From: Candidatus Levyibacteriota bacterium | Lineage (GTDB): Bacteria; Patescibacteriota; Microgenomatia; Levybacterales; UBA12049 | Length of the DNA: 64,000 bases | Reading direction: 5' to 3' | Assembly: GCA_027459725.1 (NCBI GenBank) | Contig: DAIDHK010000002.1 | Coordinates: forward strand, 105,866 to 169,865 | In this document: in pieces, positions 1-64,000 of the stretch | Numbering within the stretch: the stretch's first letter is position 1 | How the letters are laid out: the number at the start of each line of letters is the position of its first letter | Program-made: the position numbers and the translations under genes | The notes under the pieces: model-generated | Databases searched by the model: none | What the model was told of the DNA's origin: nothing | Seen by the model: the letters and a program-made list of their open reading frames with translations, nothing else

Positions 1-1146
1 AAAAATGACATCTGATGTTTTTTGAATAGGCTGCTGAGTATTAGAAACTATATATCCGCTTCCAGGAGCCAAATTTTGTCCCACAGGAGTCTTTTCTACT
101 ACTGTTACTTTACCGGTTTTTGTATTCTGATTTGCCAGCCCTACTACCTGATGAGTTCTTGCATCAATAACCACTGATTGTTGAGTCAGCGTATCAGCGA
201 ATCTTTGTGCTAGAGTGTGGAAGGATAACAGAAGTAATACACTTATCACCAACACAGGCACAATCCAAACCTTTTTCTTTTGAAGTATAAGCATTAGCAC
301 AACTGCAACCAGATACACTGCATAGGATGTTCTTGACGCCGTAAGTAGTAATAAAATTAAACCTAAAATGGCTGTTATAACAAACAATATCTTCCAATAC
401 CATTTTTTTGTGCCAAAAACTAAACTACCAATTAAAGGAATTAACATAACCAAGTAAGCAGCCAAATCATAATGACCTGCAAACGTTGCCTGAATTCTCG
501 CACCAGATTGTAATATTAGGGGAATACCCTTAGCGAACTGTTCGTTCATAGTGGAATAAGCCAGAAAAACAGACGGATATCTTGCCTGACCAAATCCATA
601 TCCGATTATCAAAAGCATGGTAAATACCAATATGCCACTCATCCATGGAAGATATTTCTTGTCTCTCATCGCGGAAAATGCTAAGAAATAGACAACTAAA
701 TATTCAATATGGCGTAAGTAGAAAAGTACTGCATCGTGTGGAAAAACATTAGGAATTGTGGGGAAAATAAAGATAATTGCAACTACAGTCGAAATTAATC
801 CTACTATCCAATAAAGGACTATAGGAATGGTTAAGGGGGTCTTCCAGGTAGTCTTCTTCTTGAGAAGATAAAACAGCCACAACATAACACCAACAGCTAC
901 TGCAATATCGTCCAATCTTAAATAAACGAATGTGTTGCGTACCCCTTCTAAAGGAATCTTAGGATAAAGTGGAATAAATAAGGTAAGAAAGGCTGTATAT
1001 ATAAACAACAAATGTTTTCTAACAAAAGCAGAAAAAAGATATCCTCCGATCATTAACAAAATCAGAATAATAGGAGAATATATCTGCCATGAATCAACTG
1101 AAACATTATTTAAAAAAACATAACTTATTTCGTGCAGTAGGTTCAT
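1..1146 (-). CDS. Polytopic membrane protein, C-terminus cut by window edge; O-antigen ligase/polymerase-like (Wzy_C/WaaL-type) suspected
   Basis: ATG at 1146..1144 opens a minus-strand frame (MNLLHEISYVFLNNVSV...) that I followed without a stop to position 1. It is therefore absent from the ORF track, and the listed 194..403 ORF lies in a different frame inside it. Many hydrophobic segments. LTASRTSYAV resembles the S-R motif region of Wzy_C ligases. Hand translation, not verified over the full length. Confidence 0.45.
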   Translation of the reverse strand, partial: MNLLHEISYVFLNNVSVDSWQIYSPIILILLMIGGYLFSAFVRKHLLFIYTAFLTLFIPLYPKIPLEGVRNTFVYLRLDDIAVAVGVMLWLFYLLKKKTTWKTPLTIPIVLYWIVGLISTVVAIIFIFPTIPNVFPHDAVLFYLRHIEYLVVYFLAFSAMRDKKYLPWMSGILVFTMLLIIGYGFGQARYPSVFLAYSTMNEQFAKGIPLILQSGARIQATFAGHYDLAAYLVMLIPLIGSLVFGTKKWYWKILFVITAILGLILLLLTASRTSYAVYLVAVVLMLILQKKKVWIVPVLVISVLLLLSFHTLAQRFADTLTQQSVVIDARTHQVVGLANQNTKTGKVTVVEKTPVGQNLAPGSGYIVSNTQQPIQKTSDVIF

Positions 1147-1152
1147 ATATTT

Positions 1153-2028
1153 TTAAAATTTGATTGCTTTTTTGTAGCGGGAAACTAACTCCCGCTTCTG
1201 CAAAAGCATACCCATAAGTATAACAAAATAAGCTTTACTTAGCAGCAAGGATTTAGCAAAGTTATATTCTATACTGCTTTTATGTTTGCCGTAAAAGTAT
1301 AAAATGTTCTTATAAATATTCACTATAGCAAAAGTACGACTAGAACTACCCTGGTCCTGATGTATTATATCAACATCTGGGTAGAAAAGAACTTTATAGC
1401 CTTTTTCCTTTGCTCTAAAGCAAAATTCCATATCTTCCAGATACATAAAAATATGCTCATCAAATCCCCCCAGAGATATAAAAACATCCTTTCTAACCAT
1501 CATTAAAGCACCTTTTACCCAATCAACTTGCTTTATTTGTGAAGGACTTCTATCTATTAAACCAAATCTTTGTAAACCGAATAAAAACAATGATAAATTC
1601 CATAAATTATAAAATCTCCCGCTTGAACTTTGCAGAGTACCATCAGTATTTTTTAATTGACCTCCAAGAATCTTAACATTTTCATGGTTTTCAAGAAAGT
1701 TTAGCATTTCTTTTAATCCTTTTCTAACAAGTGTGTCATTATTTAAAAAGACTATCACTTTTCCATTTGCCTTTGTAACGCCTAAGTTATTACCGGCTCC
1801 GAATCCTCTATTTAGTTTGCTTTCTACTAATTGACAATTTGCATACTTTTTCTTTTTAATCTCTTTTTCAATCTGATTAACTGAATCATCCTGTGAAAAA
1901 TTATCTACTACAATCAATTCAAATTGATTATCTCTAAATTCATTACCGTAGATTTGATAAAGAGAATCGATACAATTCAGCGTTAACTGAGGTTTACGAA
2001 AATTAAGCGTAATAATAGAAAGTTGCAT
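1153..2028 (-). CDS. GT2-family glycosyltransferase (rhamnosyltransferase-like)
   Basis: ORF 1153..2055; start moved to ATG 2028 (MQLSIITLNF...) to avoid overlap with the upstream gene. Motifs VVDNFSQDDS, NRGFGAGNN and DMEFCFRA are typical of GT2. Confidence 0.8.
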   Translation of the reverse strand: MQLSIITLNFRKPQLTLNCIDSLYQIYGNEFRDNQFELIVVDNFSQDDSVNQIEKEIKKKKYANCQLVESKLNRGFGAGNNLGVTKANGKVIVFLNNDTLVRKGLKEMLNFLENHENVKILGGQLKNTDGTLQSSSGRFYNLWNLSLFLFGLQRFGLIDRSPSQIKQVDWVKGALMMVRKDVFISLGGFDEHIFMYLEDMEFCFRAKEKGYKVLFYPDVDIIHQDQGSSSRTFAIVNIYKNILYFYGKHKSSIEYNFAKSLLLSKAYFVILMGMLLQKRELVSRYKKAIKF

Positions 2029-2035
2029 AGAAGAT

Positions 2036-2641
2036 TTAACGAAACCAAGCAGCACGACCTAATTTGTAATGTAAGTCTTTGTTTTGTCTCTCCCCGATGA
2101 TTTTAGCAGGAACTCCTCCTACAATCGCAAAATCTGGTACATCTTTAGTAACCACAGCCCCTGCAGCTATAATCGCTCCTCGACCAATAGTCACTCCAGG
2201 TAAAATTATAACCCTTGGTCCAATAAACACATAATCTTTAATATCTACCTCCCCTTTAACTACACTATCCGCATCTGCAAAATGTTCAGCATTAATATTA
2301 TGCTCAGCATTGTAAATCATTACTTCAGAAGCAATATCCACATGATTACCGATAATTAATTTATCCCTACCATCTAGAATCGTACCTTCTCCGATAATTG
2401 TATCCTCACCTATAGTTATGTTACTAAGATTATAAAAACGAGCTAAAGTATGAATAGAAGATTCCTGGCCTATCTTCATTCCTCCTAATCGGTAGAAAAA
2501 CCTTCTAATATGATGAAAAGGTATATAGCCCACCCACATCTCCAGCATGTTACCTAACTCAATAAAAACAGCATTTAAACGATTTGTGGCTTTAGTCCGA
2601 ATCTCACTTCCTGATAATGATTTACCGGTTTTATCTTGCAT
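2036..2641 (-). CDS. Hexapeptide-repeat (left-handed beta-helix) sugar O-acetyltransferase
   Basis: Repeated [LIV]-G-x-x-x-x-I hexapeptides (IGEDTIIGEGTIL, IGNHVDIASEVMI, IGPRVIILPGVTIGRGAIIAAGAVV) followed by VPDFAIVGGVPAKIIG. Confidence 0.8.
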   Translation of the reverse strand: MQDKTGKSLSGSEIRTKATNRLNAVFIELGNMLEMWVGYIPFHHIRRFFYRLGGMKIGQESSIHTLARFYNLSNITIGEDTIIGEGTILDGRDKLIIGNHVDIASEVMIYNAEHNINAEHFADADSVVKGEVDIKDYVFIGPRVIILPGVTIGRGAIIAAGAVVTKDVPDFAIVGGVPAKIIGERQNKDLHYKLGRAAWFR

Positions 2642-2657
2642 ATTAATTTTATGATCT

Positions 2658-3791
2658 TTACTCCTTACCCCCTACTTGTTGCAAAATATCCAATGTCTGT
2701 GTAGCAGCTTTCTCCCAGCTAAATTTTAAAACCTGCTCGTGCCCCTTGGCAATCATTTTTTCTCTTAGCTTGTGATCAGTTAAAACCTTCTCAATTGTAC
2801 TCAAAATATCATCTACATTAAGAGGATCAAAATATAAAGCAGCATCGCCTCCTGCTTCAGGTAAACTACTGACATTACTTGTTATAACTGGACAATCATG
2901 TCTCATTGCTTCCAGAATAGGTAAACCAAATCCTTCATAAAGACTCGGATAAACAAACAATTGAGCATTTTTATATAATATATCCAAATCCTCATCACTA
3001 ACAAAATCTAAAAATTTTACTTCCTTCTCAACGTTAAATTTCTCTGGAGCTTCCAAAATATCTTCATATAACCAACCTTTTTTACCTACAATAATGAGCT
3101 GTAGGTCATGTTTTAAAGTTGCTTTGATCTTAGAGAATGCTTCAATTAAGCGAGATACATTTTTTCTCGGCTGGAGCGTACTAACGAATAATAAATATTT
3201 ATCTGCTAACTCATATTTACGCTGTACTTCCTGCCATTTATAAATATGCGGTTCAAGTGTTGACATGGTCTTTTTATGCCTTATACCTGGATAAATGACA
3301 ATCACCTTATCAGGGCTAAGTCCATATACCTTAAGTATATCAGATTTGCTCGCTTCGCTTATGGTAATGACCTTGGTTGCATTTTTCACAGAGTATTTAG
3401 TCCAATTTTGAAGTTGATAGAGATCCTTTTTAGCAAAATATTGTGAAAAGTGTATGAAAGCCAAATCCATAATTGATACAACGGTCGGACATAATGCAAG
3501 CCTAGGAGCATAATGTGAGGGCGTAAAAAAAACGTCAGGCTTAGACCTTTCAAGTAATAGCCGAGCCGGCAATGCAAATTGGGTCCACATTTTTTTAGGA
3601 CCAAACACTATATACTTCCAGGTGTCATTCGTTATAGGGAAATCAGAAGCAGGTTTATCTTTTAAATAGATATTAAACTTAGGTCTCGCAGACTGAATAA
3701 GAGCAAACTGATTGATTAACTCATAAGCAAATTCGCTTACTCCAACACGCCTTGTAACATTTGCCTCATTTCCATCAATTCCTATTAACAT
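2658..3791 (-). CDS. GT4 (GT-B, group-1) glycosyltransferase
   Basis: C-terminal EGFGLPILEAM motif and N-terminal MLIGIDGNEA. 377 aa. Confidence 0.85.
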   Translation of the reverse strand: MLIGIDGNEANVTRRVGVSEFAYELINQFALIQSARPKFNIYLKDKPASDFPITNDTWKYIVFGPKKMWTQFALPARLLLERSKPDVFFTPSHYAPRLALCPTVVSIMDLAFIHFSQYFAKKDLYQLQNWTKYSVKNATKVITISEASKSDILKVYGLSPDKVIVIYPGIRHKKTMSTLEPHIYKWQEVQRKYELADKYLLFVSTLQPRKNVSRLIEAFSKIKATLKHDLQLIIVGKKGWLYEDILEAPEKFNVEKEVKFLDFVSDEDLDILYKNAQLFVYPSLYEGFGLPILEAMRHDCPVITSNVSSLPEAGGDAALYFDPLNVDDILSTIEKVLTDHKLREKMIAKGHEQVLKFSWEKAATQTLDILQQVGGKE

Positions 3792-3793
3792 AT

Positions 3794-4333
3794 TTAATTA
3801 ATACCTGGATATACAACTGTTAACTTATCTTCCGCGATACCCAATAAATTCCTAGCATCTTTTTTAGTCGATTCCGAGATACAGATAAATTTACTATCCT
3901 CTTTAATGGCCCAACTTAATTTACGTTTTTGGGTTTGAACTATCTTATCATCTGTCTCATCCGGATTTGTATATACAACTAAATCATAAAGGATAGAAAT
4001 CTTTTTTGCTTTTAAACTTGGCGGTTCTGTCCAGTCTGAAGTTATAAAAACGTCTACATTTCCTATAAACCATTCCACCGGCATGATATGCAATCTATTC
4101 CAAAGTAAATCAAGCATACCTGGGGGTATCTTAAATTGTTTCAACAATACATTACTTTTCGAAATACTAACTTTAAGATTTGCCGAATGAACCGTATTTC
4201 TTAAGTTAGAAAAAAACAAAATATATTCATTGTTATTATCTTCATCGATTAAATGATTAACCAATTCTAAAAGATAATTAGCTACACCTGTATTCTTATA
4301 AACTAATTGACTAATATCAATCCCAATTTTCAT
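3794..4333 (-). CDS. Stand-alone GT4 N-terminal-domain ORF (179 aa), paralogous to the N-half of 2658..3791; possible duplication remnant
   Basis: MKIGIDISQLVYKNTGVANYLLELVNHL parallels MLIGIDGNEANVTRRVGVSEFAYELINQF. It ends ...KLTVVYPGIN, where the neighbour has VIVIYPGIRHK mid-protein. The C-terminal EX7E half is missing. Confidence 0.5.
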   Translation of the reverse strand: MKIGIDISQLVYKNTGVANYLLELVNHLIDEDNNNEYILFFSNLRNTVHSANLKVSISKSNVLLKQFKIPPGMLDLLWNRLHIMPVEWFIGNVDVFITSDWTEPPSLKAKKISILYDLVVYTNPDETDDKIVQTQKRKLSWAIKEDSKFICISESTKKDARNLLGIAEDKLTVVYPGIN

Positions 4334-4334
4334 A

Positions 4335-4556
4335 CTATTTCTCTTTCATAATCATATAAAGATGCACAATTACGGATACAAATAAGAAACCTACAGCATA
4401 TGACACGAGTCTCTCAGCAGTAAAAAAAATATGGGCTGCGAATAATGGAATACAGAAAACCAGGCTTAATAAGCCTGCATAAACCAACCAATTAGCCCTG
4501 GCTTTATATAACAGAACCAATAAAACAACTACAAAAACAATATCTTGAATCTTCAT
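4335..4556 (-). CDS. Small 2-TM membrane protein, translationally coupled to the upstream GtrB-like gene
   Basis: 73 aa and hydrophobic. Its start overlaps the stop of the 4556..5485 gene (TAATG). Confidence 0.4.
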   Translation of the reverse strand: MKIQDIVFVVVLLVLLYKARANWLVYAGLLSLVFCIPLFAAHIFFTAERLVSYAVGFLFVSVIVHLYMIMKEK

Positions 4557-5485
4557 TAAGCATCAGTAGAGAAACGCAACGGATGATGCGTAATTTCTTT
4601 GGCTGATGTGTTTATTATGAGGTCTGCCAAAAATCCAGTCAAGAAGGACTGTAGACCTGCTAATAGAAATAGCATCCCATATGTGAGGAGTGGTCTATCC
4701 CCAATTGTATAACCAATAAAATGCATAATTGACAAATAGATCAAAATGCCCAGACCTATAATAAATATGGCTCCTCCTAACATTCCAAAGAAGTGCATTG
4801 GTCTTTTGCTGTATTTATACAAAAAAAGCATCGTAAAAATATCTGGAAGATCTTTCCAGACTTTGGAAAAACCAAACTTAGATATGCCAAATTTTCTTTT
4901 GTCATGTTCTATAGCTACTTCTGTTACCTGAAAACCCTCCTGATAGGCCAGTAGTGGAATAAATCGATGAAATCCTCCGTATAATTTTAACGATTTTGCA
5001 CAATCTGATGTATATGCTTTAAGTCCACAATTGTAATCGTGTAATTGCAAACCCCAAAAATTACGAGCTAAGTAATTAAAAAACTTAGAAGATATGACTT
5101 TTCGTTGACTGTCTTTTCTTTTATAACGCCATCCACTAACCACATCCCACTTGTCTTGTTTAATTAATTTTAGCAATTTATTAATCTCACTCGGTCGGTC
5201 TTGCAAATCGGCATCCAAAGTTACTACAAACTCCCCCTTTGCTTTCTGGAAACCAAGTGTCAAAGCTTCTGCTTTACCTTGATTTTTACGAAAAGAAAAT
5301 ATTCTGATGGTTTTATCCTTTTTTGATATTTCTTTTAATAAGTTTAGAGATGAGTCAGTAGATCCATCATCGATAAAAACAATTTCACATACCTCTTTTG
5401 ATTTAAGAATTACTTTTTTCAGCTCCTTATAAAAAGGCTGCAAGCTCTCTTCTTCGTTATAAACCGGAACCACATAACTTATCAT
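4556..5485 (-). CDS. Polyprenyl-phosphate sugar synthase, GT2 with C-terminal TM pair (GtrB/ArnC/DPM1-like)
   Basis: VVPVYNEEESL, IDDGSTDSS and TLDADLQ GT2 core, plus two C-terminal TM helices (FFGMLGGAIFIIGLGILIYL; LLAGLQSFLTGFLADLII). Confidence 0.8.
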   Translation of the reverse strand: MISYVVPVYNEEESLQPFYKELKKVILKSKEVCEIVFIDDGSTDSSLNLLKEISKKDKTIRIFSFRKNQGKAEALTLGFQKAKGEFVVTLDADLQDRPSEINKLLKLIKQDKWDVVSGWRYKRKDSQRKVISSKFFNYLARNFWGLQLHDYNCGLKAYTSDCAKSLKLYGGFHRFIPLLAYQEGFQVTEVAIEHDKRKFGISKFGFSKVWKDLPDIFTMLFLYKYSKRPMHFFGMLGGAIFIIGLGILIYLSIMHFIGYTIGDRPLLTYGMLFLLAGLQSFLTGFLADLIINTSAKEITHHPLRFSTDA

Positions 5486-5554
5486 AGTCGTATTTTACCA
5501 TTCTTACAGGACAATGCCAAACGATAACAATAAAATCTGAAGCTCTGCTGAATA

Positions 5555-7642
5555 TTAACCTGGAATACGTCTTGTTTGATACGATCTAATGAATGAGTAG
5601 ATTAATAATATAATGATGGATATCAAACTGATCATACTTATGATAAGTCCTCTATCTACCCAAATTTGAGGGGTGTAATATACCATGTATTCGCCATTTC
5701 CTGAGATTATAAAACTGTTATACCGGGCATTATAAACTTTTGCATAAACGGATTGTTTATTAACTCCGATCAATTCCCAATGAGGATCATAATTCTCAGC
5801 AAAGACAAGCTTATCTCCTGGCAGACTATTGGTAATATTCACTTTATACTTTACCGGACTGATAAATTGAGATTGTATTGTTACTTTATCCGGTGACCAG
5901 AAGTGCTGTTTATATCCACTTAACTTAAATACCTTAATCTTGCCAAAGTCAGGCAAATCATGAAGCCATGAAATTTGGGCGATCTGAGCAATGGTCTGAT
6001 TATATATTGCAGCATCATACTTTCGATTATTCAGGAAAATTTCCCCTTCAGAATCATAAGGAACGATAATGTACTCAACTCCCGCCTCTTGTAACTGTTT
6101 CTCTGCCCCCACTGATTTAAGTTGATTTACGACTAGTGCAGGATTATAAACTTTATAAAAATCCTCGGCACTTATTTCAGGATGAGTATTTGAATAATAT
6201 CCAAAACGTTGGGGAACTGGCATCCATAAAGTCCTGGAATAATTATTTTGAGATGATAAATATTTCTGCAGTTTAATATAATCGTTGGGAACTGGTGTTG
6301 ATCTAAATGTACCACTCAACTGCCCCAGCAGGGCCGGCCGAATTAAAAACAACAGATACACAAATACAGCAAATAAAAATACATTTTGCAAATTAATAAA
6401 AGAAGATTTTGATTTTAATTGATATTTTAGATTTAAGATTTTTACTTTATTTTGACATTTCAGCCATTGGTACACCTGCCAGATGGTAAATGGTATAAGC
6501 ATTGAATATGAAATTGCCACTAATAAATACCATTTTGTTGGGTCACGAAACATTATGAATCCTGGAATGTGTGCAAACATCCAAAGATACACGAATCCAA
6601 ATGGATCATTGGCTCCTTTAGCAAGAAATGCCCCAATCAAAGCTAGAAGAGCAAAATAGAGGATATATAATTTTTGCTGTTTATTAATTCTCTTAAGAAA
6701 TAACAATGATGAAAATGCCAATATTGGCAACAATATAAATTCAGGTCTCATAAAATGAGTCAAACCGAATATATTTTCTGGCCAATTTGGATGAAGAAGA
6801 GAAATTGAATTTTCAATACGAGAAAAACTAAAGAACTTAACTGAGGTAAAGGAGGTATAAGCTGAACCAAACTGTTGTAGTGGATTTTGCTGATAAACTG
6901 CCATTGGTATTAACCAATAAGATTGAAGTAAAAAAACTGTAACACCTGGAACTATAGTAAATAATATAATTCTTTTTAGATAATCAAATACCCTAATTGA
7001 TTTATATTCTAAAATTTCATAACTTAAACATATAATAAAATAGAGATAAATTCCAACTAGAAGAATATAAGTAGTCCTTAGATCAAATATTAGTTCAAGA
7101 GAGACAAATAAGGAAAAGATAAGCAGATATTTTAAGTTATAATCCTCTACCATTCTGATGAAAGAATAGATAGTTAACGGAGTCAGGCTGTATGCAAGAC
7201 CAATCCCTGCAATTTGTCCTCCGGAAATTGTTAAAAGAATATATGTATTAAAAGAAAAGACTATAATACTGAACAACTTTATTATTACATTGTTAAATAC
7301 CTTATGTGTGAGTATTATGATTGAAATAAAAGACAAAAAAATAAATGGTAACCACCAAACTAATCGTTCAGAAATAGAAATATTTTTGTATAAAATAAAT
7401 CCTATCCAACCATAAACAAAATTTATCGGAGCTCCATGTAATAATCCTGTATTACTCCAACCCAGATTTATTTTATTTTCCCATGAAGCAAACGCATAAT
7501 TTTTAAAAAAATTTATTATTGATATAGGAAATGACTCATAATCACCTCCCGATATGGGATTATTAATAAATACTACTTTGTAAATTACTAAAAATAGAAT
7601 AAATACAGGAAAATAAACTATATAATTTTTAAATCTTTTCAT
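5555..7642 (-). CDS. Polytopic membrane protein with C-terminal extracytoplasmic domain (GT-C-like); paralog of the N-region of 7914..11435
   Basis: 695 aa with ~12 hydrophobic segments and then a soluble tail. ISGGDYESF...NLGWSNTGL is shared with SGEGGIQFGDY...GFSGTG of the 1173-aa neighbour. Confidence 0.55.
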   Translation of the reverse strand: MKRFKNYIVYFPVFILFLVIYKVVFINNPISGGDYESFPISIINFFKNYAFASWENKINLGWSNTGLLHGAPINFVYGWIGFILYKNISISERLVWWLPFIFLSFISIIILTHKVFNNVIIKLFSIIVFSFNTYILLTISGGQIAGIGLAYSLTPLTIYSFIRMVEDYNLKYLLIFSLFVSLELIFDLRTTYILLVGIYLYFIICLSYEILEYKSIRVFDYLKRIILFTIVPGVTVFLLQSYWLIPMAVYQQNPLQQFGSAYTSFTSVKFFSFSRIENSISLLHPNWPENIFGLTHFMRPEFILLPILAFSSLLFLKRINKQQKLYILYFALLALIGAFLAKGANDPFGFVYLWMFAHIPGFIMFRDPTKWYLLVAISYSMLIPFTIWQVYQWLKCQNKVKILNLKYQLKSKSSFINLQNVFLFAVFVYLLFLIRPALLGQLSGTFRSTPVPNDYIKLQKYLSSQNNYSRTLWMPVPQRFGYYSNTHPEISAEDFYKVYNPALVVNQLKSVGAEKQLQEAGVEYIIVPYDSEGEIFLNNRKYDAAIYNQTIAQIAQISWLHDLPDFGKIKVFKLSGYKQHFWSPDKVTIQSQFISPVKYKVNITNSLPGDKLVFAENYDPHWELIGVNKQSVYAKVYNARYNSFIISGNGEYMVYYTPQIWVDRGLIISMISLISIIILLIYSFIRSYQTRRIPG

Positions 7643-7907
7643 GACGAAAATCCTTAATAAAAGAAAATATTGCTGATATAGTCAACATTATAAAGGCAAT
7701 ATCCGCTAAATATCCTGCAATAATTTCGTTCTGGTATAGAATACCAAATGCACTTATAATGAGAAAAAATAGGGCTACTTTAATAAATAAGCCAATAATC
7801 TTTTTTACTCTAATCAATATACTTATCGCTACTAGCGTAAAGACTAACTCAAACAAATCCCAACCATATTTAGAGTAATAATAATATAATTCTATGTAAT
7901 AATGCAT
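7629..7907 (-). CDS. Small 3-TM membrane protein
   Basis: 92-aa hydrophobic ORF. It overlaps the start of 5555..7642 and sits between two large GT-C-like genes. Confidence 0.35.
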   Translation of the reverse strand: MHYYIELYYYYSKYGWDLFELVFTLVAISILIRVKKIIGLFIKVALFFLIISAFGILYQNEIIAGYLADIAFIMLTISAIFSFIKDFRHEKI

Positions 7908-7913
7908 ATATTA

Positions 7914-10900
7914 TCAGCGATTTTTCCTATATATTTTATTGATTATATACAATATTAATACTGAGGATAGTATAAATAAACTCAATTCGGAAACTTTTAT
8001 TCCAAACTCAAAATATTCTTGAGGATAAAACTCCAACATTAACATATAATTCCCTGTCTTATCTATCTTCCACGCATTAGCATAGCTGTTAACAAGTAAA
8101 TGATTGGAATCAGAAACAGGAATTTTTGTATTACCCTTGATGTAATACAAATGCCAAAGGGAATCATATGCCTCTAAAAATGCCAGATAATAAGGGGTTT
8201 TAGCATTCTTAATGTGTATGAAGTATCTTGCTGGGTTTTGTTCAGTATAAGTTACCTGAGGTTTTATTAATGGAACAGATATCGCATCATTTTTTACTAA
8301 AAAAATATCACCTAAATCAGTTCGCCTGAATGAAAGATTCTTTACTTCAATAACTGAAGGTATATCATATTCCTTGCTATAGGCTTTGTTAGCACATAGT
8401 TTTACAGATAATATATCCCTGGAATTATTACAATTATTACCCGGATATACATAAAACTCTATCTTGCCGGAATGTGATATATGCCTGGGAGAGATTTGAG
8501 TCTCATAATGATACCAATGATTTTTATTGCCCGTATAATTTAAATTAAGACTATAATGAGGTATAAGTTTATTATTCTCAGTTAAATCAGTGTCCTCGAC
8601 GAATGATAACTGGAAAGGATTTCCAGAATCTACCTTATAATCAAAGGACAGATCATAGTTACCATAAGAATCCAACTTTTTTACTTTGACAGTATATATC
8701 TTATCTAACATTCCCTTCCCCGAGTTGTTTTTTACAGTGGATATTATTAAGTTCCTCTGATTAATCAAATTTATACCCAATAACTTTTGAAGATTAATTT
8801 GATGTTCACCCTTGTTTATGTTAAACATTCCTATTGTGGTGAATTGTGTAGAAGACATGTTTACTTGAAATGGAACTTTATTGTCAATATTGCCGGTAAA
8901 TAAATCAGAATTATAATAATTAACATATCTTTTTGATGAAATGTATAAAGTATATTTACCACTCTGAGGAACACTTACATCATAAGCCTCAAATTTCTTA
9001 AGATCTACGGGCATATAAGGTTCGATTGATAATTTTTTTAGCATATTATTCAATAAATCATAAGTTGACTGGTATATGGGCTTCTTATCATTGTATAGTT
9101 TTATCATTTCAACGATATCAGACATTACATACTTTTGACGTAAAAGATCTTCCTCATAGTTATTTTGATTTACACTAGCTAGGTTTTGATTAATATATTT
9201 TAAAGACAGATTATAATCTTGTATTGCCTTATCTGATAATGCAACATTGTTGCCTTTCAATAATTTATATACTTCTACGACCCTTTTATCAGATTCATCT
9301 ATTTTATTGGCAAAATCACTATTTCCCTGAATGAAATCAATAAATGATTCTTTTGCTCGAGTAAAGAAATACATTGGCTGCCCGGGTAAATTACTTACAT
9401 AAGGAAGCTGAGATATAACATTTGTCTTATTTATACTCAGATTTGACGGTGTATATTTGACTGCCTGTAAAATAATTTGGTGACTCTGGTTTGAAACTTG
9501 CGTGAAGGATGCAGGGTGTGTGAAATATAAGTCATTTTTTTTGTAATCTGCTAAGGGTACCGAAGTAATAAAAGACTCAGGTCCTAGTGATATAATCCCT
9601 TGATTAGCAGCAAATATCTTTGGAGTTGAATATTGCGGGTTTCCCTGATAGAAAGTCAATAAACCGAATTGTGAGACTTTCTTAATATAATTTGCAGCAT
9701 TAAGCTCCTTTTCAATATCTTGGGGGTTTTGCATTTGATCTGATTTATAGTTAGTATCTCTTCGAAGCATGATATATCTTACGTCGAGTGGGGGTAATAT
9801 TTTCCATAAATCATCAGGATATAGAGAAGTTAAAGGTTCGATATCTTTAGTAAGTCCACATAAATATTGTATGCTGGTACAATACGATATAAAGGACTGA
9901 TCGAATATACCGTTTGACAATTCAACTCCTCTATATCCATATTTCCAGTCATATGTAATACCCTCACCCCCAAGTGGAAGCGCAATCACTCGAAAATCAT
10001 CAGGTTTCTGACTGTTTAACCATTTACTGGCAGTGGAATAATAGCTTGGAACCTTGACTTTATACCCTATTCTGGGATTATTACTTGGAGGTATATAGCC
10101 TTCAAAAACTCCACCAGTCCAGATCGGAATGCAGAGAATAACAAAGCATATAATGCATATTATGATAACTAATAATATTGCCTTTATAGATGAATAGTTT
10201 CTTTTTATAAAATAAAAAAGACCAAATAAACCGAAAGCAAATAGTATAGAATAAAAAGTTGGCAAAATAAGCATTATTTTTTCGAATGGATTTCTGAAAC
10301 CTTCCATGATTCTAAAATGAGTAAATAAGAAGAGAAAAATACCACCAAAGGGATCAGCAATTCCTTTAGCCGCGAAAATCGTGAATAATGAAGCTAAGAG
10401 AAAGAAATAATAATAATGTGATTTTCTCTTAATTAATAAACTACCAAATACTATTAGAGGAGGTATAAATGTAAGTATAATAATCGGCCAACTTTGATAA
10501 TAGTAATTCCATACACCTTCCATCCATATATAAAAATCATGATGCATTAGTCTAAACACGAACGATAGGTTGCCTAATGAAGAACTTAATGCTGAGAGTG
10601 TATAATAGTCATTTGAGGAATTATACGCGGTTTGGGTCAGGTAAGGGGAGTTGGGAATTACAACCAACAATGAAATTAACCACCAACTATTGACACATAT
10701 CCACATTACCATACTTACAATTAAGAACTTTAAAATAAAAAATAAAGTTTGTCTGTTCCGCTCTTCAAATAAGTAATAATAACCAGAAAAGGCAAAAATA
10801 ATACCCCAATAATTAATTATCTCAGGCATTGATGCATACGCCATGGCAAGTAAAAAGCCTGATAAAACTAGTATCACAGAATATATAAGTTTTTTGGCTT

Positions 10901-11435
10901 CTATTGCACGTATAATTATATAAAGTGTTAAAGGGTAAAGGGCATAGAAGAATAAATAAGGGGTTTGAAACCTATTTAATATCAGTACCATTGTCACCTG
11001 ATTAAAAAGATAAAAAAATGATGCTGTTATACTTAAAAATAATCTATTGGATTGATTATATTTCGCGAATACATGTTGTGCCAGATGGTAAATAGACAAA
11101 AATCCCGTCAATAACAGAATAAAGAAAGTACTTGCCTCTATAATCACGCTGGGAATGTAAAGATTATGAACAATAAATATAGTTAATATAAATGGCAAAC
11201 TAGTTTGTGTAATACCAGTGCCCGAAAAACCAATTGTACTAGGAAACCATGATTGTCCAAATAAATTTATAAGAGTCTTATAGTCTCCAAATTGTATCCC
11301 TCCTTCCCCAGACGCCATTATATACCCAGAATGAAACCATATAGTTATTAAAATAAATATTAAAAAAAAGCTTAAAATAAAGCTGGTCACATTGGGATGT
11401 TCTTTATAAAATTTAATAAATTCTGGAGCTAACAT
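7914..11435 (-). CDS. Giant (1173 aa) GT-C-like membrane protein: ~430-aa multi-TM N-domain plus ~700-aa extracytoplasmic domain
   Basis: Long ORF. The N-terminus is rich in TM helices. The C-terminal ~700 aa is hydrophilic, rich in N/Y/S/T, and ends in a single TM (FILSSVLILYIINKI). Confidence 0.6.
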   Translation of the reverse strand: MLAPEFIKFYKEHPNVTSFILSFFLIFILITIWFHSGYIMASGEGGIQFGDYKTLINLFGQSWFPSTIGFSGTGITQTSLPFILTIFIVHNLYIPSVIIEASTFFILLLTGFLSIYHLAQHVFAKYNQSNRLFLSITASFFYLFNQVTMVLILNRFQTPYLFFYALYPLTLYIIIRAIEAKKLIYSVILVLSGFLLAMAYASMPEIINYWGIIFAFSGYYYLFEERNRQTLFFILKFLIVSMVMWICVNSWWLISLLVVIPNSPYLTQTAYNSSNDYYTLSALSSSLGNLSFVFRLMHHDFYIWMEGVWNYYYQSWPIIILTFIPPLIVFGSLLIKRKSHYYYFFLLASLFTIFAAKGIADPFGGIFLFLFTHFRIMEGFRNPFEKIMLILPTFYSILFAFGLFGLFYFIKRNYSSIKAILLVIIICIICFVILCIPIWTGGVFEGYIPPSNNPRIGYKVKVPSYYSTASKWLNSQKPDDFRVIALPLGGEGITYDWKYGYRGVELSNGIFDQSFISYCTSIQYLCGLTKDIEPLTSLYPDDLWKILPPLDVRYIMLRRDTNYKSDQMQNPQDIEKELNAANYIKKVSQFGLLTFYQGNPQYSTPKIFAANQGIISLGPESFITSVPLADYKKNDLYFTHPASFTQVSNQSHQIILQAVKYTPSNLSINKTNVISQLPYVSNLPGQPMYFFTRAKESFIDFIQGNSDFANKIDESDKRVVEVYKLLKGNNVALSDKAIQDYNLSLKYINQNLASVNQNNYEEDLLRQKYVMSDIVEMIKLYNDKKPIYQSTYDLLNNMLKKLSIEPYMPVDLKKFEAYDVSVPQSGKYTLYISSKRYVNYYNSDLFTGNIDNKVPFQVNMSSTQFTTIGMFNINKGEHQINLQKLLGINLINQRNLIISTVKNNSGKGMLDKIYTVKVKKLDSYGNYDLSFDYKVDSGNPFQLSFVEDTDLTENNKLIPHYSLNLNYTGNKNHWYHYETQISPRHISHSGKIEFYVYPGNNCNNSRDILSVKLCANKAYSKEYDIPSVIEVKNLSFRRTDLGDIFLVKNDAISVPLIKPQVTYTEQNPARYFIHIKNAKTPYYLAFLEAYDSLWHLYYIKGNTKIPVSDSNHLLVNSYANAWKIDKTGNYMLMLEFYPQEYFEFGIKVSELSLFILSSVLILYIINKIYRKNR

Positions 11436-11599
11436 ATTAATAAACTGTACTACCTAATCTGATATTGGTAGTTTACTCTTCTTGTGATAGTTGAAATACA
11501 AACCCATTAGAATTTTGTTATATGTATGCCATTTGGTGAATAGTGATACTCAATTTGTATTCACAATATAATTTTTAATGAAACTAAATATATAAAATA

Positions 11600-12262
11600 T
11601 TAATCTCTAATATCTTTCATTGCAAACATATATATTGCATTTTCGGGTTTATACATTAATAATGGTTGAAATAACATTGATATCAAAAAAAGTATGTTAG
11701 AAAATATACCATATTTAACCACAACATTTTCTTCCTTATATAGAACTCTAAGTCCTTGACCAGTTACCATATATCCCTTTTCTCGTAGGTCTTTAGGATA
11801 CCATTGTGATTTATGTGCCTGATGTTGATTCCCATCATATTCTTCCTGATGCAGATATCCAATTGGCATTGCTAAAACTACTCTTTTTTTTGCAATTTTT
11901 TCCAGCTTCCTTATTAAGTCATCTCCCTCTTTCTTAGTTAAATGCTCTATAACATGAAAACAAATCACTACATCGAAAGATTTTTCTTTAAAGGGTAATT
12001 TCCTAATATCTGAATTAATCAACTTTGTATAGACATTTTTTAATTTACATTCCTTAAGATATGGATCGTAAATGTCTACACCTGTAGCTGTATATAACTT
12101 TTTATAGTTTATGATTTCCATGGGTAATCCGGTTCCACACCCAACATCTAGAATTGTCTTGAAATTGTTACCTACCATAGATCTGAGGATACCATTATAT
12201 GTAAGAGGAAAATACGATAAAAATAATTCCCATTTTCCAATCTTTTTATTAAACATGCCCAT
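11600..12262 (-). CDS. Class I SAM-dependent methyltransferase
   Basis: ILDVGCGTGLP motif I and VIEHLTKKE. Confidence 0.8.
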   Translation of the reverse strand: MGMFNKKIGKWELFLSYFPLTYNGILRSMVGNNFKTILDVGCGTGLPMEIINYKKLYTATGVDIYDPYLKECKLKNVYTKLINSDIRKLPFKEKSFDVVICFHVIEHLTKKEGDDLIRKLEKIAKKRVVLAMPIGYLHQEEYDGNQHQAHKSQWYPKDLREKGYMVTGQGLRVLYKEENVVVKYGIFSNILFLISMLFQPLLMYKPENAIYMFAMKDIRD

Positions 12263-12265
12263 AAG

Positions 12266-13306
12266 TTAGATTAATTTCGTATGAATATAGTAATTATTAT
12301 ATATATACAGTAACGATTTGCGCATTAAAATTATATCAAATAGCTGTTTATCATTGTATACACGATTTCTATTTATTAAACTTCTTTTATGAAGAATAGA
12401 TGGAAAATACAAAAATACCCATACAACTCCTTTTAGAGTTCCCGCAAGTGCAGATAATTTGTGTCTTTTTATTAATACTATAAATGATCTAGCAAATGAT
12501 ATTGTTAAACTATAAAAAAAGTAATAAATAGCATTATTCAGTTCATAATTTTTAGAGATGCTTATTAACGAATTTTTTGTTAAGTGAAAATAAATAACTT
12601 CTTCGTTGTGTTTCATATTTTCTCTCATATTTACTGATTTAGTCCAATGATAAACCACAGCTTTTGGAGCTCTTACAACTCGGTATCCTGCAATCCAGAT
12701 TCGCCAACAGAAGTCCAAATCCTCGGTCACAACTGCTTCCATTTCATCAAATCCATCTATCTTCTCAAAAATCTTTTTCTTAACAGCCAACGCAGCTGAA
12801 ATACCTACTATATCATCCTCAAAATCATATTGTCCTTTATCAATCTCCCATTGGCCAATTGGTAAACCCCATGCTGTAGCTGCCCACAACTTAACACCAA
12901 TATTCTGAAACTTATTCCTCATTTTAAAATCTAACAGTTTTGCCTGACAGGCTCCAACTCTCTCATTTGAACGTAATACTTTAATCATCTGATTTAACCA
13001 GAATTTATCTACCTCTGTATCATTATCAAGAAAAATTAATAAATCTCCACTGGCATATCTTACTGCCTTATTTCGACTTGCAGCTGCGCCTATATTTCGT
13101 TCATTTTCAATTAAATTAATTCTTTTATCTATTGCACAATATTTTTTTATGATTGTGATACTATCATCATCGGAACCATCGTCTACTAAAATTAATTCGT
13201 AATTTTTGTAATCTGAAGCTAAAACTGATTTTAAACATTTTGAAAGATATTTTTCTCCATTATAATTGGCAATAATAATAGAAACTGTTTGCTTTTTTCT
13301 ACTCAT
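12266..13306 (-). CDS. GT2-family glycosyltransferase
   Basis: VSIIIANYNGEKYL, LVDDGSDDDS and FLDNDTE. Confidence 0.8.
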   Translation of the reverse strand: MSRKKQTVSIIIANYNGEKYLSKCLKSVLASDYKNYELILVDDGSDDDSITIIKKYCAIDKRINLIENERNIGAAASRNKAVRYASGDLLIFLDNDTEVDKFWLNQMIKVLRSNERVGACQAKLLDFKMRNKFQNIGVKLWAATAWGLPIGQWEIDKGQYDFEDDIVGISAALAVKKKIFEKIDGFDEMEAVVTEDLDFCWRIWIAGYRVVRAPKAVVYHWTKSVNMRENMKHNEEVIYFHLTKNSLISISKNYELNNAIYYFFYSLTISFARSFIVLIKRHKLSALAGTLKGVVWVFLYFPSILHKRSLINRNRVYNDKQLFDIILMRKSLLYIYNNYYIHTKLI

Positions 13307-13923
13307 ATAGATTTAACAGCTATCAAGTATGCACTTATACTAGGATAATAATATTGAAATGGAGCAAGAATATATGAGAGTGTAAACCATATGGGATTTA
13401 ATTTAGGTAATTTGTGTGCCAAACCCCATGGTTTATATATAATTCCAGTTCCTTGTCCACATACTTTATAATGAAAACTCTTGAATTCATCCACTTCCCA
13501 TCCACATTTATGTACCTGAAGTGGATTATTATCTCTACCTTGAAGTGGATGATATGGGAAATAACCATTTGTGGTTCCAATTATGACTTTTTTTATAGCC
13601 AGTGATTCCATTACTTTTATAAGTTTTAATGCCTCTTTTTTTGTTAAGTGCTCTACCACCTGAGATGACAAAACTACATCGTATTTATTTCCTTGTTTTT
13701 GGAGATTCCTGACATCCCCAAGCATTACCTTTTTATAGACTCCAGTTTTTTTTGCCAAATTTAAATAGGGTTTATAAAGATCAATTCCAGTCACATCGTA
13801 TTTTTTATCGAAATTAATAGTTGCCATTGTAACTCCATCACCACATCCCACATCAAGAATAGTTTTAGCATTAGCGAGTTCTTTTCGTATAATCCAACTA
13901 TATGAAAAAGGTATAATATTCAT
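13303..13923 (-). CDS. Class I SAM-dependent methyltransferase (paralog of 11600..12262)
   Basis: ILDVGCGDGV and VVEHLTKKEA, collinear with the 220-aa MTase. Confidence 0.8.
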   Translation of the reverse strand: MNIIPFSYSWIIRKELANAKTILDVGCGDGVTMATINFDKKYDVTGIDLYKPYLNLAKKTGVYKKVMLGDVRNLQKQGNKYDVVLSSQVVEHLTKKEALKLIKVMESLAIKKVIIGTTNGYFPYHPLQGRDNNPLQVHKCGWEVDEFKSFHYKVCGQGTGIIYKPWGLAHKLPKLNPIWFTLSYILAPFQYYYPSISAYLIAVKSI

Positions 13924-13925
13924 TA

Positions 13926-14807
13926 TTATGTAGCTTTAAATCCATTTATGACTCCCTTAGAATAATTAATGATTGCACATGGAGTCTTATATTTTATTGC
14001 TAGCATTATATAATAGAAAAAATATAATGGAATAAATAAAAGAAATATTACAAATGATTGAGCGTACCTGCTCATAAAAATAATTCTATTTCTTCCAACC
14101 CAATATGCTCTATTTAAAAGTCGCTTATTGGCTAAATCTTCATCATAGGGAATATGATGATATGCAATAGCCTTGGGTGTATAAAAGGTGATAAATCCAT
14201 ACTTTTTTGCCTTAAAACAAAAATCTGTATCCTCATAGGTTGCAAAGTATATTTCATCAAAACCATCTATTTTTTTCAGTGTTTCTTTTTTAACCAAAAG
14301 AACAGCTGGAGCTACAGAAACCTGTCTCTCAATTTCATATTGGCCAGTATCTTTGCCACCATAAAATATAGTCTTACCAGTCCATAAGTTAACATCAGTT
14401 CCTGCTGACCATATAATATTCTTCTTATCCCAAAAATAAATCTTAGGGGTTACTATACCAATTTTGCTACTTGATTCAAGGCATTTTACCATTATCTCAA
14501 CCATATCTTTGTTAGCAACCATATCATGATCGAAAAAAAGTATGTAATCTCCTTTCACATACTTGATTCCTGTGTTTCTACCCCCTGTGACACCTTCATT
14601 TATATTATTCTTTATAAGATTCACTTTTTTAATTAATGATCTATGGATATAACTCATTACTGCCTTATCGGTTCCATCTGTTGATGCATTATCTACAATT
14701 ATAATTTCATGTACTGGATATGTTTGATTGAGAAGAGAAACAATCCCTTCTATTAGATATTTTTTTTGATTATAAGTTGGAATAATAACAGAAACTTTCT
14801 TATTCAT
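13926..14807 (-). CDS. GT2-family glycosyltransferase
   Basis: VSVIIPTYNQKKYL, IVDNASTDGT and FFDHDMV. Confidence 0.8.
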   Translation of the reverse strand: MNKKVSVIIPTYNQKKYLIEGIVSLLNQTYPVHEIIIVDNASTDGTDKAVMSYIHRSLIKKVNLIKNNINEGVTGGRNTGIKYVKGDYILFFDHDMVANKDMVEIMVKCLESSSKIGIVTPKIYFWDKKNIIWSAGTDVNLWTGKTIFYGGKDTGQYEIERQVSVAPAVLLVKKETLKKIDGFDEIYFATYEDTDFCFKAKKYGFITFYTPKAIAYHHIPYDEDLANKRLLNRAYWVGRNRIIFMSRYAQSFVIFLLFIPLYFFYYIMLAIKYKTPCAIINYSKGVINGFKAT

Positions 14808-15999
14808 AGAGTATTTGTAAAGCTACTTTCGCTCGTTTTTCCCAATCCCAATAGTCATTAATTAATTTTAATGCTTTTTTCTTCTCAGAAATATATAGTT
14901 TTTTTTGAGACAATAAGCGTATAACAATTAGAGCAAATTCTTTGTTGTTATGCAATGGAGATTTAAGCATGCCGATAGGATAGTATGTCTTAAGTGCTTC
15001 TAAATCGAAAGATACTCCTGGAAGTCCCCATGCCATAGCCTCTGCAGCTGCCATTCCTCCACTATCATAAATAGCTGGATGCACCACGATCCTACTTTTT
15101 GCAAAAATACTATATTTTTTAATACCATCTAAAAGGTATCCTGTAAGTATGATATTTTTTTCTAACCCGTATTTTTGTATTTTTTCTTTTACATATTCCA
15201 TAAGGGATCCATCACCAATCATAATAAGTTTTGCATTTGGTATACTCTTAACTACTATTTTCCAAATATCTATAATTTCAAGTACACCCTTTTGAGGGTG
15301 GAATCTGCCCATAAATACTGCGTCATATTCTTTTGCTACTCTTCCGATTTGATTTTGGAACTTAGCCACAATTTGCAAGTCTACACCACCTTTAATAACG
15401 ATAACTTTACTTTTTTTATGTTGATTTGGAAAACGTTTAACATCTGGTTCAGATGTAACGAATATTGTTTGAGAAAAAAAACGTAGTATCCAATATATCG
15501 GAAGTTGCATCAACCAATATATTATACCTTTTGCTGAGGGTAAACACCATTTTCCACCTTCGTTATATCCTTTAAATGGATTTGGTGCAGCTAAATAAAA
15601 TGTCCCCGCCCATATTACATTTGCATATCGTATTTTAAGAATTAACGATGGGATAACATCCATCCAGAAATCAGAAGCGCTATAGATAACACACTTTGAC
15701 GAGTTAGAAAGGGAATATGACAATGACCATAATATACCCTCCCAAACTCTAACAAAATATGAAAATGCCAATGATGACGTGTCTAATAAATCAAGATGTA
15801 AATTTACATATTTAAGATATGGTGAAGTGTTGAGATGAGTTCTATTACACATTCTAGCACCAGCTTTCCATGTAACTATATCAGTATGAATTTTCTGCAT
15901 AGCAGCATATCTAGCAAGCTCAATAAAAATTCTATCACCTCCTGATAAACCATCTCCTACAGGAGATATAGCAATTATTAATAACTTCTTATTGTTCAT
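14800..15999 (-). CDS. GT4-type (GT-B) glycosyltransferase
   Basis: 399 aa. The C-terminal half carries a GT-B nucleotide-sugar binding-like region (FMGRFHPQKGV...IMIGDGS...). Confidence 0.65.
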   Translation of the reverse strand: MNNKKLLIIAISPVGDGLSGGDRIFIELARYAAMQKIHTDIVTWKAGARMCNRTHLNTSPYLKYVNLHLDLLDTSSLAFSYFVRVWEGILWSLSYSLSNSSKCVIYSASDFWMDVIPSLILKIRYANVIWAGTFYLAAPNPFKGYNEGGKWCLPSAKGIIYWLMQLPIYWILRFFSQTIFVTSEPDVKRFPNQHKKSKVIVIKGGVDLQIVAKFQNQIGRVAKEYDAVFMGRFHPQKGVLEIIDIWKIVVKSIPNAKLIMIGDGSLMEYVKEKIQKYGLEKNIILTGYLLDGIKKYSIFAKSRIVVHPAIYDSGGMAAAEAMAWGLPGVSFDLEALKTYYPIGMLKSPLHNNKEFALIVIRLLSQKKLYISEKKKALKLINDYWDWEKRAKVALQILYE

Positions 16000-17743
16000 G
16001 TAATTTAACTTTATGTAAAATCCTGTTCTTATCGTCTATAAATGTATCATTTGACAGTAGCCTTAAATAAATAATTTTATTTTTGTCTGCTTTTTTAATT
16101 TTGTGAGTATATAACTTTAAACTTTTTCCATTAGAAATCGCAGAACCTAACTGATCTAAGTTAAGAATAATAAAGGGTAAATTATTTGTATCTGATATTC
16201 CATATGATAATCCCATATAAAATGGAAATCCGAATGTGTAAACAGATGAATTAAGCCCGGTATTATCTGTAATATAGAAAATTGTAGGATAATCTTTAGG
16301 AAGTTTTGGGATTATTTTGTGTAACGATGTAAAGATAATTGCTTGCCTTTGCTCACTACGAAATTGCAACTGTCCCCTAAAATAAATAGTATCACTAATA
16401 ATATTAGTAAATACTACAACAACTAAAAACCCAATTACAAACAATTTCAAATGTCTATTTCTCATAAGTATTGATACTATCACTATCCCAGAACTAATCA
16501 CTCCCAATACTGGAAAATATAAATATCTGTGATCAGAAGTAAAAACAGCAGTAGGATCAAAAATCCATGGCAATAGATAGTATGGCAAACTAAAGCAAAT
16601 AATAAATAAAAAAAGTATCAATATTAGTAATTTGTTTTTTTTATATAATACATAATAGACAATATTAACTACTATCCAAAGTCCGAATGCCGTAGATAAT
16701 CTTTCTTTTGAATTTGTTAAGTTAAAAAAGTATTGTACTAGTGGAATAACTGATATATTAACAAAACTCCATATTATAATATTTTTCATTGTTACTTTGT
16801 TCCATAATCCATAACCAAGACCTAATATTAAAATTATTAAAATATAGTATATTATGTGCAATTGTAAAATCATAGGAAAATATTTATGAATTTTAGAAAA
16901 TAACATATCAGGAAACAGAATATTGCCCAGATCAATGAAAGGAACATAAATGAAAGAATAGTTATGGTGTAATATAAGAGAGTAGCCGATCTTAATACCG
17001 TTTTGTATATAAGATAATACATCAGTTGTAGGACCTAAACTCCCCAATAATTTGGCAGTAATATAAATAAAAATTGATCCAATCAATTGAATTAAAGCAA
17101 GCTTTCTTTTAGTCTCTTTTTGCCAAATTATTTTAATAAAAGACAATATAACCAAGGTAAAGAAAAACCCATAGCTTCTTACAGGAATTATAAAAATAAA
17201 CAACGCATAAAATAGAAATATATATAGCTGATTTTTAAAAGTCGGTTTATCTTCTATTAAAAGTAGATAATAAAATGCTAAACCCAAAAATATAATTGCC
17301 AAGTAAGTATTCATATAGAATACCCAATCTGTCACCTGTATTCCTATAGGAGTTGTCGCGATAATTATTGTTCCAGCCCATCCCAAGAATGTAGATTTAG
17401 TAAGTTTACTTAGAGGGAAATAAAACGAAACTGAGCCAATAATTCTTAATATTAAAGAGGTAAGGAAATACCCAACTGGATTATAACCCCAAAAGAGTCT
17501 GATAAAATAAAGTATAGGATACTGAAAATTGTATGGACCCAAATAAGACCAAATCGAGAAATATGACATCTTATATCCAGTATCAAACATGTAACGAAGC
17601 ACATATAATCTCAGCCAATCATCTCCATATAAAGATAATTTCAGACTCAAACCATAACCAAATGAAGTTAATAACACAGTTAGAATAAAGCCAATAATGA
17701 ATACATGTGACTTAAAATAAGATCTTATATTCTTTTTTTTCAT
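15989..17743 (-). CDS. Polytopic membrane protein, GT-C-like (ArnT/GT39-like?)
   Basis: 584 aa with >12 hydrophobic segments. N-terminal loop LYGDDWLRLY. Confidence 0.5.
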   Translation of the reverse strand: MKKKNIRSYFKSHVFIIGFILTVLLTSFGYGLSLKLSLYGDDWLRLYVLRYMFDTGYKMSYFSIWSYLGPYNFQYPILYFIRLFWGYNPVGYFLTSLILRIIGSVSFYFPLSKLTKSTFLGWAGTIIIATTPIGIQVTDWVFYMNTYLAIIFLGLAFYYLLLIEDKPTFKNQLYIFLFYALFIFIIPVRSYGFFFTLVILSFIKIIWQKETKRKLALIQLIGSIFIYITAKLLGSLGPTTDVLSYIQNGIKIGYSLILHHNYSFIYVPFIDLGNILFPDMLFSKIHKYFPMILQLHIIYYILIILILGLGYGLWNKVTMKNIIIWSFVNISVIPLVQYFFNLTNSKERLSTAFGLWIVVNIVYYVLYKKNKLLILILFLFIICFSLPYYLLPWIFDPTAVFTSDHRYLYFPVLGVISSGIVIVSILMRNRHLKLFVIGFLVVVVFTNIISDTIYFRGQLQFRSEQRQAIIFTSLHKIIPKLPKDYPTIFYITDNTGLNSSVYTFGFPFYMGLSYGISDTNNLPFIILNLDQLGSAISNGKSLKLYTHKIKKADKNKIIYLRLLSNDTFIDDKNRILHKVKLHEQ

Positions 17744-17753
17744 TTCTTGAGAA

Positions 17754-18587
17754 CTAATTATGATTTGTCTTTCTTGATTTGATAAAAACGGATACTGAGG
17801 ATTTGTCTATTACTCCATCGTTTAATTTGTCTATTATATTAACTACTTTGAATGCTACACTAACTGATGTAATTTTTTTCTTCTTAGGTGCCACGTTAAA
17901 TTTACTCACTTCTTTTGCTAATGACGGATTCATTGAGCCTCCATACAGCATCCTAGCTGCAAAATTTAAGAGATGATGATTGAAAGGTAAAGAATAGTGA
18001 GTAACATTTTCACTTTTTTCGATTTTAAATCCTGCTTTTTTTATTTTTGATATAATTTCATCTGGATAGTATAGGCGTATATGCTGATTCCATAAGCCCG
18101 CCCAAAAACCTGACTTAATATGCTTACCGGTTGTTAGCTCTAACACTTTATTTACTGGATCCCATAGAAATGGATAATTATGATTAGGAACTGTCACTAC
18201 TAAAATTCCCCCTGGCTTGAGTACTCTATAAATCTCTTTTAATCCTTTCAGGTCATCAGGCAAGTGTTCTGCAACTTCTGTCAAAATAACTTTATTAAAT
18301 GAATTTGATTTAAAAGGTAGGTCCATTACACTACCGTGAAATATTGTTATTCCTGTTATCCCTGAAAGGTTATTTTTTGCAGAAGCCAGAGCATTTTTGT
18401 CAAAATCAATACCTGTTAATTTAAATTTGCCAAGTTCTGAAAGCAGATGTAAATAAAATCCATCTCCACAACCAGCGTCTAATATAGAATCTCCGCTCTT
18501 AAGCTCTAATTCTTCAATTATTCTTCTAGCCCTCCTTTTTAACGCCATGTCTCCTACATTTTCTAAAAGTAAATGTAATTTATTCAT
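17754..18587 (-). CDS. Class I SAM-dependent methyltransferase
   Basis: LDAGCGDGFY and GGILVVTVPN. Confidence 0.75.
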   Translation of the reverse strand: MNKLHLLLENVGDMALKRRARRIIEELELKSGDSILDAGCGDGFYLHLLSELGKFKLTGIDFDKNALASAKNNLSGITGITIFHGSVMDLPFKSNSFNKVILTEVAEHLPDDLKGLKEIYRVLKPGGILVVTVPNHNYPFLWDPVNKVLELTTGKHIKSGFWAGLWNQHIRLYYPDEIISKIKKAGFKIEKSENVTHYSLPFNHHLLNFAARMLYGGSMNPSLAKEVSKFNVAPKKKKITSVSVAFKVVNIIDKLNDGVIDKSSVSVFIKSRKTNHN

Positions 18588-19716
18588 TATAACTATTTAA
18601 AATTACCTCAATATTTTGTTTAGAATATCTTTTATTTGCATATAATTTTGCTTTTTTTGATTTATCCTCCAATTCTATCCTATGTGTATAGCAATACTCA
18701 AGTGTTTTTCTAATATTTCCTGGTGTTATATCAATAAAGTATCCAACATCTTGATTCATTGCCTCAAGAATACCCCCTCTTTTTGCGGCAATTACGGGCG
18801 TAGCACAAGAAAATGATTCGAGGATTACTCTACCAAATCCCTCTTCATGTAGAGAGGGAACAACAAGAACATCAGCAGCTGAGTAGTACAACGGTAAGTT
18901 TTCTTGGCTAACTTTTCCAATGTAGTTAACTCTCTCTTTATACTCATAACGCTTTACATCATCTTCTAAAGGTCCTGTACCTATGATTAATAACAATATT
19001 TTAGAGTTCCAAATTTTCGCTGCTTGTAATAGAGGAACAATTCCTTTTTCCTTAACTAGTCTACCTACAAAAAGAACAATAAATGTATCATTATAATTTA
19101 ACTTCTCTTTAGCATTAGCAATTTTATGAAATAATGACTGGTTTATCCAGTAAGTAAAAACATGTAATTTAACAGTTGAAATCCCTAACCGTAAAATCTC
19201 ATCTTTAGATTGATTAGAAAGACATAAGACGGCATCAGAGTTCTTGAAGACCCAACTAACAAATTTTGTATATAACCCTTTCTTTGGAAAATTATATATA
19301 CTATGTGTTGATATAATAATTCGTTTATGGAAAATCTTACCCCAAAAAACTCCAATAAAACCTGCAACTAATCCATGCGCATGTATTACTTTAGGATTAC
19401 TAATCAAAATTATAAAAGGCAATACTATAAATAATGGAAGAGATAAATATAAAAATTCTATAAATGGATACTGAATAAGAGAGTAGAAATATCCTTTTAT
19501 CCAAGGAATGCGAAGAATTGATATTCTCCCTCTTAGATTATCATCGCTCTTTATGACTTGCCAAACTTTAGCTGAGGTTAGTGTAGTTAAAGGCTGATAT
19601 GTTAAAACAATAACTTCATATCTTCTAATACTTAATTCGTTAACCAAGTCATTAAGATGTGTCTCTACGCCTCCAATATTTGGTAGATAGTGGCATGTTA
19701 ATTGTAAAATTTTCAT
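18580..19716 (-). CDS. GT4 glycosyltransferase
   Basis: MKILQLTCHYLPNIGGVETH N-terminus and a C-terminal EGFG-containing region (SLHEEGFGRVILES). Confidence 0.75.
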   Translation of the reverse strand: MKILQLTCHYLPNIGGVETHLNDLVNELSIRRYEVIVLTYQPLTTLTSAKVWQVIKSDDNLRGRISILRIPWIKGYFYSLIQYPFIEFLYLSLPLFIVLPFIILISNPKVIHAHGLVAGFIGVFWGKIFHKRIIISTHSIYNFPKKGLYTKFVSWVFKNSDAVLCLSNQSKDEILRLGISTVKLHVFTYWINQSLFHKIANAKEKLNYNDTFIVLFVGRLVKEKGIVPLLQAAKIWNSKILLLIIGTGPLEDDVKRYEYKERVNYIGKVSQENLPLYYSAADVLVVPSLHEEGFGRVILESFSCATPVIAAKRGGILEAMNQDVGYFIDITPGNIRKTLEYCYTHRIELEDKSKKAKLYANKRYSKQNIEVILNSYNE

Positions 19717-20543
19717 TGTTTTTTGATCATACCTAATAGATAACCTATGCCTCCACCTACAGTTTCTCCGGTCAACATTATAACCAGCGCTATTCCAAGT
19801 ATAGGATGCCGTAAAAACCTAGTCCATTGACTATAAAAAACGGGGCGAAGAACATATATTGTCTTTCCACTCAACGGAGAAACAGTATGTTTAGATAAAT
19901 ATCTATGAGCCTTAATTCCATAGTAATATTTTTTTTTGATGATTGAGTACAATGATGGAATATTTTCATAATGATATATCTGTGGCATAACGCGAGCAAT
20001 TCTGTAACCTTTTTTTTGAATCGTTTCAGACAAATCCCAATCCTCAGGTCCTGTTATAGTTTCATCATACCCACCGACTTCTTCAAAAGCTTTACGAGAA
20101 AAAAATCTTGCTGCGTCTGTGCTTTCATCCCCTTTAGCATTATAAAATGATCTTTCAAAGGCTTTTACTTTTTCCCAAAAGGTATTAGCTATTGATACTT
20201 CTGGGATAATAACGCCTCCAATTGTATCAGTTTTTTGTGCGATATTTACACAAGCTTCAATAACATTATTATTTAACTCCATATCTGCATCAATAAAAAC
20301 TAAAAATGTACCTTTTGAATGATGTGCTCCGTAGTTCCTTTGGGCTGAACGTTCAGGACCATAACTATATACCTTCCTTGTAAACTTAGATGCTAAAGAA
20401 AGTGTTCTATCCTTTGAGTTATTGTCTACTAAAATTGTTTCTGTGAACTTGTAGGTTTGGTTTTGAATACTGGCTAAACATCTATCAATATTTTTTTCTT
20501 CGTTCTTAGTAGTTAAAATAACTGATACGAGAGGTTTTTTCAT
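19713..20543 (-). CDS. GT2 glycosyltransferase with C-terminal TM
   Basis: VSVILTTKNEEKNI, LVDNNSKD and FIDADME, plus a hydrophobic C-terminus. Confidence 0.75.
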   Translation of the reverse strand: MKKPLVSVILTTKNEEKNIDRCLASIQNQTYKFTETILVDNNSKDRTLSLASKFTRKVYSYGPERSAQRNYGAHHSKGTFLVFIDADMELNNNVIEACVNIAQKTDTIGGVIIPEVSIANTFWEKVKAFERSFYNAKGDESTDAARFFSRKAFEEVGGYDETITGPEDWDLSETIQKKGYRIARVMPQIYHYENIPSLYSIIKKKYYYGIKAHRYLSKHTVSPLSGKTIYVLRPVFYSQWTRFLRHPILGIALVIMLTGETVGGGIGYLLGMIKKQ

Positions 20544-21646
20544 AAAGATTCGTCTTTAAAAATTAAATCCCAACTTAACCTCCCACTCCTTTGCCAATCA
20601 AATTTTTTAGAATATAATAGAGCATTTTTTTGCATATATCTGAGTTTATCAGGCTTTTTCAACAAATCAAGTACAGCCACCGCCATACTTTTTGGGTTAG
20701 GTTCAGTCAACAAACCTGTTTGCTCATGAACAATAGAATCCCGTAATCCTTCCACGTTATATCCTACTGTGGGCGTAGCTTGAGATGCAGCCTCAATTAC
20801 AGTTAATCCCCATCCCTCTTTTTTAGTGGCATTAAGCACTAACCACGCTTGCTCTAATAATTCAAATTTAGTCTTCTCATCTACAAATCCGAAATATACT
20901 ATTCGTTTCTTGTTTTTAATACTAGATTTATTTACTAGCCTTAAAAAGTCTCCTTTTTGTTGTTCCTCTCCAACTATCCATAATTTTACTTCTTGTTCTG
21001 AAATGCATATAAGGTTGAAAACCTCTAATACATCCTGTATTCCTTTATCTCTTACTAATCTTCCTAGGTACATTAATATTGGAGTACTGGTTTTAGGTAG
21101 CTTAGTTATGTCTTTGGGCACAATGACTCCATTTTCTATTAAATGAATCTTTCTTGTAGAGACATGAACATTAACTAGTTCTTTCTTAGTTGATTCTGAG
21201 ACTGTTATAAACGGAGTTTTTCTATATAAGATAAAAATAAGTGGTTCGAGCAAATAGCCAACTGACGCAATTAAAATATTTGTATTTAGAAACCATATTT
21301 TACCAGCTATTTCATGTATAACAGCTATGATTCTTCTCTTTTTTATAAATAAGGGAGTAAAAAAGGGAATAAAATGAAAGCAGTCAATCACTATATCAAA
21401 ACTGGATATTTTTCCAAAAATATAATTTATAAAGAAATGGCAATGTACTGTATATTCAGATCCTTCTCGTATAAATTTAATTCCATCTTTTATTTCGTTT
21501 TTTTTTGCACCTGGATAAGAAGAAGTATACCAACAGATACTAGCGCCTTTATTTTTCCAATATTTAGCATGCTGACTTACCATGATTTCAGCACCCCCTG
21601 CTAGGGGGTGCCAAGGATCACGCCAGTTAAGAATTAAAATTTTCAT
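20540..21646 (-). CDS. GT4 glycosyltransferase
   Basis: ORF 20540..21727. The likely start is the internal ATG at 21646 (MKILILNWRDPW...), which overlaps the upstream stop as ATGA. GT-B-like C-terminal half. Confidence 0.7.
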   Translation of the reverse strand: MKILILNWRDPWHPLAGGAEIMVSQHAKYWKNKGASICWYTSSYPGAKKNEIKDGIKFIREGSEYTVHCHFFINYIFGKISSFDIVIDCFHFIPFFTPLFIKKRRIIAVIHEIAGKIWFLNTNILIASVGYLLEPLIFILYRKTPFITVSESTKKELVNVHVSTRKIHLIENGVIVPKDITKLPKTSTPILMYLGRLVRDKGIQDVLEVFNLICISEQEVKLWIVGEEQQKGDFLRLVNKSSIKNKKRIVYFGFVDEKTKFELLEQAWLVLNATKKEGWGLTVIEAASQATPTVGYNVEGLRDSIVHEQTGLLTEPNPKSMAVAVLDLLKKPDKLRYMQKNALLYSKKFDWQRSGRLSWDLIFKDESL

Positions 21647-22389
21647 TTTTTCTGATAATAATGAACAATTTTTAAACGATAGAATACCGCTGCTGTATCC
21701 CACAACATCCAATATATAATTTTCCAAAAATTTCTTGAACTTATCGTACTTATACCAGTAAAATTAAGATGTACTGGGGATTCATAAATTCTATGATAGC
21801 CAAATCCATAAGCCACCGCTAAAACCTCAATATCGAAGGCAAATCTCTTGACTAATATTTTAGGGAAAACTTTCTGGGCAACTTCCCGTTTAAATAGTTT
21901 CATTCCTACCTGAGTATCTTTTATTTCAAATCCGAATAATATATGAGTCAAACTCCTATATCCCCAAGAAAGTATTTTACGTGTAATTGGATAATTCACG
22001 TGTGAATCAGGATGTAATTTACTTCCAATCACAATATCTGCCTTGTTTTTCTCCATTATATTTAACATAGTTTCCAATTCTTTTGGATCTAAATCCATAC
22101 CCGCGTCAATAAATCCAACAATATCTCCTTTAGCTTGCAAAATACCGTGTTTGACAGCATATCCTTTTCCGTAATTTTTTTTAAATCTTATAATTTTTAT
22201 TCTATTATCTTTTAAGCTTTTTACCCGTTTGTGAGTAGAATCAAATATTCCATCTACCACAACAATTATTTCAAATGGCATATGAAGCGCTATTAGAATG
22301 TGCATTAAACGATTTACGTCTTTCTTTATCGTTTCTTCTTGCTTATATGAGGGTACAACAATTGTAAGCTTATAAAGACGATTTGCCAT
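21643..22389 (-). CDS. DPM1-like polyprenyl-phosphate sugar synthase (soluble GT2)
   Basis: LTIVVPSYKQEETI, VVVDGIFDST and FIDAGMDLDP, about 240 aa. Paralogous to 38323, 48073 and 58059. Confidence 0.7.
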   Translation of the reverse strand: MANRLYKLTIVVPSYKQEETIKKDVNRLMHILIALHMPFEIIVVVDGIFDSTHKRVKSLKDNRIKIIRFKKNYGKGYAVKHGILQAKGDIVGFIDAGMDLDPKELETMLNIMEKNKADIVIGSKLHPDSHVNYPITRKILSWGYRSLTHILFGFEIKDTQVGMKLFKREVAQKVFPKILVKRFAFDIEVLAVAYGFGYHRIYESPVHLNFTGISTISSRNFWKIIYWMLWDTAAVFYRLKIVHYYQKK

Positions 22390-23638
22390 GTTCTGTCAAT
22401 TTTAGCTGAATAAGAAGAAAAATCAATACTATAGCCTCGACTAGTAAATTAATTGTGATTATTTGGAAAAAAGAGCGGTGGAATGAATATAGTAAAATGG
22501 CTTGCAGAATAGCTCCTAACAACAATACCATCCATACTGATGTTCTCTTTATTGATAAATATAGATTTACAGTCGTTGAAAGCATGGTATATACTACCAT
22601 CACCAAAGCATAATATCCGACCAAAGATGTAATTGCCAAATAAGCGCTTCTCCTTAAGAATAAACTAATAATAAACTGTGGATATATAGCATAAAAACTA
22701 GCTATGGCAATGGAAAAACCAGTCACCAGCATAAGAGCCAGCCAATAAGTGTTTATATATCTCTCACCTTTCTCCTGCTTTTGTACGATAATCGGAAACA
22801 TGGCCGAGGCGATAGGGCCACTAAAGAAAAAAATGACTCTTCCAAGAAAGGTTAAACCAGCATATAAACCTGCCTGATTTGCAGAAAAAAAATGTTTTAC
22901 CAGAAAAAGATCCGTAGAAATAAATGCGGTCAAGGCCACTAAGGATACTGCTGATTGCCAACTATATGATAATAAATTTGCCGGATGTATCTCATGCAAC
23001 TCTTTTGGGTGAGTACGTAAAAAACTCATTGGAATAAAAGTAAGCAGATAGGCAATCAAAAAGGCAAATAGAATTCCATATGCTACTCCCTCAAGGCCCC
23101 AACCCAGTAGAAACGCACCCAATGTGAAGCAGAATTTCATAACAGCGGACATAAAATTAATACTTGTAAGATAAAAGAATGACAGCCTCGCTTGTAAGAA
23201 TGCTTGGTTAATTACACTTAAGGATGAAACTACAATTATTAATAGTGCCAATATCAATAAAGGAGTTGAAGTAATATGAAAAAATGATTTTAAAGCAGGA
23301 AGAGACAGAGTTGATAGTATAAATAGAAGAAAAATTACAGGTAATGCAAATGAATAGATAGTTACAAAAAATCCTTTAACCTTCCCCAATTCTTGTTTCA
23401 CAAACATTCCCCCGGTATAACTGACAATAATCAAGTTTAAGAAGCTAAAAGCAAAACCAGGTAGGTTGATAAAAGCCAAAAGCAAAGCTAATACTCCATA
23501 TTGATCTAATGGGAGCCGAGAAACCATCTGCTGGTTGAAAAGAAAGTTGACCAGGTTGGCTAAAAAACTACCAAGTAAAATTATACTACTCCCGGAAATA
23601 AGAGGATTATTGTATATCCGGCTGATGTGTTGTTTCAT
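22370..23638 (-). CDS. Wzx-like (MOP superfamily) polysaccharide flippase
   Basis: 422 aa and 12-14 TM. Its general organisation matches 46635..48086. The N-terminus overlaps the upstream gene, so the true start is probably internal. Confidence 0.65.
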   Translation of the reverse strand: MKQHISRIYNNPLISGSSIILLGSFLANLVNFLFNQQMVSRLPLDQYGVLALLLAFINLPGFAFSFLNLIIVSYTGGMFVKQELGKVKGFFVTIYSFALPVIFLLFILSTLSLPALKSFFHITSTPLLILALLIIVVSSLSVINQAFLQARLSFFYLTSINFMSAVMKFCFTLGAFLLGWGLEGVAYGILFAFLIAYLLTFIPMSFLRTHPKELHEIHPANLLSYSWQSAVSLVALTAFISTDLFLVKHFFSANQAGLYAGLTFLGRVIFFFSGPIASAMFPIIVQKQEKGERYINTYWLALMLVTGFSIAIASFYAIYPQFIISLFLRRSAYLAITSLVGYYALVMVVYTMLSTTVNLYLSIKRTSVWMVLLLGAILQAILLYSFHRSFFQIITINLLVEAIVLIFLLIQLKLTEHGKSSL

Positions 23639-24692
23639 AGACTTTTTTATATACTGCTACTGTTTCCCGGGCAGTTTTCTCCCAGGAATAATTTTTTGCT
23701 TGTTGTAAACCTTTCAAAGAAAGCTGCTTTTGTAATTCGTTTGATGTAAAAACTTTCTGTATCCCTTTTATGATATCATTTTCATCCTCTCCATTGATAT
23801 ATAGACATGAGTCACCTGCTATTTCTTGTAATGATCCATTTTTAGTAGTTACAACAGGACATCCACATTGCATTGCTTCTAATACCGGTAAACCAAAACC
23901 TTCATAAAGTGACGGGAAAACAAAACAGCTAGCGAGATTATACAATTTTACTAAATCCTCAGTCGGAACGAAACCAATTTTATAAATATTTTTAATATTG
24001 TTTAGTTCTGTATTCAGCATATGTAAATCGTGATTCCAGATATTTGTCTTATCATAATTCTCTGAGGTCAAAGCCTTCCCTACCATCACAAGCGGAATAT
24101 ATGTCTTGGCAACTGCTTTTATTAGTCGTGGTAAATTCTTGTTCCACGTTACATCCCCAACATAAAGCATAAATTTTTGCGGCAAACTATATTTTTTTAG
24201 TATTTCATTTTTCTGTACTTGGTTTAAAGGCTCTTTCCTAAATACCTTGTCAGCAGCAAGGTAAACCACATGCACTTTTACTGGATCAAAACCTAATATT
24301 GAAATAATATCTTTCTTTGATGATTCAGAATCAGTAATAATAGCATCTGCTTTTTTGACTAAAAACTTTTGTGCTTGCCATTTTAAATTGCCCTTAATCC
24401 CTACAGGAAAATGCTCCTGAAAAACAACAGGAGTTAAATCATGGATAGTCACTATAAAAGGTGCTTTTTTAAATTTAGGTAAATGTACAAAAAACGGATC
24501 AAAATATGGTATGTGCAAAATATCTGCCGATTGTGGATAGTCAGACAAGTCTTCAATAAAAATATACTTATTATTTGGGAAATATTTAACTAATGACCCT
24601 TTTAGGTTTTGAACGTAAAAACCAACTCCCCTGACTTTATGTTGAGACTCTTTAGTTGAGCTAATTGGAGAGATATCCAGAGCGATGTTCAT
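23607..24692 (-). CDS. GT4 glycosyltransferase
   Basis: EGFGLPVLEAM motif. Confidence 0.8.
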   Translation of the reverse strand: MNIALDISPISSTKESQHKVRGVGFYVQNLKGSLVKYFPNNKYIFIEDLSDYPQSADILHIPYFDPFFVHLPKFKKAPFIVTIHDLTPVVFQEHFPVGIKGNLKWQAQKFLVKKADAIITDSESSKKDIISILGFDPVKVHVVYLAADKVFRKEPLNQVQKNEILKKYSLPQKFMLYVGDVTWNKNLPRLIKAVAKTYIPLVMVGKALTSENYDKTNIWNHDLHMLNTELNNIKNIYKIGFVPTEDLVKLYNLASCFVFPSLYEGFGLPVLEAMQCGCPVVTTKNGSLQEIAGDSCLYINGEDENDIIKGIQKVFTSNELQKQLSLKGLQQAKNYSWEKTARETVAVYKKVYETTHQPDIQ

Positions 24693-24699
24693 AACTAAG

Positions 24700-25668
24700 T
24701 TAGCTATTCTTTTTATGCCAATCCCAAGCAGTAGAGATTATTGTTTCCAGGTCTGAATATTCAGGTAAAAAACCTAAGATATTCTTAGATTTTGTGTTAT
24801 CAGCATAAATAGCAGGAGCATCACCGAATCTTCGAGGTTTAAAAACAATAGGCACTTGTTTATCTGTAATTTTTTCAATCGTGGAAATAACTTCTTTATT
24901 TGAATATCCATGCCCAGTTCCCAAATTAAAGCTATCGCTAGTCTTATCTCTGGCCATTTTTTGCAGTGCCAAACTATGAGCAGTTGCTAAATCTTCTACA
25001 TGTATATAGTCTCTAATACAAGTACCATCAGGGGTATCATAATCATTGCCATACAATTCAAACTCTCTTCTCTTACCTAACGCAACCTGAAGTGCAATTG
25101 GAATAATATGGGTTTCAGGATTATGATTTTCTCCCAGACTTGCATCCAATGCTGCTCCTGAAGCGTTGAAATAACGCAATATAATCGATTTTATGCCAAA
25201 TATCTTATCATACCAACCCAACATCTTCTCAAACATCAATTTAGACTCTCCGTAGACATTTTCTGTATTGAAAGGGTCAGCTTCACTAACGGGCAATTTT
25301 TTTGGTTGTCCAAATACCGTACAGCTTGAAGAGAAAACAATGGAGGGAACTTTACTTGCCACCATATACTCTAAAAGATTCAAACCCCCATTCAAATTGC
25401 TATAGAAATATTTGTAGGGATTTTGCATTGACTCTCCAACATATGCATAAGCAGCAAAATGGATAACACCATCAAATTTCTTATCTTTCAATGAATTGAA
25501 CAAAAACTCCTTATCTGTCAAATCACCAACTATAAGTGGACAATTAACGCTTTCTTTATGTCCGTAAACTAGGTTATCAAAAACAGTTACGTTATGCCCT
25601 TCTTTAAGTAGTCTTTTAACTGTAATACTTCCAATATAACCCGCTCCGCCCGTTACCAAAATATTCAT
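24700..25668 (-). CDS. galE: UDP-glucose 4-epimerase
   Basis: MNILVTGGAGYIGS Rossmann motif, the YGESK catalytic YxxxK, and length and end motifs typical of GalE. Confidence 0.9.
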   Translation of the reverse strand: MNILVTGGAGYIGSITVKRLLKEGHNVTVFDNLVYGHKESVNCPLIVGDLTDKEFLFNSLKDKKFDGVIHFAAYAYVGESMQNPYKYFYSNLNGGLNLLEYMVASKVPSIVFSSSCTVFGQPKKLPVSEADPFNTENVYGESKLMFEKMLGWYDKIFGIKSIILRYFNASGAALDASLGENHNPETHIIPIALQVALGKRREFELYGNDYDTPDGTCIRDYIHVEDLATAHSLALQKMARDKTSDSFNLGTGHGYSNKEVISTIEKITDKQVPIVFKPRRFGDAPAIYADNTKSKNILGFLPEYSDLETIISTAWDWHKKNS

Positions 25669-25674
25669 AATATC

Positions 25675-25689
25675 CTTATTGTAGCAAAT
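25675..25689 (-). promoter_or_regulatory. Extended -10 promoter element TGCTACAAT 9 nt upstream of the galE ATG
   Basis: Minus-strand ATTTGCTACAATAAG. The identical 15-mer recurs at 43300..43314 upstream of another operon head. A CTGACA -35-like hexamer lies 17 bp upstream. Confidence 0.4.
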
Positions 25690-25777
25690 ATAATTATAGA
25701 TGTCAGGATAAAGTGAGTTGGTTTAGTCCAACCTTGTATAACAATAATCTGGCTGGTAGTATATATAAATATCTGAG

Positions 25778-27268
25778 ATGAAAATAATTTACTATCTGAA
25801 ACGAAAAATAAAAAAAATAGACCATAAATTTGTTATTCCGTCTGGTTTGATAATCCTTTTCGCTGCTGCTATTAGATTCTATAACTTCCAAAATCAATGG
25901 ATTCTATGGACTGATCAGGCTTCATTTGCTCTGTTAACAAGATATGCTCTTTTTAACTTTAAACTACCCTTACTTGGTCAATTTACCTCAGCAGGTCCTT
26001 TTCAAGTTGGTGGAGAGTGGTATTGGTTTTTGATGATTGGACAGGCATTATATCCTTTCTCTTTTCTCTCACAATGGGTATGGCTAATATTACTCTATAT
26101 TCTTTTCGTTATAGTGATAATGTACTTTGCGAAACAATTAGTTGATAAAAAGTTTGCGTTGATAGTTGGTGTAATAACTGCATTTTCCCCAGCAGAAATT
26201 TATCAAGGTTTTAACCTTGAAAACCTCTCTCCAATTCCTTTTTTATCACTTTTAGCTATGGTTTTTTCTATTAGATATATACGCAAAAGTAATAGTCTAG
26301 ATTTATACTTACTTGCCTTGATTTGTGGACTAGCTCCTGCATTCCACCCTCAAGGCTTTGCTCTATTATTATTGCTCGCAACCACTTTAATACTCAAAGG
26401 TAAACCGAAATGGGTATATTTATTATGCATTCCTCTTCTCTTATTGCCGTGGCTACCTGTCTTTATCGCAGACTCTCAAAATCATTTTCATAACACTCAA
26501 AATATGATTAATTATTATTTATTCGGGCAGAATAAAATTCCACTTGATGTTTTAGGTCGAAGGTGGTCTACTTATCTTGGTGTTTTTATACCCCAATCGT
26601 GGGCATATATTGTAGGTGGATGGCCAATTTTAGCCTATTTGACCATGTTGGGAATATTATTACTAACCGTTTATAACGCTCTAAAACTCAAATTAACAAA
26701 AGAATGGTTGGTAATAATATTATCCTTCTTAATGATACTAACTCTTTTCCGATACTCACATGTCCCGCTCTTCGGTACTTATCTGCTAACCCTACACCCA
26801 TATATTATACTATTGACTGGTTATCTTATATATTTTCTGATAAACAGATATTTTCTTATAGGAATTATAAGCCTAATTATTCTAACTATTGGAAGTTTTT
26901 ACAAATATTCTAAGGGACTCGTTTCTGAAAACTACAATGCCCTTCAGGTATCTAATCTGGAAAAAGTCTTAGTAGATAAGTATCCCCACCAATCGTTTGC
27001 CATTTATGATTATCAAGATAGCGCCGTAGGTATAAGTGAAGCACTATCTCTCTACCTCTACAATGATAATAAGATTGATGATAAGGGTAAGAAAATAGGA
27101 ATAACAACCAGACAAACAGATAACTTATATAATATTTATACAGATAAAAAAGGATATACCTTAGAAGATCTCTCTGAATCAAATGATTCTAAACTAAATT
27201 CAAAAGAATGGGATTTAGTAAATCCGAGTTCAATTTATCATAAAGTGCAGGAATGGTTCAAAAATTAG
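25778..27268 (+). CDS. Polytopic membrane protein, uncharacterised GT-C-like family A (paralogs 28559 and 30021)
   Basis: 496 aa. The N-terminal loop motif TDQASF...PLLGQFTSAGPFQVGGEWYW is shared with D..RD...GP..G...FGPWYY in both paralogs. Confidence 0.6.
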   Translation: MKIIYYLKRKIKKIDHKFVIPSGLIILFAAAIRFYNFQNQWILWTDQASFALLTRYALFNFKLPLLGQFTSAGPFQVGGEWYWFLMIGQALYPFSFLSQWVWLILLYILFVIVIMYFAKQLVDKKFALIVGVITAFSPAEIYQGFNLENLSPIPFLSLLAMVFSIRYIRKSNSLDLYLLALICGLAPAFHPQGFALLLLLATTLILKGKPKWVYLLCIPLLLLPWLPVFIADSQNHFHNTQNMINYYLFGQNKIPLDVLGRRWSTYLGVFIPQSWAYIVGGWPILAYLTMLGILLLTVYNALKLKLTKEWLVIILSFLMILTLFRYSHVPLFGTYLLTLHPYIILLTGYLIYFLINRYFLIGIISLIILTIGSFYKYSKGLVSENYNALQVSNLEKVLVDKYPHQSFAIYDYQDSAVGISEALSLYLYNDNKIDDKGKKIGITTRQTDNLYNIYTDKKGYTLEDLSESNDSKLNSKEWDLVNPSSIYHKVQEWFKN

Positions 27269-27700
27269 CAAAAATGAATAGTAACTTTTCCCTGTTTGCC
27301 AAAGTAAAACAAAAAATAGTAATGAAAGTGAAGCAAACAGAGCCACGAAGGAATGCTGCATTAGAATTGTTGAACTATCTATTAACTGTGGAGAAAAAAC
27401 AGACAGGATTAACATTATTAGAAATCCCAATCTCCCGCTTTAACGAAAACCTATTAAAGACAGGACAACTAAGGTAGATACAGCACATATTCCTAATATA
27501 ATCCATGGTCCATAAAAAGTAGGGAAAATTACAAGTCCAAGCATAATTGACCATAAATAAACAGGCCCGAAAACAAAAGGCCCAGCTGAGCTGAAAGAAC
27601 CAATAAGTGGGATTGAATGTCTCATTATTGCTTCTTTAGCAATTGATAAGTCACGTCCGTTATCAACACCTATTTGAATTCAGTAAAGAAAGTTATCTAA
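27230..27700 (-). pseudogene. Frameshifted, decayed inverted copy of the N-terminal region of a family-A membrane protein
   Basis: Minus-strand fragments IGVDNGRDLSIAKEAIMRHSIPLIGSFSSAGPFVFGPVYLWSIML... (preceded by a TGA) and, in another frame, ILSVFSPQLIDSSTILMQHSFVALFASLSL. They parallel residues ~45-160 of 25778..27268. Confidence 0.45.
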
Positions 27701-27795
27701 ACGAAGATAGAGAGCAATGATTACAATAATTGTTACAAGGATATAAATCTAATTTTTCTTATGAAAAATGTAATGCCTGGATAGCCTTAGACTCT

Positions 27796-28557
27796 TCACT
27801 TCATTTTCAAATACTTTCGATATGCCATGGGAAAACGAAGTGCAGAGAATAAAGAGAAAACAAATCCCTGCCATCCGTCCATAAAACCTTTATGCCTACC
27901 ATAGGTTAGTACAAACCACCAAGCTGGTTTAAAAAACGAGTAGTTTATAAACGTAAAAAAGCTTTTACTAGTATTACTTTCTGCTAATTCATCTGCAATA
28001 CGATCAGTATATCGATTTAGTCTTAATAAATAACGTTTAAATTCAGGGTCTGAGAGATGAATCATAGGCTCTTGCAGATATCCAACTTTACCTTCAACTA
28101 TTGCCTGCTCATGAACATCTTTTAAAGCAAAATGAACCTTCCCTTTTCTATAGAGCCTTAACTGATAATCTGGATATACACCACCCTTCATTAAATAACG
28201 TCCTAAATACCAATTTTTACGCGGTATCCAATAACCATTAAATTTATTATCATCGTTTATTAGAATATCTCTAATTTCTTTTTCTAATGCAGGTGTGATT
28301 CTTTCATCTGCATCCAGATTGAGAATCCAGTCTTTTGTTGCCATATCAATTGCTTTCTGGCGATTGATTAAAAATATTGGCGGATTATCTGTAATTTTTA
28401 TTTTTGCTCCATATTTTTTTGCTATTTGTACAGTTTTGTCCTTTGATGTACCATCTACTACAATAATTTCATCGGCGATACCCTTTATAGATTCAAGACA
28501 ATCAATCAAGTTATTCTCTTCATTATATGTAGAAGTTATAAAAGAAAGTTTTTTCAT
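27796..28557 (-). CDS. GT2 glycosyltransferase (DADE-motif subgroup)
   Basis: LSFITSTYNEENNL and ILNLDADERI. Paralog of 43362..44111. Confidence 0.75.
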   Translation of the reverse strand: MKKLSFITSTYNEENNLIDCLESIKGIADEIIVVDGTSKDKTVQIAKKYGAKIKITDNPPIFLINRQKAIDMATKDWILNLDADERITPALEKEIRDILINDDNKFNGYWIPRKNWYLGRYLMKGGVYPDYQLRLYRKGKVHFALKDVHEQAIVEGKVGYLQEPMIHLSDPEFKRYLLRLNRYTDRIADELAESNTSKSFFTFINYSFFKPAWWFVLTYGRHKGFMDGWQGFVFSLFSALRFPMAYRKYLKMK

Positions 28558-28558
28558 C

Positions 28559-30019
28559 CTATTTCCTCCATCCCTCTAGTGTATCACTATAAACTATTTC
28601 AGGTGTAATTAATTTCCACCCCTGATTTTGAATATCACTCCTGCTTGTGTGTGTAAGATTTATATTAATAATGGTAGCTGTAATTTTAAGAGGACAATTA
28701 AAATCTGCCATACCTAACCTAGCGCCCGAACCAGTCAGAGATAGCCTATTAGCCTGTAGCAAAAAAAACTCAATTCCCTGTGCATAATTTTGACCTCCCT
28801 TTCCACATGCATATACTGCAATTTTTTTATCGGGATACTGATGCATAAAGTTAAATGCTATAGTCCTCATAGTCAGCTGATCAACCCTAGATCTGAGGGG
28901 AATAATATCCTGTCTAATCATAAAAAATGAAAGAATTATTAATACCAATCCTGTAATAACAAAGCCAAATTTTATATTTTTCATTTTCCAAAGGGCAATT
29001 GCGAAGAAAATGAATATAAAACTATGCAAGTAAAGATAGTAATAATAGTCTCTTTGAGCTATAACGTATCTTAAAACTAAAAAGTTTATTGCAAATGTAA
29101 GCAATAAATACATATATATATGTTTTATTTTTCTCTTAAAAATAATAATCAATAATATAACTGATACGAATAGCAGTATTATTATTCCTCCTATGTAATT
29201 AATACCGAAGATATAAGACCAGAAAGGGAGCCAGAAATGAAATAAATATAACTTCCATCCATTTGGAACATATGGATGGTGTATAGCAAAGTATTCTATC
29301 CCTTTTAAAGTTTGCCCATGACTAAGAAAATTAAAAACAATTAAAGGAATCCATGGGGGCAGGAAACCTGTAATAAAAGCTAATAATCTTTTAAGTATAT
29401 TTTTATTAACAATGACAAAAAATATGATGGGTAGAACAATTAATCCCAGCATTTGATAATGAATATTAATCCCTATGCTTAGTACAAATCCCCAGAGGAA
29501 AAACCACCAGACCGAAGGTTCTTTAGCCAGATATAACTTCACAAATAGCCATATTACAATCACTGAGTATAAAGGAATTAGATCCGGATTGCTCAATCCT
29601 TGAGTTTGGCCTGTTTCAGATGGAGAAACTGCAGCCAAAAATGCCAATAGCAGACCGAACCATTTATTTTCCAGTAATTCACCTATTTTATAAAGAAATA
29701 AACTTACCAGTACTGAAGAAATACCTACCAGATACCAAGCTGAATAATAGAACGGAAAAATTATTTGCCATATAATCATTTGATAGTAATACCAAGGACC
29801 AAATGTTATAGGAGCTATACCAGATGCAGCTCCTACTAGAGGAAAACTAAAGGTTTTAGCTCCATATAAAATTATTAAAGCGTCTCTTGTAGGATCAAAA
29901 TCAAAACCATACCGGGCAGGAGTATTATAGAAGCGAAAGAAGATTGATACGAGGAGTATCAAAACCAAAAGTAGATTCGTTAGACTAAAATATTTTTTCT
30001 CTATAGTATTTATTTTCAT
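28559..30019 (-). CDS. Polytopic membrane protein, family A paralog
   Basis: ORF 28559..30094. The probable start is the internal ATG near 30019 (MKINTIEKKYF), 1 nt after the upstream stop. N-terminal loop FDPTRDALIILYG...GPWYYYQ. Confidence 0.6.
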   Translation of the reverse strand: MKINTIEKKYFSLTNLLLVLILLVSIFFRFYNTPARYGFDFDPTRDALIILYGAKTFSFPLVGAASGIAPITFGPWYYYQMIIWQIIFPFYYSAWYLVGISSVLVSLFLYKIGELLENKWFGLLLAFLAAVSPSETGQTQGLSNPDLIPLYSVIVIWLFVKLYLAKEPSVWWFFLWGFVLSIGINIHYQMLGLIVLPIIFFVIVNKNILKRLLAFITGFLPPWIPLIVFNFLSHGQTLKGIEYFAIHHPYVPNGWKLYLFHFWLPFWSYIFGINYIGGIIILLFVSVILLIIIFKRKIKHIYMYLLLTFAINFLVLRYVIAQRDYYYYLYLHSFIFIFFAIALWKMKNIKFGFVITGLVLIILSFFMIRQDIIPLRSRVDQLTMRTIAFNFMHQYPDKKIAVYACGKGGQNYAQGIEFFLLQANRLSLTGSGARLGMADFNCPLKITATIININLTHTSRSDIQNQGWKLITPEIVYSDTLEGWRK

Positions 30020-30020
30020 A

Positions 30021-31553
30021 TCAGATCTTTCTAGTTTGAACAATGATATGACCCGGAAGGGAAACTTGTTTGATAAGCTTTCCTCGTTTTTCATGAAGAG
30101 AAAGCCATGCCTGCCTTAGTGTAGGATGCGTATTATCTGGTTCTATTATATAAAACAGCAGATGACCATTATTACTGGGTTCATAATATCGTTTCCCATA
30201 AAAAGCGAACAAGTACTCATAAGTATAAGGATGTATAGGCGGTGTATAGACATCATAGTTAAATGGTCTACCAGATGCCTGAGAATAAATATACTTAATT
30301 ACTCCAGCCTGATTGTTATAGATAGAAGGATTGTTGATAAAAAAATCGGTTTTAATAGGCCTATATGAAATTAATACTCCCAGAATATACAATATTACTA
30401 AAACTATAAACAGCTTTGTATAATTATTGCTTTTTTTTCTCAGATAACAGAAAAATTTGTATATGAACAGTAATAATACAATCTCATATACGACTGGAAC
30501 TCCTACCACAAAGTGATCCCATACATTACCCTTAAAAAATGACAGAATTATAATATAAGAGAAAAGATAAGAAAGACTAAATACAATTAGCAGGTTTTCC
30601 ACACTATTAAATTTTGTTTTAGCTTTTAAATAAACTAAACCTAAAATAATAATTATCAAAATAGTAACTGCCAAAATAAACGGCATATTAACTGTTGCTT
30701 GCCATAATTGCAACATTAGACTTACTACTTTCACAAACTGTTCCGAAATTCCCCCCGATTGACTAACAGGAGCATGATGAAAAATATAATTAAACAATGC
30801 TCTAGTCATAAGGTAGTGATGTCTAATCTCAAAAAGAATTCGAGGCAATTCTATAAGCAATAGCCCTAGAATGAAAGCAGTAACATGATGAAAATTAATT
30901 TTGTTTCTTAGATAAATTAGCATAAATATAACGATTGATATAAACTGAATTGAACCATAAACTATCTCTAGTGAGTCAAAACTAAGCGCGCTCAAGATCC
31001 CGATCAGAAACATCCAAGCTGTCTTTTTAAGAGAAGATTTCTCTTCATTAAACTTTATGATCGATACAAGAATAAGTGTCAAAATTAAAGGAGCAATATT
31101 AGGATTCCATATCTGTGAAGAAGTATCTATTAAAGAGCCTGCAATACCAAAGAAAATCATAAATAGAAGTCCAGCCCATTTACCTCCTATTTTTGTACCA
31201 AGCCAGTATGCAAGCAGAACAGTGGCAATTCCAGTTAATCCCATAACAGCATCTATTCCTTTCACACTTCCTGAAAATACTATGAAAAATGGAGTAAGCA
31301 GCCAATACCACCATGGACCATAAAAAATACCCTCCTGTCCGGTTGTTGGACCAATCAGACTAATATGATGTCCATCTACAATTTGAACAATATTAAGCAT
31401 ATCCCTGCCGATATCATAAGTGTAAGCAAAAGTACCGAAAAAAGAACTTTGCAATCTTAAGAACGAGGTGACCAACAAAATTACTATAAATAACACCCAA
31501 TATGTTTTTGTAGACTTAATGAGTGGCATACATAGGTTTAATAAAATTATCAT
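30021..31553 (-). CDS. Polytopic membrane protein, family A paralog
   Basis: 510 aa. N-terminal loop YDIGRDMLNIVQ...IGPTTGQEGIFYGPWWYW. Its N-terminus overlaps the 3' end of 31516..33258. Confidence 0.6.
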   Translation of the reverse strand: MIILLNLCMPLIKSTKTYWVLFIVILLVTSFLRLQSSFFGTFAYTYDIGRDMLNIVQIVDGHHISLIGPTTGQEGIFYGPWWYWLLTPFFIVFSGSVKGIDAVMGLTGIATVLLAYWLGTKIGGKWAGLLFMIFFGIAGSLIDTSSQIWNPNIAPLILTLILVSIIKFNEEKSSLKKTAWMFLIGILSALSFDSLEIVYGSIQFISIVIFMLIYLRNKINFHHVTAFILGLLLIELPRILFEIRHHYLMTRALFNYIFHHAPVSQSGGISEQFVKVVSLMLQLWQATVNMPFILAVTILIIIILGLVYLKAKTKFNSVENLLIVFSLSYLFSYIIILSFFKGNVWDHFVVGVPVVYEIVLLLFIYKFFCYLRKKSNNYTKLFIVLVILYILGVLISYRPIKTDFFINNPSIYNNQAGVIKYIYSQASGRPFNYDVYTPPIHPYTYEYLFAFYGKRYYEPSNNGHLLFYIIEPDNTHPTLRQAWLSLHEKRGKLIKQVSLPGHIIVQTRKI

Positions 31554-33258
31554 TAAGCAGTGTGGTAATCACACTGTTTACATCATCTTTGTTAATAAAC
31601 ATATCTATATCAAGACTATATTTACTATTCTGTATTGTGGAGGTATATCTGATATTACCCTGTTGATATTGGCTCAAGGTTATATAATTAGAGTTAAGAA
31701 AATTCATAAAATAAGAACCATATTTAGTTGGGTCAGAGCCTAATATAAAATAACCCCTCTGGAAAAATATCACTTTAGGTTTATGAGCAGATATCTCAGA
31801 GATAAAACTATTTTGTATTCTTTGCGACTTACCCATTCCAGGTATTAAAATATGATATTTAGAAGCCAGTTTGCCAGTAGCATAGTAATAATCTTGAAAA
31901 TCAAGCGGCCCCATCCAAATATAATCATTTGGCCCTGAAACGGCGTTGTTTATATTGACTGCAGGATCATAAGTATCATAGATTCTTGGTGCAGTACCCA
32001 TATACTTTCCATATGCTTTACCTAAAAATCTATCTGTCAGCATAGCAATACTAAAAAAACTATAGATTAAACATAAGCTAAGAAGACCTGAAAGTATTAT
32101 CTTTTTACCTAATGCAATTTGAAGATGAAGCTCATTATATAAAGCAGAAAGGACATATACCAGAGAAATTAAAGACATGAAAATATATACGCTTGATTGA
32201 TAATCAGTTTCTCCAGAATTAAGGGGATTAGACCTTGCATTGGAATAAATCATAAAAATTATGATAAAGACAAACAAAGAATAATTTCTTCTAAAAAAGA
32301 CATAAACCAATAATGATAGATCTACTACTGCCAATGTTATGTTTAATGGGAATGGAAAATTAAAATTCTTTACTTGCACTAACAATGTATAGAAATTACT
32401 GTAAAAATTGTATGCCATTACTATGGCAAAACGAATAGGATTAATATGACCATTATGAAGATTAGGATAATTGTATATATAATACTTTTCATTAAATATG
32501 ATTGATTGATAAATATAATCTGACAAACTTCCTGTCAAAAGCAAATAAATCATAAAGACTACATAAGGAATGGCAAGGATTATGAATAAATTCACTATTT
32601 TTTTTAAATTTAAGTTGTTACGATAATCCTGAAAATAAGCCAAAAGTAAAAAAAAGTAGATAAAGGCACAAAGATAAATGTCTGTCAGTGTATTTAAAAC
32701 TGTTAATGCATTAAAAATTGAAATAATCCAAATATCTCTAAAATTTATTTTTTCTTTATAAATATATTTGAGTAGAAAAAAAACGAAAATTGCTCCCATT
32801 AAATATCCACTTAAGCTGTCTGCAATTAGCATGTGAGCCCAAAAATATGTTGCAGCAATCCCTATTAACAAAGAAAAATACAAATAAAACTTTGTAGCAA
32901 TCACACCAAAACGCGATTTCAAATATAAATACCATAAAAAAATGAATAAACTCAAGAAAATTCCATAAACAACTCTGAATCTGACAAAAGAATGGCCACT
33001 AAAGATTTGCACAAAGGCAGAAACAAAATAAGCAACAGGGCCATGATGACTAAAAAAACCACTAAAAGGCAGAACCCCATGAAGGATATACCAACCTCCT
33101 AAGAGATTATCGAATTCATCAGGATATGTTTCGTGAAAGGCGTTGATATAAAAAAGTATTAAAGTAATCGCAAAAATTACCCACTCGAAACCTGATATTC
33201 TTATACTTTTTAATCTTATTAGAATCTTATTGTTTCCAACTTTTGTAAATAAATTCAT
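31516..33258 (-). CDS. Polytopic membrane protein (GT-C-like, family unassigned)
   Basis: 580 aa. N-terminal TM region with a PDEFDN loop, then a C-terminal hydrophilic domain of ~180 aa. Confidence 0.5.
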   Translation of the reverse strand: MNLFTKVGNNKILIRLKSIRISGFEWVIFAITLILFYINAFHETYPDEFDNLLGGWYILHGVLPFSGFFSHHGPVAYFVSAFVQIFSGHSFVRFRVVYGIFLSLFIFLWYLYLKSRFGVIATKFYLYFSLLIGIAATYFWAHMLIADSLSGYLMGAIFVFFLLKYIYKEKINFRDIWIISIFNALTVLNTLTDIYLCAFIYFFLLLAYFQDYRNNLNLKKIVNLFIILAIPYVVFMIYLLLTGSLSDYIYQSIIFNEKYYIYNYPNLHNGHINPIRFAIVMAYNFYSNFYTLLVQVKNFNFPFPLNITLAVVDLSLLVYVFFRRNYSLFVFIIIFMIYSNARSNPLNSGETDYQSSVYIFMSLISLVYVLSALYNELHLQIALGKKIILSGLLSLCLIYSFFSIAMLTDRFLGKAYGKYMGTAPRIYDTYDPAVNINNAVSGPNDYIWMGPLDFQDYYYATGKLASKYHILIPGMGKSQRIQNSFISEISAHKPKVIFFQRGYFILGSDPTKYGSYFMNFLNSNYITLSQYQQGNIRYTSTIQNSKYSLDIDMFINKDDVNSVITTLLNDNFIKPMYATH

Positions 33259-33259
33259 A

Positions 33260-34936
33260 TTAACCCTTTATGACAAAAATTGCCGGTTGATTATTTAAAT
33301 AATCAATAGTTTTCAGTATATTATCTCCTTTTGTAATTTGATTTGCTCCTATTACGTATAGATATCCTTTAACCGGCTGTTTTAATTCTCTCACACTTAT
33401 CGGTCTAAATTCAAATTTTCCAAAAGCATGGTCCTGCGTATAATGTGAACCTAGTGTTTCAGAAATGTGTTGATACCTTGAGGGAGGATATTTGAGATAA
33501 AACAAAAAGAAAATATAGGACTGATCAAGAGGGACAGCATTTGATACGATAATCTTTTTATAATTATTCTGTTGAGATTGCAGATAAGGGACTAACTTTG
33601 CGTATCCATACTGCCAATCCTGGGAATTGTAATAATTATATTGTACAAAATAGTTATCTAAATAAAATGCCACATTAAACATTAAGACTAAAATAAAAAC
33701 AGCTAGAGCAAATAAGCTTATTTTTTGTCCATACTTATTTTTAATAAATTCAAATGAGGTTAATAAACCCAGAGAAATAAAGATCTGAAAAGTTGGTAAA
33801 AAATTAAGAGTTCTGACTGCATGAGGAACCTCTATAGTTACGCTTGCAGGAACGGGAGAGAGCAAAAACCATCCGAAAATAAGCCATTTTGAACGTCTAT
33901 CTACGTTCAAATAAAATAACGAATAAATACCGATAAGCAGGAATACGAAATCAGATAGATATATTAGCCCCATCTGTGGGGCATGATGCCTGGGAGCAGT
34001 ATTATCCGGCATTAGCAGCCAATTGGGATTGAAATGCATCAGGTAATTCGAAAGAATTTGTTCCGTAAGTATAACTTTTCGGTTATCTAATAATAAGCCT
34101 AATACATCATGATTTTGTTTATCCTGCAAATTTTCCATTGGAGTCATACCAAGGAGCCAAGTAACAGGTTTAGCATAAGGATTGTAAGTGGCAAAAATAT
34201 CAGTTGCAGTCAGTCTTTCTAGAGATTTTGAGTTTGAGATAGTAAATATCACCATTGGAGCAGAAAAAATAATACCGGTAACGATCAGTGCTAAAAGAAT
34301 TTTCCGGGATTTTAGTAAGATTTGTTTGTTAAAAATAATAACCAGTAACAGAAATATAAGAGGAGAAAAGACTTTTTCACTCTGATAGATATATAGATTT
34401 AATGCTGCACAAATCACAGACAGATATAAAAACCATGTTTTTTTTAAACCTTTTAAAAAGAATAGTACCGTTAATACAACAAATGTGTCACCTAACGCTG
34501 CTTCAAAAGCTACCCGGCTGAATTGCAAACTCCAAGGAGATATTGCAAGAAAAAAACTGGATAACAAAGCTAATTTTTTTCTTTTGAATAATTCGTCAAC
34601 TAAAAAGTAAGTTGCAATAACCGCCACTACACCCATTATTGCACCTGGCAAACGTACGGCAAAAACACTTAAACCAAACATAGCAATACTTGGAATTGCA
34701 AGATATGAATATAAAGCTGGTTTATAATCACCAAAGGATTCAATTACTGGAGGTAAGAACTTTCCATATTCATCATGACCAGTCATTAGTATCGAATAAG
34801 CATTATAACCAAGAGATGCTTCATCCCAATCTGGAGAGATAGGAACATTACCCAGCTGATAAAAACGTAATAGTATTGCAATTAGAACAATAAATGAAAT
34901 CAAGTAATAATGATAATATTTTTTAAAATGTTTCAT
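33260..34936 (-). CDS. GT39-family (ArnT/PMT-like) polyprenyl-P-sugar-dependent glycosyltransferase
   Basis: PDWDEASLGYNAYSILMTGHDEYGKFLP loop-1 signature. ~11 TM plus a C-terminal periplasmic domain. Confidence 0.8.
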   Translation of the reverse strand: MKHFKKYYHYYLISFIVLIAILLRFYQLGNVPISPDWDEASLGYNAYSILMTGHDEYGKFLPPVIESFGDYKPALYSYLAIPSIAMFGLSVFAVRLPGAIMGVVAVIATYFLVDELFKRKKLALLSSFFLAISPWSLQFSRVAFEAALGDTFVVLTVLFFLKGLKKTWFLYLSVICAALNLYIYQSEKVFSPLIFLLLVIIFNKQILLKSRKILLALIVTGIIFSAPMVIFTISNSKSLERLTATDIFATYNPYAKPVTWLLGMTPMENLQDKQNHDVLGLLLDNRKVILTEQILSNYLMHFNPNWLLMPDNTAPRHHAPQMGLIYLSDFVFLLIGIYSLFYLNVDRRSKWLIFGWFLLSPVPASVTIEVPHAVRTLNFLPTFQIFISLGLLTSFEFIKNKYGQKISLFALAVFILVLMFNVAFYLDNYFVQYNYYNSQDWQYGYAKLVPYLQSQQNNYKKIIVSNAVPLDQSYIFFLFYLKYPPSRYQHISETLGSHYTQDHAFGKFEFRPISVRELKQPVKGYLYVIGANQITKGDNILKTIDYLNNQPAIFVIKG

Positions 34937-34937
34937 A

Positions 34938-36584
34938 CTAATCAGTATATGCCACTAAAGCCACACTACCGTCTAAATTATCAAATTTTTTCTGAACTTT
35001 TGCATTAGTAGGTACCTTGTCTGGTACATCAATGTATAGTACTTTTTTATTTTTATTAGGCATAGACTGTAAATTACTACCAAAATAATACTTGCCAAAA
35101 CTCTCTATAGTCACAAAGCCAAAGGCATCTCTGTGAATGACTGCCTCTTTACGATAAAGAGAAGGTGGTGTCTGCATATAGAAAAGATAATAAATATACG
35201 GCCTACCTAAAGAGTTTGTCATATCAATTTGGTTATAGCTACTCTGTACAGAACTAACATACGCCACCGTTTGTTCATATCCATATTGCCACTCCTGAGA
35301 ATATTCATAGGGGTAATGGGTAATATAACTGTGAATAAACTTAGTCATCTCAAAAAGCATTAATAATCCAAGCAAAAACAGAATGGTTTTACCACTGATA
35401 TATTTTGCAAATTTTTTATCTCTAATAAAAAGGATAAACTCTACCAGTCCATAAGCAATAATAATTTGATATGTCGGCAAGATGACTTCCGTCCTCAGAG
35501 CATGAGGGGTTTCACGAGCTGTAGAAGCTGGTATCAAACCTATTAAAATCCAGATAGGTATTATCCACCAATAATCTTTTTTTTGTCTAAATAACAAGAT
35601 CAAACCCAGTATGAGGAAAGGAATACACCAGATAAAAAGCTCTCCTGTCGTCTGGATAGAAAATTTGGGATTATAATCACCTTTAAAGAAAAGATAAGAG
35701 GGATTAAATTCATCAAGATAATGTTGTATGAATGCTTGAGTGTAAAATACTCTTCTGTTATGAATTATTTTACTCCACCAGGCGTTATGATCATTGGCTA
35801 TTTCCTGATTGCTGGTTTGAACCAGGCTGGGATCACTAAAAATATTAACCTCGTCAAATCTTATTTTTGCTTGAGGAGAAAGTAAAAAGGGCACAACAGG
35901 AGCAAGTAAAATAATACCTAATAATATCGCTAAAATCATTTGCTTTTTTCTGGTAAAAAATTTCTTCCATAAAAATAAAGCCAAAACAATAATAAAAATC
36001 GGCAAAAAAACACGCGGAGAGTTAAAAGTATAAAATGGAACTACTAAAAGTACTGCCGCTAATAAAAGCAACCACTTTCGTTCCTGCAATCCCGCCAGAA
36101 GAGCCCACATCCCGGATATTATGAAGAAAGTGGCCACATTCGCTTCAAAGGCTGCCCTTGAAAGCATAATATTCCAGGGAGAAATTGCTAAAACAAAACT
36201 TGAAAAGATGGCATACAAATATTTTTTCTTGCTGTTAGGAAATAAACGCAGGACTAGAAAATAAGTAAAAAACACCGAACCAATGCCTGCCAGAGCGGAA
36301 GGCAAACGGGTAGAAAACCTATCTAGTCCTAACACCTTGACTGGCAAAACATCCAAATATGCATAAACTGGTGGTTTGTAATCCCCAAAGGATTCAAGAT
36401 ATGTCACTGGCAAGAATTTACCAAACTCATCTTTCCCATCAATCCCGATGGTATATGCATTGTATCCCCAAGCTGCCTCATCCCAAGTCAGTTCAGGTGG
36501 ATTATTCCCTAATCCAATTATACGCAGTAGTGCTGCCACTACTGTAATAATTATTAGAATAATAATGTATCTATTTATCTTCAT
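34938..36584 (-). CDS. GT39-family glycosyltransferase (tandem paralog)
   Basis: LTWDEAAWGYNAYTIGIDGKDEFGKFLP. Confidence 0.8.
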   Translation of the reverse strand: MKINRYIIILIIITVVAALLRIIGLGNNPPELTWDEAAWGYNAYTIGIDGKDEFGKFLPVTYLESFGDYKPPVYAYLDVLPVKVLGLDRFSTRLPSALAGIGSVFFTYFLVLRLFPNSKKKYLYAIFSSFVLAISPWNIMLSRAAFEANVATFFIISGMWALLAGLQERKWLLLLAAVLLVVPFYTFNSPRVFLPIFIIVLALFLWKKFFTRKKQMILAILLGIILLAPVVPFLLSPQAKIRFDEVNIFSDPSLVQTSNQEIANDHNAWWSKIIHNRRVFYTQAFIQHYLDEFNPSYLFFKGDYNPKFSIQTTGELFIWCIPFLILGLILLFRQKKDYWWIIPIWILIGLIPASTARETPHALRTEVILPTYQIIIAYGLVEFILFIRDKKFAKYISGKTILFLLGLLMLFEMTKFIHSYITHYPYEYSQEWQYGYEQTVAYVSSVQSSYNQIDMTNSLGRPYIYYLFYMQTPPSLYRKEAVIHRDAFGFVTIESFGKYYFGSNLQSMPNKNKKVLYIDVPDKVPTNAKVQKKFDNLDGSVALVAYTD

Positions 36585-38299
36585 TGAGTATCACCAACTA
36601 TAAATACAACTTGTCCATCATGATTATATATGGTTTTCAAATAATGAAGTTGGTTTTTATCAGATGCATATTCCGCAGGAGAAAGAGCAACTAGAATATG
36701 TTTGGCACCCGCAAATTTTTGTAAATTTACGTTATCTAACTCGCTTCTTCCCTGATCTTTATCCCATTGTGTACCTCCAAATACATACTTTCCAAAGGCT
36801 GTTTTATTACCATACTTTTGATACAGTGAAGGACTATACTTTTTGTAAAACAAAAAATATATATAAGGCTGCCAATAATGTCCACTTACTATCAATTTTT
36901 GATATTTATATTCTTTAGGTATCATATATTGAGTCAACTGTTTGTAGCCATCGGCCCAGTCAGGAGCTGTGGTTTTTGCCGTCAAAACATAGTATAGATA
37001 TAGATAGTTGATAAAGAATCCGATCACAATTACTACCATAGTTATAGCGAAAACTTTTTTAAATACAGCTCGTGTGATAAGTTCATAGGTTAGGTACAAA
37101 CCTATTCCAGTTAAGATCTGAGGTAATGGAAGTATATTTAAATCTCGCAAAGCATGTGGATTAGGCGTAGAGACAGCAGCAGGTATGGGTGAGGTTAACA
37201 ACCAAAGGAAAAAAAGATATTTAAATTTTCCTTTAATTTTAAATAGTATAAAAAACAAACCAATAAAGATAAACGGGATTTCCCATAGATACAATAAGCC
37301 CATACCTCGAGGACTATGCCTACCATTGGGATCACCAGAAACAAAATAAAATTGTGGACTAAAATTAGATATATAATTCGTAAAAATCGCTTCAGGGATA
37401 ACCAGTCTTTGGTTATAGATTATTTTGTTAATTATGCCACCCCGTGCACGCAAATTTGCATCTTGTATCTGCTGTTGAGTTGAATTATTAAATACGTCCA
37501 CCTGAGCTGCTCTTGTCATTCCTTGTTTTGAGAGCATCACGGGCACAAAAGGAGCTAAAACAGCTAAAAAGATTGTTATCCCAATTATTGTTATAAAAAG
37601 TTGTTTTCTATATGTTAATTCTTTATAGAATATAATAAACATTCCTAAAAGAAGCAACGGTACAAAAACCCAAATACTACGATAAAAATAAAAATTGATA
37701 CTGAATAGGAAGATAGAGAGGAAAAAATTCCAAATTCTTTTAAGTCTAAAATACCTAAGGAATAACCAAACAGCTGCCACATTAAACACGACCGCGACAT
37801 TTGCTTCGAAACCAGCACGCGAGAACTGAATGTGCCAGGGTGAGATTGCTAACATAAAAGAACTTAAAATCCCTACCATATCACGATTTATTTTGATTTT
37901 CTTCTTAAATAATTCAAAATCATCCGAATTATTCAAATTTAATAGTTCTTTGACTAGATAAAAGGTAAGCATTACAGTAATAGTTCCTGCGAGGGCAGAA
38001 GTAAAGCGAGCTGAAAATTCATTAAGACCAAATATTGATACCGCTATAGCAGTTAGATAAATATTTCCGGAAGCTTTATAGTCATCAAATGATCTAAACA
38101 ACAGTGGAAACGGAGTACCATACTCATCTTTTCCTGTAAGAGCAATAGAGTAAGCATTATACGTAGAAGCAGCTTCGTCCCAATAGAGAGAGACGGGAAC
38201 TTTGCTGATATTGTAGAAGCGTAAAAAGGCTGCCAGTAGAACAATTAAACCTAAACTGAAAAATACTATCTGTTTTTTATTTTTTATAAATATAGTCAT
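36581..38299 (-). CDS. GT39-family glycosyltransferase (tandem paralog)
   Basis: LYWDEAASTYNAYSIALTGKDEYGTPFP. Confidence 0.8.
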   Translation of the reverse strand: MTIFIKNKKQIVFFSLGLIVLLAAFLRFYNISKVPVSLYWDEAASTYNAYSIALTGKDEYGTPFPLLFRSFDDYKASGNIYLTAIAVSIFGLNEFSARFTSALAGTITVMLTFYLVKELLNLNNSDDFELFKKKIKINRDMVGILSSFMLAISPWHIQFSRAGFEANVAVVFNVAAVWLFLRYFRLKRIWNFFLSIFLFSINFYFYRSIWVFVPLLLLGMFIIFYKELTYRKQLFITIIGITIFLAVLAPFVPVMLSKQGMTRAAQVDVFNNSTQQQIQDANLRARGGIINKIIYNQRLVIPEAIFTNYISNFSPQFYFVSGDPNGRHSPRGMGLLYLWEIPFIFIGLFFILFKIKGKFKYLFFLWLLTSPIPAAVSTPNPHALRDLNILPLPQILTGIGLYLTYELITRAVFKKVFAITMVVIVIGFFINYLYLYYVLTAKTTAPDWADGYKQLTQYMIPKEYKYQKLIVSGHYWQPYIYFLFYKKYSPSLYQKYGNKTAFGKYVFGGTQWDKDQGRSELDNVNLQKFAGAKHILVALSPAEYASDKNQLHYLKTIYNHDGQVVFIVGDTQ

Positions 38300-38322
38300 A
38301 TATTATGCATAACAGGAATTGT

Positions 38323-39033
38323 TCAATTTATAAATCTGTATTTCAAAAGCGTCCAGAGAGCTATGGGTCCTTCCTTCCATGCATGTAATTTTTTACCCTC
38401 ACTATAGTCTCGTGGTTTGGTGGTTATAGAAATTTCCTTAATTTTATATCCTAGCTTTAATAATTTAGCAGTTATTTCCGGTTCAAATGCAAAACCACGC
38501 GACTCTAATTTCATTTTTGATACTGCTGCTTTTGGGAATAACTTATAACAAGTTTCCATATCAGTTAACCACTGTCCATAGAGCATGCTTGTAAACAGAC
38601 TTAGAAATCTATTACCAAAATAATGTGAAAAGAAAAGAAGAGTACGTTCATCTTTACCAAAGTTAGGCATTCTGTTCAATCTGGTTCCATAAACTACACT
38701 ATCTTTACTATTATTAACTACTGATAATAGTTTTTTTATATCTTCAGGATTATATTCCGTATCAGCATCCTGGATTACAATATAATCACCAGTTGCGTGC
38801 TCTACTCCGGTTCTTATGGCAGCTCCTTTACCCATATTTCTCTCATGGAAATATATTTTCATGCCATTAACTTTTGCTTTTTTAATTTTTTCTTTTGAAG
38901 TATCCTTTGAACCATCATCCACAACGATTATCTCTTTTTCAAAATCATCAAGTTTCAGATCCTCTACCTTTTTAAGTACTTCAGAAATTGTTTTTTGTTC
39001 GTTATATACTGGGATAATAATTGATAATTTCAT
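38323..39033 (-). CDS. DPM1-like polyprenyl-phosphate sugar synthase (soluble GT2)
   Basis: LSIIIPVYNEQKTI, VVDDGSKDTS and IQDADTEYNP. It lies immediately upstream of the GT39 triplet. Confidence 0.75.
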   Translation of the reverse strand: MKLSIIIPVYNEQKTISEVLKKVEDLKLDDFEKEIIVVDDGSKDTSKEKIKKAKVNGMKIYFHERNMGKGAAIRTGVEHATGDYIVIQDADTEYNPEDIKKLLSVVNNSKDSVVYGTRLNRMPNFGKDERTLLFFSHYFGNRFLSLFTSMLYGQWLTDMETCYKLFPKAAVSKMKLESRGFAFEPEITAKLLKLGYKIKEISITTKPRDYSEGKKLHAWKEGPIALWTLLKYRFIN

Positions 39034-39980
39034 AGGAACTGCTGAAGTATTTGGGCATCTGTAAGTTTAAATTGTTTTTTTGCTTTAATTCGAGACTCCC
39101 TGGTCTCTGGATACCTAAGTATTGCCAATGTCAAACCCTGAAGAAATGTAACTTCTCCATGTAAAATAGAATTAATTATATGATATGGTAACCATAGTAG
39201 ATGGCTTAAGATTAAATTTGCATCAGTAACATTCTTCCAAAAAAAATGAAATTGATTACGATATGCTATTTTACTAACCGTATCTTTCTTAAACGAAGTT
39301 TTTATCGCTCCTTTTTCATGATGATGCTGGACTAAGCTTTTAGGCTCAAAAATAATTTTGTAACCAGACTTTACTGCTCGATATGATAAATCAATATCCT
39401 CCCAGTAAAATGGGTTATATAACTTATCCAAACCGTTTAACTTCACCCATATGTCTTTTCTAAAAGCTCCGCTCCCGCAACTTACCCAAAAAGTTCCCAT
39501 ACCTTTAAAAGCATCTTTAGATTCATGCATTATAAAGCCACGTTTAAAATATCCACGAGACCTACCATAGTTTCTCTCTATTCCCTCATCATCTGTAGTT
39601 TCTTCCAGGCATCCGACTGCAAAAACATTATCATCAGAAAAGTGCTTAAGAAGAGGATCTATAAAATCCTTGGCTGGAGAGACATCGGTATTTAAAAGTA
39701 CCAAGATATCTCCCGTGGCGTATGAGACAGCATTAGCTACGTTTGAAGAAAAACCCCTTTCAGAATTATTTTTAACAGCTATTAATTCGATATTATCTTC
39801 TAAAAATAAAGGCTTAAGTGATTGAAGATAATCAAGCGATCCATCATGAGAGTTGTCATCTGACACAATAATCTGTTTTTTAGAGTTTTTTACTTGATTT
39901 AAGGCCACAACAATTTTAGGTAAATTTTTCTCCAGTAAGGGTTTATTATTCAAAGCAGGTATTATTACTGATATATTCAT
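39030..39980 (-). CDS. GT2 glycosyltransferase
   Basis: ISVIIPALNNKPLL, VSDDNSHDGS and LLNTDV. Confidence 0.75.
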   Translation of the reverse strand: MNISVIIPALNNKPLLEKNLPKIVVALNQVKNSKKQIIVSDDNSHDGSLDYLQSLKPLFLEDNIELIAVKNNSERGFSSNVANAVSYATGDILVLLNTDVSPAKDFIDPLLKHFSDDNVFAVGCLEETTDDEGIERNYGRSRGYFKRGFIMHESKDAFKGMGTFWVSCGSGAFRKDIWVKLNGLDKLYNPFYWEDIDLSYRAVKSGYKIIFEPKSLVQHHHEKGAIKTSFKKDTVSKIAYRNQFHFFWKNVTDANLILSHLLWLPYHIINSILHGEVTFLQGLTLAILRYPETRESRIKAKKQFKLTDAQILQQFL

Positions 39981-39994
39981 ACTTTTAATTCACT

Positions 39995-42229
39995 TTATAA
40001 TAAGCTTATCTTGTATTCTAGCGTATGGGTGCCAGCGGGAACAAGTACTCCTCTATAATTATAATCTGTCCGGTAAATTTTAGCCTGTTTACCATCAATA
40101 TATACCTGCCATGTGGGGTAGTAACTATCGGTTAGAACAACAAATCCTGGATGTGCATTTTTAGTGATTAAAATAATTTTATTAGCGGTATAAGTCTCTA
40201 TTTTTACCTTACCTTTTAGGATATTTTGTTGTTTAAATTTAGAGTCATTAATCACTGCGTTATTTAAAAGATTAACTTGTAGTGTTGTTGATAGATCTTC
40301 ATTTTCTGTTTTTGTATTAATAACTTTACTGACCATAAAAGCTCGTGGGAATACGTTTTTATTTTGATAAACATATGTATATCCGTCATTATAAACTTTT
40401 TGTAGTCCCGGAGAGTTAAGAGTTTTATTGAGTGAAAGAATATATTTTACTCCAAGAAAGTTCCTCAAAGATGGTGTTATGGGCTCAGCAGTAAATATCC
40501 TATTAAAGGGCAATTTTGTTTGATATTTTTTATATCCAATATTCCGTGCGATTAACTGCCCATAATTTTTTAAATACAATGGATCATATCCATCTATTGA
40601 CTGCAATCCATACATTACGGAGATATCCGGAGGCATGATCATATTATTATCAGTAGTATACCTGTAGTTGCCAATATTAGACTGCAAAAATTTCAAAACA
40701 GCTGTCGATGGATATACATATACTTTATTCGTAAAAGACAAAAACTTATCTGCAAATCTTAAAAGATCAAAGGATGTGATCAAAATTAAGGCAATAACAA
40801 TTAAGAATATATATTTTTGTTTAATAAATAGATGACTTGTTAAAATAATAAATATATTCAAAGTGATTAAACCTACCGGCAGGTAAAGATTGTGTTCGGT
40901 TACACTAAGATCTGTGGCTGGAACAATATGTTTGACAAAAGTAAAAAATACCATAACTATAGTAAATAGAATCATTATTAACACAGGTAGATAAATTTTC
41001 TTACTTTTTCCATTTATAAACATTTCCATACCAAAAGCAGCAAGCATAATCAATGAAAAATCAATTAAACTATTCAATCTAGTAGGTTGAGAAGTGGAGA
41101 TAACTGGTACCGCTAGTTGGTATGGCAAGAATGAAATAACTGAGGGTAAAGCAAATAATAGTCCTACAAGTGTCCATGTAGAGAAAAATTTTACATACCA
41201 GTTTTTGATATTAGTAAATCCTAACAGAGCAAAAAATAATGGGCTAATCCCTATATATCCCACGAATTCTCCATAATTCCACACTCCCCAATAATTAAGA
41301 GTTGTGGGATTACCAAAGTAATCAGGAGCTAAATACTGAATAAGATTTTGCCATGGTATAAACCACCCTGCTTTATGCCAATCTTGTTGATCAAGAGTTC
41401 TAGCTGAAAGTGTTACAAAATGTAAAAATGGATACCATTGTATGAAAGTCAAAATAAGAAAGATGATGAATAATAAGACGAATAATGTAATTATCTTTAT
41501 TTTATTTTTATAGTGCCAAATTTTTAGTATAAAATAAGAAAAAACCATTAGTGATATGTAAAAGAACACTTGAGTATGACCGGCAAGAAAGCTCGATGTT
41601 AGTGAAAAAACGAATATTATACTCCAGATCAGACGCTTTTTATTCTGATGTATTAATATTTTTTCAATGGACAATAAAAGTACAGGCAGCCACAAAAAAG
41701 TCTGTATCACTGTGTTCCATTCATACCACGCTACAACAAAACCACAGAAACTGATAGTCAGTGAACCAAAGACCTGACTAAACAGATTGAGCTTTAAGAA
41801 TCTTAAATAAAGAAATGTAAAAAATGATAACAATACAGTTTGCAATAACACCTGAATACTCCATCCCTGTAAAAAGGGAGAAATTAAATAGATGATATTC
41901 AAAGGATAGAATACACCTGTTTGGAAATTAGCAAGAAGAGGTGTACCGGTAAAAGAATATGGATTCCACAATGGTAAGTTGCCTGAGCTTAATAGGTTAA
42001 GGCTAAGTTTTCTCCATGGATATTGTTGACGAAATGGATCAGTAATTAAAGAATTTTTGTAGGCTATACCATTTGGGTTGGTAGCTACATATATATCTCT
42101 AAAAGGGTAATAAATACCTATCATAGCATCGGCTGGGAATGGAACCTTTCCTCTAATAAGAAAAGGACTAGCAAAGATCGTAAATACTAATAATAAAAAA
42201 ACTATGGCTATTATTAAACGTTTCTTCAT
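39995..42229 (-). CDS. YfhO-like GT-C membrane glycosyltransferase
   Basis: 744 aa. N-terminal loop GKVPFPADAMIGIYYPFR...LWNPY, ~13 TM, and a C-terminal extracytoplasmic domain ending ...VPAGTHTLEYKISLL. Assigned by recalled family features, not by search. Confidence 0.5.
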   Translation of the reverse strand: MKKRLIIAIVFLLLVFTIFASPFLIRGKVPFPADAMIGIYYPFRDIYVATNPNGIAYKNSLITDPFRQQYPWRKLSLNLLSSGNLPLWNPYSFTGTPLLANFQTGVFYPLNIIYLISPFLQGWSIQVLLQTVLLSFFTFLYLRFLKLNLFSQVFGSLTISFCGFVVAWYEWNTVIQTFLWLPVLLLSIEKILIHQNKKRLIWSIIFVFSLTSSFLAGHTQVFFYISLMVFSYFILKIWHYKNKIKIITLFVLLFIIFLILTFIQWYPFLHFVTLSARTLDQQDWHKAGWFIPWQNLIQYLAPDYFGNPTTLNYWGVWNYGEFVGYIGISPLFFALLGFTNIKNWYVKFFSTWTLVGLLFALPSVISFLPYQLAVPVISTSQPTRLNSLIDFSLIMLAAFGMEMFINGKSKKIYLPVLIMILFTIVMVFFTFVKHIVPATDLSVTEHNLYLPVGLITLNIFIILTSHLFIKQKYIFLIVIALILITSFDLLRFADKFLSFTNKVYVYPSTAVLKFLQSNIGNYRYTTDNNMIMPPDISVMYGLQSIDGYDPLYLKNYGQLIARNIGYKKYQTKLPFNRIFTAEPITPSLRNFLGVKYILSLNKTLNSPGLQKVYNDGYTYVYQNKNVFPRAFMVSKVINTKTENEDLSTTLQVNLLNNAVINDSKFKQQNILKGKVKIETYTANKIILITKNAHPGFVVLTDSYYPTWQVYIDGKQAKIYRTDYNYRGVLVPAGTHTLEYKISLL

Positions 42230-43296
42230 GAATGTATTATTTTGTTTAGTGAGTCAAAAAATACTTGATAACTAAAGTTATCCGCACGTAATCGTGATTG
42301 CTTTGAAAGATAGTCATAAAGTTTTGAATCTTTAATTAAATCGTCTGTTCGCTCTATCAATTCATTGACTGTTTTCCAGGTAAGACCATAGTTATCATCT
42401 CCAACAATTTCCGGCAATCCACCAGCAGCAAACACAACGGGGACACAACCAGTACTCATAGCCTCAACTACACTTATACCAAAGTGCTCTGTTCTCTCTG
42501 GATATTGCAGAATATCTTCCCCAAAACCTGTAGCATGCCAGTAAATAGAAGCTTTATTATACAACTCAACAAGCGTTTTATAGTCTATATTCTCCAAAAT
42601 CTTTACAGGCAAGCCTTCTGCTTGTTTTTTTAAACTATTGACCAGTGTTCTATCTTCTTCGCGCATTCCCCCCGTAAGGATTAATTTCCAATCTTTATGT
42701 ATTAAATTTATCTTTTTGAATGCCTCTAGCAAAACATCCTGTTTTTTTGCATTCATATTAGCAGTAAACCTTCCAACTGAAAGGATTATCTTCTCTTTCT
42801 CAGACATTGCATAACTTAAGTTATCAACAGCCGGATAAATAACAACTGTTTTCTTCTTTCCTAATTTATTATCAATATGTTTTTTTACAAATTTAGAATT
42901 ACAAATTATTTTGTTGATAAGTCTAAGTTTTAATGAATCTGTTGGTTTTAACTTCACCCAATCGATCGGATGCTGGAACATTAAAATATTTTTTTTGGAA
43001 AAAAGAAAGGGAATACTTCCATCACTAAGATAAAATATTACATCAAACTGTTTACTTATATTATATTTGGTTAATAAACTTACTTTTGATGAGAATATGT
43101 TATTTATAAAGTTTAGATCAGATATATCTATGTTAAAACGATTCCTGGCTACACTAATAATCTCATCTTTCTCTGAAGGATTCCAGAAAAAACTAACATC
43201 ATAAGATTGTTTTTTAAAATATACAGCTGCCTGTATAAAATACCTCTCTCCACCACCCATGGTATCTAGATATGGATCAAAAAAAGCAATTTTCAC
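42226..43296 (-). CDS. GT4 glycosyltransferase (GTG start)
   Basis: Codon 1 is GTG at 43296..43294 (VKIAFFDPYL). The C-terminal half is GT-B-like (TEHFGISVVEAMSTG). Confidence 0.7.
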   Translation of the reverse strand: MKIAFFDPYLDTMGGGERYFIQAAVYFKKQSYDVSFFWNPSEKDEIISVARNRFNIDISDLNFINNIFSSKVSLLTKYNISKQFDVIFYLSDGSIPFLFSKKNILMFQHPIDWVKLKPTDSLKLRLINKIICNSKFVKKHIDNKLGKKKTVVIYPAVDNLSYAMSEKEKIILSVGRFTANMNAKKQDVLLEAFKKINLIHKDWKLILTGGMREEDRTLVNSLKKQAEGLPVKILENIDYKTLVELYNKASIYWHATGFGEDILQYPERTEHFGISVVEAMSTGCVPVVFAAGGLPEIVGDDNYGLTWKTVNELIERTDDLIKDSKLYDYLSKQSRLRADNFSYQVFFDSLNKIIHS

Positions 43297-43299
43297 CTT

Positions 43300-43314
43300 C
43301 TTATTGTAGCAAAT
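43300..43314 (-). promoter_or_regulatory. Extended -10 promoter element TGCTACAAT 6 nt upstream of the GTG start
   Basis: The 15-mer ATTTGCTACAATAAG (minus strand) is identical to the one upstream of galE. It follows a 65-bp intergenic gap. Confidence 0.35.
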
Positions 43315-43361
43315 TTGCAGTTGTTTATATAAGGAATAACTTCTTAAATCGAAGTTGATGA

Positions 43362-44111
43362 TTATTTATCTGCTTGTTGTTTCTCCCAAAGTTTGGCATA
43401 GGTTATAAATATGCTAAATGCCTGATAGATACTTTCGATCAAGCCAGCAGTACCAGCCTTATAGCCTTTCTGCTTAATATAGGAATCATAAAATGCAGTA
43501 ACGATTACCCTGAAGAATCTCCACTGTTTCATGACTGGATGATGTGCTTTCAATCTTAATTCAGCTTCAATTTCTGACCATTGATTGGTCTTGTCAACCA
43601 TAGAAGATAAAGATTGATGTGTATAGTGATTTATAAAACCATCTAGTTCGCCAGCACTTCCTTCAATATTGGCTGTCTCATGAAGTTCCCCGCTCCACCC
43701 CATAAGTTTTTCCTTTCGAAACAACCTAAGAATCTTTTCAATTTTAGGCCATTCATGGTTTCCTAAGTAATAATTTTTTCTCTTTAGCAGATAAGCTGTA
43801 TACTCAGGACGTTTTTGTGTCACCACAGAAAGTATACTTTCCTTTAACTTTGTATCTATTCTTTCATCCGCATCAATATATAATATCCATTTACCTTTAG
43901 CTTTCCTCATCCCCTCATTCCTAACCTGGGCGAAATTAGAAATATCTACTTTGAAAACCTTAGCTTTCATTTTTTCCGCAATCTCACCTGTACGATCCGA
44001 AGAGTTATTATCAATTAAAATAATCTCTTCACAAAAAGAGATGCTATCCAGACAATCTGCGATAATATTTTCCGCATTTCTAGCTATAATAATCCCCGTT
44101 AAATTGATCAT
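43362..44111 (-). CDS. GT2 glycosyltransferase (DADE-motif subgroup), paralog of 27796..28557
   Basis: LTGIIIARNAENII and ILYIDADERI. Confidence 0.75.
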   Translation of the reverse strand: MINLTGIIIARNAENIIADCLDSISFCEEIILIDNNSSDRTGEIAEKMKAKVFKVDISNFAQVRNEGMRKAKGKWILYIDADERIDTKLKESILSVVTQKRPEYTAYLLKRKNYYLGNHEWPKIEKILRLFRKEKLMGWSGELHETANIEGSAGELDGFINHYTHQSLSSMVDKTNQWSEIEAELRLKAHHPVMKQWRFFRVIVTAFYDSYIKQKGYKAGTAGLIESIYQAFSIFITYAKLWEKQQADK

Positions 44112-44113
44112 GT

Positions 44114-45742
44114 TTATGTTTTTATATAATAACCCATTTGATTAGCTTGTTTCCACTGTTGAGTTCTAATTGTATTTAAAATCGGCTTATAGATATATAA
44201 TCCGGTAATATTATTATCAAAGTAAACTGGGATATATAAGGCTTTTAAATTTACTGGAATAGATGGAGAATAAGCATGGATCTCTCCAACATATTCATAG
44301 TAGAAAGAAGGAGGATCATTTTTAAACATTGTTGTACGAGCGTTTTGAAATTGTCGAAATCCATTCATAGGAGGATAATAAAATATATAAGGGTAAGCAA
44401 CTTTTGTGCTGGTCTTCCAATATATTAGACTATCCCACGAATCAACGAATAGACTCTGGTGGGGAGAAGATAAGACATTTATCAGTTTTTGGAAACTATA
44501 GTAACGGCCATAATCTGTAGTAAAGATTGTCTGTCTATTATTATTCGACAAAATGTAAGATCCTGGAAGAAATATCAAAACAAGATTTGATAAAACAAAA
44601 ATACCAGTAACAAATAACAAGGGCGTTCTGTTTTTTGAATTATCGTAAATGTACTTAGTCAAATAAGCTGATATAGCAATACAAAGTCCGTACCATATTA
44701 CCATGTGATAAGCTTGATAATAAGATGTTCCAGGGGGTTCAATGCGTATGTTTGAAATTCCTAAAAGAAGAATTATATATATCGACGTTATATATTGTTT
44801 TTTAAAAATAAGATTTATAAAAAGATATATAAAAAATAAAGATAAAATAATCGAGAAATAACGAAGTATGTCCCAGTTTCCATAGATCAAAGTGAGAACA
44901 GGATAAAAAAAGATTTTTAATATTCCTATTCCGGCGATACCACTTTGTTGTATTTCTCCTACTGCAACTGAAGTGTAATTTACACTAATGACGTCAGTTA
45001 TATAACTTTTAACATCAGTAGTCACAAGTATAATTAATGACATAAAAATAATAAAAATTAGTGAATATACAGTCTCTTTTTTCTTTTTAACTAAAAATAG
45101 TAATACCATATACAAGACTAATGCTAATGGTACATATGGTTCCCGCATCCATAAAATAAACCAGGTAAATACACCACTTAAAAACAATTCCCCGGAACGT
45201 ATCGTCATTTTGTTATTAATTGCAGATAAGTTAAGAAGCAATAAATAAACCACTGGATAAACGATTATCCCTTCAGCTAAAAATAAATTACCGAATAAGT
45301 AGTATTTCCAAAGTTCATATATAATTACAAAAAGTAGGGCAAAATATTTAAAACGATAAATAAGCCAAGCGTCAAAACAAATACTAAAAAATAAGACAAA
45401 TAGTCTATGATCCATAACGAGCTGGTATAAGGTCGATGGTCTTAGATAAAGCTGAATTAGAGCACTTAAATAAGCCATCAACATGTTATGCTGAAAAAAT
45501 ATCTGAGAATAAAGATGTTTTCCAGATAATAGAAAATAACCAGCCATAAAATTGTTATACTCATCAATAAAACTAAATGAAACAGCGTTTTTATAATAAA
45601 GATATCCAATAAAAGTAAAAAACACAAAAGAAATTATGTAAAGAAATTGTGTGGTTAAAAATATACGTGGAAATTTTAGGACGATCGCTTTATGAGGAGG
45701 TAGCATAACTTCCTTTCCCGAATTTATGCAAATAAAAATCAA
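44114..45742 (-). CDS. Polytopic membrane protein (GT-C-like, unassigned)
   Basis: 542 aa with >12 hydrophobic segments. The start is uncertain because it overlaps the 3' end of 45690..46631. Confidence 0.45.
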   Translation of the reverse strand: MIFICINSGKEVMLPPHKAIVLKFPRIFLTTQFLYIISFVFFTFIGYLYYKNAVSFSFIDEYNNFMAGYFLLSGKHLYSQIFFQHNMLMAYLSALIQLYLRPSTLYQLVMDHRLFVLFFSICFDAWLIYRFKYFALLFVIIYELWKYYLFGNLFLAEGIIVYPVVYLLLLNLSAINNKMTIRSGELFLSGVFTWFILWMREPYVPLALVLYMVLLFLVKKKKETVYSLIFIIFMSLIILVTTDVKSYITDVISVNYTSVAVGEIQQSGIAGIGILKIFFYPVLTLIYGNWDILRYFSIILSLFFIYLFINLIFKKQYITSIYIILLLGISNIRIEPPGTSYYQAYHMVIWYGLCIAISAYLTKYIYDNSKNRTPLLFVTGIFVLSNLVLIFLPGSYILSNNNRQTIFTTDYGRYYSFQKLINVLSSPHQSLFVDSWDSLIYWKTSTKVAYPYIFYYPPMNGFRQFQNARTTMFKNDPPSFYYEYVGEIHAYSPSIPVNLKALYIPVYFDNNITGLYIYKPILNTIRTQQWKQANQMGYYIKT

Positions 45743-46631
45743 TTATCCCTCTTTTCTGCCAATATCTTCCCCAAAAAAGAATTTTTATACTCTCTCTAAA
45801 TAATGCAATTTTTGTTCGTAGACTAGCATATCTAAAACCAAATAACATTCTATTACGGCTAATAAAATAGTCTTGCAATGTTGAACCTGCTCCTCCAGAA
45901 GAACCGGCATTTTTATGCCATAATACCGCGCTTGGCCAGTATAGAATATTAATGCCTTTTTTAGTTGCCTTCATGCTGTAATCAGCATCTTCATAATACA
46001 TAAAAAACTCTGGCGGCAACATGCCTATTTTTTCTATGACGTGTTTATTTATAAACATACAGCAACCGGTAGCAATTTCTGTTTTAATAGGTTGATCGAA
46101 TTGACCCTTATCTACCTGATCTACACCACTGTTAGTGCCTATAACGTTATTCCAGTCCATTGTACCCCCAGCATACCAAAAGACTTTCCCTTTTTCTGAT
46201 TCAGTGTACAAATTTTTATGAAATTCAAAACCAGGAGCGAAATAAATCTTAGGAACTATTATACCCGCTTCATATTCAGATTCGGCAGCTTTCACCAATT
46301 CCTCAATTAAATTCTTCTCAACTATTGTGTCATTATTTAGTAGAATTACATATCTACAACCATCAACTAAGGCTTTTTGTATTCCCAAATTGTTACCGAC
46401 TGAAAAACCGGTATTTTTTTTGCTTTTTATTATTTCTTGCGAGAAAACGGATATTGGATTCTCCTCTAAAAATTTTTCTACTTCCTCAATACTTCCTGTC
46501 CGAGAATGATTATCAACAATATATACTGTTAAGTCGATGTTATTCAATTTTAAATTACTTAAAGATTTTAAACAATCAATTACGTTCTTTTCACCGTTAT
46601 AATTTATGGTAATTAAACCTATTTTTTTCAT
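45690..46631 (-). CDS. GT2 glycosyltransferase (paralog of 1153..2028)
   Basis: IGLITINYNGEKNV, IVDNHSRTGS and NTGFSVGNNLGI. Confidence 0.75.
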   Translation of the reverse strand: MKKIGLITINYNGEKNVIDCLKSLSNLKLNNIDLTVYIVDNHSRTGSIEEVEKFLEENPISVFSQEIIKSKKNTGFSVGNNLGIQKALVDGCRYVILLNNDTIVEKNLIEELVKAAESEYEAGIIVPKIYFAPGFEFHKNLYTESEKGKVFWYAGGTMDWNNVIGTNSGVDQVDKGQFDQPIKTEIATGCCMFINKHVIEKIGMLPPEFFMYYEDADYSMKATKKGINILYWPSAVLWHKNAGSSGGAGSTLQDYFISRNRMLFGFRYASLRTKIALFRESIKILFWGRYWQKRGIIDFYLHKFGKGSYATSS

Positions 46632-46634
46632 ATT

Positions 46635-48086
46635 CTATTTCTTTATTTTAAGAAACTCCAAGGTTTTTCTCAACTCCTCTTGTGAAATTATATAAAGTAT
46701 AGCAGCATATACTCCAACTGCAATGGAGGCAAACATAATAAACAGCAAAAAGTTAACTATCAACGGCTGAATAAGATATGAAAATCCCATCATCAAAGCC
46801 GCTGCTAAAAATGGTTTTATTAATGGTCTCCAAAATGAGTAAGTTACATATTGTTTCGTAAAAGGCAAAACGACTAGTAAACTTGCTGCCACGATGAATG
46901 AAGCTAATGATACACCGTTATAGCCATAATAATGAATAAATAGAGGAGTTAATATCCACGTCAAAACTGTTAAGAATACCATTGAATAAAGTGTTACCTT
47001 AACTTTACCTATAGCATTAAGGAAATTGGTCAAAGGTACCGTAATGGAAGCAAATAATATATTTAATGAAAAATAGAAAATCGAAATAACTGCTGGAATC
47101 CATTTTGTATAACCTGGAATCGGTACATAAACAATAAACGAATGTGAAAACATCATAAAACCTATAACTAACGGAAATACACAAGCAGAGATTAAGAACA
47201 AGGACTGCTCTATAATAATTTTTAGCGATTCTTTACTATGTTGAAGTCGGCTATAGGCAGGGAATGTAATCCGGACGACATTATCCATGATTAGATTAGA
47301 AGGTAAAAACGAAAGTTTCTGTGCAAATCCAATGATTCCCACATCTCCATGTGATAACACCTTTCCGATATAAAGATTCACTAAGTTATCTTTAAGCAAT
47401 GATAGCAAACTATTGGCTTGCAAAGGAATGCCAAATCCAAATAGATCTTTAATGGTCTTAAAATGAAAAGAAATCCCCAATCTCCATGGCTGGATATAGT
47501 AGATTACAAAAAGTCCTATTATGCTCCTGGCAAGGATTGCAATACTAAAACTGGTAATCCCATAATGCATAAGTGCCATAACAATCAATACTACATTGTA
47601 AACAAGATTTTCTACGATATCCGGTACGACAAGTTTATTAAAAAGCAAATGGCGCTCAAGCATCACTGTTGGTATGGTCTTTAAAGAGGAGATAAAAAAC
47701 GAGATTACTAAAGAAAAAAACAAAAGCGTCCCCTGACTATCCAAATGATAAAACCCCACTATCTTCGTAGAAAAAATAAAACATATAACCACAAGAATCA
47801 AAACTAAAAGTTGCTGAACGGTAAATGTAGCTCTATATTCCTCTAGAGTAGGTTCTTCTTTTTTTTGAATAAGCGACGCCGCCAGACCTATATCCTGAAA
47901 GTACACTAAAAACACAACTATTGATGAAGCGATGAAATAAATTCCAAAATCTTGTTTACTTAATATACTTGTTAAGACAAAGCTAGTAACGATACTTAAA
48001 ACTTTAATCAAAAAAGTACGCGAGGTTAACGCGGAAAATCCCTTTAACGACTTACTGGCAACTGCTTGTAGGTCAAAATCTTCCAT
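46635..48086 (-). CDS. Wzx-like (MOP) polysaccharide flippase
   Basis: 483 aa and ~14 TM. Its N-terminal region follows the polysaccharide-biosynthesis-protein pattern (SKQDFGIYFIASSIVVFLVYF...). Confidence 0.7.
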   Translation of the reverse strand: MEDFDLQAVASKSLKGFSALTSRTFLIKVLSIVTSFVLTSILSKQDFGIYFIASSIVVFLVYFQDIGLAASLIQKKEEPTLEEYRATFTVQQLLVLILVVICFIFSTKIVGFYHLDSQGTLLFFSLVISFFISSLKTIPTVMLERHLLFNKLVVPDIVENLVYNVVLIVMALMHYGITSFSIAILARSIIGLFVIYYIQPWRLGISFHFKTIKDLFGFGIPLQANSLLSLLKDNLVNLYIGKVLSHGDVGIIGFAQKLSFLPSNLIMDNVVRITFPAYSRLQHSKESLKIIIEQSLFLISACVFPLVIGFMMFSHSFIVYVPIPGYTKWIPAVISIFYFSLNILFASITVPLTNFLNAIGKVKVTLYSMVFLTVLTWILTPLFIHYYGYNGVSLASFIVAASLLVVLPFTKQYVTYSFWRPLIKPFLAAALMMGFSYLIQPLIVNFLLFIMFASIAVGVYAAILYIISQEELRKTLEFLKIKK

Positions 48087-48786
48087 TTTTTAAATCCCAC
48101 CAGAGAATAAGGCTCTCTAGAACCGCCCTAACAACGACAGGAACATTTGCTCCTGTAGGCTTCCCATGTAGTCTTGGATAATGCTCTACACCCACTTGTG
48201 TAATCTTTAATTTCTTTATGGTTGCTTTTGCCAATATTTCAGTTGTAATCATTGCCCCTTCTGATCTAAGTGGCATAATTGACTCCAGTGCACTTTTCCT
48301 AAACATCTTAAATCCACAATCTATATCTTTAAAATGAAAATGAAACAACATAAAATCCCAAATTTTAAGCAGATTCATTAGTAAATGTCTAGCCAACGGA
48401 TCCTTTCGAGACTTACGATAGCCAATAACCATATCAGATTTTTGTATAGCGGCTATAAATTTATCTATTTCTGTAATATCAAATTGTCCGTCGCCGTCTG
48501 TAAAAACAACAAATTCATATTTAGAATTTATGAATCCTTCTTTAAGTGAAGCACCGTATCCTCTATTTGGGTGATGCGAGATTACTTTTAATCTACCATC
48601 TTTAACTGTTAATTTTTTCGCTATATCTAGTGTTTTATCTATGGAGCCATCATCTACCATCAGAATCTCCCACTTAGTTGCCACTTTATCTGCAACTTTA
48701 ATGGCATTGTTAACAACTTCTTCAATGTTTTCTTCCTCGTTCCAAAATGGAAAAAAAATTGATAACTCAGGTAACATTTCACTCAT
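48073..48786 (-). CDS. DPM1-like polyprenyl-phosphate sugar synthase (soluble GT2)
   Basis: LSIFFPFWNEEENI, MVDDGSIDKT and FTDGDGQ. Confidence 0.75.
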   Translation of the reverse strand: MSEMLPELSIFFPFWNEEENIEEVVNNAIKVADKVATKWEILMVDDGSIDKTLDIAKKLTVKDGRLKVISHHPNRGYGASLKEGFINSKYEFVVFTDGDGQFDITEIDKFIAAIQKSDMVIGYRKSRKDPLARHLLMNLLKIWDFMLFHFHFKDIDCGFKMFRKSALESIMPLRSEGAMITTEILAKATIKKLKITQVGVEHYPRLHGKPTGANVPVVVRAVLESLILWWDLKNGRF

Positions 48787-50477
48787 AAGCTAATGAATAT
48801 TATACCAGCAAAAAGAATAATTATTCCACAGATGGACAAGATATCACTCCATATCTCTATGGGTGTTTGAGTATATGATGCATCAAGCATATGTAGACCA
48901 GAAGGAACTGATATAAGCATTCCTTTGGAAGTTGATGTGTATGGAATATTTTTCCCATCAATATATACCTTCCAGTTAGGGAATGGAGCTATGTGTATAT
49001 TTATTAACTGAGTGTTAGAAGATTCAATAGTTGCCTGCATTGAAGTAGTAGTCTGTTTATAAATCTTTAAAAGTATTTGTGATTCTGCACTAACCGGATG
49101 ATAAGATAGTGCCTCTTTACGCGATTTTGGAATACTGATAATCTGTGGCAAATATTCATATGATACTAATGAAGATTGCCAAATAAGATAACTCTCGTTA
49201 ATGTAGTTTTGATCTGTAACATTATAGTAAGTTTGAGGATTAAATAGTTTTGGATATAAAATACCACCAAGAATTAAAACAGCTCCTATGAATAAATAAT
49301 CAACTTTTAGTAATTTGAAATATTTATTTAATATTTTTTCAAGCATAAAAATACAAGATCCGCCGATTACGCTAGAAAAAAAAGATGCTAATATTAAAAA
49401 TCTCCAGGGAAACTGAAAGAATTTCATAAAGGGCAAGAGATTCCATAACCACTCAGACCAAGATAAGGTCATGTATAAAGAAAAAACTAATCCAATAAAT
49501 AAACTAGACATTAAAAAAATGTATTTCTTTAACTTTATTCTCTTAAAAAGCAAATACATAAAAATAACAAAAGATAGAAGACCCAATACCAAATGTAGCT
49601 TTCCTACTCTAAAAGAAAGACCATCAATACACCCTGGAATTGATCCGCCAAACCCCCAGGGGCTATCCCACAACTGCGAAATACATACAAATTGAGTGTG
49701 ATAGTCCGACCCTCCCAGAGTATCAGACTTAACATTGGTCAGATTCATTTCTGCTAAAGAGGGTAACCAATAAAATGCTGCTATTAAAATTGATGTGAGT
49801 ATTACCAGGATAAGATAAAAGGCTGTTTTATGATCCTGTTTAGAAAAACTTTGAAAAATGAGTAATACAGCTGCAATTAATATAATGGGAGTAACCATGA
49901 GTGCGGTTAAATTATGCGTTAAGATCAAAGCAGAGTATGATAAGGCACTGAAGACGACAAATCTCCATTTATGAGTTTTGTAAAGTTCGATTAGAAAATA
50001 AAATATAAAAGGAATAAGTGCATATGCGAATGACTCTGCCATATCTCCTCTAACGTATATATCCAAAGCATGATAAGGTGCATAAACATACAATAACCCC
50101 GCTACCAGTCCAGCATAGTTATTAAATATTTTTTTCACTAACAAATACATACCCAATCCTGACATTAAAATTCCCAAGCCGACAACAACTTTAACAGAGA
50201 CAATTGCTGATAACCCACCCAAATATAGGATGCTTGAGATATAGTAAATTAGGGGAGAATAAAAATTAAAGAAAGGATAACCATATCCAAAACCCAAATC
50301 TTGAGACCAGCGTACCGGAAACATACCATCACTTAAAGCCTTAGCCATCTCGTATACCCTCTGGACTTGTCCATTATCATGAATAGGGAAAAATCCTTGA
50401 TGGAATAAAGGCAACATAGCTCCTAGTGATAAAACAAAAAGGAATAAAACAGAGTAAAGATTCTTTGTTATTTTCAT
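48783..50477 (-). CDS. Polytopic membrane protein, GT-C-like family B (paralog of 50474..52129)
   Basis: N-terminal loop GFFPIHDNGQVQRVYEMAKALSDGMFPVRW...FGYGYPFFNFY. C-terminal extracytoplasmic domain with a terminal TM. Confidence 0.55.
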   Translation of the reverse strand: MKITKNLYSVLFLFVLSLGAMLPLFHQGFFPIHDNGQVQRVYEMAKALSDGMFPVRWSQDLGFGYGYPFFNFYSPLIYYISSILYLGGLSAIVSVKVVVGLGILMSGLGMYLLVKKIFNNYAGLVAGLLYVYAPYHALDIYVRGDMAESFAYALIPFIFYFLIELYKTHKWRFVVFSALSYSALILTHNLTALMVTPIILIAAVLLIFQSFSKQDHKTAFYLILVILTSILIAAFYWLPSLAEMNLTNVKSDTLGGSDYHTQFVCISQLWDSPWGFGGSIPGCIDGLSFRVGKLHLVLGLLSFVIFMYLLFKRIKLKKYIFLMSSLFIGLVFSLYMTLSWSEWLWNLLPFMKFFQFPWRFLILASFFSSVIGGSCIFMLEKILNKYFKLLKVDYLFIGAVLILGGILYPKLFNPQTYYNVTDQNYINESYLIWQSSLVSYEYLPQIISIPKSRKEALSYHPVSAESQILLKIYKQTTTSMQATIESSNTQLINIHIAPFPNWKVYIDGKNIPYTSTSKGMLISVPSGLHMLDASYTQTPIEIWSDILSICGIIILFAGIIFISL

Positions 50478-52129
50478 TTAAAAAATAGTCTTTTGATAAA
50501 GAATATAATAATAAAGATAAACGAGATCAAACTAATTATATCTGCTCCCAAACGAAGAGGGGTTTCTGTAAATAACCCATTAATTGTATGTATACCAGTA
50601 GGAACTTCAACCTGCATTACCCCTTTTGGATTATTATAAGAGATTTTTACAGGATTACCGTCGATTTTTACTGACCACCCCGGATAATAAATAATATTGA
50701 TCTGTAAAGTAAAAGGTTTTGTTGAGTTGGAGACTACTGTAAATTTTCTTGAATTATAAAATTGATTGGTTAAAAAAGACTTGCTATTCAGGGCAACAAA
50801 TTTAATAGCCGGTCTTTGCAGTGGTTTTTCTTTTACCCAAAGAGGCATATACTCACTTGAGGATGTAGTTGTTGCGTCATTAGTCAAATAGAAAGCATCT
50901 CCCCTGTTAACATAACTTTGAGGATGAGCGTAAGGAAGAACATATAAAATAGTAATTACTCCTAATACAAAAAAGAAATAGTTAAACCTCTTTATCGTGA
51001 ATAGTTTAGATGACAAAATAGCAAGCAAAAAGCCTATGACACCCAAAAGTGTCCAGGGATAGTTAATTTCTTTAAATAACGGCGTATGTATCCAAACAAT
51101 ATTTGTAAAAGGAAAAAGTAATAAAATATATAGAAGCAGTAATATAGTAAAAGCTATCAGGCTCTTATCAATTAAAGCATCCTTAGCAATATGCTTTCTA
51201 AAAAAGAACATTGCGCCAATTAATAACATTATTATTATTACTTGTGGCAGACCCAGTTGAAAAGTAAACTGATCCGTGTTTGGGGGTATACCATATCCCC
51301 ATGAAGGAATAAATAATTGCCACCAATGAACATAATTTATGGCCCTATCCGCAATTGGTGTAACAGCTAATGCAATAAGGTTTTTTTCAGATAAAGCTGG
51401 TATCCAAAAAAATGCAGATAACCCAAATCCCAGAATTAAGGTAATGATATATTGTAATGATAGTTTTAATTTGTTTTTTCCTGATACCCATATCGAACAA
51501 CCAATAAACAATAATATTACCGGTAAAAACTCCACAGCCATTATATTATGTGACATGACCAGGCTGGCTATAAAAATAGAAGCGAAAGATACATATATAA
51601 AATTCTTTGATTTGTGAATCTTAAGTAGAAAATAAATGATAAAGGGGAAAATAGCAAAAGATATAGACTCTCCAATGGATCCTCTAACAAACAGGTCAAC
51701 CAAACGATATGGATAAAAAACGTAAATAACAGCTGATATAATCCCCGCTGACGTATTCTTCCACATTTCCCTGACAAGCAAGTACATTCCCCATAATGAT
51801 AATGGGACGGTAATAGCAAAAAGCAGCTTTATAGAATCAACAAAGTTTATTCTGAAAAGGTGTAGCACAAAACCAATGTAATATGGTAATGGATAAGCGA
51901 ATTCAAATAATGGATAGCCATAACCAAAATTTAAATTAGCGCTATATCTGGCAGGGAACTGTAGGTCTTTCAGTTCCCTATACATATCAGTCAACCGAAC
52001 AACAGCCCATTCCCCATCATGGGTCGGAAAATATCCACTATGAAGATAAGGCAAAATCAAGGGTATACTTAACAAGACAAATAATAGTCCTATCCATACT
52101 TTGCGATGATTTGCAAACATCTTTTTCAT
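50474..52129 (-). CDS. Polytopic membrane protein, GT-C-like family B
   Basis: GYFPTHDGEWAVVRLTDMYRELKDLQFPARY...FGYGYPLFEFAY, collinear with 48783..50477. Confidence 0.55.
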   Translation of the reverse strand: MKKMFANHRKVWIGLLFVLLSIPLILPYLHSGYFPTHDGEWAVVRLTDMYRELKDLQFPARYSANLNFGYGYPLFEFAYPLPYYIGFVLHLFRINFVDSIKLLFAITVPLSLWGMYLLVREMWKNTSAGIISAVIYVFYPYRLVDLFVRGSIGESISFAIFPFIIYFLLKIHKSKNFIYVSFASIFIASLVMSHNIMAVEFLPVILLFIGCSIWVSGKNKLKLSLQYIITLILGFGLSAFFWIPALSEKNLIALAVTPIADRAINYVHWWQLFIPSWGYGIPPNTDQFTFQLGLPQVIIIMLLIGAMFFFRKHIAKDALIDKSLIAFTILLLLYILLLFPFTNIVWIHTPLFKEINYPWTLLGVIGFLLAILSSKLFTIKRFNYFFFVLGVITILYVLPYAHPQSYVNRGDAFYLTNDATTTSSSEYMPLWVKEKPLQRPAIKFVALNSKSFLTNQFYNSRKFTVVSNSTKPFTLQINIIYYPGWSVKIDGNPVKISYNNPKGVMQVEVPTGIHTINGLFTETPLRLGADIISLISFIFIIIFFIKRLFFK

Positions 52130-52132
52130 ATA

Positions 52133-53836
52133 TTACTTCAATGAAATAACACTCACTACTGGTTTAGTATAAGGGTATTGTGCAAGTGTATTTTGCAAAG
52201 AAAGTACGACAGGTTTTGTAGGATCATAAAATATTTTTATGGAGTGTGCATCTGCAGGAACATCAGCACTGGCAGCCACTAATAAGGTGTTTTTGTCTGC
52301 TAAATCTTTAGACCAGTTAATTTTACGAAATTGATATTTCCCAATGCTTTTAACTGATGTGAAAAGACTGTCTGGTTGATAAACTACACTCTTTTGGAAG
52401 CTCAAAGGAGGATACTTTTGATAAAATGCCAGAGATGTATAAATGTAAGGCGTATCTGAGTCAATTACAATCTGTGAATAATTTGGCGCAAGTGACTTTA
52501 AATATAATGAAAGTGGTTTATCCGTTAGTCTCCATTCATCTGCATAAAACTTAGGAAATCTATAATAGTATGACGCCTGAAAATAGAAAAAAGAATAAAA
52601 AATTATAATTGAAATTATAACAGTAAATATCTTAAAGTATGTTTTGTTGGTTCTCTTTAAAAAACTGATTAATTCATAACAGCCGTATGCTGAGAAGAAT
52701 GTCATCGGTATTACAATAGGATAACTTCGAGTACCATGAGGCACTACTGAACTAAATCCAACTATTAAAATTAAGATTGTCCCCCATGATAAGAAAATCA
52801 TTGCCGTTTTGGTAATCCTCTTTGAAAGAAAGTATATACCAGCTACGATAAACAACAAATCTATGGGATAAAAAGCACCCACATTTCCAACTCCTACATC
52901 TCCATTCGCAGATCCTAAAGAATAGAAGAAAAAAGAGGTTGAAAAAGAGTTTACTAGATTTCTACCGTATTCCCAGATTAATAAGAAGAAACTATTAAAA
53001 AATAATGCTGATAAGAAATGGGGCAGCGGTGTCATATAGCTTCTCATCTCCACCATAGCTGCCTTAGCGTTACCTCCAAGTAATGTGACATTAGTTTCAT
53101 TATGGAATCCTGAAGCTTTAAAGAAAGTAAAAATAAAGGGTGTAATTAATGCAAAAAAAACAACTCCTAATAATATTATTTTTTTCAAACCAAGTTCACT
53201 AAATTGTTTTTTGTATATAAAAACCAGCGACAATAAAAGTAAAGGCGCATGAAATCTTGTAATGTTATATGAATATAATGCTACTACAATAGCAATTAAT
53301 GCTAGTAAATAAAATATAAATTTTTTCTTTTCAGTTGCAAGTACAAAAAACAAAGTCCCCAAAACTTCAAAACAAACCGCCATATTTACCTCAAGGGCAA
53401 CACGTGAAAAGAAAAGATTCCAGGGATTTATTGTCAGGAATAAAGCTCCTACCAAAGCTAGCCATTCATTTTTTGTTAATAATTTGAGTAGAAAATAAAA
53501 AGCAAAGATTGTAATTACACCAGCCAAAGCTGAGGGCAATCGTACTGCAAAAGCATTCTCTCCAAAAATACTTTCACTTATAACCGTAGTGTAAATATAA
53601 GCTGGCAACTTGTAATCGTTAAATGATTTAAAATATAGAGGATATTTTACTCCATGTTCATCTCTACCTGTTTGTAAAATTGAAAACGCATTAAATCCAA
53701 TCGCAGTCTCATCCTGATTCATACCAGCAGGAATAGCGGATAATTTATAGAATCTCAAAAAAATGGCTGCAACAAGAATTAATAAAAATAAACCGAGAGA
53801 TATTTTTTTTTGATATTGAGATATAAACGGAAACAT
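52133..53836 (-). CDS. GT39-family (ArnT/PMT-like) glycosyltransferase
   Basis: MNQDETAIGFNAFSILQTGRDEHGVKYP. Confidence 0.8.
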   Translation of the reverse strand: MFPFISQYQKKISLGLFLLILVAAIFLRFYKLSAIPAGMNQDETAIGFNAFSILQTGRDEHGVKYPLYFKSFNDYKLPAYIYTTVISESIFGENAFAVRLPSALAGVITIFAFYFLLKLLTKNEWLALVGALFLTINPWNLFFSRVALEVNMAVCFEVLGTLFFVLATEKKKFIFYLLALIAIVVALYSYNITRFHAPLLLLSLVFIYKKQFSELGLKKIILLGVVFFALITPFIFTFFKASGFHNETNVTLLGGNAKAAMVEMRSYMTPLPHFLSALFFNSFFLLIWEYGRNLVNSFSTSFFFYSLGSANGDVGVGNVGAFYPIDLLFIVAGIYFLSKRITKTAMIFLSWGTILILIVGFSSVVPHGTRSYPIVIPMTFFSAYGCYELISFLKRTNKTYFKIFTVIISIIIFYSFFYFQASYYYRFPKFYADEWRLTDKPLSLYLKSLAPNYSQIVIDSDTPYIYTSLAFYQKYPPLSFQKSVVYQPDSLFTSVKSIGKYQFRKINWSKDLADKNTLLVAASADVPADAHSIKIFYDPTKPVVLSLQNTLAQYPYTKPVVSVISLK

Positions 53837-53841
53837 ACTTT

Positions 53842-55383
53842 CTATGGTAAGACCTTATATAAGGTTGCATGTACTTTACCATCATTTTTAGTAATGCTAT
53901 ATACTGGTGTAACCGGCCAATCTGCTGGGGCCACACCTGTAGTGGGACAGTTCGGACACGGCTCATAGAAATAAACATAGGTCGGCATTTTTTTAGCCAT
54001 TAATGCAAGATCGTTCGGAATATTCGCCTGAATCGGCCAATATGCCTTAGTTGTAACGTTTGGATCGTTATAAAAATACATTTCAAAAGCAAATGGCATC
54101 AGACCAAAAGTACCTTGTGTAGCTACAAAAATATGTTGATTCATTGATTCATTTTTTAAATATTGAATTGACTCTTTTACACCCCAACCTGCCGGCCAAT
54201 CTAATACATACTGATTTTTGTCAGCTTGCGGAATCGGAGCATTCACAGGATCTGTAATAAAATAAATACTTACATAAAATGTCGGAAGAATTGCAATAAT
54301 AGTCAATACTAACAAATATTTTGAAAAATATTTTTCTTTAGATTTTATTAGTATTGTTGCACTACGCCAGATCCCATATGCCGCAATTGGCAATAAAACG
54401 ACTGTCATAAATAGTATGTATCGGGGAAAAATAACTTTGCCAAACATAGCATCAAAAACGAAAGGGGCAGCAAAATAAACTAGCAAGACTAATTTCTCGC
54501 GCCAAAATGATATAGATATTAAACCTACTAGTAAAAATACCATATAACTAACATTGAAATACTCCACAAACCACAAGATTAATGATTGTATATTACCGGT
54601 AAATAATTGATATTTCCAAAGTAGTGTGTGACTCAGCCAATCTTTTAAAGGATATATAAACACTGTATCTTTTAACCCAATAGTGCCATATAAAGGAGAT
54701 AATCTAAGAATAGAATACATCATCATACCTATCAAGACGGAGATCAAACCATAACCTATAGCTCTTAATATTTTATTCTTAATACCTTTCTGACTAAAAT
54801 CGAAGATAATAAACATAAACGGCATAAGAGCCATACTTATGAAAGCTCCTGCTTTTGTCAGGGCTCCACATCCTAAAATAAATCCTAGATTATAGCTGTT
54901 TTTTAAATTAACTTTACGAAATAAGATGAGGGAAAAATACAATGCCCAAACATACCACATGGCAGATAGACTGTCTTCTATGGCTAAACGATCATGTAAT
55001 AATGCAAGCGGGTAAAAAATATATAAAAGAGAACTTATAAGAGCAATCTTTGTATTTTTAAAAAATCCATAACCTAGGAAACCAACCCCAATCATACCAA
55101 AAAATCCACTGAGAACAGAAGATAACCTACCAGCTAAAAGCGGATCTTGTATAACCTTTAGAAATAGCATCATGATCCATGTCTGCATCGGAGGTTTACC
55201 ATCAGTCAAAGAGATAAATCTCCAACTTGAATCATGCAAAGCTACCTGAGCCCACCGAATATAGATAGCTTCGTCGGTAAAAATAGGTAATTTAGTCAAA
55301 AATAGTAGCCTTGTTACAAAGTATGCAATAACCAGCAAAAAACCGACAAGGATATTGTACCTGTGCTTCAAAACTAATCGCAT
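53842..55383 (-). CDS. GT39-like membrane glycosyltransferase (divergent)
   Basis: LPIFTDEAIYIRWAQ loop and ~12 TM. Confidence 0.6.
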   Translation of the reverse strand: MRLVLKHRYNILVGFLLVIAYFVTRLLFLTKLPIFTDEAIYIRWAQVALHDSSWRFISLTDGKPPMQTWIMMLFLKVIQDPLLAGRLSSVLSGFFGMIGVGFLGYGFFKNTKIALISSLLYIFYPLALLHDRLAIEDSLSAMWYVWALYFSLILFRKVNLKNSYNLGFILGCGALTKAGAFISMALMPFMFIIFDFSQKGIKNKILRAIGYGLISVLIGMMMYSILRLSPLYGTIGLKDTVFIYPLKDWLSHTLLWKYQLFTGNIQSLILWFVEYFNVSYMVFLLVGLISISFWREKLVLLVYFAAPFVFDAMFGKVIFPRYILFMTVVLLPIAAYGIWRSATILIKSKEKYFSKYLLVLTIIAILPTFYVSIYFITDPVNAPIPQADKNQYVLDWPAGWGVKESIQYLKNESMNQHIFVATQGTFGLMPFAFEMYFYNDPNVTTKAYWPIQANIPNDLALMAKKMPTYVYFYEPCPNCPTTGVAPADWPVTPVYSITKNDGKVHATLYKVLP

Positions 55384-55432
55384 AGTTTGATTATAAATTT
55401 AAACAACAATATTAGCAAATGAGATAATTCTT

Positions 55433-55460
55433 TTGCATTTTTGTATTCTTGAGTTAGAAT
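55433..55460 (+). promoter_or_regulatory. Sigma70-like promoter (TTGCAT-16-TAGAAT) ending 6 nt before the ATG at 55467; leaderless candidate
   Basis: TTGCAT at 55433..55438 and TAGAAT at 55455..55460. No SD between the -10 and the ATG. Confidence 0.35.
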
Positions 55461-55466
55461 ATAAGC

Positions 55467-56804
55467 ATGACCTCAACAAAAAATAACACATTAAAACATA
55501 AACGTTTATTATTTAACTATATCTATAAAGAAATTTCTAACCATAAATTAGAAGTCCTAACTTTTATAATCTTTCTTATTGTATTCATCTTTCTAAGATC
55601 ATACCAGTTAGAAGCAAGAATGTCCTTTAACTTTGACCAGGTAAACGGAGCCTGGGCAGCCAAGGATGCACTAGTTGATCATCACTGGCCATTAACTGGT
55701 CCAGTCGCTAAGCAAAACTCGGGTTTTTCTATGGCACCTTTATATTATTATATTTTGATTCCATTTTATTTTATTTTTAACTTACATCCCATCGCCTCGG
55801 GGGTTGCTGCTATTTTTATCAGTACCTTAACCTTTTTGTGTTTATTTTTTGTTGTTAAAAATCTATTCAATACTAAAATAGCTTTCATTGCAGCCGGTAT
55901 AGATCTTGTATCAGTATATATTATTAATTCCGATAAAATTGATTGGAATGCTGGAATAACCGTGATCACTTCTACATTGACGTTCTTTCTCCTGTACAAA
56001 ATACTAACTGGAAAAGTGAAAATGATAATTCCTTTATCTTTAGTCTTAGGTCTTTCGTTAAGCGGAGATTTTACAAATATTTTCTATTTCTTTATTGTTT
56101 TACTATCTCTTCCTTTCTTCCCCAGAAAAAGACAGGTTCTATTCTATTCCCTGCTGGGTATAGCAATAATTATTCTGATGATAAGTCCAGTTATTATAAA
56201 TGAAATGACAATGCATAGAAGTCAAGGGACTAATCTACTAACTTATATGGGAACTTATTATCATGGTTTTCACCTAACCCGATTCTTACAGCTTAGAAGA
56301 GATGCTTTTATTGAGTTTGTGATGATTTTTGGCAACAATATTGTGAGCTATTTTGATTTTCTTCTTCCTTTACTATTTATATTTCTTTATGTACGTCAGC
56401 ACAAGAACAAAGAAGCAATCATTTTTTCAATACTTGTCGTTCTCTGGTTTTTTATTCCATGGCTAGTTTTTACAGCTTATAGCGGAGAAATAAGCAACTA
56501 TTATTTTTATATGACCCGTCCTGTTATCTTAATGATGCTAGCATATTTCACTTATAGACTTCTATTTACTCAGCAATTAATTATAATAATATTCGTAGTT
56601 ATTTTTTGGGGATATTTTTCTTACTCTAACTTAATAACTTTTTTTCAAGAGAATCCGGGAAATGATTTTCTTAATGCCAAACATTTGATTACACCTGAGG
56701 TTCAGGCACATAATACTAGCGTGAGACATATTTACTCAACTCCAGAAGCATATCTGCAATTTTATTATGAGGACTATAAAAACTTTAACTTAAATGATAA
56801 TTAA
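55467..56804 (+). CDS. Polytopic membrane protein (GT-C-like, unassigned)
   Basis: 445 aa with 12+ TM. Loop FDQVNGAWAAKDALVDHHWPLTGP. Confidence 0.5.
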   Translation: MTSTKNNTLKHKRLLFNYIYKEISNHKLEVLTFIIFLIVFIFLRSYQLEARMSFNFDQVNGAWAAKDALVDHHWPLTGPVAKQNSGFSMAPLYYYILIPFYFIFNLHPIASGVAAIFISTLTFLCLFFVVKNLFNTKIAFIAAGIDLVSVYIINSDKIDWNAGITVITSTLTFFLLYKILTGKVKMIIPLSLVLGLSLSGDFTNIFYFFIVLLSLPFFPRKRQVLFYSLLGIAIIILMISPVIINEMTMHRSQGTNLLTYMGTYYHGFHLTRFLQLRRDAFIEFVMIFGNNIVSYFDFLLPLLFIFLYVRQHKNKEAIIFSILVVLWFFIPWLVFTAYSGEISNYYFYMTRPVILMMLAYFTYRLLFTQQLIIIIFVVIFWGYFSYSNLITFFQENPGNDFLNAKHLITPEVQAHNTSVRHIYSTPEAYLQFYYEDYKNFNLNDN

Positions 56805-58072
56805 GGCTTCACAACTGCATTGTATATCTGTTTGAGAGAATATAGACCACCAATCACACTTGCTGCAATCATTATATACATATATGCTAGTTCCTGATCG
56901 ATAAACCAAAATGAGCTCCATAAGCCAGTAAAAAGATAAGGTAAATATGTTAATTGGGCAAGAAAAGTAAGCAATACAATAAACCCTTTAAGATATTTAT
57001 TTTGCAGTAATGGTAGAAAAGTCACTACATACATCAGATACCACGGCTGAAACTCTGTACGGAAAATAGCCAATGTTATAGCACCTATCATGAATATCAC
57101 CATCATATTGAGAAGATAAAAAGGAATAGAGTCTTTCCCTTTTTTTTGTATAAAGTAAATCCAAATAAAAATGGGTAACAATACTATAGTAGCGTATTTA
57201 ATTAAAGCTGATGCTATTAGTAATAACACAGCCCACCAAAACCTTTTATTTATAAGCAGATAAAATCCAAATACTGCAAAAAACATCATAACGATATCAT
57301 TATGACTGGAGACTAGTGACTCAAGAACTACTAAAGGATTCAAAGCAAATAATACTATCCCTAAGCTTTTTTTTGACTGATAAAGTTTATCAAGAATTTT
57401 GTATAAATAGAAAACAGTACCAAGATAAGCGGATGTCATCAGAATCTTAAACAAATAAAAAGTAAGTATAAAAATATGCATTCCCACAAATGAAAAAGGT
57501 AATGTTATTAACAACCACAATGGTCCATATGCCTGTGCATATGTTCTATTTGTCCAGCGCATGAATCCAAGCATAGGATCATGGGGATAATCTTGAGCCT
57601 TGTGTAAATATGGATTTTGGTGATAGTACGTTAAGATTCGTGCGTCAAAGATATAATTAAATAAATCATAAGACAACATGTTATATGAAAAGGTGAGAAT
57701 AATTGCTGTCAGCCCTATCAAAGTTACTATCAAAGGAAATGATATTTTTCTTAGATGTATTATTCTTAATGTATATAAATACAAAGAAAAGAAAACTATT
57801 ACCATTAGACAAAATAAAAAAGTAGATAAAGGGCGATTAAAATAACCTATATATTGAAATTGTCTCTCAATAGCATATAACCAAGGAACTCTACTAATAA
57901 CCAAACCCAAATCAGCCTGAGTGTAACTTAAAAGTAAGAGCAATATTAGGAATATTCCCCAAGAAGTTGCTACAATTTTTTCTATTTTTGTTCCTTCTTT
58001 ATAAACAAATTTCAAATTGCTAACGAATAATTTAAAGGGAGATAGAAACTTTTTCACATTATTTATAAACAC
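56801..58072 (-). CDS. Polytopic membrane protein (GT-C-like, unassigned)
   Basis: 423 aa and highly hydrophobic. Its start overlaps the end of the DPM1-like gene 58059..58832. Confidence 0.5.
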   Translation of the reverse strand: MFINNVKKFLSPFKLFVSNLKFVYKEGTKIEKIVATSWGIFLILLLLLSYTQADLGLVISRVPWLYAIERQFQYIGYFNRPLSTFLFCLMVIVFFSLYLYTLRIIHLRKISFPLIVTLIGLTAIILTFSYNMLSYDLFNYIFDARILTYYHQNPYLHKAQDYPHDPMLGFMRWTNRTYAQAYGPLWLLITLPFSFVGMHIFILTFYLFKILMTSAYLGTVFYLYKILDKLYQSKKSLGIVLFALNPLVVLESLVSSHNDIVMMFFAVFGFYLLINKRFWWAVLLLIASALIKYATIVLLPIFIWIYFIQKKGKDSIPFYLLNMMVIFMIGAITLAIFRTEFQPWYLMYVVTFLPLLQNKYLKGFIVLLTFLAQLTYLPYLFTGLWSSFWFIDQELAYMYIMIAASVIGGLYSLKQIYNAVVKP

Positions 58073-58832
58073 CAGAGATAATGTTCTTTTTTATTGCAAG
58101 CAAGTCGATAAATCCGGCTATTGAACTGCGTAAAGGGCTTACTCTTCTTGTCTCGACATGTAACCAACGAACAGGTATTTCTTTTATATTGTACCCCAAC
58201 TGTTTGGCTAAATAAAGAATTTCCATATCCATACCTGCTGAAACATTTGCCCCTGAGACATTTTTAAAGCCATGATGAATTTCTGAAAACTTTGTGAAAA
58301 GTCTCTGAGCACTCTTGTGGGTGAACATTTTGAAGCCGCATTGGGTATCGACAATTTCTGGTAGACCGATCAGCATTTTACGCAGCACTACTGCTGCTAT
58401 TGAAACAAATTTTCGAGTCCAGGGCGCACCTTGACGTTGATTACTTCGAGACCCAATCACTATATCATAACCATCTTTGGTAAAAGGGAAAAATTTACTT
58501 ACTTCTTCAATAGGAGTGGCCTGATCCATATCAGAAAATAAAATATTTTCTCCTTTGGCGGCTAAGACCCCTGTCGTAACCGCTCCGGCTTTCCCACTAT
58601 GTTGATTCTTAATCAGAGAGAAATTATCGTTTTGTTTAATAAAATCTTCTATGAACTCAACGCTTCCATCATGGGATCCATCATCGACTACAACGACTTC
58701 ATAATAGTACTTGGTTCTATCTAGAAAATGTTGTACTTTGTCGAGAACACCTTTTTGTAGGTTAGCCATTTCATCGTAACATGGAATTACAACTGATAAA
58801 TATATTTTCCCGTTCACAGAGAAATTATACAA
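58059..58832 (-). CDS. DPM1-like polyprenyl-phosphate sugar synthase (soluble GT2)
   Basis: LSVVIPCYDEMANL, VVDDGSHDGS and FSDMDQA. The ORF-track start is TTG at 58832, but that TTG lies inside a -10 box, so the real start is probably GTG at 58817. Confidence 0.7.
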   Translation of the reverse strand: MYNFSVNGKIYLSVVIPCYDEMANLQKGVLDKVQHFLDRTKYYYEVVVVDDGSHDGSVEFIEDFIKQNDNFSLIKNQHSGKAGAVTTGVLAAKGENILFSDMDQATPIEEVSKFFPFTKDGYDIVIGSRSNQRQGAPWTRKFVSIAAVVLRKMLIGLPEIVDTQCGFKMFTHKSAQRLFTKFSEIHHGFKNVSGANVSAGMDMEILYLAKQLGYNIKEIPVRWLHVETRRVSPLRSSIAGFIDLLAIKKNIISGVYK

Positions 58833-58852
58833 GAAACATTCTCATCTGTCAT
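58824..58852 (-). promoter_or_regulatory. Sigma70-like promoter ATGACA-17-(TG)TATAAT, 7 nt upstream of the GTG start; leaderless candidate
   Basis: Minus strand reads catgacaGATGAGAATGTTTCTTGTATAATttctctGTG. The -10 lies at plus 58824..58829, TG at 58830..58831 and the -35 at 58847..58852. Confidence 0.45.
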
Positions 58853-58902
58853 GCTTCCTTTCCAACAACCGACCTAATTCTTACATTAATTTAAGCTTCT
58901 GA

Positions 58903-58931
58903 TTGCCCAAACCTAACAATTAAGATAAAAT
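58903..58931 (+). promoter_or_regulatory. Candidate tRNA promoter TTGCCC-17-TAAAAT
   Basis: TTGCCC at 58903..58908 and TAAAAT at 58926..58931, ending 18 nt before the mature tRNA 5' end at 58950. Confidence 0.35.
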
Positions 58932-58949
58932 ATGCATGCGAAGAAAGAT

Positions 58950-59022
58950 GGCCCCATCGTCTAGTGGTCTAGGACAGTGGATTCTCATTCCACTAACTGG
59001 GATTCGAATTCCCATGGGGTCA
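58950..59022 (+). tRNA. tRNA-Glu (anticodon CUC)
   Basis: Folded by hand. Acceptor GGCCCCA/TGGGGTC with one G-U, U8, D-arm GTCT/AGTGGTCTA/GGAC, anticodon stem GTGGA/TCCAC, loop TTCTCAT with U33 and A37, variable TAAC, T-arm TGGGA/TTCGAAT/TCCCA, discriminator A. CCA is not encoded. Confidence 0.8.
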
Positions 59023-59096
59023 CACCAATATTTAGCCTCAAGCACAGATTTTGTTTCGTGACTTATTTATGCCTGCACCCACTTCAATTCGAACAC
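59015..59096. repeat. Repeat copy 1: last 8 nt of tRNA-Glu plus ~75 bp downstream flank
   Basis: gggtcacaccaatatttagcctcaa...gtttcgtgacttatttatgcctgcacccacttcaattcgaacac. It recurs at 61982..62059 (first 25 nt 21/25 identical) and partially at 60610..60668 (44-nt core 34/44 identical). Confidence 0.55.
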
Positions 59097-59268
59097 TTTT
59101 CTTTGATATTCTAATATTTACTATTTTTAAGATTCTTACTCCAAATAATTAGCTGATTTTATTGAATTTCACATATGCTAGCCACAAAAATATACTAGGT
59201 ATGCTCATATATATAAATTATCCATTGACATTAGTGATTTAAAGAGATTTACTTGTTGTAATTTATTA

Positions 59269-59294
59269 ATTACATATATACGTATATATGTAAT
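59269..59294. promoter_or_regulatory. Perfect 26-bp palindrome ATTACATATATAC|GTATATATGTAAT; putative operator overlapping the promoter of 59310..60497
   Basis: Read directly and exactly self-complementary. It ends 16 nt before the ATG. A TATAGT -10-like hexamer (59297..59302) lies 7 nt before the ATG. Confidence 0.45.
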
Positions 59295-59309
59295 AATATA
59301 GTTACATGT

Positions 59310-60497
59310 ATGAAATATAGACTACTTTTTTACGAATTACAAAAGTACATCGAACATAAGAATGCACTTGTTATTACAGGTATGCGTCAGGTTGGAAAAA
59401 CAACTTTAATGAGGCAACTATTTGAAGATATTGGAGACAAACCTAAGCTATGGTTCGATTTTGAAAACCCACTTGATCAAATAATGTTTGAAGATATTGA
59501 ATATAACAATATATATAAGCGTCTTGAAGATAAAGTTTCTTCTAAGGGTAATCGCTTGTATGTTTTCATAGACGAAATTCAGAATCTACCAGAAATTACT
59601 AAAGTTATAAAATATCTTATTGACCATTATAATGTTAAATTTATAGTAACTGGATCCTCTAGCTACTATCTTAAAAATCTGTTTCCTGAATCCTTAAGTG
59701 GTAGAAAATTTCTATATGTATTACCACCTTTAACATTTAAAGAATATCTCTATTTTAAAGATATCATTAATTTGGAAGAAGCACATAGCAACAAAATACA
59801 TGATGTATTACATAAGACTGATATATTACTATTTAAAAAATATGAGGTTGCATATGAACAATATCTTGAATACGGTGGCTTCCCAGAAGTAGTACTCACA
59901 CAAGATAATCAGACAAAAAATTTGGTATTAAGAAATATATTTGCCTCCTTCTTCGAAAAAGATATAAAACTACTTTCTGACTATGCTGATATTCGTCAGC
60001 TTAGAGACTTGATATTATTGCTTGTTCCTCGTGTTGGATCAATGATTGATATTTCTAAAATTGCAGTAGAATTGAATGTTGATAGACCAAAAGTCTATAG
60101 TTTTTTAGAGTTTTTACAGGGTACTTTTATGATTAAACTCTTACCTAAATTTTCTCACAATATAGATAGATCTGTCGCTGGCGGGAAAAAAATATATTTT
60201 ACCGATACTGGATTATTACAAGCTATAGGCAAAGTTAATGAAGGACAACTATTGGAAAATGCCGTGATAAATCAGCTTTCTATATATGGTGAATTAAGCT
60301 TCTATAACAAAAGAAATACCGCAAAAATAGATATTATATTGAATAAAGAGATTGCATTTGAAGTTAAGCTTTCGGGAACAAGAAATGATTTAAAAAAATT
60401 GAAAGAATTAGCATTAGATCTAAAAATCGAAAAGTATTATGTATTATCAAAAAAGTTTACAGATGAAAAATGTATTATCCCACCTGTCAATATTTAA
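59310..60497 (+). CDS. AAA-family ATPase of the AAA_14/DUF4143 type
   Basis: Walker A GMRQVGKTT and Walker B LYVFIDEIQ. ~395 aa with the C-terminal region typical of this family. Confidence 0.7.
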   Translation: MKYRLLFYELQKYIEHKNALVITGMRQVGKTTLMRQLFEDIGDKPKLWFDFENPLDQIMFEDIEYNNIYKRLEDKVSSKGNRLYVFIDEIQNLPEITKVIKYLIDHYNVKFIVTGSSSYYLKNLFPESLSGRKFLYVLPPLTFKEYLYFKDIINLEEAHSNKIHDVLHKTDILLFKKYEVAYEQYLEYGGFPEVVLTQDNQTKNLVLRNIFASFFEKDIKLLSDYADIRQLRDLILLLVPRVGSMIDISKIAVELNVDRPKVYSFLEFLQGTFMIKLLPKFSHNIDRSVAGGKKIYFTDTGLLQAIGKVNEGQLLENAVINQLSIYGELSFYNKRNTAKIDIILNKEIAFEVKLSGTRNDLKKLKELALDLKIEKYYVLSKKFTDEKCIIPPVNI

Positions 60498-60609
60498 ACA
60501 TACTACAAAACTTCTAGCTCAAATTTATCCAGATCTTGGTGCAATTTAATCAGTCTGAAACTAAAAGTGTTCCTACTATGAACCAGCAGGCTCACATGTT
60601 CTTTTATCA

Positions 60610-60668
60610 TCAGGCACAAAATAAGTTTCGTGCCCATTTTATCCTTTCGCCCACTGTAATTCGAACAC
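60610..60668. repeat. Repeat copy 2 (partial, ~77% identity to the core of copy 1)
   Basis: gcacaaaataaGTTTCGTGcccATTTTATcCTttCgCCCACTgtAATTCGAACAC aligned to 59043..59096. Confidence 0.45.
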
Positions 60669-60725
60669 AGACTCAATATATTAATACTTGATATAATAAA
60701 CTTAGCAGTATAAGCTAAATTTAAG

Positions 60726-61040
60726 ATGTCAAATGATAGGAAAATACTTTTTCGAGTAGTTGGAGGATTATTCTTCCTCGTAGGATTATTAACTTTTGAT
60801 GGCTCAGCATTAGTTCCAGGATTTAAACCTTCAATGGAGCAAACGGTAATGGGAGTAGTTTTCTTAGCGCTTGGACTATATTTAATTTTCTTATCCAATA
60901 AAAAATTTGCAAATAAAGAGTGGTCTAAGCCCATGGTGAATGGAGCACGAACAAAGATCTATGTTATAGGTGGGATTTTATTACTTCTAGTTCTCGCATT
61001 TGTTGGTTTCTTTGTATTCATGCTCGCAACCAGCCATTAA
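60726..61040 (+). CDS. Small membrane protein (3 predicted TM)
   Basis: 104-aa ORF with three hydrophobic stretches. The antisense ORF 60503..60934 is considered spurious. Confidence 0.4.
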   Translation: MSNDRKILFRVVGGLFFLVGLLTFDGSALVPGFKPSMEQTVMGVVFLALGLYLIFLSNKKFANKEWSKPMVNGARTKIYVIGGILLLLVLAFVGFFVFMLATSH

Positions 61041-61232
61041 TATCCCCTATTTCTCTTCTTAATCCATTTTGTATAATTCTTCTCTAAAATCAAAGTCTAT
61101 TTCTTTCAGTTTTTTATATAGTCGATAAAATTCAGCTAAAACAGTGTTCCACCTATGAATAAGTTGGCTCACCGAAGGGAACATGACTATCCGAACATTG
61201 CATAATATCTTAATCTATCAATGTGGCAAATT

Positions 61233-61646
61233 TTAATAAAAAGGATTGATTGCAGAAACCTCAGAAAATAATTGTAAATCTTTCGTATTATCAGTTGCTA
61301 TTTTTACAATACTATTACTTATCGCTGTAGCCACTAAGTAAGCGTCAATAATTTGATTTGAAGTGATTTTATATTTTTTTATTAGCTCCAACGCAATACG
61401 ATGTGTTCTATAATCAGGAACAATAATATTAGAAGCGAGTAAAATGCTATCAATGGCGACTATTGCATCATTAATTCCCATTGGATTTGAAAATTTAGAA
61501 TGAGTTAGTACTCGTAGTGTTTCAAATATATTTTGATGGGCAATCTCTAATTGTCCTCTATTTTTTTGAAGAAATTCTTGTGCTTTCTCATGCTTTGGAG
61601 AGGATGAATTAATCGAATAGACTAATATATTTGAATCGATGAGCAT
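61233..61646 (-). CDS. vapC: PIN-domain toxin (VapC family)
   Basis: MLIDSNILVYS...D... acidic-residue pattern of the PIN fold. 137 aa, directly downstream of a small antitoxin-like gene. Confidence 0.7.
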   Translation of the reverse strand: MLIDSNILVYSINSSSPKHEKAQEFLQKNRGQLEIAHQNIFETLRVLTHSKFSNPMGINDAIVAIDSILLASNIIVPDYRTHRIALELIKKYKITSNQIIDAYLVATAISNSIVKIATDNTKDLQLFSEVSAINPFY

Positions 61647-61648
61647 GG

Positions 61649-61885
61649 TTATTTTGGTTCTGAATAATAATCAGCTCGTTTTAGATTATCCAATGGGACG
61701 CCTAAATCATGCGTCTTAAAAACTATCTTTTTTGCTTGCTTTTGAGCATCATGTTCCAAATATTGTGCTAAAGCATCATTAAAGATATCTTGTAGTGTTA
61801 TATGCATATTAAGAGCTTTTTGTTCAGCTATTCTTTTTAAGTTTTCATTTATTCGTAAGCTTGTCCGTACTAACATATCACTCAT
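61649..61885 (-). CDS. Type II antitoxin (VapB-like), paired with the PIN toxin
   Basis: 78-aa ORF ending 2 nt before the vapC start. Charged and partly helical; it matches the TA operon arrangement. Confidence 0.55.
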   Translation of the reverse strand: MSDMLVRTSLRINENLKRIAEQKALNMHITLQDIFNDALAQYLEHDAQKQAKKIVFKTHDLGVPLDNLKRADYYSEPK

Positions 61886-61981
61886 TATGCCATATATATG
61901 TCAATATGTCAATGATCATTATCATATACATTCAATAAATGATCTAGCCAAGCGAATGTCGATTCGAACTGTGATGCCTTC

Positions 61982-62059
61982 GGGTCACATCTATATCTAG
62001 CCTCAAATCATAAAACATCTTCGTGCGTAATTTACTATTCAGCCAGAAGGAATTCGAAC
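61982..62059. repeat. Repeat copy 3: degenerate copy of the tRNA-Glu 3' end plus downstream flank
   Basis: gggtcacatctatatctagcctcaa...ttcgtgcgtaatttac...aattcgaact. It is preceded at 61948..61981 by a T-arm-like tcgattcgaa fragment. Confidence 0.5.
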
Positions 62060-62416
62060 TCGAAGTATTGGAGGTAGTGAATAAATGTGCTCCTCTAGTA
62101 TATTCTCCTTTAGGATCTCCCGAATAGTTTATTGCATGTAAGCCTTGACCTATAAGATTACGTAAATTCTCTGGTGTTATTTAGGTTTTCCTTTTCTTGC
62201 AGCCTGCTCTGCAGCAGCTATATCATATATCTAATCAATACTCCCCATTATCGAAGCGACTTTGCTTAGATCATGCTCTGGCCCTAAATCAACCAAATCG
62301 GCTTTAACTTCTGTGTTCTATCTCATTATAAAATCCAATTTTACCACAAATATTATTGTAAAACTAAGTAAAAATTTTTATTGATCTTTTTAAGTATTAT
62401 AGGGTATAATACACAA

Positions 62417-62953
62417 ATGTTTGAAAGACTAAAAGAAGTAATAACGGGAAGAAACCGAAGACAAATAACACCACCACTTCAGGATCATACCTCAACCGTA
62501 GCTGGTGTAGACTCCTTATTTACAACTTCTGCTGAACAGGTAAGAAGACTTAACAATATTAATCTTGACCTTAAGACAGAGCCGCTTTATGATAATCTAT
62601 CTTTACTTATTCAATCCCCTGAAGAACCATGTAAATATTATATTAGAAGAGTTAGTCTTAATAACCATGAAACGGTAACCGAGGTGATTCCATACAACTT
62701 GGGATTAATCCAGAATGCAACAATTAAACGAAATCATCTTTTAACAACTTTAGCTGCCCTAATAAAATGTGAAACATCTGCGGCAAAACAAGATACTACA
62801 AAAAAAGAACTATTACCAGGAACGGTGGCAATTGTAAGTTATCAACCAGATATGCGTTCATTACCCACGATAGATGAAATTGCAATACTCGCTGGTAAAA
62901 GATATCTAGAAATAAAAACAGAATATGATCAGAAACGAATGTTAAATAACTAA
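62417..62953 (+). CDS. Hypothetical protein
   Basis: The ORF track starts at TTG 62381. The first ATG at 62417 (MFERLKEV...) is preferred, with a TATAAT at 62404..62409 7 nt upstream. No recognisable family. Confidence 0.45.
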   Translation: MFERLKEVITGRNRRQITPPLQDHTSTVAGVDSLFTTSAEQVRRLNNINLDLKTEPLYDNLSLLIQSPEEPCKYYIRRVSLNNHETVTEVIPYNLGLIQNATIKRNHLLTTLAALIKCETSAAKQDTTKKELLPGTVAIVSYQPDMRSLPTIDEIAILAGKRYLEIKTEYDQKRMLNN

Positions 62954-62959
62954 TCTTAA

Positions 62960-63560
62960 TAGGAGATTCTTTAATTAATCTTTTGATTATCAATCGTACC
63001 ACCCCATTCAACAGCAGTAAAACCATGTCTAATTGGAATTGTTGCTTTGACGTTTCGCAGGGAGATACCCGTTGGAACACTTTCAGGTTTGAAATAAAAC
63101 AATGTTGGATTTTTCTCCACCATAGCACCAGGGTTTCCATAATACATATAGATTGTGTGGGTGCTAGTGTTAGCAGGTATTGTATTTACTCCCACCCATA
63201 CTTTAGTGGTTGTAGTATTACAGGAATAACTTGTTGATGTGTCGATATAATATGGTAATTAATTATTGGTAACTTTAGATGTGAACCGCAGATTAGCACA
63301 ATTACTCTGCATCTTCCCCGCTGATATTAAACTACAGGTATAGATAGTATATTGTTGATCAATATTGTTAATACCTATACCGCTGGAGCTAATTCGCACT
63401 GTAATCGGTTGTCTATAGCCCCAATTGCTGTTATACTACGCGGCTTGTGCCGGCTTTATATTCAGCATTACAGTTATAAACCAAACCACAGCTAAGAGAA
63501 GTACTGAACCTGTTATTAAATAAAAATACCTTCCTCGCTTCTTGAATCTGAATATCCCCT
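62960..63560 (-). pseudogene. Decayed minus-strand gene remnant (multiple frames and stops), including the 74-aa ORF 62971..63195
   Basis: Reverse-strand translation gives ...TIYMYYGNPGAMVEKNPTLFYFKPESVPTGISLRNVKATIPIRHGF... flanked by out-of-frame and stop-interrupted fragments. Confidence 0.25.
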
Positions 63561-63660
63561 TCAATTTAGGCAAATTATAACAATATATAAATAAGAAGAG
63601 TTTGTGAAGTAAAATACCTTTTATTGAAAATCTTAAAATAAACTTAGTTGAGTTTGAAAT

Positions 63661-64000
63661 GTTAACATTTATCTGTTATACAAGAGATGATAAGCCTATG
63701 GTTAAAAAAAGTTTGTCAAAAAATACAGATTTTTCGGTTTTTGATAATTGTCCTGAAGGATTTTACGCCATCAACACTAAATGGCAGTATATATACATAA
63801 ATGAAAAAGGTGCTCAACTCGCACAAAAAACAATATCAGAGATGCTATATAAAACGCCTCAAAGTTTATTTTCAGACCCACGCTCCTTAGAATTTGGTCA
63901 AACATTAAAAAAAGTTATGAGAGATAGAAAACCCCGTAATATTGAAGCTTTCTATCCTAAATATAATAAGTGGTACGAAAATATAATTTTCCCAATTCCT
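63661..64000 (+). CDS. PAS-domain protein, partial (runs off the window end)
   Basis: MLTFICYTRDDKPMVKKSLSKNTDFSVFDNCPEGFYAINTKWQYIYINEKGAQLAQKTISEMLYKTPQSLFSDPRSLEFGQTLKKVMRDRKPRNIEAFYPKYNKWYENIIFPIP. A PAS-like pattern (F..D....I...N.A.....G......L.G) with no stop in the window. Confidence 0.5.

Follow-up and report, generated by a model that had tools for sequence, protein, structure and literature searches.

Leaderless initiation in bacteria is an already known mechanism, and genomes that rely on it have been described by GeneMarkS-2 as 'group C'. In these genomes a Pribnow box (TANNNT) is found 6-8 nt before the start codon of the gene that heads an operon, and leaderless operons are estimated at 25-50% (PMC6028130). 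Group C includes Actinobacteria, such as Mycobacterium tuberculosis, and Deinococcus-Thermus. Its hallmark is a signal that precedes first genes and is absent from internal genes, which together with leadered genes use Shine-Dalgarno (SD) sequences (the dual start model), and its members with genetic code 11 are almost all high in GC (MetaGeneMark-2 preprint). Low-GC members are encountered among the Mycoplasma-type Mollicutes, reduced genomes with code 4; predictions make 30-60% of their transcripts leaderless, and an RBS model is still obtained for the remaining genes (MetaGeneMark-2 preprint). The Bacteroidetes (group B) differ from both in that they produce leadered mRNAs, lack SD sequences before first and internal genes, have A-rich start regions and use a non-SD motif that accompanies every gene (PMC6028130). 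Among the Candidate Phyla Radiation (CPR), the anti-SD motif has been lost in a Parcubacteria subgroup (Tsurumaki et al. 2022, PMC9297842). No mention of CPR or Microgenomates was found in the descriptions of group C that were consulted, and a description of leaderless-type architecture was not found in the literature on the Levybacteria lineage.

The window considered here, a stretch of DNA of 64,000 nt, has a GC content of 32% and genetic code 11. Judged by its sequence, its source is a Levybacteria genome (Microgenomates, CPR/Patescibacteria); its GalE shares 89% identity with the GalE of a Candidatus Levyibacteriota MAG (orthologue L001), and the galE-GT4-flippase-GT2-GT4 operon is syntenic across 10 Levybacteria loci. 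A preliminary description of this DNA had noted -10-like hexamers close upstream of seven gene starts, none with a good SD, and proposed widespread leaderless translation. As a whole this observation was confirmed, as all seven hexamers are present in the sequence and none of the seven starts has a good SD, although some details required correction. Sigma-70-type promoters adjoin start codons, and it is probable that leaderless or near-leaderless mRNAs are produced from about half of the transcription units. Direct observations comprise how the promoters are built, their enrichment at a set distance from start codons, their confinement to operon heads, their presence in related genomes and the lack of an SD signal. 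The geometry is that of group C, the signal peaking at 6 nt and occurring at 7-9 of the 14 transcription-unit heads in the window, and as in the low-GC Mollicutes a -10 box stands next to the start in AT-rich DNA; the window differs from the high-GC members in composition, and from the Mollicutes in genetic code and phylum.

Promoters had been said to abut the starts at operon heads, and complete sigma-70-type promoters indeed end 6-7 nt before seven of the 14 heads, three of which rely on a start other than the most upstream one, and 9 nt before galE. The combination of a -35 box, 16-18 bp and TAnnnT is present at 5485, 25668, 55383, 55467, 58817, 61876 and 62417, and TGn lies directly upstream of the -10 hexamer at 5485, 25668, 43296 and 61876. 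The galE promoter, CTGACA-17-TGcTACAAT (25678..25706, minus strand), is located 9 nt before ATG 25668, with a predicted leader of 0-3 nt; the same promoter precedes galE of L001 at a spacer of 6 nt. An AAGGA does occur 4 nt before the ATG of the window galE, but it would fall upstream of the predicted transcription start site (TSS) and is missing from L001. In the GT4 gene 42226..43296 (minus strand) an extended -10, TGcTACAAT (43303..43311), is positioned 6 nt before GTG 43296 in a leaderless-type arrangement. The galE and GT4 elements are as previously given, and so are TAGAAT-6 and TATAGT-7 on the plus strand. The former belongs to the promoter TTGCAT-16 (or TTTGCA-17)-TAGAAT (55432..55460), 6 nt before ATG 55467, which lies back to back with the leaderless-type promoter TTGCTA-17-TATAAT (55390..55418, minus strand), 6 nt before ATG 55383 of a PMT_2 membrane glycosyltransferase gene, within an 83-bp divergent intergenic region. 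The latter (59297..59302), 7 nt before ATG 59310 of an AAA_14/DUF4143 ATPase gene, is a weaker case, and no recognisable -35 box was found upstream of it.

Three leaderless-type starts can be added to the original seven, namely 5485(-), 55383(-) and 61876(-). The first belongs to a GT2 glycosyltransferase gene (4556..5485, minus strand), where TTGGCA-17-TGgTAAAAT (5492..5520) is located 6 nt before ATG 5485, a start that is anchored because the GT2 domain begins at residue 3. The third is preceded by TTGACA-17-TGgCATAAT (11/12 plus TG; 61884..61912, minus strand). Since this promoter runs into ATG 61885 and stops 7 nt short of ATG 61876, promoter logic predicts that 61876 replaces 61885 and that the antitoxin of an antitoxin-PIN pair, whose partner carries the PIN domain, starts at Met4. 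Two further starts are defined in a similar manner. On the minus strand ATGACA-17-TATAAT (11/12; 58824..58852), the best promoter match in the region, ends 6 nt before GTG 58817 of another GT2 gene; here the hexamer reported earlier is real, but the quoted TGTTATAAT at a spacer of 7 should read TTGTATAAT, that is TTG-TATAAT-6 nt-GTG, in which TG abuts the hexamer and is not a canonical TGn. The proposed choice of GTG 58817 over TTG 58832 holds, as the best match precedes the GTG and TTG 58832 lies inside the promoter; the GT2 domain starts 7 residues past the GTG. On the plus strand the TATAAT noted before ATG 62417 is present at a spacer of 6, not 7, and belongs to TTGATC-18-TATAAT (62381..62410), so that TTG 62381, the mechanical ORF start, is the -35 box of this promoter.

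These choices bear on the reading that the promoters are real but the mRNAs are leadered, with start codons further downstream, or the main TSS further upstream and the boxes within a 5' UTR. Start codons in a MAG are predictions, the start was re-chosen in three window cases, and in some orthologues 8-15 nt separate the -10 hexamer from the start, all of which would be compatible with leaders. Nevertheless, conserved fold elements at the N-terminus pin down, to within a few residues, where galE, lepA, the GT2 genes (5485, 58817) and the GT4 gene (43296) start; the product of the last begins with VKIAFFDPY, the first strand of the GT4 fold, which a start at the first ATG (43260) would truncate. 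The 75 nt that precede 58832, 61885 and 62381 yielded no alternative promoter-like site, and the intergenic regions measure just 65-110 bp, two of them holding two divergent promoters each. Leadered transcripts at these heads are therefore considered unlikely.

Four or five of the 14 heads in the window do not follow the pattern. At 25778(+) the TATAAA reported at a spacer of 8 exists (25764-25769), but it is without the invariant T at hexamer position 6, and a better promoter, TTGTAT-17-TGgTAGTAT (25734..25762, plus strand), ends 15 nt before ATG 25778. The predicted leader is 8-9 nt and carries no SD, and this gene is more likely short-leadered (about 8-9 nt) than leaderless. A leader of about 22 nt is predicted for the head at 60726, and at heads 4333 and 11435 a clear promoter was not found. 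Among internal genes, the only start with a composite promoter at the first codon (1/37 in the window) is ATG 22389, of a GT2 gene within the galE operon, where the candidate internal promoter TTGATT-16-TAAAAT (22399..22426, minus strand) lies 9 nt upstream; this could be a chance match.

In DNA of 32% GC, TATAAT-like hexamers occur everywhere, and those near starts might simply have been picked out. TANNNT has a frequency of 0.032 per nt, so that 15% of any starts are expected to carry one at spacer 5-9, and 29% of internal gene starts do; a bare -10-like hexamer is barely above chance and constitutes weak evidence, because 15-29% of starts carry one by chance. In addition, promoter-like matches in the window as a whole are no commoner than in shuffles (101 versus 104, 94 versus 100.5 and 120 versus 113). 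What speaks against chance is position and composition. With genes called by a crude ORF rule, a -35 box (at least 4/6, at 16-18 bp) accompanies 13/20 hexamer-bearing Levybacteria heads against a background of 14% (p=2.7e-7), and a TG extension 6/20 against 5% (p=4e-4), whereas hexamer-bearing internal genes are at background for both (6/36 and 3/36). Over all data sets TGn is present in 22/34 leaderless-type heads, compared with the 5% background. Composite promoters at spacer 6-7 precede 7/14 heads in the window versus 1.06% of all ATG/GTG trinucleotides (p=5e-11, or p=9e-8 when three candidate starts are allowed for each head), and counted at the first codon they precede 8/14 heads versus 1/37 internal genes, which is the group C hallmark. 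In 46 Levybacteria operon heads, with starts taken by the first-ATG rule, full promoter matches peak sharply at spacer 6, and 11/46 fall at spacers 6-9 versus 0.41 expected; no full matches were found at these spacers in Firmicutes and Mollicutes heads. The pattern was replicated in independent metagenomic lepA loci, which are without taxonomy and were assigned solely because their LepA is 57-79% identical to the LepA of a Levybacteria MAG. Of 79 heads there, 18 have a promoter at spacer 6-9 against a null of 1.1% (p=9e-19), and in more distant relatives 28/281 heads do (p=6e-20).

The architecture is also kept across genomes at starts that are anchored by protein conservation. Upstream of galE, whose start is fixed by the conserved N-terminus MxxLVTGGAGYIGS, TGnTAnAAT is found at 6-12 nt in 8/10 Levybacteria genomes; galE of Firmicutes and Mollicutes has a GGAGG-type SD instead. 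Upstream of lepA, anchored by IRNFAIIAHxDHGKST, TTGnnn-17-TAnnnT or TGnTAnnnT occurs at 6-7 nt in 8/17 loci and at 8-10 nt in four more. Among metagenomic relatives, serS has TTGACC-17-TATAAT-6-ATG, and rpsL of the relative L081 has TGtTATAAT-9-ATG. The positional peak, the head-specific co-occurrence of elements, the replication and this conservation refute chance as the explanation, which is given almost no credence. The distance from the -10 to the start does vary among orthologues (6-12 nt for galE, 6-15 nt for lepA), and some of the 'leaderless' genes therefore probably have leaders of 2-9 nt.

The absence of SD sequences noted at the seven starts holds, and it is seen equally in internal cistrons and in 10 related genomes. 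An SD core lies upstream of 6-13% of Levybacteria genes, equal to the control region, and the same pipeline recovers it at 55-71% of Firmicutes and Mollicutes genes (66-71% in the Mollicutes loci). For 170 Levybacteria genes the anti-SD duplex energy is -2.0 versus a background of -1.7 kcal/mol (p=0.19); the corresponding Firmicutes values are -7.4 versus -2.4 (p=2e-15). The position profile upstream of Levybacteria genes has no G peak, and A is enriched at -10 to -2 and T at -1 in all genes. Neither a discrete non-SD motif nor an alternative G-rich motif was found in 124 internal genes, of which 36 are joined to the gene before them by an ATGA overlap and most begin within 10 nt of the upstream stop; the k-mers enriched upstream of internal genes are exclusively A/T-rich (TTAA, AAAT, AAATA), in part upstream stop codons. 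Internal genes at background set this lineage apart from group C, where SD sequences serve internal and leadered genes, and from the Mollicutes, where an RBS model remains. SD is rare rather than absent in the lineage, as groEL (L081, L083 and L097) and rpsL (L083) have a well-placed AAGGAG/AGGAGG.

This lack of SD and the A-rich start regions resemble the Bacteroidetes. In view also of the A/T-rich upstream regions with their A at -10 to -2 and T at -1 and of the enriched TTAA, AAAT and AAATA, the boxes could be regarded as a group B non-SD ribosome-binding signal in leadered mRNAs rather than as promoters. Such a motif would be expected before first genes and internal genes equally (PMC6028130), yet here the composite signal is confined to heads, and Levybacteria internal genes display only general A/T richness and tight coupling. 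Moreover, a -35 box 17 bp upstream would be meaningless to a ribosome, and a non-coding gene makes use of the same sigma-70 consensus, since tRNA-Glu(CTC) (58950-59023) is preceded at 18 nt by TTGCCC-17-TAAAAT (58903..58931, plus strand). A ribosome-binding role for the boxes is thus very improbable, and they are taken to be promoters. The Parcubacteria subgroup offers a second likeness, being a CPR lineage in which SD-anti-SD pairing is apparently dispensable; that case is about the 3' end of 16S rRNA in Parcubacteria (48% detection) and did not single out Microgenomates (PMC9297842). Neither the window nor some 470 kb of related loci contains an rRNA gene. In a related subclade, the well-placed AGGAGG of groEL and rpsL suggests indirectly that, in contrast to the Parcubacteria subgroup, the anti-SD may be intact but seldom used.

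From the sequence we infer TSS positions and a mode of translation as follows. The housekeeping sigma-70-type RNA polymerase would use canonical promoters (TTGnnn, 16-18 bp, TAnnnT, often with TGn) in which the end of the -10 hexamer is placed 6-7 nt before the start codon. TSS positions in 49 bacteria centre on the base pair 7 bp past the -10 element (PMC12641261), and for this reason a spacer of 6-7 is predicted to put +1 on the first base of the ATG or GTG; with 8-9 nt transcription would start no more than about 3 nt away from it. The resulting leaderless or near-leaderless mRNAs, from about half of the transcription units, may then present a 5'-terminal start codon that is bound directly by the ribosome and initiator tRNA without mRNA-16S pairing, by analogy with other bacteria. 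In the downstream cistrons of the long operons initiation probably proceeds by coupling or re-initiation and by means of unstructured A-rich start regions, because A and T predominate around these starts, most of which either overlap the stop codon before them or are no more than 10 nt from it. Transcription start preference is for C(-1)A(+1). At leaderless-type heads C at -1 is commoner (38% versus 16% and 10%), a feature that played no part in their selection and that matches this preference, and C(-1)/purine(+1) is enriched at the predicted +1.

On sequence grounds the window belongs to a Levybacteria genome (Microgenomates, CPR/Patescibacteria). The 64-kb window has a GC content of 30-34%, and its approximately 50 genes are tightly packed, predominantly on the minus strand. 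Glycosyltransferases of the GT2, GT4 and PMT_2/GT-C types make up most of the genes that were scanned or read, together with galE, an AAA_14 ATPase, an antitoxin-PIN pair and one tRNA-Glu. The GalE protein shares 89% identity with its counterpart in a Candidatus Levyibacteriota MAG (L001) and 63-66% with the GalE of other Levybacteria, and the galE-GT4-flippase-GT2-GT4 operon is syntenic in ten Levybacteria loci.

Composite promoters, in which a -10 hexamer is accompanied by a -35 box at 16-18 bp or by a TGn extension, are found 6-7 nt before the start codon in 7/14 transcription-unit heads (first genes) of the window, against 1.06% of all ATG/GTG triplets (p=5e-11; p=9e-8 allowing three candidate starts per gene, and p=1e-5 with the four unambiguous starts only). 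These leaderless-type heads are 5485(-) (TTGGCA-17-TGgTAAAAT-6-ATG), 43296(-) (TGcTACAAT-6-GTG), 55383(-) (TTGCTA-17-TATAAT-6-ATG), the divergent 55467(+) (TTGCAT-16-TAGAAT-6-ATG) on the other side of an 83-bp intergenic region, 58817(-) (ATGACA-17-TATAAT-6-GTG), 61876(-) (TTGACA-17-TGgCATAAT-7-ATG) and 62417(+) (TTGATC-18-TATAAT-6-ATG). The galE gene at 25668(-) is near-leaderless (CTGACA-17-TGcTACAAT-9-ATG), 59310(+) has a -10 hexamer only (TATAGT-7), and 25778(+) (TTGTAT-17-TGgTAGTAT-15) and 60726(+) (TGaTATAAT-28) have short or ordinary leaders without a Shine-Dalgarno (SD) sequence; no clear promoter was seen at the heads 4333(-) and 11435(-). The tRNA-Glu gene is preceded by TTGCCC-17-TAAAAT at 18 nt, indicating that the same promoter consensus operates at a non-coding gene.

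The preliminary description had listed seven -10-like hexamers 6-9 nt before starts and overlooked the promoters of 5485, 55383 and 61876. All seven hexamers are present in the sequence, although small errors in spacing or sequence affect three sites: upstream of 58817(-), quoted as TGTTATAAT-7, the sequence reads TTG-TATAAT-6-GTG; the spacer of 62417(+) is 6 nt rather than the length cited; and the TATAAA at 25764 cited for 25778(+) is without the invariant final T, so that TATAAA-8 is displaced by TGgTAGTAT-15 as the -10 element of this gene. The observation itself is real and widens to a lineage-wide property, and its leaderless interpretation is essentially right. Promoter anatomy, enrichment, head specificity, conservation and lack of SD are observed directly, and the transcription start sites and mode of translation are inferred.

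A bare -10-like hexamer means little in the low-GC DNA of the window, where TANNNT occurs at a frequency of 0.032 per nt and is found at spacers of 5-9 nt in 29% of internal gene starts. A generic promoter scan likewise gave a window total of promoter-like matches no higher than in shuffled sequence, and the total count was therefore dropped as a test in favour of position relative to starts. Among Levybacteria heads with a hexamer, a -35 box matching at least 4/6 positions lies at 16-18 bp in 13/20 (background 14%, p=2.7e-7) and a TGn extension is present in 6/20 (background 5%, p=4e-4), both of which co-occur at background level in internal genes. The distribution of full promoter matches has a sharp maximum at a spacer of 6 nt, with 11/46 Levybacteria heads having one at spacers of 6-9 nt versus 0.41 expected; the same pipeline found none at these spacers among Firmicutes/Mollicutes heads. 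The combination of promoter elements, and its position relative to starts, is not due to chance.

Several starts are fixed independently of promoters by N-terminal fold elements: in the 5485 protein the GT2 domain starts at residue 3, downstream of GTG 58817 it starts after 7 residues, the VKIAFF N-terminus of the 43296 protein is the first strand of the GT4 fold (so that this gene starts at GTG 43296 and not at the first ATG, 43260), and GalE carries GGAGYIGS at residues 7-14. The proposal that GTG 58817 is the start in place of TTG 58832 is upheld, since TTG 58832 falls within the promoter of GTG 58817. By similar reasoning, the mechanical ORF start TTG 62381 is reinterpreted as the -35 box for ATG 62417, and ATG 61885 overlaps the -10 box for ATG 61876, to which the start is moved. 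The N-terminal extensions that hinge on the choice of start at 58817, 61876 and 62417 span 3-12 residues, and homologue starts are themselves predictions. Two mechanical ORF pairs, 28559-30094/30021-31553 and 20540-21727/21643-22389, overlap by 74 and 85 nt; ATGs further downstream, at ~30019 and ~21646, are probably the true starts and would bring these junctions back to the usual stop-start spacing of 1-4 nt.

The galE start is unambiguous, and an extended -10 element (TGnTAnAAT; TG-TATAAT in L005) lies 6-12 nt upstream of it in 8/10 Levybacteria, at 6 nt in L001, L002 and L006, 7 nt in L005, 8 nt in L018, 9 nt in the window, 11 nt in L003 and 12 nt in L004. TAAAAT or TACAAT occurs at 6-8 nt in L036 and three other CPR loci, and a GGAGG-type SD precedes every Firmicutes and Mollicutes galE compared. 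Two of these loci, L003 and L006, are contigs labelled 'uncultured Gammaproteobacteria' (as are L009, L025 and L079), yet their galE operon is the Levybacteria one, syntenic with that of the window (GalE identity 64%), and they have the same SD-less leaderless-type starts, so these MAG taxonomy labels look wrong; the L003 contig, at 1.32 Mb, may be a near-complete Levybacteria genome.

A housekeeping-gene set was assembled by using the LepA of a Levybacteria MAG flank (L018, Pfam-identified) as a query, by which 80 metagenomic loci were fetched, the closest (n=17) with LepA identities of 57-79% and the more distant with 43-51%. In the 17 closest loci, where the motif IRNFAIIAHxDHGKST fixes the lepA start, TTGnnn-17-TAnnnT or TGnTAnnnT precedes the gene by 6-7 nt in 8/17, 8-10 nt in 4/17 and 14-15 nt in 4/17. 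The same arrangement is found in these loci at serS (TTGACC-17-TATAAT-6-ATG), rpsL (TGtTATAAT-9-ATG), ftsK and a pilN-like gene. Composite promoters at spacers of 6-9 nt occur in 18/79 heads of the closest loci (null 1.1%, p=9e-19) and in 28/281 heads of the more distant ones (p=6e-20), where the peak is again at 6 nt. RNA polymerase prefers C(-1)A(+1) at start sites, and this preference is matched by C at position -1, a feature that played no part in selecting the leaderless-type heads, in 38% of them versus 16% of other heads and 10% of internal genes. A strikingly conserved TTGACA-17-TAGACT lies 6-9 nt before the ATG of a small gene in six of the metagenomic loci (L085 2851, L087 7900, L088 2337, L092 2950, L094 6582 and L096 7849, all on the minus strand); its N-terminus is conserved, and the L085 copy, the sole copy scanned, gave a weak PilN match.

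The absence of good SD sequences, noted earlier for the cited starts, holds for the window and for Levybacteria genes at large. With the same crude gene caller applied to all groups, an SD core at positions -18 to -4 was found in 6-13% of window and Levybacteria genes, equal to the control region, and in 55-71% of Firmicutes/Mollicutes genes. Duplex energies computed against the canonical anti-SD were -2.0 kcal/mol upstream of 170 Levybacteria genes and -1.7 kcal/mol in the control (p 0.19), versus -7.4 and -2.4 kcal/mol in Firmicutes (p 2e-15) and -6.5 and -1.6 kcal/mol in Mollicutes (p 2.2e-9). The position profile has no G peak upstream of starts, being enriched for A at -10 to -2, T at -1 and A at +4, +5 and +7, and no alternative G-rich motif emerged upstream of genes. 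Two apparent SD sequences were rejected: the AAGGA of galE lies 4 nt before the ATG, is absent in L001 and stands upstream of the predicted transcription start, and the GGAGG 7 nt before ATG 28557 lies inside the upstream gene's coding sequence and is absent in the 84%-identical L001 orthologue. Internal genes overlap the upstream gene by ATGA in 36/124 cases, and most others start 10 nt or less from the upstream stop.

SD sequences are rare in the lineage, yet some persist. AAGGAG or AGGAGG occurs 4-8 nt upstream of groEL, which follows groES, in the lepA-centred loci L081 (13429), L083 (14049) and L097 (14335), and is absent there in L084, L089, L092 and L094; rpsL of L083 (7450) reads TGcTATAAT-11-AGGAGG-6-ATG, and that of L081 is without an SD. 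The SD-keeping subclade of Levybacteria-like loci has a GC content of 41-42%, and the contrast between sister loci looks like a natural gradient of SD retention. Well-placed SD sequences at groEL and rpsL argue indirectly that the anti-SD is still present. This agrees with a published account in which frequent lack of CCTCCT among CPR is confined to a Parcubacteria subgroup (PMC9297842). Rfam detected no rRNA in the window or in ~470 kb of related loci; its RNA genes were the one window tRNA and, from a Saccharibacteria locus, a tRNA and an RNase P RNA. The lepA-centred loci (L081-L097, 217 kb) gave no tRNA or other RNA gene with either Rfam or ARAGORN.

Across 49 bacteria, the distance from the -10 element down to the transcription start site centres on 7 bp (PMC12641261). 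With a 6-nt spacer, +1 would thus fall on the start codon's first base, and leaders of 0-3 nt would result from spacers of 7-9 nt; the best-supported reading is that about half of the window's transcription units yield leaderless or near-leaderless mRNAs. In leaderless initiation a 5'-terminal AUG/GUG is recognised directly by the ribosome with initiator tRNA, and the mRNAs considered here would be decoded in this manner, with internal cistrons initiated through stop-start coupling and A-rich, weakly structured start regions. A broader reading, given slightly less than an even chance, is that Levybacteria, and possibly much of Microgenomates/CPR, initiate translation almost wholly without SD-anti-SD pairing while probably keeping the anti-SD. 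Under this SD-less default, operon-first genes would be leaderless or have leaders too short for an SD, downstream cistrons would depend on coupling and A-rich unstructured starts, and only a few genes with very high expression, in some subclades, would retain the SD. CPR ribosomes are reduced (no uL30, often no bL9, and a short bS1), and the default may be linked to this reduction.

The architecture is not mechanistically new, and the Levybacteria case adds to a known mechanism. The window geometry is that of GeneMarkS-2 group C, in which the Pribnow box lies 6-8 nt from the start of operon-first genes and 25-50% of operons are leaderless, and whose typical members are Actinobacteria and Deinococcus-Thermus (PMC6028130). 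Nearly all group C genomes with code 11 have a high GC content, and the low-GC examples are code-4 Mycoplasma (MetaGeneMark-2 preprint), unlike the low-GC window. Group C genomes also use the SD at their remaining genes, whereas in Levybacteria these are SD-less, as in Bacteroidetes (group B), yet without the discrete non-SD motif that group B has at all genes. Full-text literature searches combining leaderless or Shine-Dalgarno with CPR, Patescibacteria or Saccharibacteria found no description of this architecture, and no paper that connects Microgenomates or Levybacteria with leaderless mRNAs or a general loss of the SD. The NCBI annotation pipeline uses GeneMarkS-2-type models, so annotations already made may contain the pattern implicitly.

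If the broader reading is true, CPR would be the third large bacterial group with a non-canonical default of initiation, after Bacteroidetes and the leaderless-rich Actinobacteria/Deinococcus. On the best-supported reading, a deep-branching, low-GC lineage with ultra-small genomes joins the wide users of leaderless mRNAs, combining them with an SD-less default for internal cistrons. This is relevant to the question of whether leaderless initiation is an ancestral trait or has arisen repeatedly through genome compaction, and to start-codon selection by the reduced CPR ribosome. SD-expecting gene finders will misplace starts in such genomes (three shift here: 58817, 61876 and 62417). Annotation of CPR MAGs is otherwise difficult, and the position of promoters offers a means of settling their starts and operon boundaries. 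Concrete promoter-start pairs are also supplied for the first genetic systems in Patescibacteria.

Other features of the region were observed. At 61233-61885(-) a toxin-antitoxin pair consists of an antitoxin of 75-78 aa, which gave no Pfam hit, and a PIN-domain toxin that begins 2 nt further on; the promoter of the pair, TTGACA-17-TGgCATAAT, is the region's best promoter match. The plus-strand ORF 60726..61040 encodes a 104-aa protein with three hydrophobic, likely membrane-spanning segments apparent from sequence and, given its TGaTATAAT box, would be leadered; the overlapping 143-aa ORF 60503..60934(-) is probably spurious. Neither strand carries an ORF above ~85 aa in two stretches, 61913-62380 (~470 nt) and 63000-64000 (~1000 nt), an unusual situation for so compact a genome; Rfam gave nothing at gathering thresholds in them. 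Among the comparison loci, L007 (JADPRS010000039.1, 'Lutibacter sp. B2') has a canonical SD at ~80% of its genes, atypical for Bacteroidota, and may be a contaminant or mis-binned contig. At least 11 tandem paralogues encoding multi-pass membrane proteins of ~510-580 aa are interleaved with GT2/GT4 genes at 28559-38299 and 48783-56804, the three scanned having weak, moderate or no PMT_2 match; related arrays occur in L001, L036 and L017, and the interleaved genes of the window make up a very large protein or cell-envelope glycosylation island. At 2658-4333(-), a 179-aa ORF (3794..4333) resembles the N-terminal half of a GT4 enzyme. The gene immediately downstream of it is a full-length GT4 gene whose N-terminus is similar (MKIGIDIS... 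vs MLIGIDGN...), and the ORF may be a truncated duplicate.

What the first reader, a model, noticed from the sequence alone, without database searches (positions are those of the whole stretch)
25778..31553. Unassigned three-member membrane-protein family (A) with a conserved D-x2-RD ... GP(W)-Y-W loop, plus a decayed inverted copy
The 496-, 511- and 510-aa proteins share an N-terminal loop motif (TDQASF..PLLGQFTSAGPF..EWYW; DPTRDAL...GPWYYY; YDIGRDML...FYGPWWYW). It is reminiscent of GT-C catalytic loops but does not match the GT39 signature. A frameshifted fragment of a fourth copy lies inverted at 27230..27700, convergent with the plus-strand member. This suggests a recent duplication or inversion event.
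Basis: seen in the sequence. Interest (0 to 1): 0.5.

Follow-up and report, generated by a model that had tools for sequence, protein, structure and literature searches.

The report
Divergent GT-C glycosyltransferase paralogs plus pseudogene
These genes are divergent members of a known class of membrane sugar-transferring enzymes, sitting in a very large cell-surface glycan gene cluster of an uncultured, small-genome bacterium, and the "decayed copy" is what remains of one such gene after a different family member replaced most of it; this is ordinary biology, now explained.

Summary

The window holds a further distant member (55467..56804 +). The family has about 950 clusters at 50% identity (E<=1e-30); the named records among the homologues and loci are mostly Patescibacteria.

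The fragment (27266..27802 -) is not frameshifted. It is one frame with three nonsense codons, cut off at codon 178. It is not a copy of A: there is no DNA similarity and about 25% protein identity. It is the ortholog (56-59%) of an intact gene in a syntenic Levyibacteriota genome, from the subfamily coupled or fused to the adjacent GT2. About 1.6 kb carrying A, in reverse orientation, replaces 2.7 kb there. This is non-orthologous cassette replacement, not a recent inverted duplication.

The parts
25778..27268 (+). Member A (496 aa), 'A-type' subfamily of the GT-C family. An intact ORF, and the only plus-strand gene in this part of the cluster.
   Evidence: ORF. PMT_2 18.1 bits, below the cut-off. 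Family HMM 550 bits, but A is in the alignment the HMM was built from. Nearest homologs are 58% (P0057) and 45-49% identical, in other gene contexts.
25691..27295 (.). Non-syntenic segment of about 1.6 kb (gene A, a short 5' leader and almost no 3' flank). It replaces 2.7 kb (L001 12728..15408) of the related genome. Breakpoints are approximate to within about +/-30 nt.
   Evidence: blastn synteny: window 28829..27296 = L001 11194..12727 (72%), and window 25690..24112 = L001 15409..16987 (76%). Junction sequences are shown. No flanking repeats stand out.
27266..27802 (-). Pseudogene: the first ~178 codons of a '525-type' family member. It has three in-frame nonsense codons (TAG 27751-27749, TGA 27682-27680, TAA 27442-27440) and is truncated where gene A's stop codon lies.
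   Evidence: Translation. tblastn with L_525 residues 2-178 gives 56% identity, E=7.7e-50. BLASTP 59%/154 aa, E=1e-54. Stop positions. DNA identity to the ortholog is 64%, against 70-79% for intact neighbours.
27796..28557 (-). GT2 glycosyltransferase (253 aa). It is the conserved partner of the 525-type subfamily: overlapping stop/start (suggesting translational coupling) in the relative, fused in-frame in others. Here it has lost that partner.
   Evidence: PF00535 E=2.6e-20. 84% identity to L_253. In L001 the GT2 ends at 12227 and the 525-aa gene starts at 12224. 55-58% full-length identity to the N-terminal domain of seven proteins of 756-770 aa, whose residues ~255-745 are the family GT-C domain (an eighth two-domain protein, P0241, 731 aa, matched only the GT-C HMM).
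28559..30019 (-). Member B (486 aa from M26; the mechanical ORF runs to 30094), 'B-type' subfamily. This is the protein that was modelled.
   Evidence: PMT_2 27.6 bits, above the gathering score of 26.1. P0001 is 100% identical at 486 aa. AlphaFold2 pLDDT 94.6, pTM 0.93. GT-C fold hits.
30021..31553 (-). Member C (510 aa ORF; the likely start is M9 at 31529). The most divergent of the three, with no Pfam hit.
   Evidence: B-C BLASTP E=3e-15. 73% identity to L_502, aligned from residue 9. No Pfam family.
55467..56804 (+). A further, distant family member (445 aa, lacking the C-terminal soluble domain). Its loop reads FNFDQVNGAW...WPLTGP...APLYYY.
   Evidence: Family HMM 92 bits, E=8.7e-29; this ORF was not in the alignment used to build the HMM. 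hhalign 98.7%, E=1.9e-16. PMT_2 E=4.3e-4.
4556..5485 (-). ArnC/GtrB-like GT2, a candidate polyprenyl-phosphate-sugar synthase that could supply donors to the GT-C enzymes. BLASTP-related GT2s lie at 21643..22389, 38323..39033, 48073..48786 and 58059..58832.
   Evidence: phmmer against PDB: ArnC E=4.1e-37 over residues 2-290, GtrB (sll0501) E=2.5e-24, DPMS E=1.7e-13. Paralog cluster.

Best explanation
**What the proteins are.** A, B, C and the ORF at 55467..56804 are divergent paralogs of one subfamily of GT-C fold (ArnT/PMT/STT3-like) integral-membrane glycosyltransferases. Among the homologues and loci that carry an organism name, most are Patescibacteria (Levyibacteriota, Gottesman-, Roizman- and Woesebacteria); no systematic taxonomic count was made. 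The AlphaFold2 model of B has about 13 membrane-length helices followed by a ~90-residue C-terminal alpha/beta domain.

**Inferred mechanism.**
This is inferred to be the catalytic/acceptor-activating residue.
- A sugar is transferred from a polyprenyl-phosphate-sugar, made at the cytoplasmic face by ArnC/GtrB/DPMS-like GT2 enzymes encoded in the same locus and then flipped across the membrane.
- The acceptor is a cell-surface glycopolymer or protein on the outside of the membrane. Each paralog probably adds a different residue or linkage.

**The fragment.** It is the dead 5' third of a fourth subfamily member, the one that is normally translationally coupled or fused to the GT2 at 27796..28557. 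A gene-sized cassette carrying A, in the opposite orientation, replaced the rest of that gene and a second tandem paralog. The pseudogene then accumulated three nonsense codons, or already had them. The net effect is a swap of glycosyltransferase content in a surface-glycan locus, which implies a change in glycan structure.

**Shown versus inferred.** Shown: homology, fold, motif conservation, synteny break, pseudogene state, GT2 fusion. Inferred: donor, acceptor, catalytic role of the Asp, direction and mechanism of the replacement.
For: **Fold and family**
- hhalign of the family profile against canonical PMT_2 paralogs gives 98.4%, E=1e-14 over 387 columns. The conserved D aligns to the D of WDE.
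- The AlphaFold2 model has pLDDT 94.6.
- Foldseek against PDB: 41 of the 42 matches with E below 0.2 are GT-C glycosyltransferases, the other being the structurally related GPI transamidase subunit. Examples are AglB 3.9e-7, PglB and ArnT (TM 0.57/0.52).
- Pfam PMT_2 is above the gathering score for B and is precomputed on many homologs.

**Motif and family size**
- The family profile finds 949 representatives at E<=1e-30 and 5177 at E<=1e-10.

**Donor supply**
- The GT2 at 4556..5485 resembles ArnC (E=4e-37) and GtrB.
- The GT2 directly upstream of the A-type homolog in L005 resembles DPMS (E=1e-18) and GtrB.
- Wzx-like flippases lie at 22370..23638 and 46635..48086.
- The published model of GT-A + flippase + GT-C 'multi-component transmembrane glycosylation systems' describes a (modified) DxD motif in the GT-C enzymes and includes PMT_2-type enzymes such as GtlB (PMC8035078). 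See also PMC11127046.

**Replacement event**
- Synteny blocks and the gap between them.
- Ortholog identities of 62-89% for the eight other shared genes compared, against 31% for A vs L_522.
- Pseudogene 56-59% identical to L_525.
- Three stop codons.
- No A-versus-fragment DNA similarity.
- The pseudogene subfamily is the GT2-fused subfamily.
- Loci L008 and L010 also have a 525-type gene downstream of the GT2.
Against: **No biochemistry.** No member of this subfamily has been characterised. Donor, acceptor and stereochemistry are unknown.

**Weak sequence link to solved structures.** A sequence-profile search of the PDB found nothing. Placement rests on fold, on profile-profile comparison and on one marginal Pfam score. 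A and C fail the PMT_2 gathering score.

**The adjacent GT2 is ambiguous.** The GT2 that is fused or coupled to the pseudogene's subfamily is closest to GmaR and SunS/ThuS, which are protein/peptide glycosyltransferases (E=1.9e-11 to 1.2e-6, N-terminal half only). It does not match GtrB/DPMS. The simple 'donor synthase + GT-C' reading is therefore not established for that pair.

**Thin basis for polarity.** The direction of the replacement rests mainly on one close relative plus two more distant loci.

**Metagenome-assembled source.** The window very probably comes from a metagenome-assembled genome. Read-level support for the junction and the stop codons could not be checked.

**No compositional signal.** A's GC content (0.327) equals the window mean (0.322), so composition gives no signal of foreign origin.
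Confidence: 0.8

Rival explanations
1. The fragment is a decayed copy produced by a recent inverted duplication of the plus-strand member A, or by a local inversion.
For: The two are adjacent and convergent. The fragment's homology ends within a few nucleotides of A's stop codon. Both belong to the same family.
Against: - There is no nucleotide similarity between the A segment and the fragment (best blastn E=0.35, 14 nt).
- Protein identity between the fragment and A is 24%.
- The fragment is 56-59% identical to a different, intact gene in the syntenic relative and belongs to a different subfamily from A.
- The fragment, not A, has the ancestral orientation.
Confidence: 0.03
2. In-situ inversion. 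A is the ortholog of the relative's 522-aa gene, flipped in place together with deletion of the 3' part of the 525-type gene, and then evolved fast.
For: Among L001 genes, A's best match is L_522 (31%, E=8e-49). The position is equivalent.
Against: - The eight other shared genes compared are 62-89% identical, whereas A-L_522 is 31%.
- L_522's best database matches are the GT2-fused subfamily (P0224, P0221, P0106), not A's subfamily. A's best matches (58%, 45-47%) are a different set.
- blastn of the A segment against L001 gives only a 41-nt match at E=0.002.
Confidence: 0.07
3. Assembly artefact. The junction at about 27270-27296 is a chimeric join in a metagenome-assembled contig, and the stop codons are sequencing errors. 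The real genome would then have an intact gene.
For: The source is very probably a MAG. All homologous records are MAGs, and the database proteins identical to A, B, C and 55467..56804 are each recorded on one 204,891-bp NCBI contig with no cluster-mates at 90% identity.
Against: - Synteny with the relative resumes precisely on the far side of A, at the epimerase promoter region. A chimeric join would have to be two joins that neatly excise 2.7 kb.
- Three different substitution-type nonsense codons fall within 121 codons, while the other ~45 ORFs over 60 kb are intact.
- The fragment's DNA divergence is elevated: 64% against 70-79%.
Confidence: 0.05
4. The proteins have a GT-C fold but are not glycosyltransferases that use polyprenyl-phosphate monosaccharides. 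They could be oligosaccharyltransferases using polyprenyl-diphosphate glycans, polymerase/ligase-like enzymes, or non-catalytic membrane scaffolds.
For: - The top Foldseek hits are OSTs (AglB, STT3, PglB).
- The 'RD' part of the motif is variable.
- The fused GT2 partner resembles protein/peptide glycosyltransferases.
Against: - Profile similarity is to PMT_2, not STT3.
- The acidic EL1 residue is conserved (55/55 as D or E). R29, H187, Q189 and R317 are conserved at 90% or more, which argues for catalysis.
- The small ~90-aa C-terminal domain differs from the OST periplasmic domain with its WWDYG motif. No such motif was seen in the consensus.
Confidence: 0.1

Closest known systems
Pfam PF13231 PMT_2 / COG1807 ArnT-like GT-C glycosyltransferases (for example ArnT, PDB 5EZM/5F15; Listeria GtlB)
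   Same: - Profile-profile homology to canonical PMT_2 paralogs in the same locus (98.4%).
- The conserved Asp at the start of the first external loop aligns with the D of WDE, and an 'SP' motif aligns with ISPW.
- Similar length (~490-510 aa), with about 13 helices plus a small C-terminal extracytoplasmic domain.
- They sit in loci with ArnC/GtrB-like GT2s.
   Different: - No DE dipeptide. The loop reads D-x-x-[R/H/S]-[D/F]-A-L and is followed by a family-specific P-L-x-G-P-F-S-S-A-G-P-F-x-F-G-P-W-Y-Y-W segment.
- Only B passes the Pfam gathering score.
- No sequence-level hit to any solved structure.
- Lipid A, ArnT's acceptor, is not to my knowledge made by Patescibacteria, so the acceptor should differ.
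CAZy GT39 protein O-mannosyltransferases (PMT; PF02366; Pmt1/2/4, actinobacterial Pmt)
   Different: No PF02366 hit for A, B or C, whereas neighbours 33260..34936 and 52133..53836 do hit it. No DE motif. No MIR-domain insertion (protein length ~500 aa).
Three-component / multi-component transmembrane glycosylation systems (GtrA/B/C, CsbB-GtcA-YfhO, GacI/J/K/L; PMC8035078, PMC11127046)
   Same: The locus has the three classes of component: a GT-A (GT2) polyprenyl-P-sugar synthase candidate, Wzx-type flippases and GT-C transferases. Tight GT2 to GT-C gene coupling is seen in relatives.
   Different: - The scale is far larger: roughly 18 GT-C-like genes in one ~58-kb locus.
- No GtrA-type small flippase was identified.
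- The GT2 fused to the 525-type subfamily is GmaR/SunS-like rather than GtrB-like.
- Nothing is experimentally characterised.
Mycobacterial cell-wall GT-C sets (EmbA/B/C, AftA-D, PimE)
   Different: Weaker structural match than to ArnT/ALG12/PMT. No decaprenyl-phospho-arabinose pathway genes were identified. Different phylum.

Membership tests
GT-C fold glycosyltransferases (GT-C_A class: ArnT, PMT, STT3/PglB/AglB, ALG9/12) | Polytopic membrane protein whose structure superposes on solved GT-C enzymes | tested here: met
   [not shown]
GT-C fold glycosyltransferases (GT-C_A class) | Conserved acidic residue (DxD, DE or a modified form) in the first extracytoplasmic loop after TM1 | tested here: met
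   D42 (B numbering from M26) is D in 52/55 and E in 3/55. It lies just after the TM1 helix 13-30 in the model. It aligns to the invariant D of WDE in canonical paralogs.
GT-C fold glycosyltransferases (GT-C_A class) | Uses a polyprenyl-phosphate-linked sugar donor on the extracytoplasmic side | not testable with these tools
   Indirect evidence only: ArnC/GtrB/DPMS-like GT2 genes in the window and directly upstream of A-type homologs, and Wzx-like flippases.
Pfam PF13231 (PMT_2) | Whole-protein score at or above the gathering score of 26.1 bits | tested here: inconclusive
   B 27.6 bits (met). A 18.1 bits (not met). C has no hit. 55467..56804 scores 21.0 bits (not met). Many homologs carry precomputed PF13231. 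hhalign to canonical PMT_2 paralogs gives 98.4%.
CAZy GT39 / Pfam PF02366 (PMT protein O-mannosyltransferase) | PF02366 match and a DE motif in loop 1 | tested here: not met
   No PF02366 hit for A, B or C at E<=1, while neighbouring paralogs do hit it. The residue after the conserved D is Q/P/A, not E.
ArnT (GT83, undecaprenyl-phosphate-L-Ara4N:lipid A transferase) | Match to a curated ArnT model; lipid A acceptor | tested here: not met
   No NCBIfam model was matched above cut-off by A, B or C. The best hits had E of 0.37-0.97 to unrelated models. From established knowledge, Patescibacteria are not known to make lipid A.
Pseudogene (for 27266..27802) | Homology to an intact gene elsewhere, plus disabling lesions | tested here: met
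   56% identity to residues 2-178 of the intact 525-aa ortholog. Three in-frame stops. The remaining ~347 codons are absent from the window and are replaced by non-syntenic DNA.
Three-component extracytoplasmic glycosylation system | Dedicated GT2 polyprenyl-P-sugar synthase + flippase + GT-C encoded together | tested here: inconclusive
   All three component classes are present in the locus, and there is GT2 to GT-C coupling or fusion. However, the GT2 adjacent to B and the pseudogene is closest to GmaR/SunS, not GtrB/DPMS, and no GtrA-type flippase was found.

The most novel reading that the evidence does not exclude
The family, including its GT2-fused form, could be a GT-C lineage largely confined to Patescibacteria that merits its own CAZy family. 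Its features would be a remodelled first-loop active site (single Asp, followed by the PLxGPFSSAGPFxFGPWYYW segment). The GmaR/SunS-like GT2 domain fused to its N-terminus would make it a bifunctional enzyme that glycosylates a protein or peptide substrate on both sides of the membrane, rather than a donor-synthase/transferase pair. The cassette swap seen here would then be a snapshot of rapid surface-glycan diversification in episymbiotic bacteria.
Probability: 0.15. Interest if true: 0.55.

Novelty: new member of a known kind. Interest (0 to 1): 0.25.

Why it matters
**Annotation.** The result removes a false 'unassigned family'. These are GT-C glycosyltransferases of the ArnT/PMT_2 kind. 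The fragment is a pseudogene left by a gene replacement, not evidence of a recent inverted duplication.

**Biology.** The modest point of interest is the context. A small-genome Levyibacteriota devotes about 58 kb to surface-glycan synthesis, with roughly 18 GT-C-like enzymes. Comparison with one close relative catches a swap of GT-C content: two '525-type' genes are lost and one 'A-type' gene is gained in reverse orientation. This is the kind of event expected to change surface glycan structure, and so possibly host attachment or phage recognition. The recurrent in-frame fusion of the neighbouring GT2 to this GT-C subfamily gives a concrete, testable functional pairing in an uncultured group whose envelope glycobiology appears little studied (four full-text searches found nothing specific to it).

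Tried and rejected
1. Sequence-profile search of all PDB chains with the family alignment found only spurious hits to a 1-TM protein (E>=0.065). The canonical-paralog profile also found nothing. The link to solved structures therefore had to come from fold comparison.
2. NCBIfam gave no usable hit for A, B or C.
3. Recent duplication is rejected.
4. A search for direct or inverted repeats at the replacement boundaries found only short, chance-level repeats. A promoter/terminator scan was no better than shuffles: 11 sites against 11.9 expected. No transposase, integrase or tRNA lies at the junction.
5. GC content shows no foreign-DNA signal for A.
6. Alternative genetic code or readthrough was considered for the in-frame stops. 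It is rejected because all three stop codon types occur, the other window ORFs are long under table 11, and the gene body is missing anyway.
7. The look-up of encoding contigs could not locate the window's own record for P0001.
8. The afdb50 fold library was unavailable.
9. Four literature searches for GT-C or glycosyltransferase expansions in Patescibacteria/CPR returned nothing specific. Only general GT-C and three-component-system papers were found.


Full report
**1. What is at the coordinates**

The region holds three long ORFs:
- A = 25778..27268 (+), 496 aa.
- B = 28559..30094 (-), 511 aa. A 100% identical database entry, P0001, is 486 aa, so the real start is probably M26 at 30019.
- C = 30021..31553 (-), 510 aa. 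Its 502-aa ortholog aligns from residue 9.

Pairwise BLASTP confirms homology of A with B (23% over 474 aa, E=9e-23) and of B with C (25% over 247 aa, E=3e-15). A and C are not significantly similar on their own (E=0.48). They are joined through B and through the family profile.

**2. The loop motif**

I aligned A, B and C with 52 homologs from two database searches. Counts are given in B numbering from M26.
- Invariant or nearly invariant: R29 (55/55), D42 (52 D + 3 E), P60 (54), G63 (55), G74 (53), Y78 (51), W95 (52).
- Further along the protein, conserved at 90% or more: S132, H187, Q189, P225, W255 and R317.
A and its nearest relatives have DQASF instead.

The robust signature is therefore R-F-Y-N ... 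D-x-x-x-x-A-L ... P-L-x-G-P-F-S-S-A-G-P-F-x-F-G-P-W-Y-Y-W. Only the first Asp is a conserved acidic residue.

**3. The family is not unassigned**

Sequence-level evidence:
- Pfam PMT_2 (PF13231) hits B at 27.6 bits (gathering score 26.1) and A at 18.1 bits. C has no hit.
- Many homologs carry a precomputed PF13231 assignment. Some sources call them '4-amino-4-deoxy-L-arabinose transferase-like glycosyltransferase' or 'glycosyltransferase family 39 protein'.
- I compared the family profile with a profile of the canonical PMT_2 paralogs in the same and related loci. hhalign gives 98.4% probability and E=1e-14 over 387 columns. The conserved D aligns to the invariant D of the canonical W-D-E motif, and the family's A-V-S-P aligns to the canonical I-S-P-W.
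- A sequence-only profile search of the PDB found nothing real.

Structural evidence:
- An AlphaFold2 model of B built on the alignment is confident: pLDDT 94.6, pTM 0.93.
- By Foldseek, 41 of the 42 matches with E below 0.2 are GT-C glycosyltransferases, the other being the structurally related GPI transamidase subunit. Examples are AglB 3.9e-7, STT3, PglB, ArnT (TM 0.57/0.52), ALG9 and Pmt4.
- The model shows a TM1 helix (residues 13-30), an external loop with a helix starting at D42, about a dozen further membrane-length helices, and a small alpha/beta domain at residues ~400-486.

Family membership:
- The proteins are not GT39 in the strict sense. There is no PF02366 hit and no DE dipeptide.
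- No curated ArnT model matches.

**4. Size and spread of the family**

A profile search of 1.84 billion representative proteins finds 949 at E<=1e-30, 5177 at E<=1e-10 and 17,237 at E<=1e-3. The last figure includes the wider PMT_2 superfamily.

Named records among the homologues and loci are Patescibacteria: Levyibacteriota, Gottesman-, Roizman- and Woesebacteria. The closest genome in the species-representative collection is a Candidatus Levyibacteriota MAG (DAIDHL010000001.1).

Within the window the family HMM also picks up 55467..56804 (+), 445 aa, at 92 bits (E=9e-29; hhalign 98.7%). Its loop reads FNFDQVNGAW...WPLTGP...APLYYY. 'Three-member' is therefore an undercount.

**5. The fragment**

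On the minus strand, 27802..27266 translates in a single frame to:

...VKSLRLSRHYIFHKKN*IYILVTIIVIIALYLRLDNFLY*IQIGVDNGRDLSIAKEAIMRHSIPLIGSFSSAGPFVFGPVYLWSIML...LIGFR*SGRLGFLIMLILSVFSPQLIDSS...LLWQTGKSYYSFLL

It carries the family loop (D-N-G-R-D ... P-L-I-G-S-F-S-S-A-G-P-F-V-F-G-P-V-Y-L-W). It matches A, B and C at E=2.6e-16, 1.3e-18 and 4.9e-13, but with only 22-26% identity.

There is no frameshift. There are three in-frame nonsense codons: TAG at 27751-27749, TGA at 27682-27680 and TAA at 27442-27440. The first and third correspond to W and L in the intact ortholog. Homology stops at codon ~178, within a few nucleotides of A's stop codon. The rest of the gene is nowhere in the window.

**6. 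Where the fragment came from**

The B ortholog P0003 lies on a 265-kb Levyibacteriota contig (L001). On that contig every called gene in the 21-kb stretch fetched is on one strand, in this order:
- four PMT_2 genes
- a 580-aa gene
- C' (502 aa)
- B' (487 aa)
- GT2 (253 aa)
- a 525-aa gene
- a 522-aa gene
- an epimerase
- a GT4
- a flippase
- a GT2

Ortholog identities to the window are 62-89% for eight genes: 572/580/502/487/253/322/360/427/248-aa products. Examples are GT2 84%, epimerase 89%, B 64% and C 73%.

The fragment is the ortholog of the 525-aa gene: 59% over 154 aa, E=1e-54, and 56% over 179 aa.

At the DNA level, window 28829..27296 aligns with L001 11194..12727 (72%), and window 25690..24112 aligns with L001 15409..16987 (76%). 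Between these blocks, 1605 bp of the window (25691..27295, containing A on the opposite strand) stand in place of 2681 bp of L001. The L001 stretch holds the 3' two-thirds of the 525-aa gene and the whole 522-aa gene.

A is only 31% identical to the 522-aa protein. A's nearest relatives (58% P0057, then 45-49%) form a different subfamily and lie in other contexts. P0057, for example, sits between a DUF2079 gene and a 561-aa gene. L_525, L_522 and the pseudogene share best hits (P0224, P0221, P0106), so they form another subfamily.

The A segment and the fragment share no nucleotide similarity (best E=0.35). Two further Levyibacteriota/Patescibacteria loci (L008, L010) also have a 525-type gene downstream of the GT2.

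My reading is that the co-directional GT2 to 525-type to 522-type arrangement is ancestral. A gene-sized cassette carrying an A-type paralog replaced most of it in the window's lineage. The fragment's DNA identity to its ortholog (64%) is below that of the intact neighbours (70-79%), as expected for relaxed constraint.

No boundary repeats, mobile-element genes or compositional anomaly were found. The mechanism of the replacement is therefore unknown. Homologous or illegitimate recombination with DNA from a related organism is an inference.

**7. The GT2 link**

In L001 the GT2 stop overlaps the start of the 525-aa gene (12227 against 12224).

In seven sequences (loci L029, L032, L037, L047; proteins P0106, P0111, P0221) the GT2 is fused in frame to the GT-C domain. 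These proteins are 756-770 aa. Residues 1-255 are 55-58% identical to the window's GT2 over its full length, and residues ~255-745 match the family HMM at 391-439 bits. An eighth two-domain protein, P0241 (731 aa), matched the GT-C HMM at residues 253-731, but its N-terminal part gave no reported BLASTP match to the GT2. These fused proteins are the pseudogene's closest relatives after its direct ortholog: 41-47% identity for the fused ORFs of the four loci, and P0221, P0106 and P0111 among its best database hits.

So the gene that died in this window was the dedicated partner of the GT2 at 27796..28557. That GT2 is still intact and is 84% identical to its ortholog.

What this GT2 does is unresolved. 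Its nearest solved relatives are GmaR (E=1.9e-11) and the S-glycosyltransferases ThuS/SunS, matching only over the N-terminal nucleotide-sugar-binding half. GtrB and DPMS do not appear at E<=1e-3.

Other GT2s fit the donor-synthase role better:
- The GT2 at 4556..5485 is ArnC-like over its full length (E=4e-37) and GtrB-like (E=2.5e-24). It has four paralogs in the window.
- The GT2 immediately upstream of an A-type homolog in L005 is DPMS/GtrB-like (E=1e-18).

**8. Context**

Positions 1 to about 58,800 form one glycan locus, almost entirely on the minus strand. It contains:
- about 13 GT2 genes and about 8 GT4 genes
- methyltransferases, a hexapeptide acyltransferase and an epimerase
- two Wzx-type flippases
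- roughly 18 GT-C-like membrane proteins: PMT_2/PMT types, YfhO, PTPS_related/STT3-like, GT87, an AftD-like 1173-aa protein, and several with no Pfam hit

This fits the published scheme of multi-component transmembrane glycosylation: a GT-A enzyme makes C55-P-sugar, a GtrA- or Wzx-type flippase moves it across the membrane, and a GT-C enzyme with a (modified) DxD motif transfers it outside the membrane (PMC8035078; see also PMC11127046).

**9. Proposed mechanism**

Inferred steps:
- Each family member sits in the membrane with its N-terminus inside.
- It binds a flipped polyprenyl-phosphate sugar.
- It uses the conserved first-loop Asp to activate or position the acceptor hydroxyl of an extracytoplasmic glycopolymer or protein. 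R29, H187, Q189 and R317 are candidate phosphate/donor ligands.

Shown here: fold, homology, motif conservation, gene linkage and fusion, pseudogene state, and the synteny break. Not shown: donor, acceptor, catalysis.

**10. Verdict**

The finding is real but ordinary. These are divergent members of a known enzyme class in a lineage where the class is heavily expanded, plus a pseudogene left by a non-orthologous gene replacement.

Novelty: new member of a known kind. Interest is low to moderate. It rests mainly on the recurrent GT2 to GT-C fusion and on the visible swap of glycosyltransferase content between close relatives.

Noticed in passing
window 1..58832: Nearly the whole window is one minus-strand glycan locus. 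It holds about 13 GT2 genes, about 8 GT4 genes, 2 Wzx-like flippases, 3 methyltransferases, an acetyltransferase, an epimerase and roughly 18 GT-C-like membrane proteins. That is a striking investment for a Patescibacteria genome.
   Followed up: partly
L029:7995-10277, L032:7995-10277, L037:8001-10313, L047:8001-10298; P0106, P0111, P0221, P0241: Recurrent in-frame fusion of the 253-aa GT2 to the 525-type GT-C subfamily, giving proteins of 731-770 aa. The GT2 domain is closest to GmaR and SunS/ThuS protein/peptide glycosyltransferases rather than to GtrB/DPMS. The functional logic of the fusion is therefore not the textbook donor-synthase/GT-C pair.
   Followed up: partly
window 31516..33258 (-), 44114..45742 (-), 15989..17743 (-), 5555..7642 (-): Four large membrane-protein ORFs (542-695 aa) have no Pfam hit. 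31516..33258 and 44114..45742 are weakly related to each other (E=1e-5). 5555..7642 is related to the AftD-like 1173-aa protein at 7914..11435 (E=6e-14). 15989..17743 is weakly related to a PMT_2 paralog. They are probably further unrecognised GT-C enzymes.
   Followed up: no
window 3794..4333 (-) and 2658..3791 (-): A 179-aa ORF containing only the N-terminal Glyco_transf_4 domain sits directly upstream of a full-length GT4. It shares a 39-aa stretch (41% identity) with it. This may be a split or truncated GT4, that is, another gene remnant in the locus.
   Followed up: no
window 48783..50477 (-) and 50474..52129 (-): Tandem paralogs (30% identity over 546 aa) hit PTPS_related, STT3 N-terminal and YfhO models. 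They are another GT-C subfamily, with an STT3-like N-terminal region.
   Followed up: no
loci L012, L013, L018, L020, L024, L029 and others: Many MAG records carrying this clearly Levyibacteriota/Patescibacteria-type locus are titled 'uncultured Gammaproteobacteria bacterium'. One is titled 'Eisenbacteria', one 'Limnocylindrales' and one 'Saccharimonadales'. These are probably placeholder or wrong taxonomic labels in the public records.
   Followed up: no
window 25678..25706 (-): A conserved promoter-like element (CTGACA-17-TACAAT with an upstream TG) lies in front of the epimerase gene. It is retained in both the window and L001, right at the edge of the replaced segment.
   Followed up: partly
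window 58950..59022 (+), 59310..60497 (+): A tRNA gene and an AAA_14/DUF4143 ATPase gene mark the end of the glycan locus. Beyond about 60.5 kb there are few long ORFs.
   Followed up: no

Follow-up and report, generated by a model that had tools for sequence, protein, structure and literature searches.

The stepwise transfer of sugars outside the cytoplasmic membrane by a polyprenyl-phosphate (Pren-P) sugar synthase, a flippase (including those of the MATE/MOP type) and a GT-C glycosyltransferase is an established three-component principle, and in GtrA/GtrB/Gtr*, CsbB/GtcA/YfhO and C. youngae ORF15/ORF14/ORF12 the synthase GT2 and the GT-C are encoded in one transcription unit (PMC11127046). 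A related haloarchaeal module, Agl22/Agl23, combines a small Dol-P-hexose synthase with a PMT_2-like membrane protein; the latter is described as a flippase rather than a transferase, is archaeal and uses a dolichol carrier. The Agl23 of H. hispanica is described as a putative flippase for hexose-P-dolichol; once purified and placed in liposomes, it translocated a lipid-linked oligosaccharide (PMC11182771).

The window analysed here, a stretch of 64,000 nucleotides from a Candidatus Levyibacteriota genome, carries a surface-glycan island (Table 1) which is a known kind of system for cell-surface sugars, although no description of this particular island was found in the literature searched. Within it, the three adjacent ORFs of the original prediction, here called paralogues A, B and C, are all present on the minus strand, and the two GT2 genes said to lie directly upstream on that strand are separated from C by a 23-bp gap and from each other by a 4-bp overlap. 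Packing is operon-like (intergenic distances of -4 to +23 bp), and the synthase-like GT2 is encoded together with the GT-Cs, as in Gtr-type systems. As in the three-component systems, flippase candidates lie within the island and a YfhO-family gene is found two genes upstream. Unlike them, the locus has no GtrA/GtcA-type gene, its synthase lacks the TM helices found at the C-terminus of GtrB, ArnC and CsbB, and in place of a single GT-C each locus has an array of 2-6 family copies, with 18 GT-Cs of several families in this window. Our preferred reading, to which we assign a probability of about 0.65, is that a synthase would charge the lipid carrier, the product would be flipped and the GT-Cs would transfer the sugar, with B and A as the core, the other copies providing accessory decoration, and A, B and C representing three old lineages within a glycan island.

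Table 1. Features of the island and its GT-C array (positions in the window).
Feature	Position	Strand	Evidence
Co-directional surface-glycan island, 58 kb	1153..58832	-	Pfam scans, hhalign network
MOP-family flippase (22370-23638) overlapping small Pren-P-type GT2 (21643-22389)	21643..23638	-	Polysacc_synt_3 3.4e-11, Glycos_transf_2, NCBIfam
Three GT-C-superfamily genes directly downstream of A (31516-33258, 30021-31553, 28559-30094)	28559..33258	-	hhalign
Paralogue A: ArnT-like GT-C (PMT_2), 558 aa, core orthogroup	33260..34936	-	PMT_2 43.7 bits
Paralogue B: ArnT-like GT-C, 548 aa, conserved partner directly upstream of A	34938..36584	-	PMT_2 4.6e-8, 33.9 bits
Paralogue C: ArnT-like GT-C, 572 aa, accessory orthogroup	36581..38299	-	PMT_2 1.2e-6, 29.2 bits
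Small GT2: TM-less polyprenyl-phosphate sugar synthase-like, 236 aa, presumed donor synthase	38323..39033	-	Sequence and predicted fold
Soluble GT2, 316 aa	39030..39980	-	Pfam Glycos_transf_2 4.6e-21
YfhO-family GT-C, 744 aa, conserved upstream backbone gene	39995..42229	-	Pfam YfhO 1.8e-17
Second module	46635..52129	-	Pfam
MOP-family flippase of second module	46635-48086	-	Pfam
Small Pren-P-type GT2 of second module	48073-48786	-	NCBIfam PgfS/AglJ/ArnC-like matches
Two PTPS_related/YfhO-like GT-Cs	50474-52129, 48783-50477	-	Pfam
Fourth family member, 567 aa, QDE replacing WDE	52133..53836	-	PMT_2 2.8e-10
Distant PMT_2-type GT-C, 513 aa, different subfamily	53842..55383	-	PMT_2 2.4e-10

All three paralogues, together with the genes at 52133 (41.1 bits) and 53842 (41.3 bits), passed the whole-protein gathering threshold of 26.1 bits for Pfam PMT_2 (PF13231). 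Pairwise BLASTP of A, B and C gave 33-35% identity over ~510-550 residues (E 1.5e-73 to 1.5e-84), a similarity far above chance level. The predicted loop signature was found in each, with a spacing that differs from the one first given: WDE is followed by four residues, rather than two, before YNAY.I...G.DE.G. Its D38/E39 pair is kept in A, B and C and is 100% conserved across 257 family members. D38, E39, R24, R95, R141 and R375, which we regard as catalytic candidates, are 100% conserved in A (n=80) and in B (n=76), and among the accessory copies (n=101) conservation is 100% for D38, E39, R24 and R141, 99% for R95 and 98% for R375. D55/E56, D70, K72, H372 and W441 are invariant in A and B and drift in the accessory copies. 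The assignment of A, B and C as homologous GT-C (ArnT/PMT_2-like) enzymes with a retained catalytic-loop Asp-Glu is therefore supported. The family has >4,800 homologues, the named ones coming from Levy-, Roizman-, Gottesman- and Woesebacteria, and 5,959 cluster representatives (50% identity, E<=1e-30), all of about 530-600 aa.

The GT-C architecture is present as a multi-pass TM core with extracytoplasmic loop and domain elements, followed by a soluble alpha/beta domain at the C-terminus (residues 437-558). D38-E39 lies directly after TM1 (helix 37-52), and a conserved acidic residue opens the first extracytoplasmic loop (EL1), as the GT-C_A class requires. Because the short cytoplasmic turns are K/R-rich, in keeping with the positive-inside rule, EL1, loop 235-326 and the C-domain are placed outside. 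The paralogues had been described as diverging in their C-domains, but identity there (24-34%) is close to that overall (27-35%). The least similar segment is instead the extracytoplasmic loop 245-326 (14-27%), which is 51% identical within A, 63% within B and 28% between A and B. Divergence is thus concentrated in this loop, leaving a specificity diversification centred on the C-domain unsupported.

ArnT has 13 TM helices, compared with about 11 in our model. This undecaprenyl-P-L-Ara4N:lipid A transferase (GT83; PDB 5ezm/5f15) shares only 13% identity with the family; at the sequence level the family profile matched 5ezm_A with an E of only 0.64, and no ArnT model was among the NCBIfam matches. 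None of the Ara4N pathway genes (ArnA, ArnB, ArnD; aminotransferase, formyltransferase, deformylase) was detected by Pfam among the window ORFs. To our knowledge, Patescibacteria are monoderm and without lipid A, and the acceptor must therefore differ from that of ArnT.

For the small GT2 upstream of C, sequence searches of the PDB returned DPMS (4.9e-16), ArnC and GtrB, and the NCBIfam matches, all below cut-off, were led by AglJ (7.5e-33) and PpgS (3.7e-21). None reached equivalog level for AglJ, PpgS, ArnC or PgfS, the best being 114 against 325 bits for AglJ and 75.6 against 370 for PpgS. A haloarchaeal dolichyl-phosphate hexose transferase model was also matched (1.3e-16). In its AF2 model (pLDDT 85) the protein adopts a GT-A fold with a DxD motif (DAD at 89-91; D89 invariant, D91 at least 90% conserved), and comparison with ArnC, DPMS and GtrB gave TMq values of 0.71-0.75 over about 240 columns. 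The product has no TM segment, and helices 132-152 (LLFFSHYFGNRFLSLFTSMLY, mean hydrophobicity 0.41) and 218-234 are predicted to lie at the membrane interface. Sequence and model together support its identification as a probable TM-less polyprenyl-phosphate sugar synthase. The original proposal of a donor-plus-transferase module with a DPM1-like GT2 holds, since the top 25 Foldseek hits are all ArnC/DPMS/GtrB (TMq 0.61-0.75), i.e., polyprenyl-phosphate sugar synthases, and is reasonable given that, of 59 related loci that could be evaluated, 43 have an orthologue of this GT2 upstream of the array. The putative use of a polyprenyl-P-sugar donor by A, B and C is suggested by genomic context, namely the synthase-like GT2 directly upstream. 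Many relatives, however, carry variable GT-C genes between the small GT2 and B-A, and the enzyme may not serve A, B or C specifically; the window holds 5 candidate donor synthases for its 18 GT-Cs. The neighbouring 316-residue GT2, conserved beside the small GT2 in relatives, has MftF/EpsD-like best NCBIfam matches and no TM segment, and is an ordinary nucleotide-sugar transferase rather than a synthase of the lipid-donor type.

The short mycobacterial polyprenyl-P-GalNAc synthase PpgS (Rv3631; GT-C Rv3779) offers a further comparison, its NCBIfam model (226 positions) aligning to residues 5-214 of the small GT2, although the score falls far short of the equivalog cut-off and the organism here is not an actinobacterium. 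In mycobacteria many different GT-Cs act serially outside the membrane on one glycan (LM/LAM/arabinogalactan: PimE, Mpt, Emb, Aft), and AftA, AftB, AftD, Emb and PimE are among the structural neighbours. The haloarchaeal module likewise resembles the arrangement seen here, except that the matches to it are sub-threshold.

The two further copies originally placed at 52133..55383 fared differently. The gene at 52133 matches A, B and C over its full length (27-30% identity, E 1e-47 to 1e-52) and is a singleton in the clustering, whereas that at 53842 is a remote PMT_2 relative, matching A only N-terminally (25% identity, E 7.6e-7; hhalign 94% over 142 residues). Thirteen further GT-C-superfamily genes in the window had been overlooked. 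Among those directly downstream of A, which have orthologues in the same order in the related locus L001, the genes at 30021 and 28559 link to the family profile (hhalign 98.6% and 94.9%), and that at 31516 links to 30021 (94.9%) and to 44114 (99.1%). The YfhO gene, an orthologue of which lies upstream of A in 36 of 59 loci, links to those at 48783 and 50474 (99.4-99.5%) in the second module, whose genes overlap by 4 to 14 bp.

Besides the GT-Cs, the island encodes 13 GT2, of which 5 are of the Pren-P-synthase type, 6 GT4 together with a fragment, 3 methyltransferases, one acetyltransferase and one epimerase, as well as 2 MOP flippases. Both MOP-family genes overlap another small GT2 and neither adjoins the one upstream of C; the pair at 21643..23638 recurs in related loci (L027, L033, L034, L036, L047, L067, L077). 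The island contains no GtrA-type flippase gene, with neither a GtrA-sized ORF nor a gap large enough to hold one, and Pfam scans of the window revealed no priming phosphoglycosyltransferase or LCP ligase.

Judged from their sequences, A, B and C (transcribed in the order C, B, A) belong to one ArnT-like GT-C family, within which they form three separate, old lineages, each in its own orthogroup with orthologues 45-86% identical in other Microgenomates. That they are adjacent, co-directional and homologous would also suit a recent tandem triplication at this locus with later neofunctionalisation of the C-terminal domains, in line with the original proposal, and clades p25 and p26, found directly downstream of A elsewhere, do resemble later duplicates of A. 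Nevertheless, orthologues are 75-86% identical in L001 and 45-60% across the phylum-level group, compared with 33-35% between neighbours, and identity between A and B nowhere exceeds 42%, against within-group medians of 50% and 54%. In an NJ phylogeny the paralogues fall into separate clades (bootstrap 100% for B, 97% for C and 52% for A, the last so low because A-derived downstream duplicates nest beside A), and the C-domain has diverged no more than the rest of the protein. The orthologue comparisons refute such a recent triplication for A, B and C, and we consider it highly improbable. Across 80 species-level loci, B lies immediately upstream of A on the same strand in 76; in three of the remainder the gene is cut by a contig end or frameshifted, an artefact in each case, and in the last, L052, the sequence upstream is not available. 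The conserved backbone of these loci reads GT4, YfhO, GT2-316, GT2-236, variable GT-Cs, B, A, variable GT-Cs, GT2-253, epimerase. C adjoins B-A in only 4 sampled loci, its orthologues (43-78% identity) are all nearest to clade p23, and the closest relative carries an extra copy between C and B. C and the further copies are accessory and differ among genomes.

The fixed adjacency of B and A would be explained if they formed an obligate hetero-oligomer like yeast Pmt1-Pmt2, i.e., one enzyme rather than two steps. The commonest spacing of the two genes, a 4-bp overlap, suggests translational coupling, both proteins keep all invariant residues, and Pmt1-Pmt2 and Pmt4 dimers, which are solved GT-C oligomers, are among the structural neighbours. 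However, neither the loci nor the 150 best representatives include a B-A fusion, the mirror-tree correlation of A with B (r 0.73) is no higher than that of B with the small GT2 (0.78) or A with YfhO (0.66), and consecutive pathway steps explain the adjacency equally well, so that we regard an obligate oligomer as unlikely. The likeness to protein O-mannosyltransferases (GT39; Pmt1-Pmt2, Pmt4, bacterial PMT), which the paired B-A recall, extends to the GT-C_A fold and to the DE motif, which we take to be that of PMT loop 1; databases label the family 'glycosyltransferase family 39 protein', and A (28.9 bits) and the gene at 52133 (29.2 bits) pass the PF02366 (PMT) cut-off of 22.7 bits. The paralogues could accordingly be protein O-glycosyltransferases whose targets are secreted, S-layer or pilus proteins and not a glycan or a lipid. 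This too we find doubtful, given that B and C have no PF02366 match and none of the paralogues has the PMT_4TMC C-terminal module (Pfam, E<=0.01), that MIR domains are absent and that PMTs score structurally lower than ArnT; moreover, the island abounds in polysaccharide-type genes (Wzx-like flippases, a Wzy_C-like gene, GT4s, methyl-/acetyltransferases) and holds no candidate gene for a substrate protein.

Instead of acting as transferases, or besides doing so, one or several of the paralogues (most plausibly A) might be Agl23-like translocators of lipid-linked sugars and so fill the flippase role. TIGR03663, 'flippase activity-associated protein Agl23', is the only NCBIfam model matched (A 4.3e-14, 52133 2.6e-7, C 0.002), and since this sub-threshold match is the only one for A, a translocator role is possible for some copies. 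The activity published for H. hispanica Agl23 (PMC11182771), the haloarchaeal match of the small GT2 and the missing GtrA-type gene point the same way. On the other hand, A scores 52 against a cut-off of 126 bits, its match is confined to residues 13-212, the generic GT-C core at the N-terminus, the structural neighbours are all transferases, and the island already has two MOP-family flippases, all of which makes this role very doubtful. A bolder proposal, speculative and rather unlikely in our estimation, is that the universally adjacent, probably translationally coupled genes B and A encode a two-subunit GT-C machine, either a Pmt1-Pmt2-like heterodimer or one with divided labour, in which one subunit is Agl23-like and supplies its partner with the lipid-linked sugar by delivery or translocation. 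Such a machine would build the unvarying core of a surface glycan shared across Microgenomates, and the GT-Cs around it would be hypervariable cassettes that diversify the surface between strains.

[quoted passage not shown] The lipid-linked monosaccharide would then be flipped outward by either a MOP-family protein or a GT-C-like protein of the Agl23 type, and each GT-C paralogue, through the Asp38-Glu39 that opens its first extracytoplasmic loop, would pass the sugar to a defined acceptor position. As acceptor, a lipid- or wall-linked glycan produced by the cytoplasmic GT2/GT4 enzymes of the island is most likely, with a surface protein as a further possibility. B and A, as a fixed pair, would perform a conserved core step, and C and the other copies would be exchangeable and provide lineage-specific decoration.

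In summary, none of the individual parts of this locus is mechanistically new. Patescibacteria have genomes of ~1 Mb and almost no biosynthesis. Large multi-TM ORFs make up about 60% of the island, and related genomes are alike, with large multi-TM genes around B-A numbering 9 per 21.6 kb (median), so that extracytoplasmic glycan assembly appears as a major, conserved investment of these bacteria, which presumably live as epibionts, a lifestyle that the cell surface mediates. Well-defined, conserved targets for first biochemical studies are the B-A pair and the TM-less small GT2. Strain-level diversity of the surface could stem from the variable GT-C cassettes, which, if the two-subunit proposal is true, could serve host attachment or the evasion of phages by these ultra-small epibionts.

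The three ArnT-like GT-C genes A, B and C exist exactly where the original prediction placed them (see table), and pairwise alignment showed that they are mutually homologous, with 33-35% identity over essentially their full length (E 1.5e-73 to 1.5e-84). The catalytic-loop motif is kept in all three, although its spacing had been written two residues short (WDE, four residues, then YNAY.I...G.DE.G). As for the two further GT39 copies that had been proposed, the gene at 52133-53836 is a full-length fourth member, 27-30% identical to A, B and C and with QDE replacing WDE, whereas 53842-55383 encodes just a remote PMT_2 protein. The G+C content of the window is ~32%, and nearly all genes between 1153 and 58832 lie on the minus strand. 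As predicted, genes for a 236-aa and a 316-aa GT2 are located directly upstream of the array, and the intergenic spacing in this stretch, from a 4-bp overlap up to 23 bp, is compatible with a single transcription unit. A scan for consensus promoters and terminators between 27 and 46 kb returned counts no different from those in shuffled sequence and thus speaks neither for nor against internal signals.

Genes of the array and of the surrounding GT-C-rich island (bare numbers are gene starts)
Gene(s)	Position	Strand	Description or basis
A	33260-34936	minus	558 aa, PMT_2 above Pfam gathering score; GT-C superfamily, family member
B	34938-36584	minus	548 aa, PMT_2 above Pfam gathering score; GT-C superfamily, family member
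C	36581-38299	minus	572 aa, PMT_2 above Pfam gathering score; GT-C superfamily, family member
Fourth family member	52133	minus	GT-C superfamily
PMT_2-like GT-C	53842, 28559, 30021	minus	Pfam/profile comparison
PMT_2-like GT-C	25778, 55467	plus	Pfam/profile comparison
YfhO/PTPS_related GT-C	39995, 48783, 50474		
GT87	56801		GT-C superfamily
Further GT-C-linked genes	31516, 44114, 5555, 7914		
GT-C-linked gene	15989		weaker support, 82%
Pren-P-synthase-like GT2s (five)	38323 (236-aa GT2), 48073, 58059, 21643, 4556		

Although the original observation was largely right, the idea of a recent, local triplication is contradicted by orthologue comparisons and clade structure. Among 80 species-representative loci from Levy-, Gottesman-, Roizman- and Woesebacteria, clustering placed exactly one member in orthogroup A at every locus and one member in orthogroup B at 76, where it invariably directly precedes A on the same strand, most commonly overlapping it by 4 bp. 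In three of the four loci lacking B, the gene is truncated at a contig end or carries a frameshift; in L052 A itself sits at the contig end. At a further locus, L079, the gene clustering with A resembles a downstream A-derived copy, and a divergent family member occupies the A and B positions instead. Median identity is 50% inside A and 54% inside B, compared with 35% (maximum 42%) between them. The C clade spans at least 120 database clusters (43-78% identity) and adjoins the B-A pair in just four sampled loci. Bootstrap values in the NJ tree were 100% for B and 97% for C; that of A is lower, at 52%, because p25 and p26, two clades of accessory copies that directly follow A in other genomes, branch alongside it. 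The orthogroup identities, clustering and clades together indicate that the splits between A, B and C are older than the radiation of the sampled lineages. The B orthologue of one locus (L019, 8537-9951) is interrupted, its tblastn match stopping at residue 384 and resuming at 477 elsewhere; either the sequence carries a frameshift or an assembly error, or B, otherwise universal, is a true pseudogene here.

It is in their accessory copies that the genomes differ. Within 10 kb on either side of A, the 80 loci carry one to six family copies, usually two to five, and the accessory copies amount to 101 in 27 clusters, 63 upstream of A and 35 downstream. The closest available relative, GCA_027459745.1 (L001), has a gene order identical to that of the window, and its orthologues of A, B and C are 75, 86 and 78% identical, respectively. 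An additional, fourth family gene of 561 aa lies between its C and B orthologues (L001, 6648-8333), which means that one array member was gained or lost between genomes with 75-86% identical orthologues.

Homologues of A number in the thousands; those with a name belong to Levybacteria, Roizmanbacteria or MAGs of the 'Patescibacteria group'. When 1.84 billion cluster representatives were searched with a profile, 5,959 proteins were retrieved at E<=1e-30, all of ~530-600 aa and with one matched stretch each. Database names for them are 'glycosyltransferase family 39 protein' or 'Ara4N transferase-like', so the family is common and already annotated; no characterised family member was found. The record titles of L003, L013, L015 and about 35 more island-bearing TPA assemblies read 'uncultured Gammaproteobacteria bacterium', and that of L029 'Candidatus Limnocylindrales'; since the gene content of these loci is Levybacteria-like, the titles look like mislabels.

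The AlphaFold2 model of A (57-sequence alignment; pLDDT 86.6, pTM 0.88) matched GT-C proteins exclusively in Foldseek at E<=1e-3, and the sole match of the family profile among PDB sequences was ArnT, at E 0.64, so that in sequence the family is distant from all solved structures. The model contains ~11 TM helices, and the short turns assigned to the cytoplasm are K/R-rich (KRKK, KGLKK, NKQILLKSRK, DRRSK and KNKYGQK). Accordingly, the first extracytoplasmic loop (EL1, residues 26-90), a long loop spanning 235-326 and the alpha/beta domain at the C-terminus (437-558) face the outside. D38-E39 lie at the beginning of the first outer-loop helix. None of the 257 full-length family members from the loci deviates at these two residues or at R24 and R141; R95 and R375 show 100% conservation in A and B and 98-99% in accessory copies. 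D55/E56, D70, K72, H372 and W441 reach at least 95% in A and B but are less constant among accessory copies. Judged by the conserved D38/E39 and arginines, all copies look catalytically competent, with no obvious pseudoenzyme. An inactive B or C was specifically ruled out, D38/E39 and R141 being present in every copy and R375 in nearly every one.

The paralogues had been proposed to diverge chiefly in their C-domains, and this could not be upheld. In the window, similarity is highest in EL1 (42-60%), average in the C-domain (24-34%) and lowest in residues 245-326 (14-27%). Across orthogroups, the same loop is 51% identical within A and 63% within B but 28% between them, and the C-domain 45-47% within groups and 29% between. 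This combination of conservation within groups and divergence between them makes the long outer loop the best candidate for a specificity determinant. By position it would correspond to the flexible loop that gates the substrate in ArnT and PglB. Between the window and L001, its nearest available relative, pS is saturated (0.76-0.78) and pN is 0.09-0.14; the overall signal is purifying.

The suggestion of a donor-plus-transferase module is supported by the 236-aa GT2, a Pren-P-synthase-like protein with a predicted ArnC/DPMS/GtrB fold, an orthologue of which is found upstream of A in 43 of the 59 loci with enough upstream sequence. Its top PDB sequence matches are P. furiosus DPMS, ArnC and GtrB, and its top NCBIfam matches are AglJ, PpgS, PgfS, ArnC and the haloarchaeal Dol-P-hexose transferase, all below equivalog cut-offs. 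Homologues across Microgenomates are 61-69% identical and all ~236 aa long. The 25 best Foldseek matches of the AF2 model (pLDDT 85) are all ArnC, DPMS or GtrB, with TMq 0.71-0.75 for ArnC and DPMS over the whole protein. A DPM1-like synthase is therefore well supported by sequence, fold and synteny, although 'monotopic' fits better than the predicted 'soluble': no TM segment is predicted, and a hydrophobic helix (132-152) and a C-terminal helix (218-234) occupy the interface-helix positions of ArnC/DPMS/GtrB. The 316-aa GT2, by its sequence, looks like an ordinary cytoplasmic GT2.

Pfam and profile-profile comparison linked 18 large multi-TM window proteins to the GT-C superfamily. Alongside five Pren-P-synthase-like GT2s, of which 4556 carries two TM helices and resembles ArnC (4.6e-44), the island encodes eight other GT2s, six GT4s, three methyltransferases, an acetyltransferase, an epimerase and two MOP-family flippases. 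Each MOP flippase (Polysacc_synt_3) is paired with a small TM-less GT2, with overlaps of 14-20 bp (46635/48073 at 46635-48786; 22370/21643 at 21643-23638), and the latter pair was found again in seven other loci. Instead of classical Wzx genes, these pairs may represent modules in which a synthase and a flippase handle lipid-linked monosaccharides; a MATE-type flippase belongs to an established three-component system (PMC11127046). For a GtrA-type flippase, there is neither an ORF nor a sufficient gap anywhere in the island. In the sampled Microgenomates, the conserved backbone runs GT4, YfhO, GT2-316, GT2-236, variable GT-Cs, B, A, variable GT-Cs, GT2-253 and epimerase, with a median of nine (range 5-12) large multi-TM genes per locus of at least 20 kb.

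Several further features were seen in the window. The GT-C gene 25778-27268 is inverted to the plus strand and followed by a 527-bp gap (to 27795) containing a 61-aa minus-strand ORF (27440-27625); this ORF resembles the N-terminal loop region of the neighboring product and thus probably represents what is left of a GT-C paralogue that has decayed. In L001, two intact GT-C genes on the same strand (525 and 522 aa) occupy this position. A minus-strand ORF running off the left window end (1-1152, 384 aa visible) has a weak Wzy_C (O-antigen ligase/polymerase) match below cut-off (E 2.8e-5) and could encode the polymerase or ligase of the island's glycan pathway. A 179-aa ORF (3794-4333) with an N-terminal GT4 domain alone (Glyco_transf_4) precedes a full-length GT4 (2658-3791); the arrangement recurs in L029 (products 55-56% identical), and the short ORF may therefore encode a real half-GT that stands alone, not a fragment. 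The 1173-aa membrane protein at 7914-11435 has a weak AftD-type GT-C match (E 5.7e-4), and has a 695-aa paralogue at 5555-7642 (hhalign 97.5%); the link of both to the YfhO/PTPS_related group comes from profile comparison only. The glycosylation island ends at tRNA-Glu(CTC) (58950-59023), past which lie an AAA_14/DUF4143 ATPase (59310-60497) and a PIN-domain protein (61233-61646).

The best-supported explanation for the array is stepwise extracytoplasmic glycosylation by a series of GT-C enzymes. Pren-P-sugars would be synthesised at the inner membrane face and then flipped outward, and the GT-C series would use them outside, in a manner akin to three-component systems and to the mycobacterial GT-C series. 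The adjacency and coupling of B and A, with their common 4-bp overlap, speak for a heteromer, an alternative that is nevertheless unlikely. No fused B-A protein occurs in the loci or the 150 best representatives; the A-B mirror-tree correlation (r 0.73) resembles that of other gene pairs of the cluster and is uninformative. Protein O-glycosylation, to which the PF02366 match in A might point, is similarly doubtful, since the PMT_4TMC module is absent and ArnT is structurally nearer. It is less probable still that some copies are translocators like Agl23, a putative lipid-linked-sugar flippase of haloarchaea (PMC11182771). The family's sole NCBIfam match is to TIGR03663, 'flippase activity-associated protein Agl23', and is sub-threshold (E 4.3e-14 for A, 2.6e-7 for 52133-53836 and 0.002 for C; no match for B).

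In summary, the combination of GT-C enzymes with a Pren-P-sugar synthase is an already known type of system. We found no literature on GT-C arrays in Patescibacteria, nor, in the literature searched, a description of a B-A pair that is a fixed feature of the sampled Microgenomates and is surrounded by hypervariable GT-C cassettes. Under the stepwise GT-C mechanism, a conserved core would be the substrate of B and A, and variable residues would be attached by the accessory copies.
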